64,000 nt of DNA, from contig JAYWIR010000038.1 of the NCBI GenBank assembly GCA_036172245.1, forward strand, positions 186,001 through 250,000. The letters run 5' to 3'. The notes beneath the pieces are model-generated. The model was not told the DNA's origin and made no database searches. It was given only the letters and a program-made list of their open reading frames with translations. Below, in pieces: positions 1-64,000 of this stretch. The DNA comes from Raillietiella orientalis (taxonomy: Eukaryota). The position numbers and the translations under genes are program-made. How positions within the stretch are numbered: position 1 is the first letter of the stretch; the number at the start of each line of letters is the position of its first letter.

Positions 1-720
1 CGAAAGGGAGCCCTTCAAGGTTCCTGGGGAGGGGGAGGGGAGGGGATTTGGAGGAGCCCTCAACGGCATCGCGATAACGGAGGCGGTGCTTTCTGCTGTT
101 GCGCCAGGGCCTTCAGGAAGCATGGAGCAGGCACTGCTCTCCCTGTGGAGGGAAGGGGTGAGTCCCGGTCCCCGGGAGCACAGCGGAGGAAGAACGCTGC
201 GGGGATCTGAAGTTCCGAGTCTCAGGGTGCAAGACGTCCCTGCATAGGAAGACCCCTCGAGTGGCGACCTGTAGCGCGCCCAAGGACCCGGCGTTTACAA
301 TCTGTCCGCTCTGCAGGCTGGTCGAGTTCCGTCCCTCTCTTCCGGTTCCAGGGGTGCGGGGGCGGGGGGTTCCTAGCAGGATGCTTCTGGCTCGAGGAGG
401 CACTGGTGCGCCGTTCCTTGAGCCTTTGAGGGTCCACGGGAGAGCTAGACTTGCCGCCAGGTGGTGGTGCCACTCGGCAAGCCGACCTCGGGCTGTGAGC
501 GCCCCCTGCGGTTCCGCAGGAAAGCTCCGGGAAGTCGTTGTTTTCAGGTCCTGGGACTCCAAGGCTGTCAGGCGAGAGCCGCTGTCCGAGGCGAATGGCG
601 CTGGTCAGCGAGTTGCACGCGGGAGACCTGCTGACCAAGAAAAATTCGGTGGGGGCTGCTCTGCGCCTTCCTTGATGGACAGCGGCCCCGCGAGGGCAGA
701 CTGGAGGGGAAGAGTGTAAT
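1..720 (-). mobile_element. Possible decayed retroelement ORF1/gag-like GC-rich remnant
   Basis: GC-rich, Pro/Arg-rich broken frames with scattered Cys/His, similar in character to other ORF1 remnants in the window; no clean motif. Confidence 0.25.
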
Positions 721-949
721 TTGTTTCTTCCTGGATTGCCGTTCCGTTCTGGCTCTTCTGGGTCCCAGGCTGTTCCTCGGACTCTGCAGAGACTGATTTT
801 CTCTTCGAGGTCTTCTTTCGTTTAAAGCGAGTGATTGGGAGCTTCCGGTTGTGGCTGTGGGACTCGGCTGCCACTCAGTGGTGTAGTGTTTTCGTGTTAT
901 TTGTCTTCCTCCGGCTGCATCCCTTCGCTTGACTCTTTTCCACGCACTC

Positions 950-1760
950 ACAAAGTTGATGGGCACCTCGCGTGACTTCTTCCAGATCATGCCGAAACCT
1001 ACCATTGGTGTTACGTTCCGTATTTCAGGTAGAAGTTTTCACGATTCTAATGACTTTCCTCGGCATCCGTGCTCTCCCTCCATAGACTTCTTCGGTCGCA
1101 CTTGCCTCCTGCCACTGTAGGTCTTTACTCTACTGGTCTTTCCTCACCCCGCGTAGCATGCCCTTGTTGCTTTACTTGCTTCTTGGTTTTGCATTACAAC
1201 GATGATGTTTCTATACTGACAGTTCCCATGCAAGCGTCGAGGTCACCTTTGGACCTGTTAGGGGCGTGCTTTTTGGGTAAGGTGAGGTATGGTCGAGACT
1301 ATCTCATGCCTTTTCATGGATTGGGATTCTTTTCTTTAGGGATGGAAGAGACTGTCTGCGAGTACTTGATCAATGCATAGAATGCCACGAACACAAGACT
1401 TTACCGGTAACATGTTCGAATTGTATTCCAGAAGATTTTTGTTCTATTTTACTGCTTCTTCTGCATTCATTGTGGGACATTCTCTGCAGCTGTGCATCCA
1501 AGTAGCTCCATGCTCTTTTTTGGAAATGCAGCAATCCTTCTCCGATAGCTTCGAAGTCATCAGAGAACACTGAAGATTGTATAGCTTCAGATGAGCCATC
1601 GGTACCAGAATTTTTTGTGACGAGCAACGTTGTAAGCTATCTTGTTGTCAGCTCTGGGTGCTTCCTCATCCACAGCTTGTATATGTAGGATCTATTCAGG
1701 AAAATTGTCTATTGTTTCAATACCACTACTCCATGCCAGATCGTTTCGTGTTCGCTCGTT
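950..1760 (-). mobile_element. Possible highly degenerate non-LTR ORF2 C-terminal remnant
   Basis: Broken minus frames contain Trp-rich (KRAWSY) and Cys-containing patches resembling the zf-RVT region; many stops. Confidence 0.25.
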
Positions 1761-2092
1761 CTCTCTACTTTCCTTTAAAATATTTTACTCCTTTTTTAAA
1801 TCTGAGAATCGCATTTCAAGTTGATTCTGTATCCTTTTGTCACTCTAACTTCAGTACATTTTGAAGACAAGTATACAAACATAAAAGAACTTCGACTACT
1901 TTTTTTCTACTTTTTTTTTTTTTTAAATCATTACATCCATCAACGCAATATTCTTTATATTCGTTACAAAGAAAGTTGTGTGAGGTCTAGTAAGGTAGGT
2001 ACCGATGTCTACGAATGTCTGGGTTACTGGACAGACGTGAATGTAATTATAACAGACAGAGGATGTTAACTGACCTCGTGAGGAAATTATAT

Positions 2093-2166
2093 AACTCTTG
2101 AATATAATGGCAAGTCAAAAGAATGAGTTTACTCATCCCTTTGGCTTGCCATTGTATTCAAGAGTT
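2093..2166. repeat. 74-nt near-perfect palindrome (mini-MITE or hairpin)
   Basis: aactcttgaatataatggcaagtcaaaagaatgagt-tt-actcatccctttggcttgccattgtattcaagagtt: 36-nt arms with 4 differences. Confidence 0.85.
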
Positions 2167-2638
2167 TTTATTTTTCCCCTAAATGAAACGGTAACCTAAT
2201 CTGCATAAAGGTGTAAAAACACGATAAACGATGAAGTGCACATAAAATAATAATTGTGATTCATCCATTCCAAATACTCTTTCGGGTACATCCGCAAGTG
2301 TGGCTCTATGAAGACAAATATGAAAATAAAATATTTTTTGCACACACACATACATATGCAAACTTGAAAAGAGCTATAAGTGTGAACAAAATTCTGGAGC
2401 ATTTCCCTATTATTTTAAAAGCTTTGACTAATTTATAACTGTGTGAGAGAATAAGTACTCATTTGGATGCTTTTAAGTGTGTTTTCTATAAATGTGTTTT
2501 CTGATTTTTGAAAGGATAACAACGGAGTGCTTATTCGAAAAAATGTTGAGCAAACTTCTCCTTTGCTCCATGATTTCTCAGTGCAATTTGTATTTATCCA
2601 GGATTTATGTATTTCTAGATTATCCTTACAAAATAAAA

Positions 2639-2684
2639 TGGAAATCACATTCTATAATCACACTTGGAAATCACATTCTATAAT
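2639..2684. repeat. Short tandem duplication (26-nt period)
   Basis: tggaaatcacattctataat at 2639-2658 and 2665-2684. Confidence 0.85.
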
Positions 2685-3239
2685 ACGGAAAGTTGATCGA
2701 TTGAGCAGTTCGAAGTAGATCAAACTTCTGGAAAACAAAATTCAGAAGACTGTTCATAGATTCTATTTTCGTGATTAACTTGTTCGTATATTATGCTAGA
2801 GATACAGGACCTTTCCCAACGTTTATGCAGCAACAGCAAACATTTTCGACGGTGGTTGTTTTTTCTGCCTGCAGCCCTGCTTGTTGTGCGTGACGTCGTT
2901 CGCATTGGTTATGTCTGCGCTCACTCAGCATCCCAAGGCTCCGTGACATCTTCTGTATTTCGAAAACGAGCTACCAGGAATACGAATAGCAGAATCTTGG
3001 GAGTTTGTGTGTTGGGTGACACATCCAACACATCCTTGACACCAGGACGCAGTCTCGTGTGGTCCTTTGCGGTGTGCCATTGGTTTTTTTTCTTCCAACG
3101 CGTGTGTGAAGACTTTAGGCCGGGCAGTTTCTTTAATCCGGCCAGAACAATCACTATTTAATTAGCAAGCGACTTTTGTTTCGAAGGTCTCCGCTCCCCC
3201 TTCTCCTTTTTTCAAAAAAAAAAGAAATCAACAACTCAG

Positions 3240-3918
3240 ATGGTTGTTTGGACAATTGTTTGGCTTGCTGTTTGCTACGAATTCATACCAGAATTATCAT
3301 GCTTGATAACAGAAGTAAGCTTTATTTCATGATGTTTGCTAAAGGTGAATTCTCTTCTGATTTTAAAGCTCTTAAAATTGACTAGGTACCAGAGTAAAAA
3401 AAAGCAAAATGATCTCGCAAAAAACATAAAAGAAGCCCGTCTAGAACTGCAAGGTGTATCCGCTGTGGATGAATTTGCCAAGTACGCCAAAATCCAGAGA
3501 AGGATTCATAAATATTATGATGCATTCAAGCAAGAAGGTAGATCAGTTTCTTTTCGGTTGTAAACTGCATCCTGGTTTTCAGCAAATGCTGATTATGAGA
3601 GAAATTCGTGGGTTTCATTCTTAATCCAAAGAATATTTCTTACGGTTATTGTATGTATTTGACATTTGCATTGTGTTTTGTATTGAAAGAGCCTTCTTAT
3701 TACCGTAGAGTCTGTCAATTCTGGTCTTGATCTACAAACATCATGGAACACCTATAATCAATGTGCCTAGCATGTGGTTTTCACCCATCAACCATATTTT
3801 GTTGTTTCCATCTTGTTTTCATGGAATAAGTTTACCTATGTGGTTACTGATTTCTAAAACATCAGTTTCATATATACACATTCTGATAAGAAAAAAATGG
3901 AAATTGCGAAATTATTAA
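3240..3918 (+). CDS. GET1: Guided entry of tail-anchored proteins factor 1 (GET1/WRB/CHD5 family), 4 exons: 3240-3314, 3369-3537, 3583-3650, 3709-3918; 173 aa
   Basis: Three GT-AG introns (54, 45, 58 nt) give a 522-nt open frame. It has an N-terminal TM segment (MVVWTIVWLAV), a coiled coil with VSAVDEFAKYAKIQRR (family hallmark DEFAKY/WAK), and the C-terminal P..WF.P...L.FP....GI.LP.W pattern. Length matches metazoan WRB. Confidence 0.95.
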
Positions 3919-3926
3919 AACTTTTG

Positions 3927-3932
3927 AATAAA
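3927..3932 (+). terminator. Polyadenylation signal of GET1
   Basis: AATAAA 8 nt after the TAA stop. Confidence 0.6.
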
Positions 3933-6900
3933 ACTTAACTTCATAAGTTTTAATTTACTTGCAGGGAAATTTCAACTGTAATGAGATTAAACATGAGCTT
4001 AATGTTGCAAGATGTTGGCTCTAAATCACAGTGATGTAGAACCTTTCAACATGCATGTGTCTGTACTAATGCAATCTGTTGTGTATATATGTAATAGTTG
4101 ATGTGATAGCTGAATTGCATTGCCATCCTTGGATGGTGCATTTGTCACTGTTTGCTAGCCTTTTATGGTTCAGGTTAGCATTTCATCTTGTAATGTTGAA
4201 ATGACAGTCTTTTTAAAAAACAACATGCTGATTTGTACATCGTTATAAATAAAATGTATTTGTATTCATATCTCAAGAATGTTCCAACTTCCAAATGCTG
4301 ATATTTTTTCAAAGAGGTATTAGTTTCGGTACATGTTTTGCTATCTGATTACATTGGTGTGTCCTATTTTGGGGGGTAGGAAATCACTCCAAAAACCCGA
4401 AGTCTGTTATGTCCCTTCACCACCCATCTGGAGGAGCATGTTCAGTTTTAATTTGGTTTTAAAGAAGTGTTAAGGATGAATGTAAGGGCAGTAAAACATT
4501 TCTCATTTGTGCCTCCATCTGATTTGAAACTTTCATGACTTATGAACTCATTCCAGCTATGAAAAAACAAATGTAGTAAAAGGTTTGCAACATTCATATA
4601 ATTTTTTTCAAAATTTATCAATCTAACTATCTCTGTCATCCAAGTAGATTAGTCAAAATGCCATTAAGCATTGAGCTTTCATTTGAAACATTTGCTTCAT
4701 GTAGCCAGTTCTGTTGACTTTTCCTTGAAAAGAATCCCTATTCAGGTAATACAAACTGTACAATACAGAAGCTTATTGTGATGCTACAACAACCAACATT
4801 ACTCTACTTGAAATCATAGAGAAGCCATGTACGATCTTGACATCACAGTGCATTGGTGCTCGTTTTAGTAAATACCTCACATGTACTATTGTTCCAATAC
4901 ACTAAAGACAGTAATCAACATTAACCTCCCATCTGTTGCAAGTTATCAGACAGAAGAAAAACCAGATTAGAACAGGCGAGAGTAAAGAAAAAGGGGGTAT
5001 GCTAGAATCTTTTTGCACAAATACTGGAATTAAATGAAAGTGAACTGAAAGACAAAACAGCATCACACATCCATTTTGTGATTTCAGTTCATTTTTCCTT
5101 TTGATAATTCCTAAAAGTAATAATCTCAAAGTGTACGTCACAACTTGAATGGATACCTTGGTCGGAAATTCATACCTGTTCGATATTGTATTTCTGAAAG
5201 TCAGCATCCCTTATTTTAAAGCACAAAAATGCGACGAAAACGTGATGCTGTTGCAGTGCGAGATGTTACTGAAATCTATCTGTTGAAATCCAAATGTTCC
5301 TTTCCATCCAAATTTCAATTAATCAGTACTTGATAACTTTGAGGAATTGGAACGTTTTCGTCGGGCAAAACTTCCAAATGCATTCTATTCACCTGTAAGT
5401 TCACTCAAAAGTGAATGGATTCCACGGTTTTGCAATCGAGTAACCATAACGAATTGAGCAGAATAAATAAATTTTCAATCAACTTTTATTTGAACTACAG
5501 CTCGTTAAAAAAAATGATGCATACCATCGCACATCACGTGAACACCCGCATTTGGACGAATGCGTCAAACGAACACCCTCGGAACGCACCTTCGCTCTCC
5601 AATGCCAAACCCTCTTTTCAGCGATGCCAAAATCCATCTTGAAAAAACGTCGAGAAAATTCAAGGCTAAGAATTCTTCGTCCGGCCAAGCCAGTTTGATT
5701 TGCAATGAAAATTATTAGCAAGAGTAGCCCAAATTGAGTAAATAACAGTAGTTGCACTATCTACTTTCTATCGTGGGCATTCCCTTTATTCTGTACGCTG
5801 GCCCGAAGTGTTTATGAAGTTTATGAAGAAGGATAAACAACACTTTGGAACAAAGACCAGAACGAAGTAAATGGCCATTGTAGAAAGTGCAACTACTGTT
5901 TGTTTCTTCAAGGTGAAAAACGAATAACCAATGTCCCTATCGACATATGGGAAAAGGTTTCTGAAATGGAAAACTAATGTTAAATTTTAACCACAAGAGT
6001 TACTGTGAAAAAATACTGTTTTCAGTTTATTCTAAATGTTCCCCAAATATCGGCACAAAGGTTATTAACGTAAATAGGAAACCATTAAATTCCCATTGTC
6101 GATGAATAAAGGCACAAATTTACGGATTTGTATCTGAATATATTTTCTATATATAAGTACGGTTTTTGCATACACTCGTACCAAATTCTGCACGAAAGCT
6201 AAATGTTTCAAAACATTAAAAACATACAGACTTAAAGTAAACTTATAAGAAGCAACAGAAGTTCGGATTCAATTTGTAAAATGGTGCACAAGTTGGTGAT
6301 GAATACCGTGCTTTCAGATCGTATCATTTGTGATACCTCAGGTGCGAAGAGAAGAACAGCAAGATAAGGTGCTCGTAAAATTCTGAAATAAAATAATTCC
6401 ATTGGTTACAAACAAACAAACAAACAAGCAAAAAAAACATTCTGTACTGAATCTGAATTACAAGTGAGTAATGTAATCAAAAACATGAAGGCGAATGAAA
6501 CTCGGAAATTTTTGTTTATGCTTCATTCAGCGGAGACCGAATCGCACCAAATGCTCAAAACCATTCCTAAAGAGCACTTGAAGGTGTTTGAAAACTTAGA
6601 GATTCATCATTGCAGTGTCACAGAAGGATCATCATCAACGATTAGGAACCAAATATATACGACAAGCATTAAAATAAAAGGATTATTGCATTTTTCAGCA
6701 AAATAATTTTTCTTTGTAGCTAAGTGATATCTGCTGTGGCTCACAAAATCATTCCATCAAACATCAGAGCAGCGTTCGGTAATAAATGAAGATGGGAAAT
6801 GAGAATCACACACACATGCATGGATTATTTCGCGTGAATCTTTCAATGTGGTTTGCTCCACGAGATTCACGACATTCAAATGGTAATCATAAACGGATAT

Positions 6901-7303
6901 TATCAGCTACTCTATTATTGGTGACCATGGTGAAGCTCTCGAATCGTTTCCATAGCTACTATAGAATAACTGGATAAACGTCAGCGTGGACAGTGTTGCT
7001 TGTTGGAGTCGTTCAATCCTGCGTGCACGTTCATCGGCACCATTTTCCCTACGTAGGAATCTTAATTCAACTTACTTCTGGTGAGGTAATAGTGGGAACA
7101 CTTTTCCAGAGGCGTATAACCTCAAAAGCATGACGTGTAGACACTGTTTCCACTGGATCTCTATGTGGGCTGCGTTTTCCAGTGCGAGAAAACTTTGAAT
7201 CAGGGTGGCGCACAAAGATTCAATGGTCGCAGTGCTGAAAACGATTGCATGTGATTACAAACAAGAGCATTCTTCACGCTTCGGAAATTTTTCTTTTTCT
7301 TTG

Positions 7304-8568
7304 CTAAATTCTTCCTTTTTCTGATTGCATTTTTTTTTTCCCCCTTTCATCTTTCGAGAAGCGATCTCTACGCAGCTGCTTCTTGATTTTCCGTAAGCAG
7401 AGTAGGAAATGCAGAAAAGCGCTAATCTGTTCCTCCTGGGAAGGAAAATCCCCTTCTAAACATTTCGAAATGGCTGTTGCCTTTGGCGAGGGGCACCAAC
7501 GGCTCGTTTGTCGACCCCCCGTTTCACTGGAAGCTGTGCTTGCAACATTTTTCGCTCCGGATGAATTGTCTGCATTGATGCCCAGTTTTTCAGGCCGAAA
7601 ACGTCGCGAATTGGTTTTGCTGACATCCGCGTATTTAATGCACCTATTTAACAAATCGCAAGCGGCTACGGAACGAACCAGGGGTGCCAAAGGTCCTTGG
7701 TATCGTTTCGAACTGCATGCATTTCGGCCTCACGAAAGCTCCATCGCTCGGTCTCTCGGTTTTCGAAAACCAGTCCTCCCCCCCCCCCCAAAAAAAAAAA
7801 AACTAAAAATAAAAAAAAAACACCATCTTTGCACTCGGCACCGTTTTTTGGATGACAGGAGAAAAAAAGGAAGTGAGAAACCATGCTTTCGCGCGAAGCG
7901 AGCGGGTCCACTTACTCCGCCTCCATCTGCATCTTCTGAACGTACAGACTGCACAGTTTGCCGGAAGTCTTCCTCCCGCGCACGTTGCCCACACCGATGG
8001 GGCCGAAAACAGGGTGGGGACCATCCGCGATGGCCCTTACTATTCCATTAATTTCCCCTCTTCCTCGGTCGGATCCCGACTTCCTCGTCCTCCTTTTCTG
8101 AGCGTCACGCTTGCTCCCGCTTTCCTTGTTCCCGGCTTCCGTGCCGCGGGGGGGGTCGCGGTTCCTCCCGTCGCGCACGTGGATCTGCGATATCCCGTTG
8201 TCCGTGTCCGGCACGAGGAGCATCCGCAAGCCGAAATCGAACAGGGACTGGAAGCACTTTGCCAGCAGCGCGTCCTTCTTGCCGGCTTTGCTGACCACTT
8301 GCAGGTGCACGGGGACGTATTTCCTCAGGTCCCCCGGGGAAGGGCTCGCCTCCTTGAGGGGTCCCGCGCGGCGGCATCCGGAGCAGGACGCGCAGGCGCT
8401 CTGGTAGCCGGCGGCGACGAAAGGCTGGAACCAGACGCACTCCCGAGCCGGGGATTGGAACGCGAACATCCGCACGAAGTCCTCGTGGTCGGCGTCGCGA
8501 CCCGGAGTGACGTAGTCGATCTCCACGCCCGCAGGCTTCACGGATGACTTGGCGGAAGATCTCCCCAT
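7304..8568 (-). CDS. Uncharacterised protein, at least 2 exons (8568-7916, 7643-7304)
   Basis: ATG at 8568; strong third-position GC bias over 8568-8180. Consensus donor GA|GTAAGT at 7915 is phase-compatible with acceptor TAAATAG|G at 7644, joining ...QMEAE-CIKYADV... in frame to a stop at 7304. An extra intron near 8178-8035 is possible. Confidence 0.6.
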
Positions 8569-9029
8569 CCGCAACGCAGGCGGGGGCCGCAGCACACGCA
8601 GAAGCGGTCGTTTGCCGGGCGGAAGTTGCGCAACAATCGCAAGGTTCTTGCCATTGTTGCCACTGCACGGAAGACTTTTTTTTTTTCTTTTTTTTTTCTT
8701 CTTCGAATTTTTGGATGCGCCTCATCGGTCGGTCGAAAATGCCGCCGCACCTTCGGGCGCAGGTGCCGAGTGTTCGAGGTGACCCGCCTGGAAACCGTCG
8801 TCAACCATCCATCCATCCTTGCCGGGCATCTCGCTTCGTCCCGTGAACGAACGAGTCGGATCATCCGCCATTTTGCGCGTCTGCACTGTGAAAAAAGGGA
8901 AAAAAAAATCATCGTTCGTACGACCTAGCCGAGAAACACGCCAAAAATATGCCATCATTTCATGTTTTTTCTTCTTCTGCTTTCGTGCGCATCCCATGCC
9001 GTCATCAGATGACCTTCGTACGTTTTATT

Positions 9030-10265
9030 AACAGCTGCCTGCATTTTCCAGGAAACCCTCAGCTGGACGGATAATCCACTTATCCGCCGACCGGCCATCT
9101 TCCGTGGATCTGCTCCGTGCTCTCCACCGACAATCCAAGTGGAGCTGCTGGAGGCAACACCCGATTGACGCCACCACGGGAAGCACCCCTGCCGTCGTTC
9201 TTTTCCCAGTTTCACCCCTGGACGCACGCAGCTACGGTCTCGTCCCTTTGAGGAAACCTGATCGTGGATGGATGCGTGGTTCACCTGGTCGCGTCGAATA
9301 GGTGGTGGCGGGGCGTCACTTGCAACACCGCAGGAAAGACGAAGCCCATTGGTGGGTGGGGGATGCCGCGACCCTGAGTGCCCTTTCCAAAGGGCTGAGC
9401 GGTGCATCACCCACGGGTTGCTCCCATCGGCCTGCGGTACTGACCGACAGCTTCTCCCTTCCCTTCAAGCGGCCGCGGTCGGAGCTGCCGGTCCTGCGCT
9501 GGGGGAACCCCGCGCAACGCTCTCCGGGAGGCGCTGAACCACGGGGACGGGTGGAGGCGGATCGGAACCATGGTGGACGCAGCACCTGTTCGTGGACTGC
9601 GGCGCCCTTTCGTGCACTCTCTGGAGACGTGGCGACACACCTACTCTATTAGTACGATGCGGAGGGTCCTCCTTACTGGGGATCCTCTTTCTGCACAACC
9701 GGAGGGGGAACTCCCCACTCCTTGATTCCTGGAAGGACCCGGAGGTGGACTCCCATTTGTCCCGGCCCTCATCGAGGGCATCCGGTTTGAACCGCTACCA
9801 GTTCCTCACCCGGATGGATGTAGGCCAACCAGCGTCATCTTGCGGGAGGAACTCAAACCCACGGCGCCCTGCGCCGATTCCTTTCTCGGAGTATTCGAAC
9901 CTGCGACGCTTGGTGGTGCCACGTGAGGAGACCGCAGCAGCCACACGGCCTTCGACGTGGCGGCCCTTCGGCTCCCGGAGGGCGGCACCCGAGCTATTCT
10001 CGGGCGTCTCTTCGTGCGCGCTGCGCTTCCGCCAGACGCACCTTGCAGCAGCTGCTCGCGCCGTCTTCGCGGGAGGAACCTGCAGGCATCCTGGAAGTCC
10101 CCCTCACGAGCGTAACAGGCGCCCTCCCGCTAAAGGATTCCTCATTCCATGTTTATTTATTTATCCTTTCTGCTTGTTTCCTCTTCCTCCCCCCCGTTTT
10201 GTTGCCCGGACGGACCTCGCCGGTCCTTCGAGCGCCCTGAGCGCCACGGGGCAACCGGGTGATCA
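9030..10265 (+). mobile_element. 5'-truncated L1/Tx1-like retrotransposon 3' part, interrupted by SINE copy A
   Basis: QHLFVDCGAL zinc-finger end at ~9580-9609; ..ILGRLFVRAAL resumes after 9962; T-rich 3' UTR; terminal CACGG-GGCAA-CCGGG-TGATCA at ~10245-10265. Confidence 0.7.
9611..9961 (-). mobile_element. tRNA-headed SINE-like element, copy A (5' part only)
   Basis: Aligns to the head and first ~350 nt of copies B/E (GGTTCGAATAC, GATGACGCTGGTTGGCC, GGTTCAAACCGGATG). Confidence 0.85.
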
Positions 10266-12110
10266 ACCTGCTGCAGTGGAGTCGAGCATCCCCCCTCCGG
10301 TCCTGCTCGTCCAGCTAGGCGATCGGGCTGGGCCTCCAGGTCTGGTGCCCCGGTCCCTTGCCCAGACCTCGCAGTCCAGCGTTCTTTTCCAGGACCGCAC
10401 ATGCGGGGATGTGCGCTCGTTGCGCATCCCCTCGTCCGGGCAGGCGACCCGCCGGGACCTTCCTGTGGGACTCTCGAACGCCGAACGCCGCCTGAGGGCG
10501 TCCCGGTCACGAGTGCTCTGTAGCTTCCAGGAGTTCAGCCAGCCTTCTGGCGCAGGCGCCACGCGGGGGAGGAGGCCCTCCCGGAGGGGAGGCGCTTTGA
10601 CCCCGATCCGATGTCGCCGCTGCGGGTGTCGGCGGTCGAGGAAGGCGGTGGTCGGCGACGCGGCTGTCCGTCCCAGACCGTCCAAGCAACAAGTTGCGCG
10701 TGCGCATCGCTGCGTCGGGCTCGTTGACTCGATTGCGGCACCCGCGAGCGTGCAGAGATCGAGGTCGCCTTCTGTCGGGCGATCTCGACCGCATCCGCCA
10801 GCCACCCAGGGCCCAAGATCCTCGCCTCGGAGAATTGGAGGCTGCGCGCCGGTATGCCGACTCGGGCGCCCTGATGCTGGACAGAGTGCAGCCGTAGATG
10901 CAGTTGCGACTACGCGCTCCTTGCTCCAAGCCGTGGACTTTCCCGTGGTGCGAACCTCGTCCTTCGGCGGCTAAGGACTCCTCCTCTCGTTGATGCAGTC
11001 GCTCCCGGTACAGGAAGCAGGGAAAGCAGGGATTTGGCTTCCCCCTGAGCAACTAGCTCATCAGTGGATCTCCTGCCACCCAAGTGGACTCGAATATCTA
11101 GCGGCGGGAGGGGCGGTTGTACGTTCCAACGAATGCGCCCAGTGGACCTTCGTCGTCTTCCTCTGCTATCCTTTGGGAGGAGAGGCACCGGAGGAGACGA
11201 GGACCCTGGCCGGCGCGCTTCTTGCCGCTGCCTGCCCTCAGGGAAAGCGACGGCAGTTGCCTGCCGGCGGGTGGCAGTTTTCCTGCACCACTGCAGGGAG
11301 GGCGGAACTCCTATGAGGCTGGAAGACTCGCGAGCCGGCGGACGCCGCCACTTCTCGGCCACTGGCCAAGGGACCACATCGATGGTCCGAGCTTTTGAAT
11401 GCGCTCCCTGGAGAACTCATGGTCAGTCCCTTGTGTCTGGGCACTTCGGCGTTCCCCTCGAGCTGGAGACAGGCTGCTCTGCTACTCCCATCCTGTGTGC
11501 AACCAGCGTCGATGCCTCATCTCCTGGGGGGCCGCGTCCCCGGACTGTGCCGGGGCAGGTCGGTGGGGTCAAATCCGCGCCTGCTATTGGACTGCGTTGA
11601 CCTCAGCGAGCTGTGTCGAAGGCTGACTTGGGGCTCCGGCGACAGGAGGATATCTCCCGTGACTTCCTGAGATGATCCTTATCTTGTGGTCGACTCCCGG
11701 CTGGTGGAGTGATGGCGACAACGTGTTGCGTCCGCGTCATCGTCACGCCCCGCCACTCCCTGGGGAAGGAAAGGCAGCAAAGGGAGGTCATCCGCATGGC
11801 AGACACTTACATGAGGGTGAGCTCATCTGGAAGAAGTCAAGGCGGAGAACGGCAGCATCCAGAGCTGTTTCTGGGAGCAAGGAACGGCCGACAGCCCCAG
11901 TCCCCATCAATTCCTTATTCATTATTTATTTGTTTCCGCCTCACCCCCACCCATTCGGGGCTTTTCCCGATTTCTTTTATTTTCACCGACGTTTGCCAGG
12001 AGGTGAATCTTCGGGAGCTGATGCCTCCGTCTCTATGCGTAGGGCTGACTAGGTTCTTCCATCATCCATTCCCTCATTAGCAGTGGCTCCTGGAACTTCT
12101 GCTGTTTTCG
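10266..12110 (+). mobile_element. Decayed L1/Tx1-like ORF2 (degenerate RT, thumb, zf-RVT) plus 3' UTR
   Basis: FQEFSQPSG (RT domain 6-like), QGFGFPL (GGLGLP-like), WRQAALLL...LLLDCVDLSELCRRL zinc finger. The C-terminus is homologous to those at 39750-39830 and 50270-50360. Multiple frameshifts. Confidence 0.7.
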
Positions 12111-15100
12111 CCTCTAACGGCACCCTGCGCCGGAATGGATCGACCCAACAGCCACAGGCAGAGGTTCGCCAAAAAGACACGCCCGTGCCGTTCGTCGATG
12201 AGCGGGCATGAGCGTCAAAAAGGAGTTCGCGGTGGGCTCCGTTGGAACGTCCTTGGAGAGGCGATCGGACTGGTCACGCTCGGGGATCCCAGTGGGCAGT
12301 ACTTTCAAAGTGCTTAGGTGTGCACACGAGCGACTCCTGAGCTGCAGAGGCGTGGTCAGATTTTGCCTTCAGAAGCTGGTCAACGCGCAGGTCACAGCTG
12401 ACTGAAGCAGAGAGGCAGGGTATCACCCAAGAGGACCTAGAGCTAGTGGAGCTGGAGCCCTGAGCTCTCCGTCTTTTGGAGCAAGACGAACTAACGAGTA
12501 TGAGGCGGTGCGCGGTGAAGAATTGCGTCAATTGCTATAAGGGGATGGCTAGTAAGAGCGACACGAAGAAGTGTGTTGATGATGTCGGAAAGGGCGGCGT
12601 GAAAAGGTGGATCGGGAAGATAGGGTAGGGAAAAGGTAGATTCCACCATGGCCATTATTTTTAGATAGTAAATTAACTACTACTGCGATGATATATTGAC
12701 ATTTCATATCGAAAATAAATTATTTCTTTTAAGTACATTGGATAAGTCATTTTCAAAGAATAAAATGCGATTCATTTCAGTGAAGCTGAGGTCTCCTAAA
12801 AAGTTAACACTTGAGGTTGATGATGTTGAGTTTGATGGACAAAGTGAACCTGTGGCTGATCAGGCAGATTTCTAAGCCACCATTTTCTGCTCCCACGATC
12901 TGTGGAACTAAGCTGGGCTATCGGAGCAAATGTGCGCCGTTGGGATTTGGAGCCCACAGAAACAAGACGTGGGAGGGAAACCACTTCCAAGATGAGATCC
13001 CAGTCTCAGACCTCAGAGACGCGTACGCGCAAACTTAGGTAAACGACACGGCCTGGACTTCTTTCCACCGGAGCCCACTAAACGACGGGCTCCCATAAAA
13101 ACAGTCGCTATTGCAGGTTGAAATCGCCTCCATGGCAACAGCTGGATGCCATGAGAACCTCCTTTACGGCTGGAGACATTCAAAGAGATGAAATGGACAT
13201 TTGCGAACAACAATCTCAGCGTTTCGCAAAAGGAATCTGCCGGTGAGTGTCCCCAAAAGGACGGCTGACGAGTATTCGCACGCAGACCTATCAGCTGGAT
13301 ATCCCAGACTTCCCTCTCTACCTTGGAGGTCTGCAATCTCTTCGTTGCTAGCTGCTTCAGACTGTCGGCTCTCCGGATCTGAGGCCGCGAGATTCACCCC
13401 CGAGGACGCTGCCTTTGAAGAAGTGCCTACAGGCCCCACCGGAAGATGAAGATCCGCGTGATTCTGTGTCCCGGAGCCCTGGACAGAAAGCGCAAAAAAC
13501 AGCATCGGCTATTCGAAAGATTCCGGGGCGCTGGGAAGGCGGGAGTGAGTCGAGGTGAAGTGGACGTTTAAAGGAGAACCACTCGAGATCACGTCGGGGC
13601 TGGCACGTCGAGAAAGGAGAGCACCCAAGCCTATGCAGACCAATTACATGAGGACCATCGTCCCGTCTACGAGACGCGCGATACACATTTCTGCCTATGC
13701 GCGTCCAGTGCCCGCCAGGCAGGGCGCTAACGTCCTGTGCAGAAGAAGCGGACAGGGGGGACGAATCGCTAGGTCACATCCTTTGCAGATAAATTCAGCA
13801 GCCAGAGGTTGTCGCAAAGGGGAGTCAGGGTGGACTGGTGACACAGATCATGGAGAGACTACCCGGAAGCACTGGCAGTCAGTAGTCTCCAGTCAACCAT
13901 GCCGTTCTGGGAAGAGACTTCAAGCTCGAACCGGACCTCGCTCTCCAGGGCGAAGAGACGGAGTCCTACCGGACGTCGTTCGGACCTTTAGCGAGGACTC
14001 ATCAACCGCGCGCTGGAGAGGAGAGGTGGAGAAGACGGAAAGGACGGGGGCTCTCCACCTCTTCTGCAGAGTGACCGCGACCTCAAGGGCGATGGCAGTG
14101 GAATCTTCGGGATCGGAAAAATGCCAAAGTGTTGGGAGAGCTGAAAAGTTCCCCAGAAGCTGCCGGGAGAAAAATCGGAGCTGTCGAAGGGTGCTCAACG
14201 CCTGCCTGCAATGGAGGAACATTCGAAAATCACGGAAAGGGTTGACGGGAAGAGGTAGAGGAGAAGGAGATGGACGGCTGCATTCCCTCTGTAGGTTTGT
14301 AACCCCCTTCCAGCATCCTTTCATGCGAGAAAGTTAAAAGAAGTGGTCGTTGGAGGTTTAGCAGACATTCCCTTTCTTTCTTTTTTCGGTTGGGAATGAA
14401 GGTCTCTCTCGAACACGAGGCCGGGGACCGCGGGATGCGTGCTGCCGTTCGCATTCGAACGTGCAAGCCGTCTGCTGACCCGGTTCGCCCTCGCGCGCTT
14501 GCGTGAGGTCGCTCGTCGTGGAACCCTTCGTTTGCCTCGCTCCGCTATGCTTGAGATGCCGTGTGCTGTCATTCGCTCATCTTTTCGGCAGGGCACTCTT
14601 CCCTTCGACGGTCTCACCTTCTTCTTTCGTTCTTCTTCGCGCTTCCGCCGTTTGCTCTGTGCCGAATGTTTGCGACCCCCCTCTTCCCAGTTTCAGTTGA
14701 CACAGGGGAAGAGCTGCGAGAACCGAATTGCGTTCGGAGATGGATTCCGAGGAGGAAACGGAAATGCTTCCCAGCGCAGCTAGCTGCCTTCGGATTCGGT
14801 CTAATTACGTGCATGCTCCAGGAATACTAGGGATTCCCCAACGCGCATCCTAATTGCAGCGCTAAAGTTCTTCGTGCTTTCCCGTATCAGTGCGGACCCG
14901 ACCAGGACTGTGAAGTTATCACATGACTTCCGCTTCGTTCGCTCCTTGTTCCGGTGAAACGTGCGCGCGCATATCTGGCAGCCCGGTGCAGTTTTCATCA
15001 TTTGCTCCTCCGAACTGATCTTGCCTGGCTTTGACTCTGACCTGACTTTGGACCCTCGATGACGATTCAAACGTGTACGACTGCCCAGCAACAGGAAGAC

Positions 15101-16494
15101 TCAGGAGCAGCGGCGATGTGTTCCTGCGGTTTCCGTAAGGACTCCGTTTTTAATAAATGACCATCTCCAATCAACGTCGATGACACTTTATTGATACGAT
15201 TTCATGATGCTGCCGGTTGAGGTTAAAGCTCTTGTCATCGCATTTTATAGCGTTCGAAATTCCGTGCTGTAAGTTCTAATCCTTCCTGGTAGTAAAGATG
15301 GAATTGCATTTCGTTCATCTTTAGTGTTCCATCAAGTGAAGGACATAACTGCCGATGATCCGCAGTCCTGGAAATGATTTCTCGAAGCGGAAGAATGCCG
15401 GAGTGAAAATGCGAGATGCAAACCGAGTTCAAGGATGCACACTGATAATTCTGCTTTGCCAAATATCCTCCCATATTCATCCTGTGGTCTCCAATAACAG
15501 CAGATCGTGCTTTCCACACTTGGGTTGGAAATGGTCATGAAGGATCTCTAGAAAAACTCATGTCCGAAAAAAACCATGGGGAATTAATTCAAGGAACTGT
15601 TAAAACGAGAGTTGGACCATTTATTCCTCATCATGAGTTTCCACAGACAAAGCATCGTAGAATTTGCATCACAAGGCTCAGTGCTTCCATCATTCCAGGG
15701 ATTTCAAGCATTTCGAAGTTTTCTTGTCTTTCATACAACAGAATGATTCTGGCCAAAGCGAACGTGGACCACAATTCTTTGTTCTAAGGATGCCACTTAA
15801 ATAACACAGCATCTTTATGGTTTATCTTCCAATTCACCAATTTATTTCTTCACCTTTTCCACCTAATCTCAGCAGATGATGACAGGAAATGGCACCCGCA
15901 TGGCTCCCAGACAGCCTTGTCGGAAGAAAAATTGATATCGCAAGTCCAAAGAGCTCGCTGAAGGTTTCACGGAGGTCCAATTTGTTTTTTGTTTTTTTTT
16001 CTCCGAAAGAAACGCCATCTTTTATCGCGTTGGCGTTTTCCACTCCGTTTTATATTTCAAGGGCGAAATGAAATTTTCAATAGATGTTAATAGCCAATTT
16101 ATTCTCTTCCAGCTCGCCATTTTTTGCGAAAGACCGAACAAGAAGAAATCCATCGAGGAAGGAGGAACCGCGTAGTCAGCCTGCAACCCTGCACATTACC
16201 ATAAGCCACACAAGACTGCTGTGCATAAATTACCAGAGCAGTGGGCTTTGTGGTGAAATATTGGAACAAGCAGTGAAGAATTGAACAAACGGCGAAGCAG
16301 CAGCAATTATGAGGATCAAGACGAGAAGGAAGGGGGGCAGCTTGCTTTTCTCGAAGACGAGAAAGATTTTTTCGAGCTTCCGTGAATTTTATTCACATTT
16401 TAATCTTTTATGACAAACAGAAGCACCTAGGATTCCATTCCTGAAAAACGTGCTTGGGTCCCCGTAGTGCGCGCAACAACTAGTGCTCTTTTGC

Positions 16495-16923
16495 TCAGCG
16501 TTGCTGGAGAATGAAGCCTTCTATCACGCTTTCCAGGAACTTGCAGAGTTTCCAGGAATAATAAGCGAAAAATGCATTTCTTCCCGATGATTGGACGCTG
16601 ATCTTTTCGAGCTGCGAATTCCAGAGCTGAAGTTCCGCTCTTGTCCTTACTGGGACCGGGAGGCCGGTAATTGCTTTCCTGTGTTCCTCCATCTCGTCGA
16701 CGATTTGCAGTAGGCACCTTTCCGTAATCCAAAAAAGGAAGAAGGAGTTCTCCAGTTCCTCGGTCCCGTCGGAAGACGCCTTGAGGACACATGCAGCCAG
16801 GTCGGGCACATGTCCCGTTACCCGAACCAATAAGCGTAGCGAGTGCTCGACAGCCAGCGTGCACAACGAGGTGTTGGCGCACAGCGACACCACCGTCTCC
16901 GCGTGTATTCTTTGGAGTGGCAG
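16495..16923 (-). CDS. Terminal exon of an uncharacterised minus-strand gene (helical C-terminal domain)
   Basis: Acceptor CATTTCAG|CTG; 142 open codons (LPLQRIHAETVVSLC...YYSWKLCKFLESVIEGFILQQR*); AATAAA at 16393-16388. Confidence 0.7.
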   Translation of the reverse strand: MPLQRIHAETVVSLCANTSLCTLAVEHSLRLLVRVTGHVPDLAACVLKASSDGTEELENSFFLFWITERCLLQIVDEMEEHRKAITGLPVPVRTRAELQLWNSQLEKISVQSSGRNAFFAYYSWKLCKFLESVIEGFILQQR

Positions 16924-17705
16924 CTGAAATGCAGATAGCGGTTAAAAAGCATCCCGGATGATGAGTGATTCCGCTTAATTTTACCTATTTGATTTGATGT
17001 GGACAAAACTTAACTTAAAACACACACATGTTTTTTCCGCTGAGAAAGTTCGAATTCAGATTTGAACCCACTATCTTCAGGATGCCGCGGAACGTCATAG
17101 CTTAAGATTTGCAAAGGAATGCTGGTTGTTTTAAGGACCTCGTAGATTATTGGGGGGGGGAAAGAATTCTTGCTATTTAAACGAACACATTGCTCAAAAC
17201 GCACATTTCATAGATCGCTTCAGAATACGGGGAGGGGAACTGCATCTGGAACCTTGATTGCGTATTATTTATTATGTACCTACGCAAATGCCATCACTGC
17301 TCGGTTCTCTGACTTGAAACCACATTCTGAAGGACCTGTTTTTCCAAACTGGAGATCCAGCAAAACAGTCACCTCCCAAGATCGCCACAAGTCATTGAAA
17401 AGCGAGATTCTCGGAATACGTGGAACGGAATCAGAACAGGGATAAACGGAATCATGTCCAAGAGAGAGAGGCCCTGAGGTCATGCCAATTTCTTCGGAGA
17501 CATTTTTAAAAACGGTGATGCGATACTTGCATCATCGGAACCCTAAATTCTAGACGCACTGTCCTTAAACATTCGCGTATTCCAAACAAGGGAACTCATT
17601 CCTGACAGTATGCACACAGAAACACGAGATGAAAATGGCAGGATGAAATACATGAAAATTCTTCCCGGGGAATGAGGAAAAAGGGATGCAGGCGTGGCGA
17701 ACAAC

Positions 17706-17927
17706 CTTCAGAGCACTGAAATGCTTCATCAAAAGGTACGATAGATGAGTTGGGTGGATTCGACTTGCTGTGTAGCGCTAGGCCGAATTCATTTGCCTCT
17801 GCCGTTCTAGTAGGACTTCGAGAACGGCACAAGGACACGAGGTCTGTGCTGTTTGCAATTGGTTTAAGGATTTCAGTGAGAAAAGGGGATGCTTCGGTAG
17901 AATGACCAGAGTTTGAATCCAGCTCAT
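17706..17927 (-). CDS. Candidate internal exon (phase 1-1, 74 codons, Ser-rich)
   Basis: Pyrimidine tract plus CTCTCAG acceptor, open frame, GAAG|GTTGT donor; its link to neighbouring exons is unresolved. Confidence 0.35.
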
Positions 17928-18623
17928 CTGAGAGATGAGCACAAGTAAAAAATGCATCCTTTTTTTTTCTTTTTTCTTTTTCAAGATGCTTAATGAAAAG
18001 CTAAGAACTCCCCCATGTGGCACTTGTAGGAATCAAAATTCAACTTCCTTCCTTCCAGCTAAATGGAAAACTGGTTTCATCCACTCCAGAACACTTTACA
18101 GACATCCACAGGATCCACAGGATTGTTGGTCATCGACGTGTCTTTTCGAGTTTGGGGCTGAAGATGTTTTCATCCAGTCAGCGAGACATGGAAGCGCTCT
18201 GTTAATTCGCTCGACCTCTCGCGGCAAGAAAAGCAAGGACGTTCGAACACTTCATAGTTCTTCCAGCCTTCTTCCCATGATTTTTTTTCGGAAAGAAAAG
18301 AAAGAGAGAAAAGCTTTCCGAGTTTCTCAGAGATGACGTCTGCATGTCTTTCGTGGCAATTTCGTCTGCAGATTTCCTCTGCGATTTCTTGTTTGTCCTT
18401 GAAACGAGAAGCAGTTCAATGTTCCTTGCATGAGTCATTTTTCAAGATCATTCAAGATTCATGCAATGGGACATGGCGACAATTTCCGTGAATTTGCTAT
18501 ATGAAAATCTTATCAAACTCAACTTATTCTGAAGGACAAAAAATTCCTTTACGAATTCGCACGAATTGTATCTCGATTTCCTGCAGATATTCCAGTGTTC
18601 AAATTCAGCGCAGGACGGCATTC

Positions 18624-19367
18624 TGATGGAAATCTTTTTTTTTTCTGTCTTCGCAGTTCTTCGACACGGTTCCACGCCACCCGAGGGTGGGTAATTCTTT
18701 AAGATAGGGGGTACCCCGGGAAGGTTCTGCCTAGGAAGGACTCGAAGTCCGTTCCTCTCACGCCTGGGGAGGGATCCCCGGAAATGGAGATCACCTCCAC
18801 CCTGGTTGTCTCCGAAGGGGAATGCAGAAAGAAATCCTTCTTCCTTATTCTCTCCGGAGGACCCCGGGGGGTCTGCTCCATTCTTTCGTCTCTGAAGGGA
18901 TCCCCCGCAAGGGATCCGCTCCTGTTTTTACTCCTCTGAAGAGAACTTCGAGGGGAAGCTTCCGAGATCCAGAAGGACGCAGCTTCCCCGAAGGGATCGG
19001 CTCGCTTCTCTGCACTCACTGGAGAGGTGGTGGCGACACACACCTTCTCCATCAGTACGACGCGGAGGGTCCCTCCGGAATGAGGGGTCCACTCCTTCAC
19101 AACCGGAGGGGGGCTCTCACTCCGTGATTCCTGGAAGGACCCGGAGGCCGACTCCCATTTGTCCCAGCCCTCATCGGGGGCATCCGGTTTGAACCGCTAC
19201 CAGTGCCGCACCCGGATGAATGTAGGCCAACCAGCGTCATCTTGCGGGGTGAACTCGGAGAACCCAAGACGCACTGCCCCGTCGATTTCTTCAGAGTATT
19301 CGAACCACGACGCATGGTGGTGCCACGCGCGGAGACCACCGTAACCACCGTAACCTCCGACGCGGGC
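18624..19367 (-). mobile_element. tRNA-headed SINE-like element, copy B (near full length)
   Basis: Starts GCCCGCGTCGGAGG..TGGTTACGG; B-box-like GGTTCGAATAC at 19306-19296; high identity to copies D and E. Confidence 0.9.
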
Positions 19368-22300
19368 AGAATTCAGGATTGAGGCAGAAAGGCATTTGGA
19401 AACTCCAGGCAGCACGGCAAGACTTTGACGGTTGCCATTCATCGCTCGCTATGAAATTCGCGATTCGATCACGGATTATGTAAAGACATGCAGTCCAAAG
19501 AATCAATGAGCTCATCCCCACCCTGCTCCTGGAACCCCAAGAGATTTTCTCAGTGCCCAATCTCAGTGCTGTCACCTAAGAAAAAAAAAAAAAAGCTTTG
19601 GCTAAGCTAACGGCGATTCATAGATGAATCACAGATGTCAACTTTGAGTAAGAACCGTCCGCAGTACTTCTGAATTTCCAAACCGTTTCGATTTTGATGC
19701 GGATTCGGGTGTTTTCAGGAACATCCGAATCCACCTGAGATTCACAAGATGAAATCTGTGCTGCCTGCAGATTTCGTCAGAATCATCACAGAGTGATTTC
19801 CGTTACTGATTCAGTAACTCGAAAAAATCTCGTTTTCAGTTGATTACTTTCACATGGAATGAAATCGTAGTGGAAGCATCTAAAATAGCTGATGACTTCG
19901 ATGCTAGCAGCCGACCTGCGTCACGGAAAATTAGGGATGGAGCGTTTCTTCCTTGCGTTCCATTTGTGCGATCGTTTTCCACTTGCCATTTCTGATTCGA
20001 CCTCGTTTGGTTTCCCAGACTCAGGTGGTCAGAAATGTTTCCAAATTCGCGATGATAAATTACGATCGGCGAATCCCAAGATTGAGATCAGTAACTGCAG
20101 GTAGCCTTAGTGCTTTCGTTTTCCTTCGTATATTTGATATTCAAGCATTTCAATATGGAAAAGGCATGCAAATGTTTGATTAGATTAGATTTAGATCCCA
20201 GAGGAAAAATCAAGGGATGGAAACCGGAGTGCCGCCTTCAATCCTTGTTTGCTCTCCAAATAAAAATTGCATCTCGAAGGAGAATTTCAGACTGCTTCAA
20301 AGACATCTGGAAGTAATTTGATTATGGGTTTCAAAGACATGAGGCATAATCTAATCATAGATCCCATAGATATCGGGGGGGACTAGGGCAAAACCCCTCT
20401 CCAGTGAGTGAGGTGAACCGAATGTTCTGCCGTACGAAGTGACGAATTTTCGATCCCATCTCTGTTTTCACGGACTTTGGATCGGGCGACTCGTTGAGAG
20501 AGCAGCAAGCTGAATCTAAACGAGCAGCCTCCGTGTGCACCGAAGAGGGAAAAAGAAAGCGGAGCGGGGAAACTGCACGCGCACAGAGAAAAATTTGCTC
20601 AACTTTCAGCAACAGAAACGGCCGTCATCTGAAAAATCAAGGTGGCCTCAGAGATGGAAACAGCAAAAAGGGGATCACACAGTTAAACCATTGATCACAA
20701 TCTCAGGGATCACAGTTACGCGTCGTTCCGTGAAGGAAAAAAACGCTCGTAATCCTTCCGAAGAGTTTGGTTCTATGAAGCAGGCAGCTGGTATGAGCCT
20801 TCAGGAGACATCAAGACGGTGTGAAACAGGTACAAAAGGGAAAAAAAAGATCATCTTGTTTTCGAAGGTATCACTATGAAACCAAGTCTTGTGGTTCCAA
20901 AGATTCTTTGTCTGATGTTAACTTATCTTCTGTGGGTGGATGGAATTTAGATTTGTTATTTTTCCTTATTTTGTAATGTACTATTGCAGAGTGGTGGCAA
21001 AGCCCTTTTCTCGTTCTGTAAATGAACAAAGTCTCACGGACTCTTCGAGGGGCGTCACAGAAATATTTCCGAGATTATGATCTTGATACGAATCTTCACT
21101 GTAACAAACAGAAGGTTTATCACAACATACTTTTCTCATATTTTCATCAACTGAATCCTGAGAAGAACCTGAGACTCTTCGAATCTCTTTTGCAAATGGG
21201 AATTCCACTCGCAAAGACAAACTTCCAATTCAACTAATCAGGTGATTTTTAATTAATTATTGGAACAATAAGTTAGAGATGTATCCTTATGTATCAATCT
21301 TTTATTTGCATTTTTTTTTTTTTTTTTTTATCGATTACTACCGGGGTTCATCATGCATGAAAATTACACTGTTTATGCCTTGCATATCTTCCATTAGCAT
21401 TTTAAGCGCCATGCTAGAGTGTGTTTGCACTCGAGCCCGTTGAGAATCATTAGAGTGGAGAATAAATTTGCAAAAACGACAAAAAAAGTTCCCGAATTTC
21501 GAGCCTTCACGTACGCGATCATTAGAAGCTCGAAAATATGTAAGGGAGCAACTCATCCACGTATCCTTAGTGATTGCAGAGAGCACGCAGCTTGTGTTTT
21601 CATAACGCAATACTTCTTTATGAGAACATTTTATGCTTTCTATGCACACAATTAAGAAATTATTGGCCAATGGAAGGATTCTCTCCGACAGAAAATAAGC
21701 GATTTAAAAAAGCTGCAACGGTTCATTACCGGGATGTGTTCTCAGCTTCCGGGAACATCGGTTTAGCTAGAACCCAAAGAATTTCCACTGTTGGCCACAT
21801 CCTCTAGTTGGCCACACACCTGCCGCCTTCCTCGATTCGAACGCTACTCTTATTTACCACTACATCCCGCCTAGCGAAAATACGTCACTTATCGAATGAA
21901 AGGTTCAAAAGAAATGTCTGAGCCAATATGAGACATAGTGTGAACTACGCTCATCGTAAAATATGAAACAGTGTGAGTCTGGAGTCACGTGGGATCGGCC
22001 ACAGCACTTGAACGTCCCTATGAGGTTTCCAGCACGCAGAGGAAGGAGAACGGTGGTTTGATTCTGGGAAAGAGAAAGTGTGATGGTTCATCTGTTGAAC
22101 AAAGAGAACATACGGAGACTGCGAAATAGCTACCGAAACGGAAGGATGATGAAACCAGGTGCATATGAGATGACGCAGGAAAATAAATACAGAAGAAAAC
22201 CCTTGCCAAGAGAGGAAAATGCCAACACATTGGCTGTACAGAAAACAGAACTTGAGTACAGTACAGAGGTTTGTTTGGAGGGCGACAGGGCATTAATTGG

Positions 22301-25184
22301 GATGAGATTTTGATTTTATCAAGAATGAGAGATAAAGCACGCAACTACAACTAAGAGAGGAAAACCTAATGAAAAAACTACTGAGTTGCAGGAGAGATCC
22401 AAGAGAAAGAGCTGCTCTTCGGGAAAAAGTGCGAATCCACGGTGTGAATACGAACCGGAAGAGATTACGGAAAAGACGCTGAAATTCGGCGAGAATTCCA
22501 ACTTCCAAGGATGAGAACCAAAGTGTTGGGCAGTCGTGGATGTTCTCAAAGATCAGATTCTTCCTTTCCCTACCCCATCAGGATCCCTATCTTAGAACGT
22601 TGCCAAAGAAACCCAAGAGCTCTTCAGAAACCTCGTCCGCGAGCACCGCGTGTGCAGTCCTTAAGATGGAGGAAGCATCGGATGTGTCCGAAAGAGAGAG
22701 AGAGCGAGAAACATGAGACTGATCTGCATAACGGCTCACTCACCCGCACAGAGCAGGTGGCGGATGTTCTTCAAACATCGATCTCCGTCTCATATTATGG
22801 ACATCACTACAGCTTCCAACATCCCCTAGTGAGCTGGACTGATAAAACGATGTCGAGACGGGGGTCTGAGCGAAGTGCAGCACCATGTTGCTGAACCCGA
22901 CTGAGACTGCTGTGGACGACGATTCCATGCACACTGCACCGAATATCCCACCGAATACCTCATGAAAACACCATCGCGTTCACATCCAACAAGATGCCCC
23001 CCACTGCATGGCTGGCCTTTCCGTTAGCCCCGTGGAGGGCGTCACCACCGCTGATCCCCTTGCTACCTTGCAGAGCTACGAGAAACTTTCGAACCCGGAA
23101 GGTAAGCCACTGAGGCCGTTCAAAATGCTGTGCTTTGCTCAGTTGTCACCAGCACGGCCCAATGGAGCCGGTCGGCTGCAAAAATCAGATGTACCGGAAG
23201 GACTTCCTAAATTGGGGCTTCATGTGATAAAAGTGAGTCCATCTCGTCCGAACGCAGGCGAGGGAGGGAAACAGGGCTCGGGAATCAAAAGTAGCCTGCC
23301 TGGTAAGGTCTTCCTCAAACCTCGGCTCTTCACGGTACCGCTGTCCAAGATGCAGATCGCTCACTTTCCTACAGTGGGTACCGTTCGCTTGTCTTCCGAG
23401 CTTGCCGTTTTCGAGACTGCCCACGTGTGGCAGGAACGATACTTTCACTAAGGCATGCGAAATTGAATAAGACGGTTGATTTTTATCAGGGAAATCTGCG
23501 CCATCTCGGGGTGGTACAATCAGGTCACGCCTAACGATATCCAGATGCGTATTTATTCCACATCTGGACATGGAACTCACGAGGAACGATCCGCAAAAGG
23601 CACATCAAAACAGTAGGAGAGCTCGAAAAGGGCGGGTGCTGACTTTGGAATTGGATAAAGGTGACGAGGAAGGTCTGACGTGGCTTAGCAAAGCTTCTAG
23701 CGACGGGAAAGGGGAAAAGTGAAGTACCTAGGGATGCAAACAACTCAAACCAGAAAGCTGCGAGGTATGTAAGAGGCAACTGGGCTCTGAAGTCTGCTGC
23801 CTCGGGTTGCACACAGAAGCCTGCTGTTTCTCGGGGGAAGATGACTGCCACCCTAAAGAAATCAGCAGTGCTTTCTAGCCAGACATTCAAGAGAAAAGCT
23901 GAAATTCCCAGTGAGGAGGAGCTAGGAATGACAAAAAGAGGGGGGGGGGAAAGAGAAGCAAGATAATCATCATTAATCCATCAGAGCTCTCTCTGAAATC
24001 CCATCCCATTCGGACCAATTCCAAAAGTGAATTCGGAACCGAGGGAGTCTGCGGCAGGTCACCCGTTGTAATGGCACCTCACCGTAACCGATGGCAACTC
24101 CAAAAGTTCCCGCGATAATGGCAGGTGGCACCGATTCTGCTTGAATTCTAAACAACTTCAGAGCACGCTCCATTCCAGAGTTGCAGATTCTTCAGCATCT
24201 CCGTAGAAGCAACAGAACTTGCGTAAAGATGAAAGTGCAAAGTGCACGGGGGAGCAAGCCGATCGTGTTTCCAGCCCATTACGTGGCAATGTCGCTGGAT
24301 CCAGGCAACGAGTAAAAAAACCGAGCATTTGGTGCATGGAAATACACTGAGCCAGTGCCGAGGAAGAAATGGGAACTGCCTCATAACACGGGCGGAATGC
24401 AATTCCGTTTAACGACTCTTGTCAGGACGACACTGATTGCAGCAGGCAAAAATAGCAATCCTGAACTGAGCCATAAAGGAATCTCCAAGCAACAACTGGG
24501 ACGCTCTAACAGTATGGGAGCAGCTGAGAGATGGTCCTGTATTAAAAGGTATCAGTTAATGGAAACGACGATGACTGAGAAGACAGCGCCAAATGGTGGG
24601 ACATAGTGATAGTGGGTTACTATATAATGAATGAAAGAAAGAGATGTGCCAGTGGGTAACTTAGCTAGAGGAATTTCAGTGAGTCCCATGGCGAAGAGGA
24701 GAACGACGCCCATGGTTCACAAGAGAGAGTCAAGTCTTTGGGAGAGCTCCGAGCCGGCTGGCGCAACTAATCATCTGCATATTTCTATCCTGGCAACGTC
24801 GGCGATGATTACAGCGTCTTGTTTCCGTGGTAACCTTTGATGTTTTGTTCTGATGTTTTTTGGCTTGTTGCCGTGATCGAGAGGCCAAGAGGAATGAGGT
24901 AGGGAAGATTTCGCGAGGAGTTCCGGTCAGCGATTGGTCTCGTCTGCTACGGAAGGGAGGTGGTCCCCCAAACCGTACCCCCTTTCGAACACCCCACGAG
25001 TCGCGGGGGACGGGATCAGTAGGAAATCTTGCTATCGGGTTGCATTAATAAAAGCAATGAAATGCTCCGGTGTTTCAAGGGACAAATATGAATGAGCGAT
25101 GACTCCCTTTTTTTTTTTTTTTTTCTTTTCCAGAATTAAATGAAGAGATCACCGTTTGCATTTTAATTATCAAAAGAAACGTAC

Positions 25185-26060
25185 CTTTTTGAAGCCGGTG
25201 TATTGGAGAATTCTCTCGATTAGAAAGTGAAGGGTTCTTTGGAATGCCGCGGTTATATCTTCCTGGAAGCATTCCCAGTCGCAGCTCAGCAACTTTTTGA
25301 CCACAGAAACGGATTCTTCCAGCAGAAACCGCTTATGCTCAGTCACCTTAGCGAGACAGTGAGTAATCCCATCCAGGACACGACTCAGAGTTGTCAGGAG
25401 AATCTCGTGAAAGGAATTGGTCTTGATGGCCTCCAGTAGGTGCGAACGAGATGGGAAGGGGTTTTCGACCGTGTCCTCACAGTCCGTGTCTTCACTGCTG
25501 AAGGATGCGTGGGCATGCGATGAGATAGTCCCGCTGTTCGGAGTGCTCAGGTGGAATATCTTACTCAGTTCTGACGTCGGAACAAACAGCCCATCGCGAA
25601 TGAATTCTCTGAGCTGGATAACCGACCGCAGGAACCCGATGTTGTGGGATTCGAGCGGAGGCAGCTCGGAGGAAGAGGCTTTCGGGAGAAGGCTTTCCCG
25701 TTCTACGCGGTCCGACGCACTCTCGATCCCGTCGTTTTTAATGAGCCGAAGAACAAAAACTTCCTGCTTCAGTTTCAACACCAGGTTTTCCAGCTGCGTT
25801 TTGTTACCAAAAAGGCGGCACATCTCTTCGCGCCGCTGAAACGCAGCAGGGTGGCACGTTCCGGAGGGAGTGTTCCCACACCAACCTTTTTCTCGTTCGC
25901 TCTTGCTTGCACGAACTCGAGCGTGTATTCCCTCCCGGAAACCGACTCCGGCTTCGACCGCAGTATGCAGAGAGCGATCCTCACTTTGAGGCTCACCACG
26001 AGGTGAGCCACGGAGTGCGCGTCCATGGACGGAAGAACCAGCCGATGCAGGGTTCCCACA
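25185..26060 (-). CDS. Two internal exons (about 26060-25886 and 25835-25185) of an uncharacterised helical protein, probably the same gene as 16495-16923
   Basis: A 50-nt intron GTTGGT...TTTCAG (25885-25836) joins ..ARANEKK to RREEMC.. in frame. The 651-nt exon ends AAG|GTACGT in phase 0, compatible with the phase-0 terminal exon. Confidence 0.7.
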
Positions 26061-29000
26061 ACCTGGCTGCTTGCAGAGGCGCAACGGAGAACGGAACCGG
26101 AAGAGCTTGAGCGTCCTTCCGACCTCGGGTGCAGGAAGATCTCAATTCATCTGAGGAGCAGACTCATTGGTGGTGAAACCGCACCCACGCTGCCCATTTT
26201 TTCGAGAGGAGAGACGCAACCCTTTCGATCTCGGGAGGGAAAAATGAACTGGCTCACAAAGATGTGGAATAAACGAACACTTGTGTGCGGAACACTTCCG
26301 CACACAAGCGTGTTACATGAATCAGATAGGAAAAACCTCGATGACCAAATCATACCAGAGGATACCATCAAAGAGATTCGAGAAAGAACAAAAAGCATGT
26401 GCTATGTATAACCTACTGAAATATAATCCAACTTTCTGCTCAAAATGTTAGAAATTCATAAATAATTTGCCCACGTACCAAATTTATTTTACAAAGAATG
26501 TTTATACGTTTCTGAAGCTTTCGCATTGGACAAAATGTAACACTTTATATGGACCATATGAGTTTCCATGGGCACGTGCTATTTGTATAAATACAGAAAC
26601 ACTTGCAAGCTTTCTGATAAACACAATTCATCTGGTTGGATTGGATAAAAGAAAGGAGGTTTGCCTTCCAGCCTACCTCTCATCTTCCAAAGATGACATA
26701 GGTTTGCCGCTAGAAGGGAAGATTCTATTGAATGCATTGTGAGATAAAGTTGTCATTCCCGTTCTAGTGGTGCGTGGTAGCAATCTACATAATGGAACGC
26801 ATCCATCCATCGAGCTCTCTTTTCTACTGAATTTGGAAACGTGCATTCCTTCAATCTCACCGTGCATCTTTTGGCAATGGACAATCCCGAAATCTCTATT
26901 TACACGTTTTTGCTTTTCGAGTAGTTTTCCGGGAGAAAACCACTCCGTTTCCTTCTCCTGACGTTTATGAATTATGTGTGATGGATTCAAAGTGTGTTAA
27001 AGAGTTCAGTTAGTTCAACGTCCATCATCTTGCACACGGAGCATCTTTTTCCTTCCTCTCGAAGCATAGCTCAAGCTCTATGAAACCCATCTTAACGACT
27101 CTGAGAGAATGGAACAGAGAGAAAACGGACGTGAAAAGGATTTTCTTTTCACTCTGTAATGATTTCTGTTTGTTTCGTGTTTTTATAATCGAAAATCATA
27201 CATGATAGCACAGATGTGAATTTGAATTTCTAGTAACTCTTCTGTGTACCAATTCACCATCCCTCTTTCCTCTTTTCCTCCGCGCATCCGGTGGAGCGAG
27301 CAGTAGTGATTCTCTTGCAGCTGCTCTGACATTCTTGTAGAGGAAACTTCCAAAAGCGCCGACAGACAAATAAATAGAATAAATAAACGACCGCACGGAA
27401 ACGCCGCCATGCGAATAGAACCGAACTTTGTGAAACAAAAGTGTCACCGGTGTTAGCGGTGTTTGGGCACCTTCACAAAATGCAGAAATGCAGAAACCGC
27501 GTGGGGTGCTTTCGACCTATCTGAGGTGTGTGTATTCGTTGCATTCGTGGTAATTTACTCACGAATGTGTTTTTTCCATAGCTGGAAAATTTTCTATTTA
27601 GATTCTTGACGAGTTGTTAAGGAGGACGACTTGCAGACCGCAACACCACCACCGCGTCGTCAAAGGGAAAACTGCGAATTCGCCTTCAACTGATTTTTGA
27701 GAAAAGCTTTGAGATCGGCACCCGTTTCATCGAGGTTGATCAGGTTGATCATTGGAAAAAAAAAAAAAAAAAACTTTAAAATAAAGCAAAAATCCCTGCT
27801 GCAACGAAAAGATGCTCATATCCGTGTAACCACAGACCCGGTCCTCATCTTCAAATACGCGCTGTTTCTAGAAGAGGTGGCTTCTGAATTCGTACTTTGC
27901 ACGTAAGTCTGAGGTCAGTTCCAAAAGACCTTTGGGAGAGATAGACGCTCCTCAAGTCTTTTTCGATTTGCGGAACCGGCGTGCTTTATTCATTTACTTA
28001 GGATTGCTCACATCAGCACCACGCAGTCCCTTCATGATTCATCTGCGCCTCGGCAGTTTCCAACATGTTTGCTGGAGTTCCGGCTGACTTCCTCGACGGT
28101 ACGTTTTGAGCGGCAAATGGCAAATCTCGAAAGCCAGGTTGCAGCATCCCGCCGTTCAGAAAACTTCTTGCACTTCGGGCAAATCTTGGAATGAACCTGA
28201 TCTGCGCATCGTCTTCGACTTCCGCACGCGAAGAGCGTTTCCTCATGGCATTCGAAAAGAGTCGCTGTCCTGTTTAGGAAAGAGGAGGTTGCTACACTGC
28301 ACTTGTCTTCTTGAGTGGGGCAACAGGATAAGACTCTGCGGCAGTGTTTACAGGAGCTCATGACTGTTGTTTCAAAGCATCTGCGTAAGCAATCGAGGCG
28401 TTTTCAAGACTTTCGGTGAAGTACAGGAAAAAGAGAACTGCCAAGTGGGAACAAAAACTCCATCGGCAACGTCGGGAGAGACATCTGTTGAACTGTACAA
28501 AAAGCGGTCAGTGTCATCGAAAGGGAGAAACTTAGAGAGCGGATTTCGAATAAGCCATCGGAGCAATCAGTAAAAGTGAAGTTATTCGACTGCTTGCTGG
28601 CTCCTTGTTTTTGAGGCCAGCAGCAACATCCTCGTGGCTTGCCTCGGCACCCCCTGGATCTCTCGATCTGTAAGTGGAAGTATTTTGATTTTCTCCATGT
28701 TTCCAACGCATCCCTTATTTAGAACCAGAAAACCAGAAAGCCTTCAGAAGCATCCAACCTATAAAAGGGACAGACTGAGCAGACTTGAAACCTTGTTGGC
28801 GTTCTACAAATAAGGAAGTCTCACGTCCCACTTCTCATTTGAGTGGGCATTGAGCCTCATTTGAATCTTGTCCCGGATGCCCCAACACAACTCTGATTTC
28901 GTCTTCAACTGAGGCTCCGCTCTCCAAGAAACGATCCAGTTTCCGCGCAGTCGATTCCACGGATTAGAATCCAATTTACCCTCTTATTTTGCTTTTTATT

Positions 29001-29951
29001 TCATCAACAGCCACTTAAAATGGAAGTTGAAATTCATAGATCGTATTGCGTTACGGATGATTCTTCCATATTCACGGAAGACGGTTTCACGCATGAGCTC
29101 CCAGTTCATCCTAGTTCATAAGTTTCGTGACATCCTCCAGCTTTTCTTGGATCTTTTCTATCATGTAGACACTTTCCAACACTTTCTAAAATTCGAGAAG
29201 CTACTTTGGATTCTCTCAAAGGAAAATAACTCTTCGAAGATGTAATGGAGGGGCGACTGGAAGGTTTCTGTCCCTTGGTTACGAACAGAGTTCGCTCCAA
29301 GAACTCCGACACGAGAACTTCCAGAACGCAAAGCGAAATCGCTTCGGCGGAGCCTTTTGTATGCCAAATTGTCCCGAGGCGAGAAAAGTGCCAGTTCGGA
29401 GCAGAGGCTCTCGGGTTCCCATGGAATGCGTTTCCATGCATATTCCGATCGATACGAAAAGTGATTCCTCTTCTGATGCGATAGAAGAATGACGAAATCA
29501 CCCGCCAGGATGTCGATGCCGCCTTACTACCTGGAAGGACCTTCCTTCCTTCGCAGCGAATTGTCCCTCGCTGTCTTCTTGTTTTCTGGAACGTCAACGA
29601 GAAAGGATGCGGGGGAATTTCGCTCGTCGCCTGTTGGCAGGGGCTCTAGGCAAAGTGGGAAACTTGAGGTGAAATTTCCCATTTTGGGCTGCACGCATTT
29701 TTGTAGCTTCGTGTCTAATGAACACCTTCCGAGTATACATCCTTTCATACCCTGATATCACCTAGTGATCAGGGAGCATCAGATCTTGTGTTAATTTTTG
29801 GACGCGGGCGCCGTGGAAGAATAGAATCAGCTAAAGACGACTCGCATCCACATGACCCTTTGGCGGGTATTTGCTCCAAGTTGGCAACCTGAGGCGCAAG
29901 AAAAGCGACACGGCGGGAGCGGCGATGCTCGTTCGGAAACACACAGATAAG

Positions 29952-30902
29952 AGGGAAAATGCTGCGGATGCTGCTCCAAACGGGGTGTGCATCTCCGCGA
30001 AACCACCATTCCATCGCTTTGCCGCGTGGTGGTGGTGAGGGTTGCGCTCCTCCGAAGGCGAAATGATTCCCATTCCCTTTTCGCTTCGGTTCCCTGCTGA
30101 AGTGATTCGAAAGCCCCGAGATGACGAGAAGTCAATTGCAATGGAAGCATTGTGTTTCCATGGAATTTTTTAGTAACGCCAACCGATGTGAAATCAAGAA
30201 GCTTTGAACGGCCAAATCCCACCCTGATTCCTGGAAGGACCCGGAGGTCGACTCCCATTTGTCCCGGCCCTCATCGGGGGGCATCCGGTTTGAACCGCTA
30301 CCAGTGCCTCACCCGGATGAATGCCGGCCAACCAGCGTCATCTTGCGGGGTGAACTCGGAACCCACGGCGCGTGGTGTGGTGCCACGCGCGGAGGCCACC
30401 GTAACCACGCGGCCTCCGACGCGGGCAAAGTTTGACGCAAAGGTTGCTGAAAAAGAATTGTGCAACAACAGTTTGCTCAATTCGGTTTGCAAAACCGTGA
30501 AATTGAGACACGAAGGATATGCTTTCACACGATTTTCACTAAAGGCTTGCAAATGCAGGGAGAAGTTCCCAAAAGGGATAACGGCATCTTGTTTTGACAG
30601 AAGGATTGCACAATCCCAGCCTTCGGTAGGTGCCGTTAGGAAAGGGTTCGATTCGAAGGCAGAATCACTGCTGGAGATACAAAACGAGCCAAGCAAACCA
30701 CGTTAATAGCATCTAAATCCTCATTCTCATCATCTCGGGACTTTTCGAAACACTTCAGCAGGGGACCGAAGCGAAAAGGGAATGGGAATCATTTCGCCTT
30801 CGGAGGAGCGCAACCCTCACCACCACCACGCGGCAAAGTGATGGAATGGTGGTTTCGCGGAGATACGCATCCTGTTTGGAGCAGCATCCGCAGCATTTCC
30901 CT
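29952..30902. repeat. ~180-bp inverted repeat (29952-30130 / 30724-30902) with ~590-bp spacer
   Basis: Arms are reverse complements with about 10 differences; the spacer contains SINE copy C. Confidence 0.95.
30225..30426 (-). mobile_element. SINE-like element copy C (head fragment lacking the first T-arm module)
   Basis: Matches the 5' ~200 nt of copy D, including a similar internal deletion. Confidence 0.9.
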
Positions 30903-32199
30903 TCAGTCGAATCAAATCACTTAAAGCAACCTTTTCCGGGGAAAGTGCCGACACCGATAAGCAGCCAACAGGCAAAACGCCCTTGAAACCAACCGCCATC
31001 ATGAATTCTTCCAAGCATCCTAAAGCGCTACACGGAAACGGTACAGAATACAATTCTGCGACGCCCGTGTGTGGGGAAAAAAAAAAAAAAAAACGAAAGA
31101 AAGAAGAAATGGGGCTGCTTGCCTCTGAATTTTAGACTAGCACGAAAAAACTCTCTTTGATCCCGGCTCCATTATGTGTCATGCACTCCGGTTACTTGAA
31201 AGAATGGGATTGCGCCGCCTCGCACTTTGTTTTCTAGAGCAGGTTTGGCAGGTTCGGCCTACAACGGGAAACACTACAAACCTGAGCCACATATTTCACG
31301 GTTATCTGCAGGGTGGACACGGAACACTGCAACGGCGGTTCGCCTGGCGTCCAGGGACTGCCCCCGTCTCCGGGAAACGGCGCTTCCAGAAGTATCGGTG
31401 CCAACAATGACCCGGGAGGAAAAAGGGGGGGGGGGGAAGGCGTCTAATTTTATCGCTCGCATTGTTGGCTCGGTGCGTTTCCATGCCTCCTGCTGCTGCG
31501 TCAGGAGGTCCGTCCACTCCAGCGATCGGAACGCACCCACGGTCCTCCATCTCAAGATCCCTCCTGGTGGCGCGCGTCACCTGCCACCAGTGGCTCCTGC
31601 CGGAAATGTGCGACGCGTTTCCCAGGCGACGGCGACGGATTCCAGCGACACCTGGAAACGAAGGCTCCGTCGAAAGTCTTTCCTTCGGGTTTCGTGCACC
31701 GAAAACAACGGTGGTGGTGGTCGCAAGTCTTCGCGCTGCCTGCTGCTGGACCCGTCTGCCTCCCGTGTGGCCCGCAGCTCCGGGCTCAAACAGGAATCGC
31801 CGTCTCTGGATCGTAAAACACGTGGGAACACTGAACACAACGATATGCTTTCCTGCACCCAGAAAAAAAAAGGAAAACCGAGCCAGAGCTTGAAAACACA
31901 AATCTATTTAGTTTAAATAACGCCGCTTAATGAATCCAAATCGAAACCAATAACAGTATGCATGCAAACACACATTGCATAGTGAGCAGGGAGGCAGTCA
32001 TGGATATGATTGGATTTGCGGAATCCTCGAGATGCACACGAACACGGCAAGATTGCTGCCAGCAAAGAGCAAAGGGAACACCTTTTTCTTCTTCCTTCCA
32101 TGAAAAAGTAATGCCACATGCATTAAGAGGTGCGTGGGCACACACACTTCATAATTTTTCAATACTCATGCCAGATGGTGCATTCTCCCGCGTGTTGCT

Positions 32200-32640
32200 G
32201 GCAAATTTTTCCCTTATCGGAATCTGGGAGGATGGTCCTGGGCTGGGCTTTGAGTTCGGGATCGATTCTGCTTCTGTTTTCCACTTCTCTCGGGTCTTGT
32301 TTTGATTTTGCTGCACTCGACGAGAACCGGATCGATCGAAACGGGGGATCCATTCCAGTCAGTTGCATCGGGGTCACGAAGGGTAAACGATTCCTTGTGG
32401 CCCACCTCTTCCGACCATCTTTAGCAAGGATGCTCACGTGCAGCGCGAGTGCCTTTGCTCCGCAGCAACCTTGGTCTTCGGCTGAAAGAGTGCTCGGGGA
32501 AATCCTGATCGGCTGCATCTCGCTCTTTCCGGAAGAAGAGCCGGCAGTCTTCGATTTTTCTGAAACGCCCGGTGCCAACGATTCGCATTTGGCGCAACGT
32601 GCAATGCGTTTTCTTCCTCACCTGGCTGCCATGTCTCCCA
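32200..32640 (-). CDS. Candidate low-complexity exons of a minus-strand host gene
   Basis: CAG|GTGAGG...GTTTCAG 62-nt intron-like segment and a CAC|GTGAGC donor with open flanking frames; no recognisable domain. Confidence 0.25.
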
Positions 32641-32962
32641 AGAAGACTGCATTTTGACATGCATCAGAAAAGGAGCATCAGGACCAGAGCAGGTTCAAAG
32701 TGTCACATGGGTTAGAAAAAAAAAAAAAACGAATTTGGTGGTCATTGCCTACAGTGCTTCAGGTTCGTCTTTTCTGCGGTCCTTCAACGACGAACTGCAT
32801 CCTTCTGCACCAATTTCAGTCACGTGGCGAATTCAATCCTCGAATCGTAGAAAGAAGCCAAGATCCACTCATGGAGTCTTGCTCATAGGAGTTTATATGA
32901 GCTACGAAATCCCGCAAGAATTCTGTGAATAACCGTCTGAATCGCGTGAGCCATGAGAAAAT

Positions 32963-33725
32963 CCGCGTCGGAGGCCGCGTGGTTACGGTGGTCTCCGCAC
33001 GTGGCACCACCAAGCGCCGTGGGTTCCGAGTTCACCCCACAAGATGACGCTGGTTGGCCTACATTCATCCGGGTGCGGCACTGGTAGCGGTTCAAACCGG
33101 ATGCCCCCGATGAGGGCCGGGACAAATGGGAGTCGGCCTCCGGGTCCTTCCAGGAATCACGGAGTGAGAGCCCCCCTCCGGTGGTGAAGGAGTGGACCCC
33201 TCATTCCGGAGGGACCCTCCGCGTCGTACTGATGGAGAAGGTGTGTCGCCACCACCTCTCCAGAGAGTGCAGAGAAGCGAGCCGATTCCTTCGGGGGAGC
33301 TGCGTCCTTCTGGATTTCGGAAGCGCCCCCTCTAAGTTCTCTTCAGAGGAGTAAAAACAGGAGCGGATCCCTTGCGGGGATCCCTTCGGAGAAGAAAAAA
33401 TGAAGCGGATCCCTCCGAGGGTCCTCCGGAGAGAATAAGGGAGAAGGATTTCTTTCTGGACTCCCGTTCGGAGACAACCAGGGTGGAGTGATCTCCATTT
33501 CCGGGGATCCCTCCCCATGCATGAGAGGAACGGACTTCGAGTCCTTCCTGGGCAGACCTTCCCGGGGTACCCCCTATCTTAAAGAATCACCCACCCTCGG
33601 GTGGCGTGGAACCGTGTTGAAGAACTGCGAAGACAGAAAAGAAGGATTTCCATCATCCTAAAGGCCAGTAGCGACCGGCGCCCCACGTGGCTGGTGCCAC
33701 GTGGTGCGTTTCTACAAAAAGAAAG
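32963..33725 (+). mobile_element. SINE-like element copy D (near full length, A-rich tail)
   Basis: Reverse complement of B/E; ends ...GATTTCCATCATCCTA...TTTCTACAAAAAGAAAG. Confidence 0.9.
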
Positions 33726-34691
33726 AAACGTTTTCCGAAAAGTCATTCCAGTCAGAATGCTGGGAGTTTTCCAAGAAATTAAGGGAGGAAAACTCAGTGG
33801 CTTCTAAGTGAGCATCCATACACGCATCCATGGAGGGGCAGCCTTGAGCACTTTGAACAGAGGGAGATGATGCGTGAAAAAGTTCTTGGCCGCGTTCATT
33901 CCCAGAATTTCAGCTAACGTTTGCTGTTCCTTACAGACAACAACACACCGTGAATTGAGTTGCTTCTTATCGAGAGTGTGCTGCAGTGGATACCCAACAG
34001 CGAGGTGTTCGTGCAAATTTCACCTCCCAAGTCAGGTGCACACCCGGACGACACCGCATAAGCGAAGGCCTGAAATAAAGGCGCTGCTTCTCATTTTCTT
34101 TCTTTCTTTTTTTTGATTTTCTGCTCCTGGCGACGGATCGAGCTAACTTGAGTTTACTCGACCTCGATGGCAACATTTCAGTTGACCATCCGGAGATTTA
34201 TACCATGGGCCGTTTGTGGGTCAGAGTTTATTTATTTATCTTGATGAAGGTGTGTAATGAGAACTTGCCCAAAATTCACTATGTGTGGGAAACTTTTAGG
34301 AGAGGGCTGGGGCTTGATTGGCATTCTCTTCCAAATTGGTCATAACGATTCGTTTCTGCGGGCTCTAAATGCGCATCGAGAATACAGTAACATCCAGACA
34401 TATCTGGAAATCCAATGCGATGTGAAGTACAGGATTCTTCAAAATCTCTCCTCGTCATAATCGGATTTCCAGGATTCGTTCTGGAAGAAGAGTTTTCTGT
34501 TTAAGGTAATTCCTTGAATCATTTCATCAACTACTGTAAGCAAAGTTTTTCGCAGCTGCTTTCATTGGACGGTCACGCAAAAATAAAAAAAAAAATCCAT
34601 TCGTACGAAAAAAAGAAAAAAAAAATTGCTAGGAGACGAGAGAGGAAACGTGCCTGTATTCTAGCATCTTCCTGAACGGACCCTTAGTTGA

Positions 34692-35386
34692 TCGACACGG
34701 TTCCACGCCACCCAAGAGTGAATAATTCTTCAAGATACGGGGTACCCCGGGAGGGGTCCGCCCAGGAAGGACTCGGAGTCCGTTCCTCACATGCATGGGG
34801 AGGGATCCCCGGAAATGGAGATCACTCCACCCTGGTTGTCTCCGAACGGGAGTCCAGAAAGAAATCCTTCTCCCTTATTCTCTCCGGAGGACCCTCGGAG
34901 GGATCCGCTTCATTTTTTCTTCTCCGAAGGGATCCCCGCAAGGGATCGGCCCCTGTTTTTACTCCTCTGAAGAGAACTTAAAGGGGGCGCTTCCGAGATC
35001 CAGAAGGACGCAGCTTCCCCGAAGGGATCGGCTCGCTTCTCTGCACTCACTGGAGAGGTGGTGGCGACACACACCTTCTCCATCAGTACGACGCGGAGGG
35101 TCCCTCCGGAATGAGGGGTCCACTCCTTCACCACCGGAGGGGGGCTCTCACTCCGTGATTCCTGGAAGGACCCGGAGGCCGACTCCCATTTGTCCCGGCC
35201 CTCATCGGGGGCATCCGGTTTGAACCGCTACCAGTGCCGCACCCGGATGAATGTAGGCCAACCAGCGTCATCTTGTGGGGTGAACTCGGAACCCACGACG
35301 CACTGGCCCGTCGATTCCTTCAGAGTATTCGAACCACGACGCTTGGTGGTGCCACGCGTGGAGACCAGCGTAACTACACGACCTCC
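34692..35386 (-). mobile_element. SINE-like element copy E with 13-bp TSD
   Basis: GACCCTTAGTTGA at 34679-34691 and 35387-35399 flanks the copy. Confidence 0.92.
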
Positions 35387-36239
35387 GACCCTTAGTTGAG
35401 AGGAAATCCGGAAGCCAGGTAGAAGAAGAAGCCTGATGCAACGGCGGGCGACTGGCAGCGCCTCACCTCGGACGGCGAATTTCTACTGTCCTGCGCACGT
35501 CCCGCGAATGAAAGGGCAGGGTGGGCACAGGCGACTGCATGGGACCTATTTGGGAAGCGCACTCGATCCTCACTGGAAAGGTGCATCGTGTGGCTTCGGT
35601 CTTGCGCTCTTGAAGTTGGGCGTCGTTCGTACTGAATGCCTACTGGACCTACTGAACAAGGTCACGGGATCCGAAAGGTGAAATCTGTTGGCGGCTGGCA
35701 CGACCATGTGGGAAACAGAGTTACCACCGGATACTGGGGATGACCTGCTGATGTTTTGATACGGAGGTATCCTGAGTGGCTCCCGACTAGAACACTCGAG
35801 GGTCAGCAGGCAAGAGGAGCTCTGCAAGGCCCGCGGAGATGGGGAAAACCGTGCTCCACGTTTTCGCCTGCCCGACACCGTGCCAGGATTGGACAAGGCT
35901 GAAGGCGGTGACCGGCCTGAAGACGAGCACGAAGATAGAGATCCTGGCGGGAATGTTTGAAGGGGATGGGAACGTTCCCCTGATTCAGTCCCATGGTTCG
36001 CACCACCATTGCCCTGTTCATCACGAGCATAAGAAGGGCAAGGATGAGACGGAGAGACGGAGCCTGCCACGACCATCGTCCAAGGAATCACCTTGGATTT
36101 CAGATTCATGTTCACAGTCAAAAACTGCCAACATAAATTGTAATGGTAAGAAAAAAAAAAAAGCCCGATTAACCTTCCACTTTTCATATGAGCGCTTTGC
36201 GCTTTCTGCTATCCTCTGTCTTCCTTTTTTCGATATCAT

Positions 36240-36560
36240 TTTCAAAAACGGTAACTCCCATGTAGAATGAGTGGCTGCTGCTGCTGCAAAGCAGATGCCT
36301 TCTTTACTATCTGCCTCTTCGTAGATGACCTGCGTTCTGTCCATATGCATCCTCCACCGAGGGAATACGAAATACACTTTCTGATGCGAATCCGATAATG
36401 GCAATGCAAAACTCCTAAAGTTGCCTCAAGCATTTCATACTTCTTGTGCATTTCTTCGTTCATAAAAATACCATAAACCTTCCCCACATTCGTAAATTCT
36501 GCCAGCACATCCTCATCGATCACTTATTGGGGCTCGCATCCCAATAAAGTACCTATTTTG
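36240..36560 (-). pseudogene. Degenerate L1/Tx1 ORF1 remnant (RRM-like plus zinc knuckle)
   Basis: TLLGCEP..IDEDVLAEFTNVGKV (ORF1 RRM-like pattern) and ICF.....HSTWELP (decayed CCHC); frameshifted. Confidence 0.45.
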
Positions 36561-37537
36561 AATTTGTGTGCTTTCGTGCAGGGTGGTGTCCTTCGATTGC
36601 CTTGCAGCTTCCTTCATCGGAAAACGGGAAAATGCACTTCTTAACGTGTAAACCTTCTTAACGGTTTCCCGCTGTGCTCTTCGTCGTCGAAAGCACGGAT
36701 ATGTTGCTTAATATTCACCATGCTTTCCCACAGCATCATGAAGGGCTGATTATTCCTTTTGCTATTACTTCGAAATCCCCCCTTCGACCTTGCACGTGCC
36801 AATGCAGTATTTGTAGGGAAGGATCAGCGTGATTGTATTGTACGCATTCCTGCACAGAATACAATCATGGAGTACCTGACAATCCAAACAGTACGCGGCC
36901 GCGTACAAGTACACACAGCCACTTATTGCATTTGAAACTCGAGTCCCATGGATAACATACGATCTATTTTTCCACGATGAAAATCACGTGGCTGAGCATG
37001 CATGTATACAGATTGCGTTTATGCAACTCTGCAGCTGTGCATCCATCCATCTGTTTAACTAGCAACCATCCATCAGTCAACGTCACATCTTGCTGGGGTG
37101 TCGTATCTGAGTTGCGAAAACAAACGAGCGAACCCCTTTGGTCTCTTCAGAGGCTATTCGAAAGCAGTCTGTTGTGTCAGGAGTACACAGAGGGCTTTGT
37201 CTCGAAGCTTCTCGGTCTGTTCGTAAAGAAAACAAGCGGAGGCTGCACCTTTCAGGATAGCCGGCACTCTCGCCGCCCGGTTCGGGTAAACTCGGAATGG
37301 CAGTTCCTGTGTGCTGAAGGGTGAAAGTGCTCCCCGTGCAAGAAATGGATCTGCAGCTGGGCAAACCGAATTTTTCCTACGCACTCAATCAAGTTCCAAT
37401 CTTCTCGGCTGGAGTGACTCGATTGAGGTGTGAAAGAGCCAATCTCACATCCGTCTCCTATAATCCAGTTGGAATTCTTGGCTGTGGACCGGTGATCGGT
37501 AAGATGTCCGTTAAGCAAAAACCCTCCGTTCTCATAC

Positions 37538-37646
37538 CCTCATCTTCTTGCGCGAAAGTACTGACGTGCCCTGCATCAACAGGCAAACTTCCCTGCTGTC
37601 TTCGCCCAAACAAGCAGAAGCAGGAAGGAATTCAAGGTCGGAGGCA
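37538..37646 (-). CDS. Candidate internal exon of a minus-strand host gene
   Basis: TATTTCAG acceptor, 36 open codons (ASDLEFLPASACLG...RKKMR), AGG|GTATGA donor. Confidence 0.3.
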
Positions 37647-37949
37647 CTGAAATACAGGGTCACTGCGCTGTCAGGGTACCAGTCGCTCTCCCTCATGCGA
37701 TTTTGGTCAGGTGAAGCCCTCTGCGGTGTCCCTGCCAGACCTCCCCGACACGCTGCTCGTTTCGACTCCGTGAAGATGCCACGGAACCTTTTCAGCAGAG
37801 CGCAAGGATAAGAATACTGCTCGAGGATCAAAGCTTTCCAGTAGACTGCTCTGGATCGGCAGTCCTTCGGAAGGAAAAAGCCAAACGGATTTCATGCCCG
37901 GTCGAAGATGTTGCCGGTTTCCCTTGCGACTTGGGCTGCGTTTTTCGGC

Positions 37950-38760
37950 TTCCTGATGATCCGCATCGAAAACCGACGGCATCGCCGGTTCGGCGTTTTC
38001 CGCGACCCTGCTCTTGTGGGAGACACGAGGCACGGCGAGGATGGTTCGCACGCGGGGTCCCGGAGGGCGAAATCCCACCAGAGGCACGACGCGGGCGGGG
38101 ACCGGAGGCGACAGAACGGCGACCCGCGCGGAGGAGATGGAGTTCCTTGTCTCTAAGCAGAAGCAGCCGGAGCGGCACTTCCACCCAATCTGCAGCTCTG
38201 CGTGCTGGAAAGGTCGGTGCATCTCCAAAAGCGCCTGTGCGCGCGGTCGGCACACACGCATGTCACGCATTGCGCCGTGCTCGCGCAAGGCGGGGGCCGT
38301 GGTCCTGCGGCCAAGCTCTGTGGTGCGTCTGGCAAAAGTCGGCGGCTTGCCCGCTACCTGCCGCCTGGAGGATTTTCAAAGAGCCTGCCCAGCCCGACGA
38401 GGCCGGGAATCCTGGTGACCTTAGGTGGTCACTTTCGGACCAAATTCCCTGAGGGGGGCTGGTCCCCTTCTGATTTGCCTCCCGGCAATACCGCCTCTTT
38501 TCGCAATTGCCAGGAACGTTCCCGTTTGGCAAGTCACGGATGCCGCGTGCGGCAACCGCTCCTGTCTCCGGGTACCTTGCTGGGTCGGTGCCCGTAGGCG
38601 CCGCCGTCTCGGCCGTTTCTCCTGCGCCCGTCTCCGTTCCTTCTCCTGGAGGGAGCTGAGCAGCGCTCCCCTTCCACACTCCGCACTCAGTCCTCACTGG
38701 ATCTGGACCCCTTCGCCTGTTCTCGCCCCGTCGGGACACACGAAAGTCACAGAAACGCTC
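37950..38760 (+). pseudogene. Degenerate L1/Tx1 ORF1 (gag-like) remnant
   Basis: VVRLAKVGGLPATCRLEDFQRAC (RRM-like) followed by decayed Cys/His knuckles; broken frames. Confidence 0.45.
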
Positions 38761-39536
38761 TTCTAGGTTCTCCCGCGGACGGATGTCCAGTGAAAGGCGA
38801 AAGAGCTGAGCGTCCCGAGCAGGAGCCCGAGCCTGGAAAGGGAATATGAAGAAGAAAAGCAGAAGCCCTGCAGGAACCCTGCACCATCGCTTGCAAATGT
38901 CCTTAAGAAGTCAACATTTTCCAGAAGGTCCAACCAGAAGAGTCATCTCGGCAACGCAAATCTCTTGCAAGCTCATTTCCTGGACATTTTATCGTGGTTG
39001 CTGGACATTTTATCGAGAAGACTACAACGTGTGGTGGGTTGTACAGCTTACCTGTCCATGACATTTGGTGCTGTAGATGACTCCATTTCTATAGTCTCTA
39101 TTAGTTTATAGTTGACTATTTCTTGAGTGTCCTCGGTGAGATCAATGATAAATATTTTCTCTCCATTGTACTTACAGGTAGCGTCTGCCTTTTTACAGTT
39201 GGAATAGATATATAGCATCGTACTTGAGATATATATGTTTGGCGATGGTTGTTTTTCCGCTATTGTATCTGTAATCTGTGTACCAATGTATGTCCCTGCT
39301 GTTTGCTTCTTCTCTGAGCACACCTAGTAGGCTTTTTTGCCATTTTTTTTACGTTAGGTGTATCATGGGGTCGATTGTTTGTTGTATTTGGCTAATCTAA
39401 TGGAGTCCATGATGGATGTTCTGTGTATGTTTCTGGTTTGTTTTCCCATATCCATTTTTCGTTATGTCCTGTTTTTATGAGCTGAATGGTCTGGAAATAC
39501 GGTTTATATTGCTTGCTTACCTCTTCTTGGACTGTT

Positions 39537-40627
39537 TTTCTCCCGGGCGCGTCGGGGCGTTTCTCACAAACTATCTGGGAACGAGGTTCCCAGACAAAGG
39601 AAACAGAATTTCAAAGGGAGGACTCCCCGACACGAAGGTTGGTAAAACCGAAAGTCCGGAACGGGAGGGAGGGAACCACAAATACATATATAAAAAATAT
39701 AAATAAAGATATGGGGGGAGAGTTTGGGACCGAAAGACAGTCTTTGGTTTCGGCCGTTCCTTTCTTTCAGAACCGGCGTTGGATGCCGGAGATCTCCTTC
39801 CTCACGTCTTCTGGAAGATGAGGCCACCTGGCAGCCGACGTCATCTTCCCGTCGGCTATTCCGGTGACCTCTCGAAAAATCGCCTGCGAGTCCAGCTGAC
39901 GGTGGTCCGTGACGATGGGGCAGGTGCAACAGATCGTTGCGACGACCGCACCTAACGACAGGCCACCTGGCGTGAAGAAGCGGCGCATCAAATCCCTTGA
40001 GGTGTCCCCCTGAAGCAAGACAGCTGAGACCAGCCTCCGCCATAGTCCTTGGAGGCCACCGCAGTCGAAGAGCAGGTGCGGGAGCGTTTCCGTTTCTCCT
40101 CACCGTCCACAGTTCGGGGAGGTAACTCCCCCGGAAACAACGTTCGCGCGTTGGTTGCAATGGAAGCCCCAATGCACCAGCAAAAGCACGTCCTGTTTCC
40201 ATGAGAGGGGGGACACAGAAGTGTCCACGCACGAGGGAGAGACCACAAGTTCGTCGGGGGGCACACTAAGCAGTTCGTTCCATCGAAGGAGTCCCTTCGG
40301 GATGTTGAGAAGCGTGGCTGCGTCTGCCAGCTCGCTAGTCCTCCAGCCGCCCATGGGTCAGGTTGCACCTGCGATCGGGCAGGCGACCTCCCACCCCGCC
40401 GGTAGGCAACTGTCGTCTCTTGCCCTCAGGGCAGACAGCAATGCGTCAAGGGGCGTGGCAGCCAGGCTGATCCATTTGCTCTGGTCTCGCATCACATCCT
40501 CCAACGGAAGATAGGAGGAAAGGTGCACGCAAGGGAGTTCGGTTAGCGGCACTTCCTGATGCCTTGCCAGAACGATAACGCTTCCTGCCGTCAGCCGTTA
40601 AAGGCAGGCAGGAGGCAGGAGATCTAA
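39537..40627 (-). mobile_element. 5'-truncated L1/Tx1 element with 53-bp flanking direct repeat
   Basis: LLLVHWGFHCN...NCGR*GETETLPHLLFDCGGLQGLW zinc finger; 3' end GAGAAA-CGC-CCCGA-CGCGC-CCGGG; direct repeats at 39484-39536 and 40628-40680 (50/53 identical). Confidence 0.9.
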
Positions 40628-42639
40628 GAATGGTCTGGAAATACGGTTTATATTTCTTGCCTACTTCTTCTTGGACTGTTGGTGCGTTGGTATGTATCCG
40701 TGTTCCCAGGGTTGTTGGTCTTTAGAGCAGTAGGTTTTGTTTCTTTGTGGCGATCCTTTGGCGGTTTTGCTAAATGCCCAGATTGCTAAAAATTACATCT
40801 CCGTGCTGAAATTAGCTTGCAAAATCTCTCTGCAAGCTAATTTTTTTAAAAAGGAAACCACAGCAACCGAATTGAAGCAAGGTGCTTGTTCCGGCTACTT
40901 TGGGGGGGATTCTCGACGTGCAGGTGGACTCGCCTCTTTCGAAAGACGCTCGCATTAGCGCAACAAGTGCCGAGACCAATCCTTTCAATTCCGGATGACT
41001 GGGGGATTACGAGACGGTCGAGGGAGATGACGCGCACAGATTCAAACGTGGCGAAACTTTCGCGTTCATTCCGGCTCGCTTTCGGGGCGGAGGCCCGTGA
41101 GAAGTTCCACCTTCCTATTTCACCCATCTTCCCGGAAAGGGCATTCCAGAAACAGTACCTCCTCTAGGAATTGAAATTCGAATGACCAGCCTTGCGCTAC
41201 TTTTTTTTTTTTTTTGGAAACATCCGTGTTTGTTTTCTTTTTTCTTTTGTCAGGTGATAAAACACAATTACCACGTAGGTTTCTCTCGGTCAGGTCGAAC
41301 TCCCGAAATGAAGTCAGGAAGCTCGGACAACATCAGGGTTTCAAGTTGAGGAGCACATTATGGATCCATAACGGTCTTTGGGAAGAAAGCTCCGGAAATC
41401 TCACTTGGTGCTGCAAGACAACTTGCCAACGTACCACCTTTGGCCCCGAATGTCTTGGAACCACAAGCCATAGCCACAACATGAGGACTTCATGATTTCC
41501 AGTCACGACAGCATCTGATGTGCTGGAGGCTTCTTTTTGTAATTTTTGCTTATGATGTTCCCCTCTAGGACACAATTGCACAGGACACCCATGTGTCCCA
41601 TGCCATCTTGCCGGGAACTGTACTCGGCGTTGATGGTACGCAGGGCAGGAAATTTTCCCCTTGATGCTCTCTGTTCTTCTTCTTTAAAATTGAGGTTGCA
41701 ACTCCATGGCTTCGGTCACTGGCTGAAAAGCCGTATTCATTGGGTCCAAAGTTGCCCAAACCCGATTGGCGGGTAGGTCGAACAGACACCAGCAAGTAAT
41801 GGAATCCTCCCGCCACCTCGTCGAAATTTCACTCTGTCGAGAACATGCCGAAAGCTTCTCTTCTTGCATGCGCGACGTGCTTAGCAGAATTTGCCTGAGA
41901 TTTTCTGCAGCGGGCGTTTCCCTCGGCTTGACCACGCCGCCACCCGCAACCTGTAATGCGTTAGCGCGCAAGGACGCCGTCAGCAGCTTGGCGAACTTTC
42001 TTCTCGCGCGTTTCCACCGACAGATCTTGAAGGGTGTTTAGGGTTTCAGCGACAACACTGTCCCCACTGTCCTCACCGAAAGAGTCTTGACTGCAGTTGT
42101 AGATATCGACGTCTCTAGCGGAGCTGCAGCCGCCTGCTCTTGCATCGTTACCTCTTCATGAATCCTTCCGGACCGCGAGTTCGAAATCTATCCAACTATC
42201 AATCCGTCAAGCGGCGGAAAGACATGACCTCGGGGCACGAAACCGTCCGGTGAAACGAAAGCGCATACTTTTGGTGTGGGGCCACCCATCGGGAAGAGAA
42301 CAGACTGCTTCTTTGGAAGTGCCTCGCCCTAGGAGTTTCTTCAGACTCTTCTTCTTTGGCATGGCGACCCGCCTTGGCGCATGGATGGATGGGCGGCATG
42401 GGCCCGGTCGCAGATAAAAGACGGTGTGAGTTTTACATGGAGGACGCAGGGTCAGCGACTCCTCGCGGTTGCGAAGGCCCCACGGATGGTGGACTGCTTT
42501 TCCACAGAGATTCCGTCGGTTGCTGCCAGCAGCTGGCGAGGGTTTAGGGGGTTCGGCTTCTCCTGTCAGCCCCATCCTCCTCCTTCAATCAGGCGGCCGT
42601 GTCGTCACACGGCCGATTTTGATTTTCGATTTTTTTTTG

Positions 42640-44050
42640 CTCTCAGAGGGGTGCCGACCCATGTTCCCTCGTTTCGCGCCGGATTTGCTCCGACTGAGGT
42701 CGCTGCGAGGCGGGGCGCCGGGGTGCTCGCCTGCCGCTCGCTGCTCGAGAAGACCGCGGTCGCCTCGCGCGCTTTTGCGGAATCGCCTGGGAATTCTCCG
42801 GAGAAAACCCACCCTCCAGTATCTCAGGCCTCAACTCCTGCCCCTCCCTTTCCCCTTGATGGATGTTCCCGACCCGATTCGGTGTCTCTGAGAGATTCCG
42901 GGAGCAGCATCGGAAAAGCGTTCCTTGGGAGTGGGCGCACCTGCCGGGCGGAGTGGAGCGTGCCGTGTACGCGCAAGCGATGACGTCAGCAGACGACGAG
43001 CGCTCCGAGGAAACCTTCGGAAGACCTACTGGAACTTCTCCGCTGGTTTCGGAATCCCAACGAGAGCCGTTCCCCATGAGATTTTGGATCGCGCGAAGCT
43101 GCTTATCCAGATGTGGTTGCCGCCAGATGGAAAGAGGAGAGGCACGTTCTGATACCGTCGGAGGCAGAGATGCAGACGCCGCGCCGTTTCCCCGCGACCG
43201 ACGTCGCTGAAGTGAGTCCACCGAGGGCCGTGGGTGCCCCGTTGGTTGGGGAGCCGCGGAGTTCAAGCCTCGTCCGGCGAGACTTGGGCAGCAATTTCGG
43301 TGCTCCTCGGATGCGAGGCCACTCGAAAAAACGTTTAGGGCGGAGACGTTGCGTCGGGGCGTCTGGTGAGAGCAAACTGGTGCGTCGGCCCGAACGGGCT
43401 TTTCAGTTTCAACTCGGAGTGCGACCAGAGTGAGCCCAGGGCCCGGCGCGTATCGAACCTGGGAACAGCAGGCGAGGATCCTGCTGGCGAAGATTCCTGT
43501 CCGGGATCGATGTTGGCTCCAGTAACCAGGGACACGGGCCCTTCGAAAGTTGAAGCGTCCGGTAGGGGGGGAGGAGCCTCTCGCTGCAATCTCTGGAACG
43601 GAAATGCCCGTGTAACCCTTCCTTAGGAAGAGTCCTCCAACCAAGACTTGCCGGAAATGCTCGCGTGTTCGCCCATCCGGTCGGGTGCGGATTGGCCCCT
43701 GAGGCAGGTAGCGCTTCCTCGACCTTTGCGTTGCTTGTTGCTTCTGCTGTGTAAAAATAAACGCCCCGAGGGACCCGGGTGAGGATGCGCTTCCTGTTTC
43801 TCCTGCCGAGCGCAGCTTCGGGGACCCCCCGGGAGACGCGCCGGCGAAAGCGGCGGTGCCCCTAGGCGATTGGGTGCGACCCTGGAGATCTTCCTCGCCT
43901 TCTCGAGGCAAGCAGACCCACCCCGTGAGTCTGCCAAGACACCGGAGTGTGCACCCGCGGAGGTGTCCGATCTGGTCCAGTCTGGATGCCTCGCTCGCCG
44001 TGCTGCCATGGAAACGACCATCGACTTCGTTCCGTTCGCACCCCTCGGCG
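42640..44050 (-). mobile_element. GC-rich decayed ORF1-like sequence (downstream half of the target split by the 44051-46741 insertion); includes a short plus-strand L1 3' end at ~43620-43785
   Basis: The frame continues across the TSD (..RKSSPRG|ANGTKSM..); AATAAA-CGC-CCCGA-GGGAC-CCGGG at 43756-43779. Confidence 0.45.
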
Positions 44051-45730
44051 TTGCCACCCGGGTACGCCGGGGCGTTTATTCAAATTCTCTTACAAATGTG
44101 GTACTAGACCCCACTACAGCCAACACAACTCTGGACCTGCCGGGTCGCCGGTACGCAGACCGGCATGACTCTCCTCGGCAGTGGAAGGGGATGGAGAAAA
44201 AACAAAAAGAAAAAAAAAAGACTTTGGAGGGCCGGGAAAGGATCACTGGACACTGGGAGGAAGGTCCATCCTTTGCAGTATGCCCTCGAGGTCCTTCTGC
44301 ATTTTACCCAGGTGGGGCCATCGGGTTGTTCTCCGCAGGAAGCGAACTGCATCCTCGATGACGTCCGATGACGTTGGCATCTTCATCGTCGGCTTCACTC
44401 CAGGCCGCCGCAAGCCCACGGATGCAGCAAAGTGCTGCCAGGGTTGCGGCTGGCTGCAGGACGTCCCGCACGAAGAGAAGCCGAAAAAGGTCCCTGGGGG
44501 TGTTGCCAACCGGGATCCGTATGGAGGTAGCAAAATGTTCCCACAAGGGCCGGAGGGCAGCGCAGTCCACTAACAGGTGGGGGAGGGATTCCTTCTCCCC
44601 GCACACTGCACAGTTCTGTCCTACCTTCTCCAACGTCCAGTGATGGCGGCACGCGTTGCAGGGAAGACCCCAGTGCAGCAGCAGCAGCGCCGTTCCCTGC
44701 CACTTGAGGGGGAGGGTGGACGTATCTGTAAATACCGGGAGCCACTTTAGGTCATCCAGCGGGATGCCCAGCAGCTCGCCCCGTCTACGAATTCCTCGCG
44801 GGAGGACGCTCAGGATTTCGGTGTCAGCCAGTTCCCTCGTGGTCCAGCCGCTCATCATCTGCTCCCTGCCCGCTATCCGGCAGGAGACTTGCCACCTCGA
44901 CGTTCGGCTGCTGCCGAGCGCCCTCCTCAGGAAGGGCAGCGCCGTGGACAGTGGGTCGTCTCCGCCCACGTGCTTCTGGCGGGACACTCGAGCATGTTCC
45001 GCAGCGTGCAGCAGGCGTAGATGCCGGATCGCAGAGAGTTCCAGGATTCACCTCCGGACTGGTTGAGCTTCGTCCACGTGTCAACTGTTTCTTCCAGCTA
45101 TGCGCTGGAGTTGGCGGGGCTGCAGGCCATCCATCCGTTCTCCTTTGCCAGGGTGGCCATGCGTCCGAGGAGGAGGCCGTATCTTATTTTCCGTCCCGGG
45201 CACAGAAGAAAAGACGCGAGTCCTTCGGTCCCGGACACACGCCTGGCGAGGAGGCGGGCTGGAACGCACCAAGGGGTGCTCCACATCTTCGCTGCGATGG
45301 CCATGGTGCGCCATCGCAGCTGTATCTCCACGCGCTTTAGCGTCAGGAGGCTAAGACCGCCGTCCCGACGCGGAGCGCACAAGTCCTTCAGAGGCACTCG
45401 GGGCCTCCCCTTGCCCCAAAGGGCGATGCAGGGGAGGTCCTTGGTCCTTTTCTTCACAACGACGGGGACGGGCAAACAAAAAGTAGGGGGCGCAGGATGG
45501 GGGTCGCAAACGCGTTCCAAACCGCGGCCCGTTCCGGCACCTGTTTCGCGTATCAGCAAAGTGAGTTCATTACCAGGGGGGAAGCTCTGCTGAGAAGCAT
45601 TGAAAAAACTCCGCGGGCAGGCCGTCCTCCCCTGGTGCCTTACACCTCTTGAGCCCTTTAATCCCGGCGAGAATCTCACCGGTCTCAAAGGTCGTAAAGG
45701 TCGTAATAATCTCGTCGAGGCTATCCTTCT
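44051..45730 (-). pseudogene. L1/Tx1 ORF2 remnant: RT domain 0 fused to thumb and zf-RVT, then 3' UTR
   Basis: EILAGIKGLKRCKAPGEDGLPAEFF (~45690-45600); ALWGKGRPRV..LCAPRRDGGLSL; HWGLPCN...CAVCGEKESLPHLLVDCAALRPLW; AATAAA at 44080-44075 plus hairpin. Confidence 0.92.
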
Positions 45731-45734
45731 CCTC

Positions 45735-46741
45735 GGCCTAGGATGATGGAAATCCTTGGGTTCTCCTTTTTCTTCCGTTTTCGCTGTTTTCCTTCTAGCT
45801 TTTTTCGTATTTTTTAAGAGTTTTCTTTTTTTTGGTTCGCTAAGTACCTCAGAGCCGGTCGCGTGCCTCGCGGCGCACGTGGCTCTTTTAAACACTGTTT
45901 TGGTTCCACGCCTCTCCTCTGCGACAACCCCGCAGGGGGGCGTGTAATTCTTTAGTGTAATTCTTCAGGATAGGGGGCACCCCGGGATGGGGGTCCGCCC
46001 TATGAATCCAGGAAGGGCTCGGAGTCGTTCCTCTCACGCTTGGGGAGGAATTACCCCCGGACGGGGGATCGCACCTCCCACCCTCGTTGTCTCCGAAGGG
46101 GAACCCCAAAGGGAATCTCCTTCCTTATTCTCTCCAGAGGGAACCCCTCTCCATTTCATCTTCTCCGAAGGGAACCCGGAAAGGATCCGCTAGTAGGAAT
46201 TTCTTCTCCGGAGGGAACCCGCAAGGGAACCGCTCCTGTTTACCCCTCTGAAGAGAACCCCGAAGGGACGCTTCCGAAACTCAGAAGAGGCGCTGCAGCT
46301 TCCCACAGGGAATCGCTTTCGCTTGCTTCCTTGTGCACTCTGTGAAGAGGCGACGACTCGGAGGGACCCCCCAACAGGGGGAGTCCGCTCCTTTTAACAA
46401 CTAGAGAGGTGCCCCTGAGGGCTCCTGCTCCATCTTGAAACCGGAAGGGTCCCCCCGGTGAGGGGGGTCCGCTCTCTGTTGCATGACAGGAGGGGGAACT
46501 CCCCACTCCTTTATTCCTGGGAAGACCCGAAGGTCAATTTCCCTTTGTTCCGGCCTTCATCGGGGACTTCCGGTTTGAACCTCTATCGGTGCCGCGCCCG
46601 AATGTTTGTAGGCCAACCAGCGCCATCTTGCAGGAGAAACTCGGAACCCAACGATGCAGTGGCGTCCGTTTCTGCCGGAGTATTCGGACCCGCGACTCAT
46701 GTGCCACGCGCGGAAGCCTTAACCACAAAACCTCTGACGCG
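45735..46741 (-). mobile_element. SINE-like element copy F (diverged, five internal modules)
   Basis: Collinear with B/D/E from the head (GCGTCAGAGG..GTGGTTAAGG) to AAGGATTTCCATCATCCTA. Confidence 0.85.
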
Positions 46742-46751
46742 CCCCTCGGCG

Positions 46752-49150
46752 AGGACTTCCTCTCCGCCGGGGTGAACGTGGGCGGCGGCGGAGGAGGCTG
46801 CGCCCTCAGGGACGGGAGGTCTTCGCTGGGGCGCTCCGGTTCCACAGTGCCGCTCCCCGAGGGACTCTCCTGCCGCATCTTCGGGCTCGGTGGCCGACTC
46901 GCCACAGGCAATGCCCCGCCACGTGCAGGTACAGCGGCGGCTGCCAGGATGGGGGAGAGAAAAGGGGCTGCGGTCGGTATCCTGGAAAGCCACCGGCAGT
47001 CGGCATAGCCTGTGTGTATGGCGAGGGCGGCGGAAGGGTCCAGTAGGGGAACACAGGAAAGACTTCAAATGCCTGCGGGAGATCAGGGCCCGAACCGGTG
47101 CCAGAGCGGCCACCACCAACAGCCTGCGGTCCGTTCCCTCCTCTCTTTCTCCGCTCCGTCCCCTTAGGATTCGGGCCGACGTATGCCGGCCCTTCGACTC
47201 TGCTATTTGCGTTCCCCTACTAGAAGAGAACGGCCTGGAGGCCCCGGGCGAGCAGGTCACGCGGGGACGCTCCCCGTGGGACCGCGTGCTAGAAGAAGCG
47301 GTCAGGGTGCGAGTGGGTTAGAAGGGGCGGGACCTTCCTCCACAGTAAGGTCTGCGGCGGGCGGCCGCCCTGCTCCGGGAGGCGTCCTGGGGGCGCGCCT
47401 GCTCACGAGCGGCTTGCCCGGAGGGGTGACGAGTGGGGTGGGGTGGGGGCGGTAAACGAAGCCAACGAAAGGAACAGCAGCAGCCGAAGCATTTTCGGGA
47501 GGGCCGGGAGCTCAGGGAAGGCTCTGTGGCATCCTGCCCGGGGCGCAGTCGAGCTCCCCCTTGCAGAGTGTGAGAGTGCAGCCATCTTGTCTCCACCCTC
47601 AGGAAGGGGGATGCTGTACGATCTCCTCCCTCCTCCGTGCGCCGACACGCACGGAGGGAGGGGGAGCGTGTAGGCGCTCCTTTCCAGCCTCCCTCTGGAG
47701 GATTGGAGGGCTGCGGCGAAACGCTCCCGCGCGCTCTGGAGTGCAACGCGCTCGCTAGGCTGGGAAGGCCCTCCTCCCGGGGACAAACTGTCCCACGGTC
47801 CGGTGGAGGCAAGGCATGTCGTGAGGGATGGCCCGAGGCAGAGGTTGCAGCGCCGAGTGCTGCCACCTCCAGGGGAGGCGCGGAGCTTACCGGGGGAGGT
47901 CGGCGGGAACCTCGGTGTTCCAGGTGGAACCGCGCGGCGGAGAGGCCCCTCGAAGGGCCCGTGGAACGGACAGAGGCATCCTGCTAGATGCGCTGGAGCT
48001 CTCTCCCCTCCATCTTGCGGCGTGACTGCGCCAACGGCTCCAGGGGAGCTGCTGCTCTGTAACGGTTGTCGGAAGCGCGCCACTTTGCAGCGAGGATCGA
48101 GTGGTTGCTTGGCGATGGTTGGATTCTCTCTTGCCCCGTGGAGGCAGAGTTGGGTCGACCAGGCTGGTCTTCGTGGGTTCCCGTTCTTTTGGGCCGGCGG
48201 CCCATCAGAGAGGAGGTTCTCGCGCTGCCGCCGGCCCCTCCCCGTCGTCCCCGCCTGAAGGTGGCCCTCGAACGTAGTCCGGTCGAGCTCGGGCTCGGTC
48301 GAGTCAGCCTTTGGCTTCAGTCAGAGCGTGCTAGTCCTGTTCCCGCGTCCCGAACGACGAGCGGACGTGGGGGACAGCCGTTCCCTCAAGGGTTCGCCAG
48401 CCAAGGGACGCGCGAGCTCTCGGTGGTTAGAAAACACCCACATACAAGAAGCGACGGTTGTACCGGCAATCGTCTCAAGTCTCCGCATCTCTGTGTTCTA
48501 GATGAGGCGCAGTCCTTCGAACGGCCCCATCTGGGAAGAGGTTCCCGACTGGCGTGCTGAGGCCACCCCTGCTTCCGTTTGGGTGGGTGGGTGGGGGCAA
48601 CCCACGCTGCTGGAGGGGAAGGACCAGCTGAATCCTCAACGGCCCGGGCGTCTCCAGAAAGATGACCGGCGTCTTCTTTCCCGATCTCGCGGGAGGCGGG
48701 AGCGGCGGTGCGGTACTCCAAAAGTGTCCTCTGGTGCGGCGGCGCCACTGGCAGGAGTTGCCACGGCTCACCCAAGGGCGCCGGAGGACAGGCGAGGGAA
48801 CGATCCCGCTTGTCCTATGTCCGTCTCCCGGCAGCCTCGGGCTGGCGACTCTCCCGAGGCAGATCGTCAGCCGCCGCGCCCTTCCGGAAAGCGCACCAGA
48901 TCGGAGCCTTCGGCTTTCGAGGACCGTGCTCTTTCTCCGGTCTCTTACGGCCGCTGGGGACCGGCATCCGCGGGTGCATGGAGCCCCTTGGATTTCCCTC
49001 AGGCAAGTGACCACTTTTTTGGGGAGGGGCTCTCAGAAGTACTCAAAAACCGCTGCTCTACCCTCCAGGCATCGTAGCGGCTACGACAACGCATAAGGGG
49101 GCTCACAGGGCCCTCTTCCACCGCCCGCACCCCAAGTGAGCTCCAAGTGC
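46752..49150 (-). mobile_element. GC-rich decayed L1/Tx1 ORF1-like region
   Basis: Pro/Arg-rich broken frames with Cys/His clusters near 48400-49000; no intact ORF. Confidence 0.4.
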
Positions 49151-49410
49151 TCACTCCCAAGGTGTCCACTCGCAGCTGGAGACTGCAAGTCAACGGGGAC
49201 ATTCAGCCGCACGTGCGGGAACATCCTTACAACGCACACCCCGTAACCTGAAGCGAGCTCAGCGCCATCTCGCGGGGAAACTCAGAACCCGCGACGCACC
49301 CGACTAGGCTCCGGTCGGTCGTGTCCTGAGGTGCGCGCCTGGGAATGCACCCGTGCTCTGAGTCCCCTGCGAAGTCTCCTAAGTCACCACCTATTGGAAG
49401 GTGCGCCGCG
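49150..49410 (-). mobile_element. Highly diverged homolog of the SINE head (copy J)
   Basis: GGTGCGTCGCGGGTTCTGAGTTTCCCCGCGAGATGGCGCTG vs SINE AGTGCGTCGTGGGTTCCGAGTTCACCCCACAAGATGACGCTG; ATGTCCCCGTTGACT vs copy I ATGACCCCGTTGACT. Confidence 0.6.
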
Positions 49411-49599
49411 GGACAGAACGAAGTGGTTCCGTCTGGTCTCCACCGTCCCCTGCCTCAACGCCGTCTGCCCCGAGGGAGAGCAACGACAGACTCCAAGCGG
49501 CAGGGCGGGACTTCTGCACTGTCGCCTCAGGGGTTACGAAACTTCCGGGCTACGAGCGAGCTGGTGGACGCCGCCGCTGATCCGCATTCCCGGGCAGTG

Positions 49600-50240
49600 C
49601 CATCCGGTCACCCCGGGTGTTTATTAAAACTCTTCTATACGTTTGTGGTACAAGGCCCCACTACGGTCAAGACATCATGGGACCTGTCGGGTCGCAGATA
49701 CGCAGACCGACTCTCCTCTCCTCGGCAGCGGAGGAAAATGGGGAAAAACAAGAAAAATAAAACAAAAATTAAAAAAAGAAAGAATTTGGAGGACCGGGAA
49801 AGGATCACCGTCCTCTGGGTGGAGGGTTCATCCTTTTCAGGATGCCGTCGAGGTCCATCCGAATGTTTCCCAAGTGAGGCCACCGTGTAGCAATCCTCAG
49901 GAAGCGGACTGCAAACTCTATGAGGTCCCTTTCGTTGCTTCCTCCGCTTGCGTCTCTCCATGCTGCTACAATCCCCTCGGACGCAGCAAAGCGATGCCAG
50001 GGTTGCGGCTGGTCGCAGAGCGTCCTGCAGCAGGAAGAGGAGCCGAAAAACGTCCCTGGGAGGGCAGCCAACTGGGATCCGGAGGGTCGTCAAGAAACGT
50101 TCCCACAAGGGCCGGAGGGCAACGCAGTCCACTAACAAGTGGGGGAGGGATTTCCTTTCCCCACACCTGGCGGCAGTTCGGGTTCATCCTCCCCAACGTC
50201 CAGTGGTGGCGGCGCGCATTGCAGGGGAGACCCTAGTGCA
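49600..50240 (-). mobile_element. L1/Tx1 3' fragment (zf-RVT to terminal hairpin)
   Basis: LVDCVALRPLWERF; close paralog of 44051-44680; AATAAA at 49625-49620 plus CCCGG-GGTGA-CCGGA. Confidence 0.9.
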
Positions 50241-50244
50241 ACAC

Positions 50245-50553
50245 CCGCGTGACAGCCGCTCACATGAGGAAGGCTGAGGGGTGACCTCATCTGAAAGAGG
50301 AAGTCAAGACGGAGATCGCCGGCATCCAGCTCCGGTTATAGGAGCAGAGAGCGCCGAAACCGGCGACTTCCACCCGTCCCCTCCCACCCCTTGTCTATCT
50401 ATTGCCTCTCACCTCCACCCGTTCCGTTCTTCCAGCGGAGACTCTTCCCTTGGCGTTATCCTCCCCTTGGGCTTTTTTTCTTTTCCTTTGGAACCCTGTT
50501 CTCGGCTCGATGTTACTTTCGAAAAAAACGTCCCGGCATGACCGGGTAAAAAA
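50245..50553 (+). mobile_element. L1/Tx1 3' fragment (ORF2 C-terminus, 3' UTR, hairpin)
   Basis: Homologous to 11810-11900 and the reverse complement of 39750-39830; ends CCCGG-CATGA-CCGGG-TAAAAAA. Confidence 0.75.
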
Positions 50554-51989
50554 CTCCGGGAATGATTCGAGCCGGCGCCACGCGGACGCTCAGCCTCCCT
50601 TCTGGCGCTGCACCAGCCGGTCCCCTGAAGCCCCACGAACTACGGTGCGTGCGAGCGGGAGGAGGCGGGGTCCTCACGCCCCCCGGCGCTCGGGCCATCC
50701 TGCCCGCAGGATGTCCGATGCGACCTCGAAGGGTGGACCTGATGCGCCACTGTTGCTCCAGAGCTGCCCTTTCCAAGGGACAACCTTCCGCTCTTCCGGA
50801 CGGCGGCCCGCTAGCGGGCCTCGGAGAGCGCCTTCCTGGCGACGGCTCCGCTGCGAGGGGCAGCAGCAGTGCAGCCGCGTCGCGTGTCCGCCCGCCCGAG
50901 GAACGGCGAAGACCTCCCATATTGCCACAGGGCGCGGCCAGCAGCAGCGAGTGGGAGGTCGCAAGCGGGCGGAGGGGCGGTCCCGTCCAAGTCGTGCAGC
51001 GAAGGAGGACGCCGCAGCCCGCATGGCGCGCAGTGGCCGCCGGGTAGGAAGACACGGGCCCGGCCGGCAGGCGCTCTCGCCCTGCCCTGGCGGGGTAGCT
51101 CCCCTGGGGACCGGGGAGGAGACTTCCTGGCTCTCCACTTCCCTCCTCTGGGGCTGCCGCACCCGGCTCGGAGGGCGAACTGCCATCCCGGCCCGGATCC
51201 CCTATAGTCGGCCGAAGGGCACCGGTGCGCCCCCTCCGCCCCTGAAGCGGGTAGCTGGCGGCCGCCGCGAGGTCATCGCCCCTGCCTGACCCCAGGTCGA
51301 CGACCCCCCGAACAAGGAGAAGCAGGAGCGCTCTGCCCTGCTAGGAAAAGCTCGTCGTCAGAGTCATCTCCCCGGCTTGGGGAGGGATCACCTCCCGGAG
51401 AGGACCTCCGCCAGCCGTTCCGCTTCCTCGCGCGCTCCCCAGTTCGCCTTCGGGAGACGGGGAACGCCCACGCAGGCTCTTCCTCCCGGCCTTTGGACGG
51501 GGGGACCCCGTTCAAAGTCGGGTGAGGCGACCGACGCTGCCGAAAGTCCACGTCGGTCCGCTGTTCCCGGCACATGCGGCTGGAAGGTGGAGCTACCGGG
51601 CGATCGCTTTGCTGAAGACTGGAGCGAGGGCGCCTCTGCGGAGATTCTACCTGGCGGAAGGTGCGCAAGGATTCCGGGAGGGTCCATGCGCTGGGCAGGG
51701 CAAGGGCGGCAGAGCACGCCTGGGAGGCGCACCCTTTGGTAGGGGGGCCCATTCACTGGAAAGTTGCTTGCGTTCTTCCTGCGCTGACGGCTCGGAGGAT
51801 CCTGACTCTCCCGGTTCGGCTGTGATCCGCCCCGTCTTGAGATGCTCCTGACTTGAGCCTAGAGAGTACCCCTCTCCTGGGGCACGTGGATTATTCAGTC
51901 CATTATGTTGCTCATGGGCATTCCATTGACTATGTACCATCCCCTTCTCGTGTACATCGACAAAGACAAGAAACCTCGTAAGTACAACA

Positions 51990-52350
51990 TGTGTACATGG
52001 TTGTGCTCATAAAGATGGCCAAGCGGAATCAGTTCTGTTCTCTGAGTTCTCTGAGACCTTACGCGATGACTGTGAAAAAAAAAAAATTATGTGCCGCGGC
52101 CATCAAAAGCAGTGCTTGGCCGCCTGTCCTGTTTTTCCGAAGACGAGCCCGCATCCAGCGATGGCCGAAATTGTTTTCGGCAACCGCCGGCTTAGCAGAG
52201 AGTACGTGTTGGCTTTTCTCAATGACAAAAGAGAGTTTTTTTCCTCCAGGAAATGGACTGTGGTCTTCTGGATCAGTCTTTTTTTAAAAAACAAACAAAC
52301 AAACAAACAGCTTTACCAGGACGAAACACCTATCTCTTGTATGACGAGGT
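51990..52350 (+). pseudogene. Possible Tc1/IS630-like transposase remnant
   Basis: IKMAKRNQFCSLSSL and LAFLN....KWTVVFW...DET loosely resemble the Tc1 HTH and the W..V.FSDE motif; frameshifted and interrupted by (CAAA)n. Confidence 0.25.
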
Positions 52351-54099
52351 AGCGCTCCCCCCTCCAACATTCGAGTCAACATTCGCCGCATTGCCATCAA
52401 CCGTTGACTTCATTTTCCCCGTTTCGGCAAAATCACTGCCGGTTAATTTTCTACGCGACCTTTGAATCTCAAATGTCTTATGCGCACCGCCTTCTGCTGC
52501 CTCTCTCTGATTGCTTCATCTGCATCATCTGCAGAGGGATCGTTACCATCAACTGTAATTTGGTTTACGCGAACCTTTTTGACTGGAAGCACTCTGCGGG
52601 TTACGCCTGCAACATCACCTCAATGTGTATATTCTGGATTAACCCTTGCAACGTAACATCCTCCTCTCTCGCTTGAGTACCTGTTTGTTTTTTCCCCTCT
52701 AGATGGCCAACTTCAAGCCCGTCGCACGTGCCTTCGTCGTCTTCCTCGGTCCTGCATCTCTCCTCTCCGGGACTGGCATCGGCAACCTCGGTTCCGACGT
52801 CAGTCTCGCCGGTCCCGAATGAGTGCGGTTGCCGGAAAAGCTGACGCCACCTGATTGCCATCGTCGGCATCAGGAATTCCCCGAATGTCTGCTGTTGACG
52901 TGCCCCTCGAGTGAATGGAAGCGGTCGAGGAATTCTTCGTCCATCAGGAAACCGTGCGGCGAATGGTGGCTCCCTCCAGAGTGCAGAGCAACCCCGATGA
53001 ACCTCCCCGAAGTGGCGCCATCCAGAGCAAGCGGCGTTCGGGACGAGCCGCCGGAATGCCACGTTCCGTGTGGACGTCGGTGCACATGAGCACGCGCTGT
53101 CATCAAAGTGCTGTTCAAACACAGCTGAAAGCTCATCCAAACACCTGCTGAGGTTTTCTTCTGCTTCTTGGTTGTTTCTGTTAAGAAATACAGTCGATAA
53201 TAACATGTTCCCTCCGCTTGCTGGACCTGGGGGGAATGGCGATTTCCTCCTCCAAAAATAGCTCCGAGCGACCAGTTCCACGTATCGTTACTTTGCATTT
53301 TGATGGCTCGTCCTCTGGAAGGTCTTCATCACTTGCAAGCCTGGTAAGACATTAAATCCGGGAGGATTCGCCCTCTTCTTTTTTAATGGTCAAGTTTACT
53401 CCATTGCCATCAAGCTTGTTCAGTCCGTGTCCCGTGTTGACGCCAAATGCGTTGCCGTCATTCCCAGAAGTTGGGACCGACTTTTTCGTGAATCGTCTTG
53501 CAACTTTGTTCCAGAGGAAAGCGGAGGCTCCAGACAGATCAGCCACTTGATGGTTCCTCCCTTCTAAACGGCGTTTTGCCTCTCGATGCGGACCTGTTCA
53601 TCTGCGGATTCTCTTGGAGTCTTCCTTGATTATCAATGCAAGCTCCAACACTGGCACGGATGACCTCGTTTCATATAGACCTTCTGTAATCGGGTCCACA
53701 CCATCTTCGTTTACATGACTGCCAGTCTCCAGCTTTGTATGAAACTTGGTTGCGTGACTTCCGACTCGCTCATTACCAATGCGTTTGATCTTTTTCCGAA
53801 GTTTTTTCTCCTCTCCCAGAGCAACCAGTAGGGCAGGAACAATAGGGCTGCCTCCTTGCGTCCGCGGGCTCCGCGGCTACAGGAAGCCGCGACACTCCCC
53901 GGCCATCTCTCGCTAAACTAGCCTGTCTGCTGTCACCCCCTTCCTCTCCCCAGGATGCCTTCTCCGAGAGCTTCGTCACCCAGACCCGCCCGGTCGATCT
54001 CGGGTCGCTTCGGTCACCTTGAGGCGCGCGCCGCTGCTCTTGTGGGCTTCCCGCTCACCCCAGGGGCTTCCATCCTAGCCCTGCCTGCTTTCTGCTCCC

Positions 54100-55050
54100 C
54101 GCCCGGTTTGAACGCCGCAAGTTATTTGCGTCCCTGCCCCCTCTCCGCACAGCCGTCCCGTGCCCTGAGGAGGCAAGTCCGGTTCCAGCAACCCCTGTTC
54201 GAACCAGGATAGGAAGGAAAGGGAGGGAAGGGGGGGGTTAAACGGCCAAAAACTCCACGTTCGACCCCTCTCTGGAAGAACCTCCCTTCCCCGACGCGAG
54301 ACTCGGCCACATCGCCCGTCTGCACGCCTGAGAAACAACGGCGCGCGGCATGACGAGGGTCAGCCAGCGGCTGAGCCGTTCGGTTGAGACTGTCGACCCG
54401 GGTACCCTCGCGCGCACCCACTCCCTGATGCACCTTCCCTCGGGAAAGCGTGGGGAGGAGCAAAATGGCACGCAGTCCGGAGCTCCGGCCAGGACGCTGT
54501 GTTTCCGTTTCCATGGATGCGACGCCGTGGGGGCTCCTCCCTTGCGAGCTGTGCGCGGACTTCCATAGCAGCTGGAGCTCATTCCGGGGGCAAAAAAAGG
54601 ACCCTCGGAGGTGAGACAGCGCGAGGGAGGAAGAAGGGAGGGCCCTCGGTTTAGTTGGCCGCGGGCCGGGCGGAGATCTTCGGGCGGGGAGAGGACGAAG
54701 AGGCGGCACGGCCCTCCCCCCCTGAGAAGACGAAGACTCCCGACGTTAAGGCGGGCTCTGTACCCCGATCTTGCCCCCTGCAGATACCCTCCGTGCACCC
54801 TGCAGAGGGTAGACCGGCCAGCGTTCCCGGGGAAGGAGAAGTTGATCCACGCCCTTGGCAGTGCCCTCGCCCAGAGTAGGAGGCGAAAGCGCGGTCTTTC
54901 CCTGGACGCCCAGCCACCCCGTGACGTCACCGCTCTCCAAAGTCCGTGAGCTCCGGTTACGTCTTGAGCCACCAGGCTTCCCCCGACCGAGGGAGGCGAC
55001 CCATTGAGGGCCAAGCGGCTCCCTGATACCCCGATGGCGGCACCCATCCC
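54100..55050 (-). mobile_element. Strongly decayed L1/Tx1 ORF2 C-terminus and 3' UTR
   Basis: ETET...SGLRAIL zinc-finger remnant; pyrimidine-rich UTR; AATAA-CTT-GCGG...CCGGG end near 54126-54102. Confidence 0.45.
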
Positions 55051-56569
55051 CAGGAGCGCGCCGTGCTGCGGTCCCGCCCGCGCCGAGGCCAGGTCGACCC
55101 AGGGTCAGGACGGCCAAGGGGAATCGAGGTCCGCAGCTCCAGAAGAAGGAAAGTGGGGTCTTCCTCCTCCCCTCCTCCTGACACCACTTTCCAGACCACC
55201 TCCTGCAGCAGCGACACCTGTCCCGCCTCCCTGTGGCGGTCCCGCTCGGTTTTGACGAGAGCCCCAGGGTGGTCGCGAGCGCGGACTATTGCCCCTGCCA
55301 GTTGCCCCTCTCGTGCTCCCGCGGGCAGTTAAGGGAGCCACGTGGCATTCATGGAAGCGCCCAGAGGTACTGACCAGAGACCTCCGTTGCGGTCCTGCTC
55401 CCCAGGCGACTCCTTCCATCCGCAAAGGACCGTCATTCCTCCAGGGGCAGAGGAGAGGCCAGCTTCAACATGGCAACCCCGACGCCGCCCACCGGGCAGC
55501 GCGAAGCCGCGACGGCACTTCCCGGAGTCTGCTGGTTCTTATTGGAAGGTGGATGGTTCATTCGCGCAGGACGCTGCGTTGCCAGGACGCCGTGCTGTCA
55601 TCCCGGAGTCCCTGTGGCGCACGCGACCTTTTCCTTGCCCTGCCGCTCGTGAACCCTCGGGCGGTGCACTGGGGCGGGAAAGGAGCCCTCCCCCTAAGGG
55701 AGGAAGGACGCGCGTCCACTCCATGAGATGAAGCTGCGACCTCCACATTCCTGAGCGAGGCGAGGACCCTCCAGCTGGGGCGGACTCGCTACACTCGGTC
55801 GCCTTCCTACCCGGAGGGGGAACGCCTCCCGGCAGCGGAGAAGGGATCGAACGAAGGAGGCAGAAAGCACCGGCGGATCCAGCGGGGAGAACAGGCTGGA
55901 CAGGAGGCAAAGGGGAGGCGCCCCAGGGGGAGGAGTCCTTCCAGGCGGGTCTCCGAGACATCCGGAGGCGCCTCCCGGAATGCATCCGGAAGGCGCCTCC
56001 AAGAGGCTGTCGGAACCCGTTCGGCCTACCCGCTGAGCCCGAATGGATTACGGCCGTGCGTCCTCCGCGTGAGCGGCACCACAGAACGTCGCGGGTTCGA
56101 ATCCCGCACGGGAAGAAAGGTCGACTCCGAGAACGGGAGCGCATTGTGTGGGCTTCGAGTCCCTCTCCCCTGCCTGGTGACGCTGGTCAGTCTCTTCGAG
56201 GGAGGCGTTGGTGGAATCCGGAAACTCCCGGATGCCCCCGTTAACTGGCCGGTAGTGGAAGTCGACTTCTCCCCTCAAGGGCCTTCCGGGACATCAGGGA
56301 GTCCTTCATGGTTTCCCTCCGGTTGTGCAAATGGAGTCTTCCACCCCCTTGGGGGAGACCCTCCATCGTATACCTTGGAGCTGGTTAGTACCTCTCTAGA
56401 GTGCAAGAAGCGTGCTGCTCCCTTCGGGATTCTGTTCATAGGAGGAGAGAACAAAGAGCCGTTCCCTTGCTGGTTCCCTCTGAGCAGGAAACGAGGAGCG
56501 ACCCACTCCGAGGAGGTCCTCTGCAGAGAGAACGAGGAATAGGTTCTCTTGGAGTACAACCAGGGCGGA

Positions 56570-57893
56570 GGGTTCCAGGGTTGCCCTGGTGGCGAATATA
56601 TGGAGCATCAGCTAGTGTGAAACTGCACGATACCTTGTCAAGCGAGCCACCGGCTGTTCTCGTTCCTGGCGCGACGACACGGGCGCAACGTGTCCAGCTG
56701 CGGAATGGAGCTCCGGCGAGTGTCCAAGCTGACCAGGACCAACAACTGGATCTCCTGCCGGCCCACGAACGGTAGTGCCTGGCTGCAGGAAACAGTGAGC
56801 ACGTGGACCAAGATGAGCAAAGAGAGTCTGGAGATGCGGCAGCGACTGCTGCATTCCTTCTAAAACTACCGCTCGCTGAAGGACTCATCGTGCAGCCCAC
56901 CCCGTGTGCGTGGGCGCAAAAAAAATCCCTAGCCACGGCATTGTCCTACCTCAAAGAGCACATGGGCAATAACCAGACGGTCAAATGGGAGGTCAGTTCC
57001 CAAATCAGTCACAAGACGAGAGAATTTGGTGGTTGAATCACAGGCCAGCTCATGGATGCTGAAACCCCAAGTACCCCACCGAAAGGACTACTGCGCTGGG
57101 GTGAGCTGCTGGGAATCCCACAGGAAGTACTCGAGTGGCCCCATGCGCTGAAGAACAACCGGGCCTTCCCCCTGAAGTGACAGGGGTCGGCACTTCTGCT
57201 GTTGCACCGGGGACTCCCTTGCGACGCCCGCCGCTCTCACTGCACCCGAGAGGCTGCGGACCCCAACTGTTACAGCTGCAAGGAACGGGAATCCCAGCTC
57301 CCGCATCTGCTTGTGGACTGTGTCGCCCTCCGGTCCCTGTGGTCGCGTTACGCAACGTCCCTTGGTGCACCGACGGACAATCCTAGGGACGTGGTGAAGC
57401 GCCTCTTCGTGCGCGACGCCCTTTCGTCTGCGCATCCCAGCATCTCTTTGATGCTGCCTACGCGGGATTGTGGCGGCCTGGAGCTACGCGGGATTGTGGC
57501 GGCCTGGAGCTACGCAAGAGTAGGACGGCGTGATAGGATGCCATCTGCTTCGTCCTCCCCTTCCTGCGGACGGCAGTCAGATGGGACAGGTAGGAGTATG
57601 CGCCAGGTAGGAACCTGACGCATACTCGGGTGGAACTTGCCAGCATCCTCGAAAGGATGCAGAAGACGTCCTCTAGCACCAGTGATCCCTTGCCTAAGCC
57701 TCCCAACTTTCTGTATATATTTTTTCGTTTTATTTTTATTTCTGTTTGCCCCTCTGCTGCCAAGGAGGACCCCGCCGGCCTGCGAGCCGGTTACTCGGAA
57801 GTTTCTAAGCATTTTCGGACAATGTAGGGCCGATGGCCCTACACATGTATTTTTATTTTTTATAATAAACTTCCCGGAGTGACCGGGTGATAA
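56570..57893 (+). mobile_element. 5'-truncated L1/Tx1 element with 12-bp TSD
   Basis: HRGLPCD...CYSCKERESQLPHLLVDCVALRSLW; ends AATAAA-CTT-CCCGG-AGTGA-CCGGG-TGATAA; TSD AACCAGGGCGGA at 56558-56569 and 57894-57905. Confidence 0.93.
57458..57515. repeat. Perfect 26-nt tandem duplication inside the L1
   Basis: ctacgcgggattgtggcggcctggag x2.2. Confidence 0.9.
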
Positions 57894-58566
57894 AACCAGG
57901 GCGGAAAGTTCTCTTTGGGGATTCCTACCAAGCGTGAGAGTAAAGCGCACTCCTTCCTCCGGAGCCTTCCTAGATTCGTAGGGCGATCCCTCCGGGGACA
58001 CCCTCTAACTCGTACAGTCAGCATGCACCTCCCGGGTAGCGTGGACGCTGTCCAAGAGCTCTTTCCTCCGGAGTCTTCCTAGATTCATAGGGTAATTCCT
58101 CCGGAGCCACACCTCTACGTTGAAGAGTCAGCACCCATCCTAGGGTGGAGTGGGCGTTGTTAAAGAAGAGCTCCGTAAGCCCTCCCTGAGGAAGCGAGCC
58201 CGGCGGTTCTTCAGCACCCCTTGAGGACCAAAAAAAAAGAAAAGAAAAGCCGGACGGAAGCTGCGAAACCGGAAGAACCCCCAAGGATTCCCATCGCCAC
58301 GTCCCCGCGAGGTCGCAGCTGGACTTTTCAGAAGAAAAAGAAAAGAATGCGTTCCGGTCGAGGGGAGCATTTCGCTCCGCACCGATGAGGATGATCTTTC
58401 CGGACGGAGGAAAGGATAGCTGCCGTGACGCTCCAGTACCTCCAGCATCTGGTCCGAACCGTCAGCTCATGGGACGACTTACCGCTCGAGCCTGCGCATG
58501 GAACCGACGTCCTCGTGTCCGCCATGGCGCCACCAGAGTGCGACTGGAAGAAGGTAGAGCCGAGGA

Positions 58567-58735
58567 TAACCGCTACCAGTGCCGCGCCCGGCCACCCGGC
58601 CGCGTCATCGCGCTGAGGGAACGCGAGTCTGCTAAGCACCCGCCGTTCTCGGCGTCGATTCTTTCAGAGTATTCGAACCCGTGACGCTTGGTGGTGCCAG
58701 AGACCTCAGCAGCCACATGGCTTCCCACGCGGGCG
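58567..58735 (-). mobile_element. SINE-like element copy H (head only)
   Basis: GCCCGCGTGGGAAGCC...GGCACCACCAAGCGTCACGGGTTCGAATACTCTGAA...GGCACTGGTAGCGGTT. Confidence 0.8.
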
Positions 58736-58899
58736 GCGGAGCACGGCAGGGCAGGGGCCGCTTCCTCTGGAGCATCTCCGCGCGATGAGGCTGTCCCCGA
58801 CCCGGAGGAAGCGCTCTTGACTACTCCGAAGCCCAGAGTCTTCTGTGTCTTCTATGGACTTCACACCTGAAAGTCGTTTTCAGAAGCAAGGAGCTCCGG

Positions 58900-59480
58900 G
58901 ATAAGGAATTCAGCAAGGTGATCCCGATGTTCATCAGCGTCCCTCGGGACGCGAAAGAACCTGGATCCACAAGACCAGGAAGACGACCCTGGCAGAATGC
59001 GAGCGACTGTCGAACAGCGTGGTCATCCACGCGCGGGGAATCCTCACTTGCAAGAAAACACTCGAGACGAGGACGACCCAAAGGACTCGCGAGCTTTGGC
59101 AAGACCAGGGCATGCAATGGTCCGGTCCAGATAAAGAGCCTCAAGCTGCCAGGACAAGTAACCCCGACGGGAACAACGGAAAGGATGAGGAATGGGTTAG
59201 GAAACGCTTCCTCGTCCCACATACGATCGGAACGGTCCTGTGGAGATTCTCCTTGCCGCAGGACATTTTACCACGGAGGCATCCTGTGCGGCCCGGGGCT
59301 TTAGCGCTGGACCGGGCTGTATCCCGTGTGTGGGTGCATTGAGGACAACCTGCACATCCACACCTGCTCTTCCAGGACTGGAGAGTAGTGAGGCGGACAA
59401 TCGGGATGGATCACGCGTCGAAAGTGGAGGCTCTGCGAGGACTGTTGGAGGGAGGGGACGGTGTGCCCCACCATGACCCC
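58900..59480 (+). mobile_element. Decayed non-LTR ORF2 C-terminal remnant (another subfamily)
   Basis: IGTVLWRF, then GPGCIPCVG..EDNLHI..C zinc-finger pattern across frameshifts. Confidence 0.5.
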
Positions 59481-60199
59481 ACCGTGCGCGAGTGACAGTC
59501 ATCCCCTTCCTGAGGGGCGCCCTCATCGGGAGGACCAAGCCGACGAGGGGGCTACCCGAGCAACGCCCGGGACGCCTCGCAAAGACTCCTGAAAAAGGAA
59601 GTTAGCGTTCGTGAGCGCGGGAGAGCGCCATCATGGGCTCTCCTGCTTTGTGGCGCGACGTCAGCGTGAGCGCGATCGGCATGGCGGCCGACAGTGCGAT
59701 CTCGAGGGAGGGAAAGTGCTGCCGACATGCGGCGCGCAGTCCGAACCACGTCCGCCGCTGCCGTCCGGGAATCCAGGAGAGGCCGTTGCACGTCTCGTGC
59801 GTAGATGGGGCGCGTCCAGGCCCCGGAAGGACTTCCTCGTGCCTGCTCCCGGTTTTTCCCCGGGGAGAAAAACACATACATACGAAAAAAAAATGCCTTA
59901 GAATGGGTCAACTACGCGGTCAGGACGGCACAGTGACTTTCCCGCGTACTCCGCAGTGACCTGCAAGCGACCCAGCGGTCGCGAAAGTGATGGTATCTGC
60001 TTCCTTGCGCGTGTTTTGCTGCCTGTTTGTCGGAGGAATGCGCGATGCGTCCTTTGCTTTCTCCGCTTTCCCGGGTCCCCTCCGGCCGCGCGCGAGGACG
60101 AAGATGAGATGAAAGTCTCGTCCCCTCCCCTCCTCTCTCCCTTCCGCGACTGCTCCTCCCCCTCGACCCCGGAAATCAAATTCCGCTGCAATCAAAAAA

Positions 60200-61330
60200 G
60201 TAAAGGAGCAATCTGGCGCGTAGTCGGCTCCGAGTGGGAACCCCTTTTACGACCCTCGTTCTCTGCAACCGCTCCCCGAAGCCTCCCCGCGGCCGACCGG
60301 TGGCGAAATTTTCGCCTCCAGCAGCAGCGCGAGCCACGGCTCCTTCCGGGAAGATCCGGTCTTTCCCCCGCCTCCTCCCGACGAGCCCCCGACACGTTCC
60401 TGGATACGCGAGCTCGCTGCCAGGAGGATCCGCCGCCCTATCCGCGAGCGCGCCCCCTTCTGGAACAGCGGGAAGAGCTCCCGGGGAACGACTTGTCCCT
60501 CCTCGCCTTGAGCCGAGCTGCGCGGTCGCATCCGCGGCGTGCCGGAGAGCGGCCCACCCTCTGTTCGCACGCCCGCGAGTGCGCGCCAATTCCCCCCTCC
60601 CGTGTTCGGACTGGACTCTCTCCCACCTCCGGGAGATCCCCAGGTGCCTCCCCGCGCTTACCCCATCCGATCCGCCCTTAATCGCCTTTCGGGCGTCGCT
60701 CCTCCTCCCCCCGCGAGGGCAGCCCTAGCGTGTCCGCTTACGGACGCTGCCCTCGGGACGCAGTGGGATCGATGGGCGCATCTGTGGGGAGGGGGGCTCC
60801 CACGGCAGGGGCCAAGGCGGCGAAAGGGCGTGGCCGACGTTTTGGAGCTGCCCTCTCTGCGGGAGGGTACGGAAGACATTTTCCGACGACTGCTCGAGAG
60901 TCAAATTCGTGCGCGCAGCGGGCTGAGCTGACCTTGCCGCCTGCCCCAAGAACGCACTGGAGTCGGGATGCAGGGGCCAGGCGGTCCGAGAGTTCCTGGA
61001 CAATCGGTCGCCTCCTAGGAGCGGCCACTCTTCGCGCGGCCATTGTAGGCCGGGAGACCCGGAGCTGGAAACCGACGGTCGGGGGAGCAGCAGCGGTCTC
61101 TTCCTGGAAGGATGGCGATCGAAACGCGCCATCGGCGCCTCGGAGAAGATCGGGATGTCCGGGGTTCCGGAAATGGGACCCTAGAGTTACTCTGACCTGC
61201 CGGCGCCTGCACGAACACGGTCGTCGGGAACGCGGACAGAGGACTGGGCACCGCTTTGGCCAAGTGCCGCACACGACAATGTCACGGCGACCAAAGTGGT
61301 AACCAAGGCAGCGGGCGACTGCGGTCCCCG
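60200..61330 (-). mobile_element. GC-rich decayed ORF1-like remnant
   Basis: Cys/His clusters (QNVGHA, HRSHC) followed by Pro/Arg-rich low-complexity sequence in broken frames. Confidence 0.35.
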
Positions 61331-62424
61331 ATCCAAGGCGGGTTTCTCTCCCATTCCGCTAGGGGGTTGTGAGGGTGCGGGCGCCTAGGTAAGTTCTTGG
61401 GCGGCAGCCGGAAGGACAGGCAACCCCGTAGGTGAGCGCGAGAATCGGGAAGCAGCAGCAGCAGCGAGTGGCGTTCTAAGGTGGTCACCCGCCTCGACGG
61501 GAAGAGCTGGGGAGGGTTCCTGGAAAGGAGGCGCGTCCTCCGGGTCCCAAACGGGAGCGATGGGGGGTGCGTGTCGTGGGGTCATCGGCATCTGGGATTC
61601 CCTCAGAGACCCGAGATGCTGTGCGAGCGCGGGTCCTCACGCTGCTGCCTGCCGAAGATCCGAGGGGGAGCGGAAGTTGGCGGCCTTGTTAATCCGTCTT
61701 TCGCTGGCCGTCTCCAGAGACCCCGGACGGGTCTCCCTGACGCTCGAGAGGAGTCTCCGTCGGTGTTCATCCCGCCTGCTCAGGGTGATACGGATCTTGA
61801 AGAGGTTCGCTTTCCTTTGTCCCCTCCTTCTCCTTCCTTCCTGCTCCTCCTTCCTACTTATGATGCTTGAACGATCTGTTCCTGTTGGCTACGGAGTCCG
61901 GCATGATATGCCGATGCAGCCATCCTGGTGGATCTGGAGATCGCCACTGTCCACTAAAGCAAGCTGTGAAGACGGCGCATTTGCAACTGGTCCGAAGGGA
62001 GATCGCGCAGTGGATGGAAGCAAAGACCACAGACTGGACAAAGATGGAACCATGGAGTAGGCGGCCGAATACACGCAGCAACATCTTTTCATGGTGTGCT
62101 GCTCATCACGGAGTGCAATGAAGCATCCAAGCGCAGTGAACCCAAACACCACCGGCCCACTGCGCATTCGAATGGGCTCGGACTTGCCGTGGAGTACAGT
62201 CTGAAAGTCGACGCGGCAGCAGCAGCGGTCGCTATCCTTCGGGACTGACAACTTGCCTGTGCAGATGGTCAGACTGTGGTCAGGCTGCAGGGCAAATAGC
62301 GCATCTGTTTAGGTGGCAGCATAGGTCATCAGAGCCCCGCAACGACCTTACGACCACAGTGCACCTGATGGGAAGAGAAGCCGTAGAGTAGAAATGCTAC
62401 ATCTTGTTTGCCCTGATTCGGGGA

Positions 62425-63289
62425 CCTCAAGCTGATAAGAACAGGGACGCGGATTCGGTGGTCTTCTCTTTTCCCTTGCTGGCTCTCCAATTTCTGTAGA
62501 ATCGTCCACCTTTTCAGGGAGGTCTTACGCAGTTCCTCTTTAACGCTGTCCGCGCCATCCGAGGGTGCGTGTGACTCTTCAAGGTATGGGGTGCCCCGGG
62601 AAGGGATCACCCTATGCATCCAAGAAGGCTCCAGAGGAAGGAGTCCGTTCCTCTCTTACGCTTGGGAGGGAACTCTGAAGGGAACCTCCTCTTCCTTGTT
62701 CTTTCCTGGAGAGGTCCCAGGAGGGGGTCTCTCATTTTATTCTCCGAAGAAGACCCAGAAAAAATCCGCTTTTAAAATTTCTTTCTCCGGAGGGAGCCCT
62801 CAAGGGATTCGCTCCTGGTTTCCTCCTCTAAAGAGAATCTTGAAGAAGCGCTTCCAATTTCTCAGAAGGACGCACCCCCAAAGGGAGCAACGCTCTTGAC
62901 ACTTTGGAGAGGCAGCCCTCGAGGGGGTATCAACCAGCTCCATGATACGCGATGGAAGGTCCCCCCCCCAAGGGTGGAGGAGATTTCCTCTTCACCACCG
63001 AAGGGAAACCCCGGAAAGCTCCCCAATTCCCAGAAGAACCTCGGAGGGTCAAATTCCAGTCCCGTCCAGTCAACGGGGTCATCCGTTTTTTTTACCAGTG
63101 CCGCAGCAACCGAAGCCCGTGATTCGGCCAGCATCACTCTGCTGAGGGAAGGGTGTAACTCGAAACTCACGACGCACCCCTTCCCCCCCCCATTTCTCGG
63201 AGGGTGGACCTTTCCTCCAATGGGATCCGAACCCGTGACTCTCGGTGCCACTAGCGGAGGCCGCAGCCACACAGCGCCGCGGACCGAAA
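62425..63289 (-). mobile_element. SINE-like element copy I (diverged, full length) with 10-bp TSD
   Basis: Head GGTCCGCGGCGCTGTGTGGCTGCGG...GGCACC..CACGGGTTCGGATCCC; collinear body; GATTCGGGGA at 62415-62424 and 63290-63299. Confidence 0.8.
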
Positions 63290-64000
63290 GATTCGGGGAT
63301 CAGCCGGCACCCGCGGGAGTGCTTCCCGGTGCCGAAGGGGGAGGTGCGGGGTTGGCCTTGAGCTGAATGGGACTCAGGACGCGTGGGACTCCGGTAATCC
63401 AGACGTGCCGGCTTTCCGCCGACGGGATGGAAGTCATCATCAGCCCCGTGACGCAAATCGGGGATGCATCGAGCGGAATGGATGAGACTCCGGCCATCTC
63501 ATAAAACGGGACCAGGGGAAGATTTTTCACCGTCAGGGTGACTCGCGGGGATGGAAATCTCGTGAGGAAGCTTCCCTCCAAAAACCGGGGATTGGCGACG
63601 GGGCGGGGATGGATGGGAGGCGGAGGACCTATTTGTTCCGCGGGGGGAGATGGATGCCCGTTTTATGCAAAAAAAACCCTCCTGCGAAGGCGCGGCGGCG
63701 CTCCAGGCGGCAGCAACCACGGAGGCGGCGCCCAGCTTGGAAACGGCACGCTTTCCCCGGAAAATGATCTGGCAGTGGTTCTGGAACCCTCTGGTTCACC
63801 CAGCCAGACTACGAGGATGGCGCAAGACCGTAGGGACAGTCCCTGAAACACCTTTTGGTGTTTTTTTTTTCGGATGCTTTCTCCCGCCATCAGACTTCGA
63901 ATTCTTTGTCTTCTTTTTTTCTTTTTTAAAAAAAGCACCTATGAAAACCGGGCTGGTGAGCAACGAAATAAGCGGCATCTGACTGAGAACAAATTGGGGA

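Follow-up and report, generated by a model that had tools for sequence, protein, structure and literature searches.

Long non-coding retroposons that are mobilised in trans by L1 are exemplified by SVA, a non-autonomous element of the Pol II type with a poly(A) tail, a VNTR, and Alu/HERV-derived parts, and in mammals U6-L1 and other chimeras of L1 with a second RNA are of the template-switch type. SINE-LINE chimeras of Magnaporthe (Mg-SINE, MGL, and WEIRD) were described as being flanked by direct repeats, 14 bp long in the tripartite element, and a consensus of the template-switch site was reported for them (PMC2104539). For SINEs, the SINEBase description gives 175 families of 75–662 nt and defines a SINE as being shorter than 700 bp (Vassetzky and Kramerov 2013, PMC3531059).

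In the window, i.e., the whole 64-kb stretch of DNA analysed, to which all counts below refer, the presence of a repeat family was confirmed. The family is probably a non-coding, LINE-dependent, non-autonomous non-LTR retroposon that works like a SINE, although its length and scant likeness to a tRNA keep it from being classed as one. Copies B, D, and E served to build a profile, which was searched against the window with nhmmer and then iterated. The 13 matches (E-values 1e-279 to 1e-11, one weak extra match excepted) were assigned to the following ten pieces:

9569..9962, minus strand: copy A, middle-aged, head intact, stops at profile position ~396 (nhmmer E 1e-85, iterated 4e-104)
18609..19367, minus strand: copy B, young, full-length, 759 nt (profile positions 3–739)
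30208..30426, minus strand: copy C, young (profile positions 3–247), stops at ~250–260
32962..33666, plus strand: copy D, young, with a 44-nt deletion of the B box; 3' end ...CATCATCCTAAAGGCC
34692..35386, minus strand: copy E, young, 695 nt, flanked on both sides by its target-site duplication (TSD)
45735..46741, minus strand: copy F, old, complete SINE-like part, 1007 nt (three nhmmer pieces, profile positions 4–676)
56040..56569, plus strand: G, 5' part of the old copy GH (profile positions 28–585)
57894..58312, plus strand: H, 3' part of copy GH (profile positions 537–703), 3' end approximate
58568..58734, minus strand: copy I, old, head only, stops at profile position ~173 (nhmmer E 1e-16, iterated 1e-30)
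62425..63289, minus strand: copy J, old, complete, 865 nt (profile positions 12–717), no terminal poly(A)

The ten pieces account for the "about ten copies" of the initial annotation but represent nine insertions, because G and H are the two halves of one old copy that was cut by a LINE with its own 12-bp TSD. Copies B, C, D, and E, earlier called near identical, shared 91.6–95.8% identity with one another and form the four young copies; copy A was 85–90% identical to these four, and F, GH, I, and J, annotated as diverged, were 72–84% identical to the remaining copies (72–90% for the five older copies A, F, GH, I, and J overall). The insertions are dispersed and fall into at least three age classes, and the nhmmer copies and identity classes bear out a long-lived family with young and old subfamilies. 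Young copies measured ~750 nt and old ones up to ~1000 nt; with a range of 695–1007 nt, the family was rightly described as unusually long when set against the 75–662 nt given for the 175 SINEBase families (PMC3531059).

Exact TSDs were found at both copies for which they had been proposed. Copy E is flanked by 13 bp (TCAACTAAGGGTC) at 34679–34691 (3' copy) and 35387–35399 (5' copy), and the copy at 62425–63289 (J) by 10 bp (TCCCCGAATC) at 62415–62424 and 63290–63299. Two further TSDs were detected, one of 10 bp (CGCCGAGGGG) at 44041–44050 (3' copy) and 46742–46751 (5' copy) around copy F together with an adjoining LINE fragment, and one of 12 bp (AACCAGGGCGGA) at 56558–56569 and 57894–57905 around the LINE fragment inside GH. 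Each of these four motifs occurs twice in the whole window, solely at its own two boundaries; in a control of 20,000 random position pairs, matches of at least 10 bp were obtained at 0.08% of the pairs. No TSD was found in the flanks of A, only a weak 7-bp match, degenerate over ~11 bp, in those of B, and no convincing TSD in those of C and D; the lack of a convincing TSD at B and D was counted against the retroposon reading. The defined 5' end and the variable length of the TSDs (10 and 13 bp) support target-primed reverse transcription, as initially proposed.

The LINE fragments of the window were as follows:

39537..40627, minus strand: LINE fragment L4, between ~53-bp direct repeats (94% identical) at 39484–39536 and 40628–40680; recovered by the 3'-end profile and tblastx
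44051..45734, minus strand: LINE fragment L1, joined to the 3' side of F, starting at a point equivalent to L1 ORF2p residue ~440–455
49598..50280, minus strand: LINE fragment L2, a 3' end, 76% identical to 44052–44680 in self-BLAST (profile E 6e-99; tblastx)
56570..57893, plus strand: LINE fragment L3, 5'-truncated, 1324 nt, inside GH (3'-end profile E 1e-79)

Fragments L1, L2, and L3 belong to one LINE family with a common 3' end and collinear tblastx matches, including one between L3 and L1; the TSDs of the LINE family measured 12 bp (L3) and ~53 bp (L4). In a phmmer search of LINE fragment L1 against the PDB, all five matches were L1 ORF2p or RNA-directed DNA polymerase, with query residues 18–53 aligned to residues 455–490 of human L1 ORF2p (E 0.008–0.016). 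This fragment is devoid of the RT core and retains a zf-RVT remnant (E 0.0012, below Pfam's cut-off; E 0.0034 in L3), and its end, ...AATAAAC..CCGGGTGGCA(A), lacks a poly(A). Neither an RT core nor an endonuclease domain survives in the window, and neither does an intact LINE 5' end.

Copy F lies directly upstream of the 5'-truncated LINE fragment L1 in the same orientation; one 10-bp duplication encloses both, so they were integrated as a single unit of 2691 nt (2.7 kb). The 3' end of the stand-alone copy D coincides with the SINE/LINE junction of F (...CATCATCCTA(AA)GGCC; D/F alignment score 44, shuffles at most 30), and this point would mark where the RNA of the element ends on its 3' side. 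The 3' module of F is alignable with D, B, and H. The unit has the architecture of the mammalian U6-L1 chimeras; it is new here, connects the family directly with the LINE machinery, and bears out the annotated link to a co-resident L1-type LINE. It would have arisen by a template switch of the LINE reverse transcriptase from LINE RNA onto the 3' end of the element RNA, read-through transcription being the less likely origin. RNA of the family would enter the genome via the reverse-transcription and endonuclease machinery of the co-resident L1-like, poly(A)-less LINE. Sequence similarity between family copies and the LINE 3' end was not significant (LINE-tail profile E 0.39 or worse; 5 of 15 pairwise tests with p < 0.05, uncorrected), which was counted against this reading.

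The common 5' end of the initial annotation was recovered in eight of the nine copies, which start within ~15 nt of one position; by nhmmer, the profile start was at position 2–6 in seven of nine copies, at 12–15 in J, and at 28–33 in G. The head motif GCCCGCGTCGGAGG, with up to two mismatches, occurred four times in the window versus 0.62 expected. The 3' ends are heterogeneous: the 3' end of B was inferred at ...CATCAGAATGCCG, the last profile position reached is ~396 in A, ~255 in C, and ~173 in I, and E, which lacks ~9 nt of the consensus at its 5' end, ends ~60 nt early at its 3' end despite a perfect TSD. This heterogeneity also counts against the retroposon reading, because target-primed reverse transcription does not typically produce primary 3' truncation; the early stops may reflect later deletions or internal priming. 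The alignments contained no terminal poly(A) or simple-repeat tail in any family copy, the A-rich stretch of H being internal. As annotated, no ORF is conserved: sense frames reach at most 165, 88, and 105 aa in B, D, and E, and no Pfam domain was found in ORFs overlapping the copies.

Two other readings of the ends and of the chimeric unit were weighed. The variable tails might be 5' truncations of a longer retroposon, with the constant head as its 3' end, where reverse transcription begins. Four of the nine copies (A, C, I, and E) do stop early on the tail side with the head kept, E missing ~9 nt of the head and stopping early within its TSD, and the poly(A)-less LINE family of the window ends in ...GGCA, loosely like ...GCGGGC(A). 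We nevertheless consider this reversed orientation unlikely: in the F+LINE unit the element is co-oriented with the LINE and its head is distal, as a template switch predicts, and the reversed element would require twin priming on the second RNA. Furthermore, the T-loop is canonical in the forward orientation only, the tail is complete in J and F, D and F share an end point, and old copies can lose sequence by later deletions. Still less credence is given to the repeat being the LINE's own 5' UTR or 5' region, so that F plus LINE fragment L1 would be what a large internal deletion left of a full-length LINE. In favour of this, F runs straight into LINE coding sequence within one TSD, and the window offers no intact LINE 5' end for comparison. 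This very improbable arrangement is opposed by E and J, which are stand-alone, have their own TSDs, and lack a LINE 3' end, by B, D, GH, and J, which part ways immediately past the common 3' module, and by D, which ends exactly at the F/LINE joint. Moreover, heads (nine) outnumber LINE 3' ends (about five) in the 64 kb, the reverse of the usual 3'-end excess, and LINE fragments L2, L3, and L4 have no head upstream.

A true tRNA-derived SINE, in which the A and B boxes of the head drive Pol III transcription of the whole 0.75–1 kb RNA, is a possible but rather doubtful alternative. It is favoured by the defined 5' end and by the position of the B box/T-arm at the expected distance from it (+59 to +75), with the T-loop TTCGAAT in canonical orientation and a D-loop-like GTGGTTA at +20 to +26. 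The B-box-like GGTTCGAAT occurred five times in the window versus 0.76 expected (0 of 100 shuffles reached five), each time inside a copy (A, B, E, G, and I), and F and J are one base away from it; G contains a perfect T-arm hairpin (GCGGG-TTCGAAT-CCCGC, 56091–56107). The B box is missing from C and D, two young copies at different loci, through a common 44-nt deletion. The A-box-like GTGGTTA was found in four copies (B, C, D, and F) as well as at four sites unrelated to them. The young insertions wholly devoid of a B box argue against the Pol III SINE, as do the missing simple-repeat tail and the tRNA searches. ARAGORN detected a tRNA in none of nine heads at default settings, in one of nine at 85% thresholds (3 of 270 shuffles), and in five of nine at 70% thresholds (91 of 270 shuffles). 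No tRNA family was listed by Rfam for any of five heads, and a tRNA-clan match (tmRNA, T-arm only, 14.1 bits) was obtained for one of them, G; RNAalifold gave no cloverleaf and no compensatory pairs for the family. The sense strands of B, D, and E, the three young copies of greater length, contain no run of at least four T, which would suit Pol III but is weak evidence, because 35–45% of shuffles per copy also lack such runs. The tRNA derivation of the initial annotation, for which the T-arm/B-box motif is the sole basis, is weakly supported by the sequence. Copy lengths of 759–1007 nt also lie above the SINEBase range and the <700 bp definition as described there (PMC3531059).

Under the preferred reading, a LINE-dependent retroposon, the first ~75 nt would be a relic of a tRNA-like sequence, which may serve as an internal promoter for Pol III; transcription by Pol II is just as possible. 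The family resembles SVA in its kilobase length, lack of coding capacity, probable use of L1-type machinery in trans, TSDs, and some truncated copies, and differs in having no poly(A) tail and no tandem array detectable by TRF, which reported only a 9-nt repeat (x2.8, 19335–19359), a tandem duplication in the head of B, and nothing in F or J. With tRNA-derived SINEs, as described for SINEBase, it has in common that it is non-autonomous, non-coding, and dispersed, with subfamilies, a defined 5' end, a B-box-like motif near it, variable-length TSDs, and a probable dependence on LINE machinery (PMC3531059). It departs from them in its length of 695–1007 nt, a head that is tRNA-like in the T-arm alone, the lack of a simple-repeat or poly(A) tail and of a significant LINE-derived 3' region, two young copies without a B box, and a Pol III transcription that is only putative (PMC3531059). 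As in the Magnaporthe chimeras (PMC2104539), a second RNA has been copied 5' of a 5'-truncated LINE and co-oriented with it, within a single short flanking direct repeat (10 bp here, 14 bp in the tripartite element there); here, by contrast, there is one such unit in the 64-kb window, for which read-through into a downstream LINE fragment is also possible.

Internal self-similarity of B was marginal. Copy H contains a 109-nt internal tandem duplication (self-BLAST 57950–58057 versus 58059–58166), and the weak extra nhmmer match fell on this duplicated tail (E 0.0034, and 3e-08 with the iterated profile).

Copies of the dispersed, 0.7–1.0 kb non-coding repeat were delimited by self-BLAST and a repeat search of the window, which returned three long copies of 93–96% identity plus several weaker ones, and by an nhmmer profile built from copies B, D, and E (739 positions), which matched 13 pieces in the window and the identical 13 after one iteration. 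In the following, the head is the constant 5' end of the element and the tail its 3' side.

Copies of the repeat family in the window (coordinates, strand, description)
9569–9962, minus strand, copy A, profile match
18609–19367, minus strand, copy B, 759 nt
30208–30426, minus strand, copy C, profile match
32962–33666, plus strand, copy D, 705 nt, carries a deletion
34692–35386, minus strand, copy E, 695 nt, shortened at both ends
45735–46741, minus strand, copy F, 1007 nt
56040–56569, plus strand, 5' part of copy GH (G), profile positions 28–585
57894–~58312, plus strand, 3' part of copy GH (H), profile positions 537–703 and beyond
58568–58734, minus strand, copy I, profile match
62425–63289, minus strand, copy J, 865 nt

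The initial annotation had counted about ten copies; the family is real and its pieces were found, and the count becomes nine insertions, since G and H lie on the same strand, cover successive profile ranges, and enclose the LINE fragment L3 with its own target-site duplication (TSD), i.e., the 12-mer AACCAGGGCGGA, present in the window only at 56558–56569 and 57894–57905. Without the inserted LINE, GH is about 950 nt long. Pairwise identities bore out the proposed young and old subfamilies, with 91.6–95.8% within the young group (B, C, D, E), 85–90% between this group and the middle copy A, and 72–84% for the old copies F, GH, I, and J. The common 5' end was reproduced as well: 8 of 9 copies start within about 15 nt of one profile position (G is diverged there), and GCCCGCGTCGGAGG, at up to two mismatches, occurred four times in the window versus 0.62 expected. 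The claim that no ORF is conserved also stood, with longest sense frames of 165, 88, and 105 aa in B, D, and E, respectively, none of them conserved, and no Pfam family matched by ORFs overlapping the copies. An exact 23-mer of the family was absent from the metagenome, prokaryote-genome, and viral contig collections alike, and a degenerate head pattern gave no match in metagenome contigs.

The 13-bp and 10-bp TSDs noted earlier proved exact and belong to E and J, respectively. Copy E is flanked by the 13-mer TCAACTAAGGGTC (35387–35399 and 34679–34691) and copy J by the 10-mer TCCCCGAATC (63290–63299 and 62415–62424), neither of which occurs elsewhere in the window. Among 20,000 random position pairs at the same spacings, an exact shared match of at least 10 nt between boundary windows was obtained in 0.08%. 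The flanks of B have an exact match of only 7 nt, degenerate over about 11 nt, and matches of at least 7 nt were present in 2.8% of random pairs; boundary comparison revealed no TSD at A, C, D, or I. Copies D (plus) and E (minus) stand tail to tail about 1 kb apart and, being 96% identical, form a large inverted repeat; they look like separate insertions rather than a duplication, because E has its own TSD.

Internal tandem arrays as a source of the length were searched with TRF, which found none in F or J; its one report was a 9-nt repeat in the head of B (unit ACCACCGTA on the plus strand, 2.8 units at 19335–19359), which is confined to B and lengthens its D-loop-like region. Self-alignment of B gave one 44-nt match (70% identity, 25.4 bits versus a shuffle maximum of 22.6). 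Within the 3' part of GH, 57950–58057 and 58059–58166 form a 109-nt tandem duplication of 76% identity.

The same window holds fragments of one LINE family; L1 to L4 are handles for individual fragments, whereas "L1-like" and L1 ORF2p refer to the LINE class.

LINE fragments in the window (coordinates, strand, description)
~44052 (span 44052–44351), minus strand, 3' end of L1, shared LINE terminus
49598 (span 49598–49897), minus strand, 3' end of L2, shared LINE terminus
56570–57893, plus strand, L3, 1324 nt, 3' end at 57893 (span 57594–57893), tblastx-collinear with the other LINE fragments, same terminus
39537–40627, minus strand, L4, LINE fragment
~10.1–11.6 kb, plus strand, further LINE fragments of the same family

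The 3' ends of L1, L2, and L3 have about 300 nt in common and finish with ...AATAAAC..CCGGGTGGCA. This terminus comprises AATAAAC followed by a GC hairpin of short length and ..GGTGGCA; none of the three copies has a poly(A), and the sense strand of the family's 3' UTR contains a long T-rich tract. L4 is bordered by a direct repeat of about 53 bp (39484–39536 and 40628–40680, 94% identical); if this is a TSD, it is far longer than the 10–12 bp of the other insertions of this LINE family. Pfam scans covered all 240 stop-to-stop ORFs of at least 100 aa in the window, 135 of 179 selected ORFs of 62–99 aa (the first 150 listed minus 11 overlapping copy B and 4 at 35.4–36 kb), and, in a further scan, 150 of 184 ORFs (those clear of the copies and not beyond 61.9 kb). 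Beyond one host exon, the scanned ORFs yielded only two sub-threshold zf-RVT remnants, located in two of the three LINE 3' ends, and neither RVT_1 nor endonuclease domains, so that the LINE may be of the L1 or the Tx1 type. A homologue search with the LINE-encoded sequence found no homologous proteins, and phmmer against 1.84 billion representatives gave only nine matches with the LINE query; of these, five were scanned with Pfam, resulting in four zf-RVT (one also with RVT_3) and one DUF938, and the ESM Atlas returned zf-RVT clusters for the LINE query.

L1 adjoins F directly downstream and on the same strand. The frame 45734–45573, which starts right after F, matched L1 ORF2p-type reverse transcriptases in all five PDB matches (E 0.008–0.016), with query residues 18–53 aligned to ORF2p residues 455–490. 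The LINE part therefore begins at the equivalent of ORF2p residue ~455, downstream of the expected endonuclease domain, and it lacks the RT core. The 10-mer CGCCGAGGGG occurs only twice in the window, abutting F upstream (46742–46751) and abutting the LINE 3' end downstream (44041–44050). With a single TSD outside both parts, F and L1 (46741..44051, minus strand, 2691 nt) integrated as one unit, hereafter F+L1. Alignability between D and F stops at ...CATCATCCTA(AA)GGCC, which is the exact F/LINE junction and probably marks where the element's RNA ended. F+L1 has the features of a template-switch chimera, i.e., an RNA copy in the same orientation 5' of a 5'-truncated LINE within one TSD; reverse transcription may have started on the LINE RNA and then jumped to the RNA of the element. 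Alternatively, read-through transcription could have joined the element to a LINE fragment lying downstream of it; for Pol III, this is unlikely given the long T runs in the LINE 3' UTR upstream of its end. Mg-SINE/MGL chimeras of the same architecture, likewise with flanking direct repeats, have been described in Magnaporthe (PMC2104539).

The placement of F and L1 within one exact 10-bp TSD is indirect but specific evidence, at the level of sequence, that the family is reverse-transcribed by this partner LINE, and TSDs of 10–13 bp are in line with insertion of the LINE itself, for which L3 has 12 bp. Mobilisation by a co-resident LINE, as put forward in the initial annotation, agrees with F+L1 and the TSD lengths and is not reflected in the 3' sequence: a profile of the LINE 3' end did not find the copies (best E 0.39), and a 3' part homologous to the corresponding end of the LINE, as in a stringent-type partnership, was not found. 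Comparison of five copy tails with three LINE tails resulted in p values of 0.007–0.77, with 5 of 15 pairs at p < 0.05 against block-shuffled sequences (uncorrected, pairs not independent). A short block GTGATCCYTTCCCGG and a GGGTGGC(G/A) motif are common to copy and LINE tails and are recorded as a lead only.

The apparent poly(A) of B, F, and H is internal, i.e., an A-rich stretch 30–60 nt inside the element, past which B, D, F, H, and J have a module ...AAGGATTTCCATCA... in common. Between two GAACTGCG-type segments that resemble each other, about 100 nt were lost in the young subfamily. The 3' ends defined by TSDs are ...GTGTCGA in E and ...CAGCTTGAGG in J, without an A tail, and both D and F end with ...GGCC.

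These end points bear on the direction in which the element is read. Were the orientation reversed, the tail-side stops of A, C, I, and E (the latter with a TSD) would be natural; primary 3' truncation is unusual for target-primed reverse transcription. The forward orientation was kept because the two parts of F+L1 share a strand and the head is distal, only the forward direction gives a canonical T-loop, and D and F have one 3' end point in common. It follows that the early stops need later deletions or internal priming, and they are the main weakness of the forward reading. For copy A, which sits among LINE fragments, the early end may stem from a deletion in the surrounding LINE nest; L1-like fragments were located at 9253–9512, 10069–10225, and 10826–11614 on the plus strand, opposite to A.

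Identity of the repeat with the 5' UTR of the LINE, as its position in F+L1 could be taken to mean, is disfavoured. Copies E and J stand alone, each within a TSD; beyond the common 3' module, the flanking sequences of B, D, GH, and J differ from each other; and nine heads stand against about five LINE 3' ends in the window. A LINE UTR fragment with ragged 5' ends and a constant 3' end was rejected as well, as this arrangement was not seen and only one of nine copies is contiguous with a LINE. The sequence likewise does not show the features of a solo LTR (TG..CA ends and a fixed TSD of 4–6 bp) or of a DNA transposon/MITE (terminal inverted repeats and a TSD of fixed length): the ends are GCCCGCG... 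on one side and ...GGCC or ...GAGG on the other, inspection of the sequences revealed no terminal inverted repeat, and the TSD length varies (10 and 13 bp).

The B-box-like motif of the initial annotation was upheld: GGTTCGAAT occurs five times in the window versus 0.76 expected, always inside copies, and is exact in 5 of 9 copies, one base off in two, and deleted in the young copies C and D. These two share a 44-nt deletion, bounded by 9-nt direct repeats, with which the B box was lost, and they lie at different loci with different 5' flanks; either a source without the B box was mobile or the deletion happened twice. The resemblance to an A box is loose. The sense strands of B, D, and E contain no run of at least four T, which also applied to 35–45% of shuffles (the copies are not independent).

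The description of the family as tRNA-derived is weakly supported. Given the results of ARAGORN, Rfam, and RNAalifold, the tRNA relation rests on two features, the T-arm/B box (+59 to +75) and GTGGTTA, which resembles a D-loop and lies near +20. ARAGORN predicted no tRNA in the window and none in the nine heads at default settings; at 85% thresholds, one of nine heads was called versus 3 of 270 shuffles, with an acceptor stem made from flanking bases, and at 70%, five of nine heads with five different anticodons versus 91 of 270 shuffles. Rfam at gathering thresholds returned nothing in the window. Searches with E up to 10 used the whole copy B and the heads of G, J, A, and I. Here, the G head had an 18-nt local match to the tmRNA T-arm (tRNA clan, 14.1 bits) with a perfect GCGGG-TTCGAAT-CCCGC hairpin, nothing tRNA-like was detected on the sense strand of B, J, A, or I, none of the five heads tested matched 7SL or 5S, and the G and J heads matched a plastid UTR model weakly on the antisense strand. 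RNAalifold on seven heads gave −3.5 kcal/mol, no cloverleaf, and zero compensatory pairs. A conserved 5' hairpin in the head was rejected as evidence: 74% of cells were paired but without covariation, one pair was changed on both sides (equalled by 447 of 500 shuffles), and the structure derived from copy B itself. The RNA fold of B had a z-score of −2.96, based on only 20 shuffles.

By the SINEBase definition (PMC3531059), SINEs are non-autonomous, shorter than 700 bp, and Pol III-transcribed, with a tRNA, 7SL, or 5S head and a simple-repeat tail, and 175 families have consensus lengths of 75–662 nt. Compared with this definition, the family is non-autonomous and, by indirect evidence, LINE-dependent; it exceeds the length limit, which only E (695 nt) and D (705 nt) approach, and its 3' end lacks a poly(A) or simple-repeat tail. 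Its length, missing tail, and barely tRNA-like head make it borderline for the definition, i.e., it works like a SINE, yet is not filed as a tRNA-SINE. An annotation tool with an upper limit on SINE length would probably assign it to the wrong class. We regard the family as genuine, LINE-dependent, SINE-like, and unusually long, with one informative SINE–LINE chimeric insertion; it is ordinary in kind, and neither the family nor F+L1 overturns the current understanding of non-LTR retrotransposition. F+L1 is a clear natural case of joint integration, with a SINE-like RNA and a LINE inside one TSD, and as such provides direct evidence at the genomic level as to the LINE that handles a given non-autonomous RNA. 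A further-reaching reading, which we consider improbable, is that a retroposon of more than 700 nt with Pol III-type boxes and neither a LINE-like tail nor poly(A) is amplified by a tail-less L1-like LINE via relaxed or microhomology priming or template switching instead of 3'-end recognition. If true, it would be the longest SINE-type family known, and its mobilisation would fit neither the "stringent" nor the "poly(A)-relaxed" class of SINE–LINE partnership.

GC content in this eukaryotic window varies between 36% and 66%. Its GC-rich stretches consist of decayed repeats, and the family and its LINE partner make up a sizeable part of these blocks. The only host-gene signal lies in the AT-rich left part, an exon-sized CHD5/GET1-like (WRB) ORF at 3333–3560 on the plus strand (Pfam E 6e-12), for which the ESM Atlas returned clusters from fungi as well as from plants. 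Inverted repeat arms of 180 nt (29951–30130 and 30724–30904, 93–94% complementary) enclose the truncated copy C and about 590 nt of other sequence and may represent a foldback, a palindromic duplication, or a TIR element.

Follow-up and report, generated by a model that had tools for sequence, protein, structure and literature searches.

A SINE-like repeat joined to an RT-less L1-like 3' half in Raillietiella orientalis, most likely integrated as one unit

In the 64-kb stretch of Raillietiella orientalis DNA analysed here (the window), the minus strand carries a SINE-like repeat that is followed by an L1-like 3' half, both in sense and together 2.69 kb in size (Table 1). This arrangement raises the question whether the two parts reached the site together and, if so, how they had come to be joined. 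For comparison, the window offers eight other copies or fragments of the SINE and three other pieces of the L1.

Table 1. Features of the insert, with positions in the window.
Feature	Position	Strand	Remarks
5' target-site duplication	46742..46751	-	exact CGCCGAGGGG; adjoins SINE 5' end
SINE head	46620..46741	-	5' end agrees with other copies (alignment)
Conserved SINE core	46446..46650	-	best-conserved block of all copies; long invariant runs in alignment
Modular SINE body	45886..46445	-	repeated GC-rich hairpin-like units of about 33-43 nt; copy-specific insertions
SINE 3' module	45735..45885	-	GC hairpin 45851-45885; A-rich linker 45761-45833; conserved end, then GGCC
Junction zone	45729..45738	-	GGCCGAGGAG, equal to the target-site duplication at 8/10 positions
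ORF2 fragment with RT N-terminal "domain 0"	45570..45737	-	K-A-P-G-E-D-G...E-F-F
Stops, frame change, internal deletion scar	45450..45569	-	about 0.8 kb of RT core missing; exact breakpoint deduced
Post-RT ORF2 segment ("thumb" of the initial annotation)	45101..45449	-	homologous to L1 copy at 56.6-56.8 kb
ORF2 C-terminal region	44243..45047	-	frameshift near 44390; stop codon 44243-44245
zf-RVT-like Cys/His finger	44541-44720	-	Pfam zf-RVT E 0.0012, 19.9 bits, below 27.5-bit cut-off
L1 3' UTR	44051..44242	-	T-rich tract, AATAAAC, short GC hairpin, TGGCAA at very end; common to three L1 copies
3' target-site duplication	44041..44050	-	exact CGCCGAGGGG; adjoins L1 3' terminus

A single exact direct repeat at the two ends of the insert

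On the minus strand, CGCCGAGGGG is found at 46751-46742, one base ahead of the SINE head (GCGTCAGAGG...), and again at 44050-44041, directly behind the L1 end (...CCGGGTGGCAA); a search of both strands gave just these two exact occurrences in the window. We set the ends of the insert independently of this repeat, aligning the SINE 5' end to the copies at 19.3, 33.0, and 35.4 kb and the L1 3' end to the L1 3' ends at 49.6 and 57.9 kb, and both copies of the repeat lie within 1 nt of the ends defined by homology. Exact 10-mer direct-repeat pairs with a spacing of 0.5-6 kb within 42-64 kb served as background; their rate of 3.7e-6 per position pair, with a slack of ±2 nt per end, corresponds to a chance of about 9e-5. 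The exact 10-bp repeat that an initial annotation of this DNA had described at the borders of the insert is thereby corroborated. A coincidental match of two 10-mers or an assembly artefact, with no single insertion at all, would find some room in a region that is GC-rich and dense in repeats, but we consider it very improbable in view of this low chance, the restriction of the exact 10-mer to the two ends, and the agreement of both ends with those defined by homology. Since one exact 10-bp target-site duplication (TSD) encloses the SINE-like repeat together with the L1-like 3' half, which lacks the RT, the two most likely integrated as one unit, as the initial annotation had proposed.

The same annotation held that removal of the insert restores an in-frame target. 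The Pro-Arg-Gly frame of the repeat is indeed open in both flanks (ORFs 46534-47064 and 43623-44075), so that excision of the insert together with one repeat copy joins two open frames. These frames are no evidence of a gene, however, because the window contains 91 ORFs of at least 150 aa, a Pfam search of both flank ORFs yielded 0 matches, and the downstream ORF crosses, in antisense, a further 3' tail of L1 type (43756-43778). A continuation of the SINE was not detected in the 3' flank (scores of 19 and 15 vs. null means of 19.4 and 17.7). Hence, the L1 was not simply inserted into a resident SINE, and a simple nested insertion in situ is excluded.

Make-up of the SINE-like and L1-like parts

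The SINE is a dispersed non-coding repeat with nine copies or fragments in the 64 kb, that of the insert included, and with a TSD around the 35-kb copy; no Pfam domain was found in it, and its length of 0.7-1.0 kb is long for a SINE. The core in the insert is 75-81% identical to that of five other copies, and the body stretch 45957-46350 shares 68% identity with the copies at 19, 33, and 35 kb. A repeat search of the body recovered a unit of about 33 nt in five copies, which substantiates the modular organization noticed earlier. Near its 3' end, the SINE contains the 19-mer AAGGATTTCCATCATCCTA (45739-45757), identical in the 33-kb copy; the A-rich linker plus CAAGGATTYCCATC aligns to the tail of the 58.2-kb SINE with a score of 40 vs. 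a null maximum of 32, and the sequence shared with the 18.6-kb copy reaches CCATCA. By comparison, the 35-kb copy is shorter at this end by about 45 nt or more and is bounded by a clean 13-nt TSD, and the natural 3' end of the SINE was deduced from three or four copies that differ from one another. The SINE part of the insert is complete at both ends: it starts as three other copies do, and its 3' module reaches the point at which three independent copies diverge.

The SINE had been called tRNA-headed. In the head of the insert, a B-box-like motif is present in degenerate form (GGTCCGAATAC), accompanied by a second B-box-like segment and by a single TTTT run at 46730. When we scanned the window with a B-box-like consensus motif (GGTTCGAANCC), allowing at most one mismatch, seven sites were found: five SINE heads account for six of them, and one (63223) is close to the 62.5-kb SINE fragment; the head of the insert itself, with two mismatches, was missed at this threshold. 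The 56.1-kb copy has a perfect T-arm-like hairpin. None of the SINE heads contains an A-box match, ARAGORN reported 0 tRNAs, and Rfam gave no tRNA match in four targeted or whole-window scans. The tRNA origin of the head, suggested by the B-box-like motif, is putative and weakly supported.

The L1 part starts at RT domain 0 and stops, directly before the TSD, at the terminal motif of three L1 copies. A phmmer search of the domain 0 peptide against the PDB returned five matches, all of them L1 ORF2p (E 0.0075-0.016), with the query aligned at residues 454-489 (455-490 in some entries) of full-length ORF2p entries; this confirms the domain, albeit weakly. The RT core is absent. Domain 0 and the post-RT segment are just about 100 nt apart, and none of the 29 sense ORFs of at least 30 aa matched RVT_1 or an endonuclease family at E values up to 10; the L1 of the insert is without RT, as annotated, and likewise without endonuclease. 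An L1-clade ORF2 has both an APE endonuclease and an RT, but since this copy is a fragment, their absence carries no weight for the clade of its family. In addition to the internal deletion, it has at least three frame disruptions. For the region taken as the thumb, neither PDB nor Pfam nor Atlas lent any support to the label, which goes back to a resemblance in motif. The zinc finger fared better despite its score below the Pfam cut-off: zf-RVT is above the cut-off in seven of the nine phmmer matches of the ORF2 C-terminal region and is present in 27 of the 30 named Atlas clusters matched by it, which gives a weak confirmation. P0002 is 62% identical to the ORF2 C-terminus; a comparison of the C-terminal ORF with the PDB gave 0 matches, and word-index searches were likewise empty.

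A poly(A) or A-rich 3' tail is typical of L1. No such tail is present at any of the three L1 3' ends, all of which stop at the conserved hairpin motif, and the 3' UTR with its terminal motif, as first annotated, is conserved in the three copies. The terminal hairpin is of 4-5 bp and no more stable than those of shuffled sequences (z -0.35). Two short sequences (43756-43778 and 50523-50545) also end in the L1-type terminal motif.

The junction and the origin of the fusion

The insert is a head-to-tail fusion of copies of two different transcripts in the same orientation, with the SINE part at 46741-45735 and the L1 part at about 45728-44051 on the minus strand. The breakpoint lies within about 45728-45738; its L1 side cannot be fixed further, as the remaining L1 copies of the window do not extend to domain 0.

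If each part had inserted separately, each might have left TSDs of its own. The outer TSD is exact and unique; an 8/10 look-alike (GGCCGAGGAG), itself weak, does sit at the internal junction. It follows a TCCT, mirroring the TCCT plus CGCCGAGGGG of the 5' flank, as would be expected if the SINE and the L1 fragment had inserted independently, in either order, at one target and had each duplicated the same bases (TSD-SINE-TSD'-L1-TSD), mutations having later altered the middle copy. Adjacent insertions are common at the high density of transposable elements in this DNA, as seen at 56-58 kb and at 9.4-9.9 kb. We nevertheless regard two insertions as quite unlikely. An equal score is reached by 4.2% of 3114 null 40-nt windows, and matches to the TSD with at most two mismatches occur about once per 450 nt on the minus strand of the insert. 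The GGCC of the look-alike is also present in the 33-kb and 58-kb SINE copies and is probably SINE sequence, while its GAGGAG reads Glu-Glu in the domain-0 frame. Moreover, the middle copy would need two substitutions and an indel, the outer copies none, and the three TSDs of the window share no common motif, so that the endonuclease does not look site-specific.

The explanation that we favour, with a probability of roughly 0.55, is a single event of target-primed reverse transcription (TPRT) in which the enzyme switched template from an L1 RNA to a SINE RNA, so that a chimeric cDNA was integrated. An L1-like RNA whose RT core was either already missing or skipped by an intramolecular jump would have been reverse-transcribed from its conserved 3' terminus back as far as the domain-0 region. 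There, the enzyme would have switched to a SINE RNA, copying this from the 3' end through to the 5' end, and second-strand processing would then have yielded the 10-bp TSD. We infer both the template switch itself and the timing of the internal deletion. The two parts also differ in their T-runs, which terminate Pol III: the sense strand of the L1 part has eight runs of four or more T's, whereas the SINE part of the insert has one and a set of four other SINE copies, totalling 3059 nt, has none. This contrast fits two separately made RNAs, a Pol III SINE transcript and a Pol II L1 transcript, joined by reverse transcription. With no endonuclease, no RT core, and an L1 part rich in Pol III terminators, the fusion is most likely a dead-on-arrival chimera and not a self-propagating family; that it is single or low in copy number is what we infer.

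Several points weigh against the template switch. The L1 side of the breakpoint has no counterpart among the L1 copies of the window by which to place it. The 8/10 look-alike with its TCCT is what two insertions sharing one target would leave; the natural 3' end of the SINE rests on three or four differing copies; and the RNA of an active L1 would not carry such a deletion and frame disruptions at the time of insertion. The broken L1 part is equally compatible with later decay, with a non-coding family member, and with a dead source copy.

Instead of a template switch, a nested source locus elsewhere, with an L1 fragment within or directly after a SINE of equal orientation, might have given rise to one transcript that began in the SINE and extended to the end of the L1, and this was then retrotransposed as a single RNA. 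A nested locus of this kind is present in the window at 56-58 kb, where a 5'-truncated L1 (56570-57895) splits a divergent SINE of like orientation into two pieces (56044-56569 and 57906-58298), and SINE and L1 debris is dense (nine SINE and four L1 pieces per 64 kb). We judge such a read-through retrocopy to be unlikely, since the SINE of the insert is joined essentially at its 3' end, and the parts are separated by no more than about 6-10 nt of unassigned sequence, where a TSD or flank of the source would be expected; Pol III would also be unable to traverse the L1 part, so that transcription would require a Pol II promoter from outside. The nested L1, an independent insertion, has its own 10-bp TSD (CCAGGGCGGA at 56560-56569 and 57896-57905); that the TSD of the insert is of equal length speaks for the single TPRT event.

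Relation to known chimeric and composite retroelements

By the template-switch explanation, the SINE-L1 fusion is an ordinary, already described by-product of LINE reverse transcription. In mammals, Alu/L1 and U6/L1 chimeras, products of template switching by L1 ORF2p or of RNA joining, consist mostly of a full-length SINE or small RNA joined in sense to a 5'-truncated L1 within one TSD, and 113 human Alu/L1 chimeric insertions, 88.5% of them in sense, mostly contain a full-length Alu (10.1101/2025.02.02.635956). The insert resembles these chimeras in its full-length SINE, same orientation, and one 10-bp TSD. In contrast to them, it lacks poly(A), its L1-like family ending in AATAAAC and a short hairpin; its L1 part also has an internal deletion of the RT core, and its SINE is about 1 kb long and of putative tRNA origin.

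TSD-flanked chimeras of the types WEIRD-MgSINE-MGL and B2-U6-L1 have also been described, and Magnaporthe contains MINE (WEIRD-MGL), WEIRD-MgSINE, and the tripartite WEIRD-MgSINE-MGL (Gogvadze et al., 2007; PMC2104539). The same account gives 10-20-bp direct repeats for the Magnaporthe chimeras, one of which is a SINE on a 5'-truncated LINE made by one or two template jumps (PMC2104539). Like the tripartite form, the insert can be read in three pieces, as SINE, domain-0 piece, and the 1.4 kb of the L1 3' region. However, the Magnaporthe SINE part is 5'-truncated and lies between WEIRD and MGL, whereas that of the insert is full length and at the 5' end.

A chimera can also become a family. SVA and LAVA of hominoids are described as non-autonomous composites of SINE-derived and other modules, mobilised by L1 in trans, with an L1 fragment in LAVA (PMC4432496, PMC7353768), and MINE forms a family of 31 WEIRD-MGL copies (PMC2104539). 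It is conceivable, though doubtful, that the insert belongs to a recurrent non-autonomous composite family of the SVA, LAVA, or MINE type, derived from a master copy and trans-mobilised through the L1 3' terminus. It would then, on this tentative footing, be a member or founder of an independently arisen SVA- or MINE-like family, accompanied by short elements at 43.7 and 50.5 kb that borrow only the L1 terminal hairpin of about 30 nt. The SINE might possibly supply the 5' module and the RT-less L1 3' half the end recognized by the L1 machinery. The requirements of such a family are present in the insert, namely a 5' module that is conserved and the exact terminal motif of the L1 3' end, and the coding capacity that it has lost is dispensable; in addition, the L1-type ends of the two short elements suggest that trans-mobilisation through this end does occur. 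Against a family stands the junction itself, known from one locus in the 64-kb window and found in none of the eight other SINE copies or fragments and none of the three other L1 3' fragments. Metagenome, genome, and viral collections held no related DNA either, which is weak evidence as they hardly cover eukaryotes. A Pol III promoter driving the whole composite, as suggested in the initial annotation, is weakened by the eight T-runs of the L1 part, which disfavour a Pol III-driven family, and by the one at 46730 in the head; transcription of such a family would probably be by Pol II. SVA and LAVA, for their part, have been proven to be multi-copy families and possess a VNTR core and poly(A), whereas one copy of the insert is known, it lacks poly(A), and no VNTR array in the TRF sense was found in it.

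Canonical tRNA-derived SINEs carry LINE-derived 3' tails, so that SINE and LINE form pairs sharing their 3' ends. The SINE described here resembles them in being dispersed and non-coding, in its conserved core and TSDs, and in a B-box-like motif close to the 5' end. It differs in that neither ARAGORN nor Rfam recognized a tRNA and in that the solo copies in the window do not end in the L1 terminal motif, their 3' regions being without similarity to the L1 3' end. The L1 sequence of the insert, 1.7 kb of ORF2 and UTR, is also unlike a short borrowed tail. A pair with a common 3' end is reported for Mg-SINE and MGL (PMC2104539).

Should the junction prove recurrent, the insert would record how a SINE and an RT-less LINE gave rise to a composite non-autonomous retrotransposon, and it would offer a natural system in which to ask what part of the L1 3' end trans-mobilisation needs. 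As a one-off product of a template switch, it would be a further example, outside mammals and fungi, of LINE reverse transcriptases joining unrelated RNAs, of use mainly for repeat annotation of the R. orientalis genome. From the insert it is also evident that members of this L1-like family generate TSDs of 10 bp and terminate in a hairpin motif instead of poly(A).

Target-site duplication and flanks of the SINE-L1 insert

The focal insert, a SINE-like repeat of about 1 kb joined on the minus strand to the RT-less 3' half of an L1-like element, lies between two copies of CGCCGAGGGG (see the table of features), and a search of both strands found this exact 10-mer at only these two places in the window; 122 sites match it with up to two mismatches. 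Neither end of the element was placed by means of this repeat. On the 5' side, the SINE start (C)GCGTCAGAGG at 46741/46740 aligns with the first bases of the SINE copies at 19.36, 32.97 and 35.39 kb, and on the 3' side the L1 terminus ...CCGGGTGGCAA at 44051 aligns with the last conserved bases of the L1 copies whose 3' ends lie at 49.60 and 57.89 kb (A2, our alignment of L1 3' ends, and motif scans). Exact 10-mer direct-repeat pairs spaced by 0.5-6 kb occur between 42 and 64 kb at a background of 3.7e-6 per position pair; with a slack of +-2 nt per end, the chance of such a match is about 9e-5. Because the 10-mer matches only at both ends and chance accounts for it so poorly, the repeat is a real target-site duplication (TSD) around the whole 2,691-bp insert, as the initial annotation had proposed.

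Coordinates of the target-site duplication, the nested L1 and the other SINE copies in the window
Feature	Position	Strand	Remark
TSD 5' copy	46751-46742	-	CGCCGAGGGG
TSD 3' copy	44050-44041	-	CGCCGAGGGG
Nested L1, 5'-truncated	56570-57895	+	interrupts divergent SINE 56044-58298, same orientation
SINE copy/fragment	9600-9956	-	head fragment (self-BLAST)
SINE copy/fragment	18624-19364	-	self-BLAST
SINE copy/fragment	30222-30424		self-BLAST
SINE copy/fragment	32966-33666	+	self-BLAST
SINE copy/fragment	34692-35389	-	self-BLAST
SINE copy/fragment	56044-56569 plus 57906-58298	+	self-BLAST
SINE copy/fragment	58568-58729		self-BLAST
SINE copy/fragment	62522-62884		self-BLAST

This L1 family makes 10-bp TSDs elsewhere in the window: the L1 at 56-58 kb is a textbook nested insertion with its own exact 10-bp TSD, CCAGGGCGGA (56560-56569 and 57896-57905), after which the SINE resumes. 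The idea that this locus repeats the composite was rejected, since the SINE continues past the L1 and the TSD brackets the L1 alone. At the focal site, no SINE continuation and no resemblance to SINE tails was found in the 3' flank, and the in-situ insertion of an L1 into a resident SINE was rejected on this ground. The missing continuation, together with a TSD that brackets both parts, argues for the entry of the SINE and the L1 part by a single integration. Two insertions re-using one target site would leave a TSD-like sequence between the parts, and GGCCGAGGAG (45729-45738), which resembles the TSD in 8/10 positions, does follow TCCT exactly at the SINE/L1 junction and thereby mirrors the 5' flank; this look-alike is weak, however, as 4.2% of 3114 null windows score equally, its GGCC is common to two other SINE copies and its GAGGAG is in frame with the N-terminal RT piece (domain 0) of the L1, and we consider such a double event unlikely.

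Removal of the insert had also been read as restoring an in-frame target. The arithmetic is true and the frame in which the repeat encodes Pro-Arg-Gly is open on both flanks, but this does not point to a gene, because the window holds 91 ORFs of at least 150 aa, Pfam matches are nearly absent, and the downstream flank ORF crosses another L1-type 3' tail in antisense. A single ORF, an L1 fragment, had a Pfam match when 98 of the 110 ORFs of at least 140 aa were scanned; the other 12, within or overlapping the insert, went through a separate Pfam scan. No Pfam domain beyond zf-RVT fragments was detected in the ORFs scanned, nor any tRNA or Rfam family at gathering score in the whole window, which looks like repeat-rich non-coding eukaryotic DNA. 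Its GC content is strongly uneven (36% at 2-6 kb vs 60-66% at 42-62 kb).

The SINE part and its head

Self-BLAST of 45957-46741 revealed eight other copies or fragments of the SINE in the window. Three of these are 93-96% identical to one another; the focal SINE represents a different, older subfamily, because its identity to any other copy in the window is only 68-81%. The core (46446-46650) is strongly conserved across the family and is followed by a body of GC-rich units of ~33-43 nt (n=5 for D1, the unit family of ~33 nt), in which TRF found no tandem array, and by a 3' module in which an A-rich linker precedes CAAGGATTYCCATC. The focal 3' module aligns with that of the 58.2-kb copy (score 40, null maximum 32) and has an exact 19-mer plus GGCC in common with the 33.6-kb copy, a point past which the similarity among the SINE copies ends. 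Because its 5' end and its 3' module match other copies, which diverge thereafter, the focal SINE appears to be complete, or nearly so, on both sides. Beyond the window, a 20-nt core pattern hit 21 loci in a metagenome scan, all of them chance matches of 20-23 nt only, and a 26-nt core pattern had no match in genome contigs or in viral contigs.

Solo SINE copies transpose independently, because the 35-kb copy carries a clean 13-nt TSD of its own. The possibility that the 'SINE' is the 5' UTR of the L1 was rejected, given that copies standing alone carry a TSD of their own and do not end in an L1 3' terminus; the locus at 56-58 kb, where an L1 with its own TSD sits within a SINE, counts against it as well. 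Likewise, an origin of the 33-kb SINE tail from the L1 3' UTR was dismissed, since a 13/15 match made by eye was estimated to be within chance and BLAST finds nothing.

Several copies show further peculiarities. The 19-kb copy is flanked by a 16/20 direct repeat (18603-18622 and 19377-19396, minus strand) that begins directly after ...CCATCAG, whereas on the 5' side 14 nt separate it from the head downstream; a long TSD that has decayed, with additional 5' bases, may account for it. A tandem duplication of ~108 nt (76% identical; 57950-58166, plus strand) is present within the tail of the 58-kb copy. An inverted repeat pair of 180 nt (29951-30130 and 30724-30904; 93% identical) brackets ~600 nt including the SINE fragment 30222-30424; a foldback element, a TIR-type element or an inversion-duplication of local origin could each explain it.

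The description of the SINE as tRNA-headed is only weakly borne out. A B-box-like motif with at most one mismatch to the consensus occurs at seven sites, six of them in five SINE heads (the focal head, 46620-46741, has two mismatches), and the 56.1-kb copy contains a perfect T-arm-like hairpin. In contrast, ARAGORN predicted no tRNA in the window, Rfam found none either, whether the entire window was scanned or, in three further scans, sequence centred on heads, no A-box match lies within any SINE head, and the head fold does not stand out from its null (z +0.69). Two similar B-box-like segments are present per head, ~50 nt apart (e.g., 35270-35389, minus strand; 32966-33030, plus strand; 30360-30424), and the stretch between them is missing in the 33-kb and 30-kb copies, as if deleted between two repeats.

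The L1 part

Self-BLAST related the 3' portion of the L1 part (~45728-44051) to two other sites in the window, 49598-50243 (76% identity with 44052-44680) and 57098-57483 (69% identity with 44398-44782). The initial annotation had assigned it, in this order, domain 0, a 'thumb', a zinc finger and a 3' UTR with a terminal hairpin; the conserved 3' end and, weakly, domain 0 and the zinc finger held up, whereas the 'thumb' gained no support from any tool. All five PDB matches of the domain-0 peptide (45737-45570) are L1 ORF2p chains (E 0.0075-0.016), aligned at residues 454-489 of the full-length protein (455-490 in some entries), just N-terminal of the RT fingers. A 247-aa ORF (45047-44304) scored E 0.0012 for zf-RVT, under the Pfam cut-off. 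Its phmmer search against 1.84 billion representatives gave nine matches, the best being a low-complexity repeat protein; seven of the nine carry zf-RVT above the cut-off but are weak matches, and the remaining match, a fragment of 87 aa, shows 62% identity to the C-terminus of the ORF. Among Atlas clusters with names, 27 of 30 were zf-RVT. Word-index protein searches, run at near and longer lengths for the C-terminal ORF and at longer lengths for the domain-0 peptide, gave no match.

The 'thumb', a label for the post-RT segment 45101-45449, had no PDB match, an uninformative Atlas result and, in BLASTP against a zf-RVT protein, E 3.0. No PDB match was obtained for the RT domain 1 peptide (45457-45552), and neither RVT_1 nor an endonuclease family was found in 29 sense-strand ORFs of at least 30 aa. 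Because only about 100 nt separate domain 0 from the post-RT segment, roughly 0.8 kb of RT core is absent.

The 3' end of this L1-like family consists of AATAAAC and a GC hairpin of 4-5 bp, without poly(A); the hairpin is conserved in sequence, and its stability is no better than that of shuffles. Two short plus-strand sequences (43742-43786 and 50510-50552) end in the same type of motif (A-rich, AAAC, CCCG...CCGGGT) and have nothing else in common with the L1 3' UTR; further non-autonomous elements may thus have acquired no more of the L1 than its terminal ~30 nt. At 9.4-10 kb, an L1 zinc-finger fragment (9435-9608, plus strand; 62% identity with the focal L1) abuts the SINE head fragment on the opposite strand. 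The two fragments break off at one common point, suggestive of a rearrangement or of nesting.

Proposed joining of the two parts and comparison with known chimeras

Runs of four or more T residues terminate Pol III transcription. Eight such runs lie in the sense strand of the L1 part and one in the focal head, so that the whole SINE-L1 unit cannot be a Pol III transcript; this speaks against the suggestion of a composite pairing a Pol III promoter with an L1 tail and favours the joining of two separately made RNAs. No such run occurs in four other SINE copies (18.6, 33.0, 34.7 and 56-58 kb; 3,059 nt together), which is compatible with their transcription by Pol III, weakly so as these copies are related. 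The known template-switch account is the simplest: target-primed reverse transcription (TPRT) would begin on L1 RNA at its 3' terminal motif, the RT would jump onto a SINE RNA at its 3' end, and integration of the chimeric cDNA would generate the 10-bp TSD. The internal L1 deletion may be older than this event, or a second jump may have produced it.

The focal element is a new example of an already known kind of LINE chimera. In human, 113 Alu/L1 chimeras have been counted, 88.5% of them sense and mostly with a full-length Alu (10.1101/2025.02.02.635956); Magnaporthe MINE, WEIRD-MgSINE and WEIRD-MgSINE-MGL and mouse B2-U6-L1 chimeras are described as bounded by 10-20-bp repeats (PMC2104539), and SVA and LAVA are propagating analogues (PMC4432496; PMC7353768). 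The focal element differs from these in its lack of poly(A), its RT-less L1 part and its long SINE.
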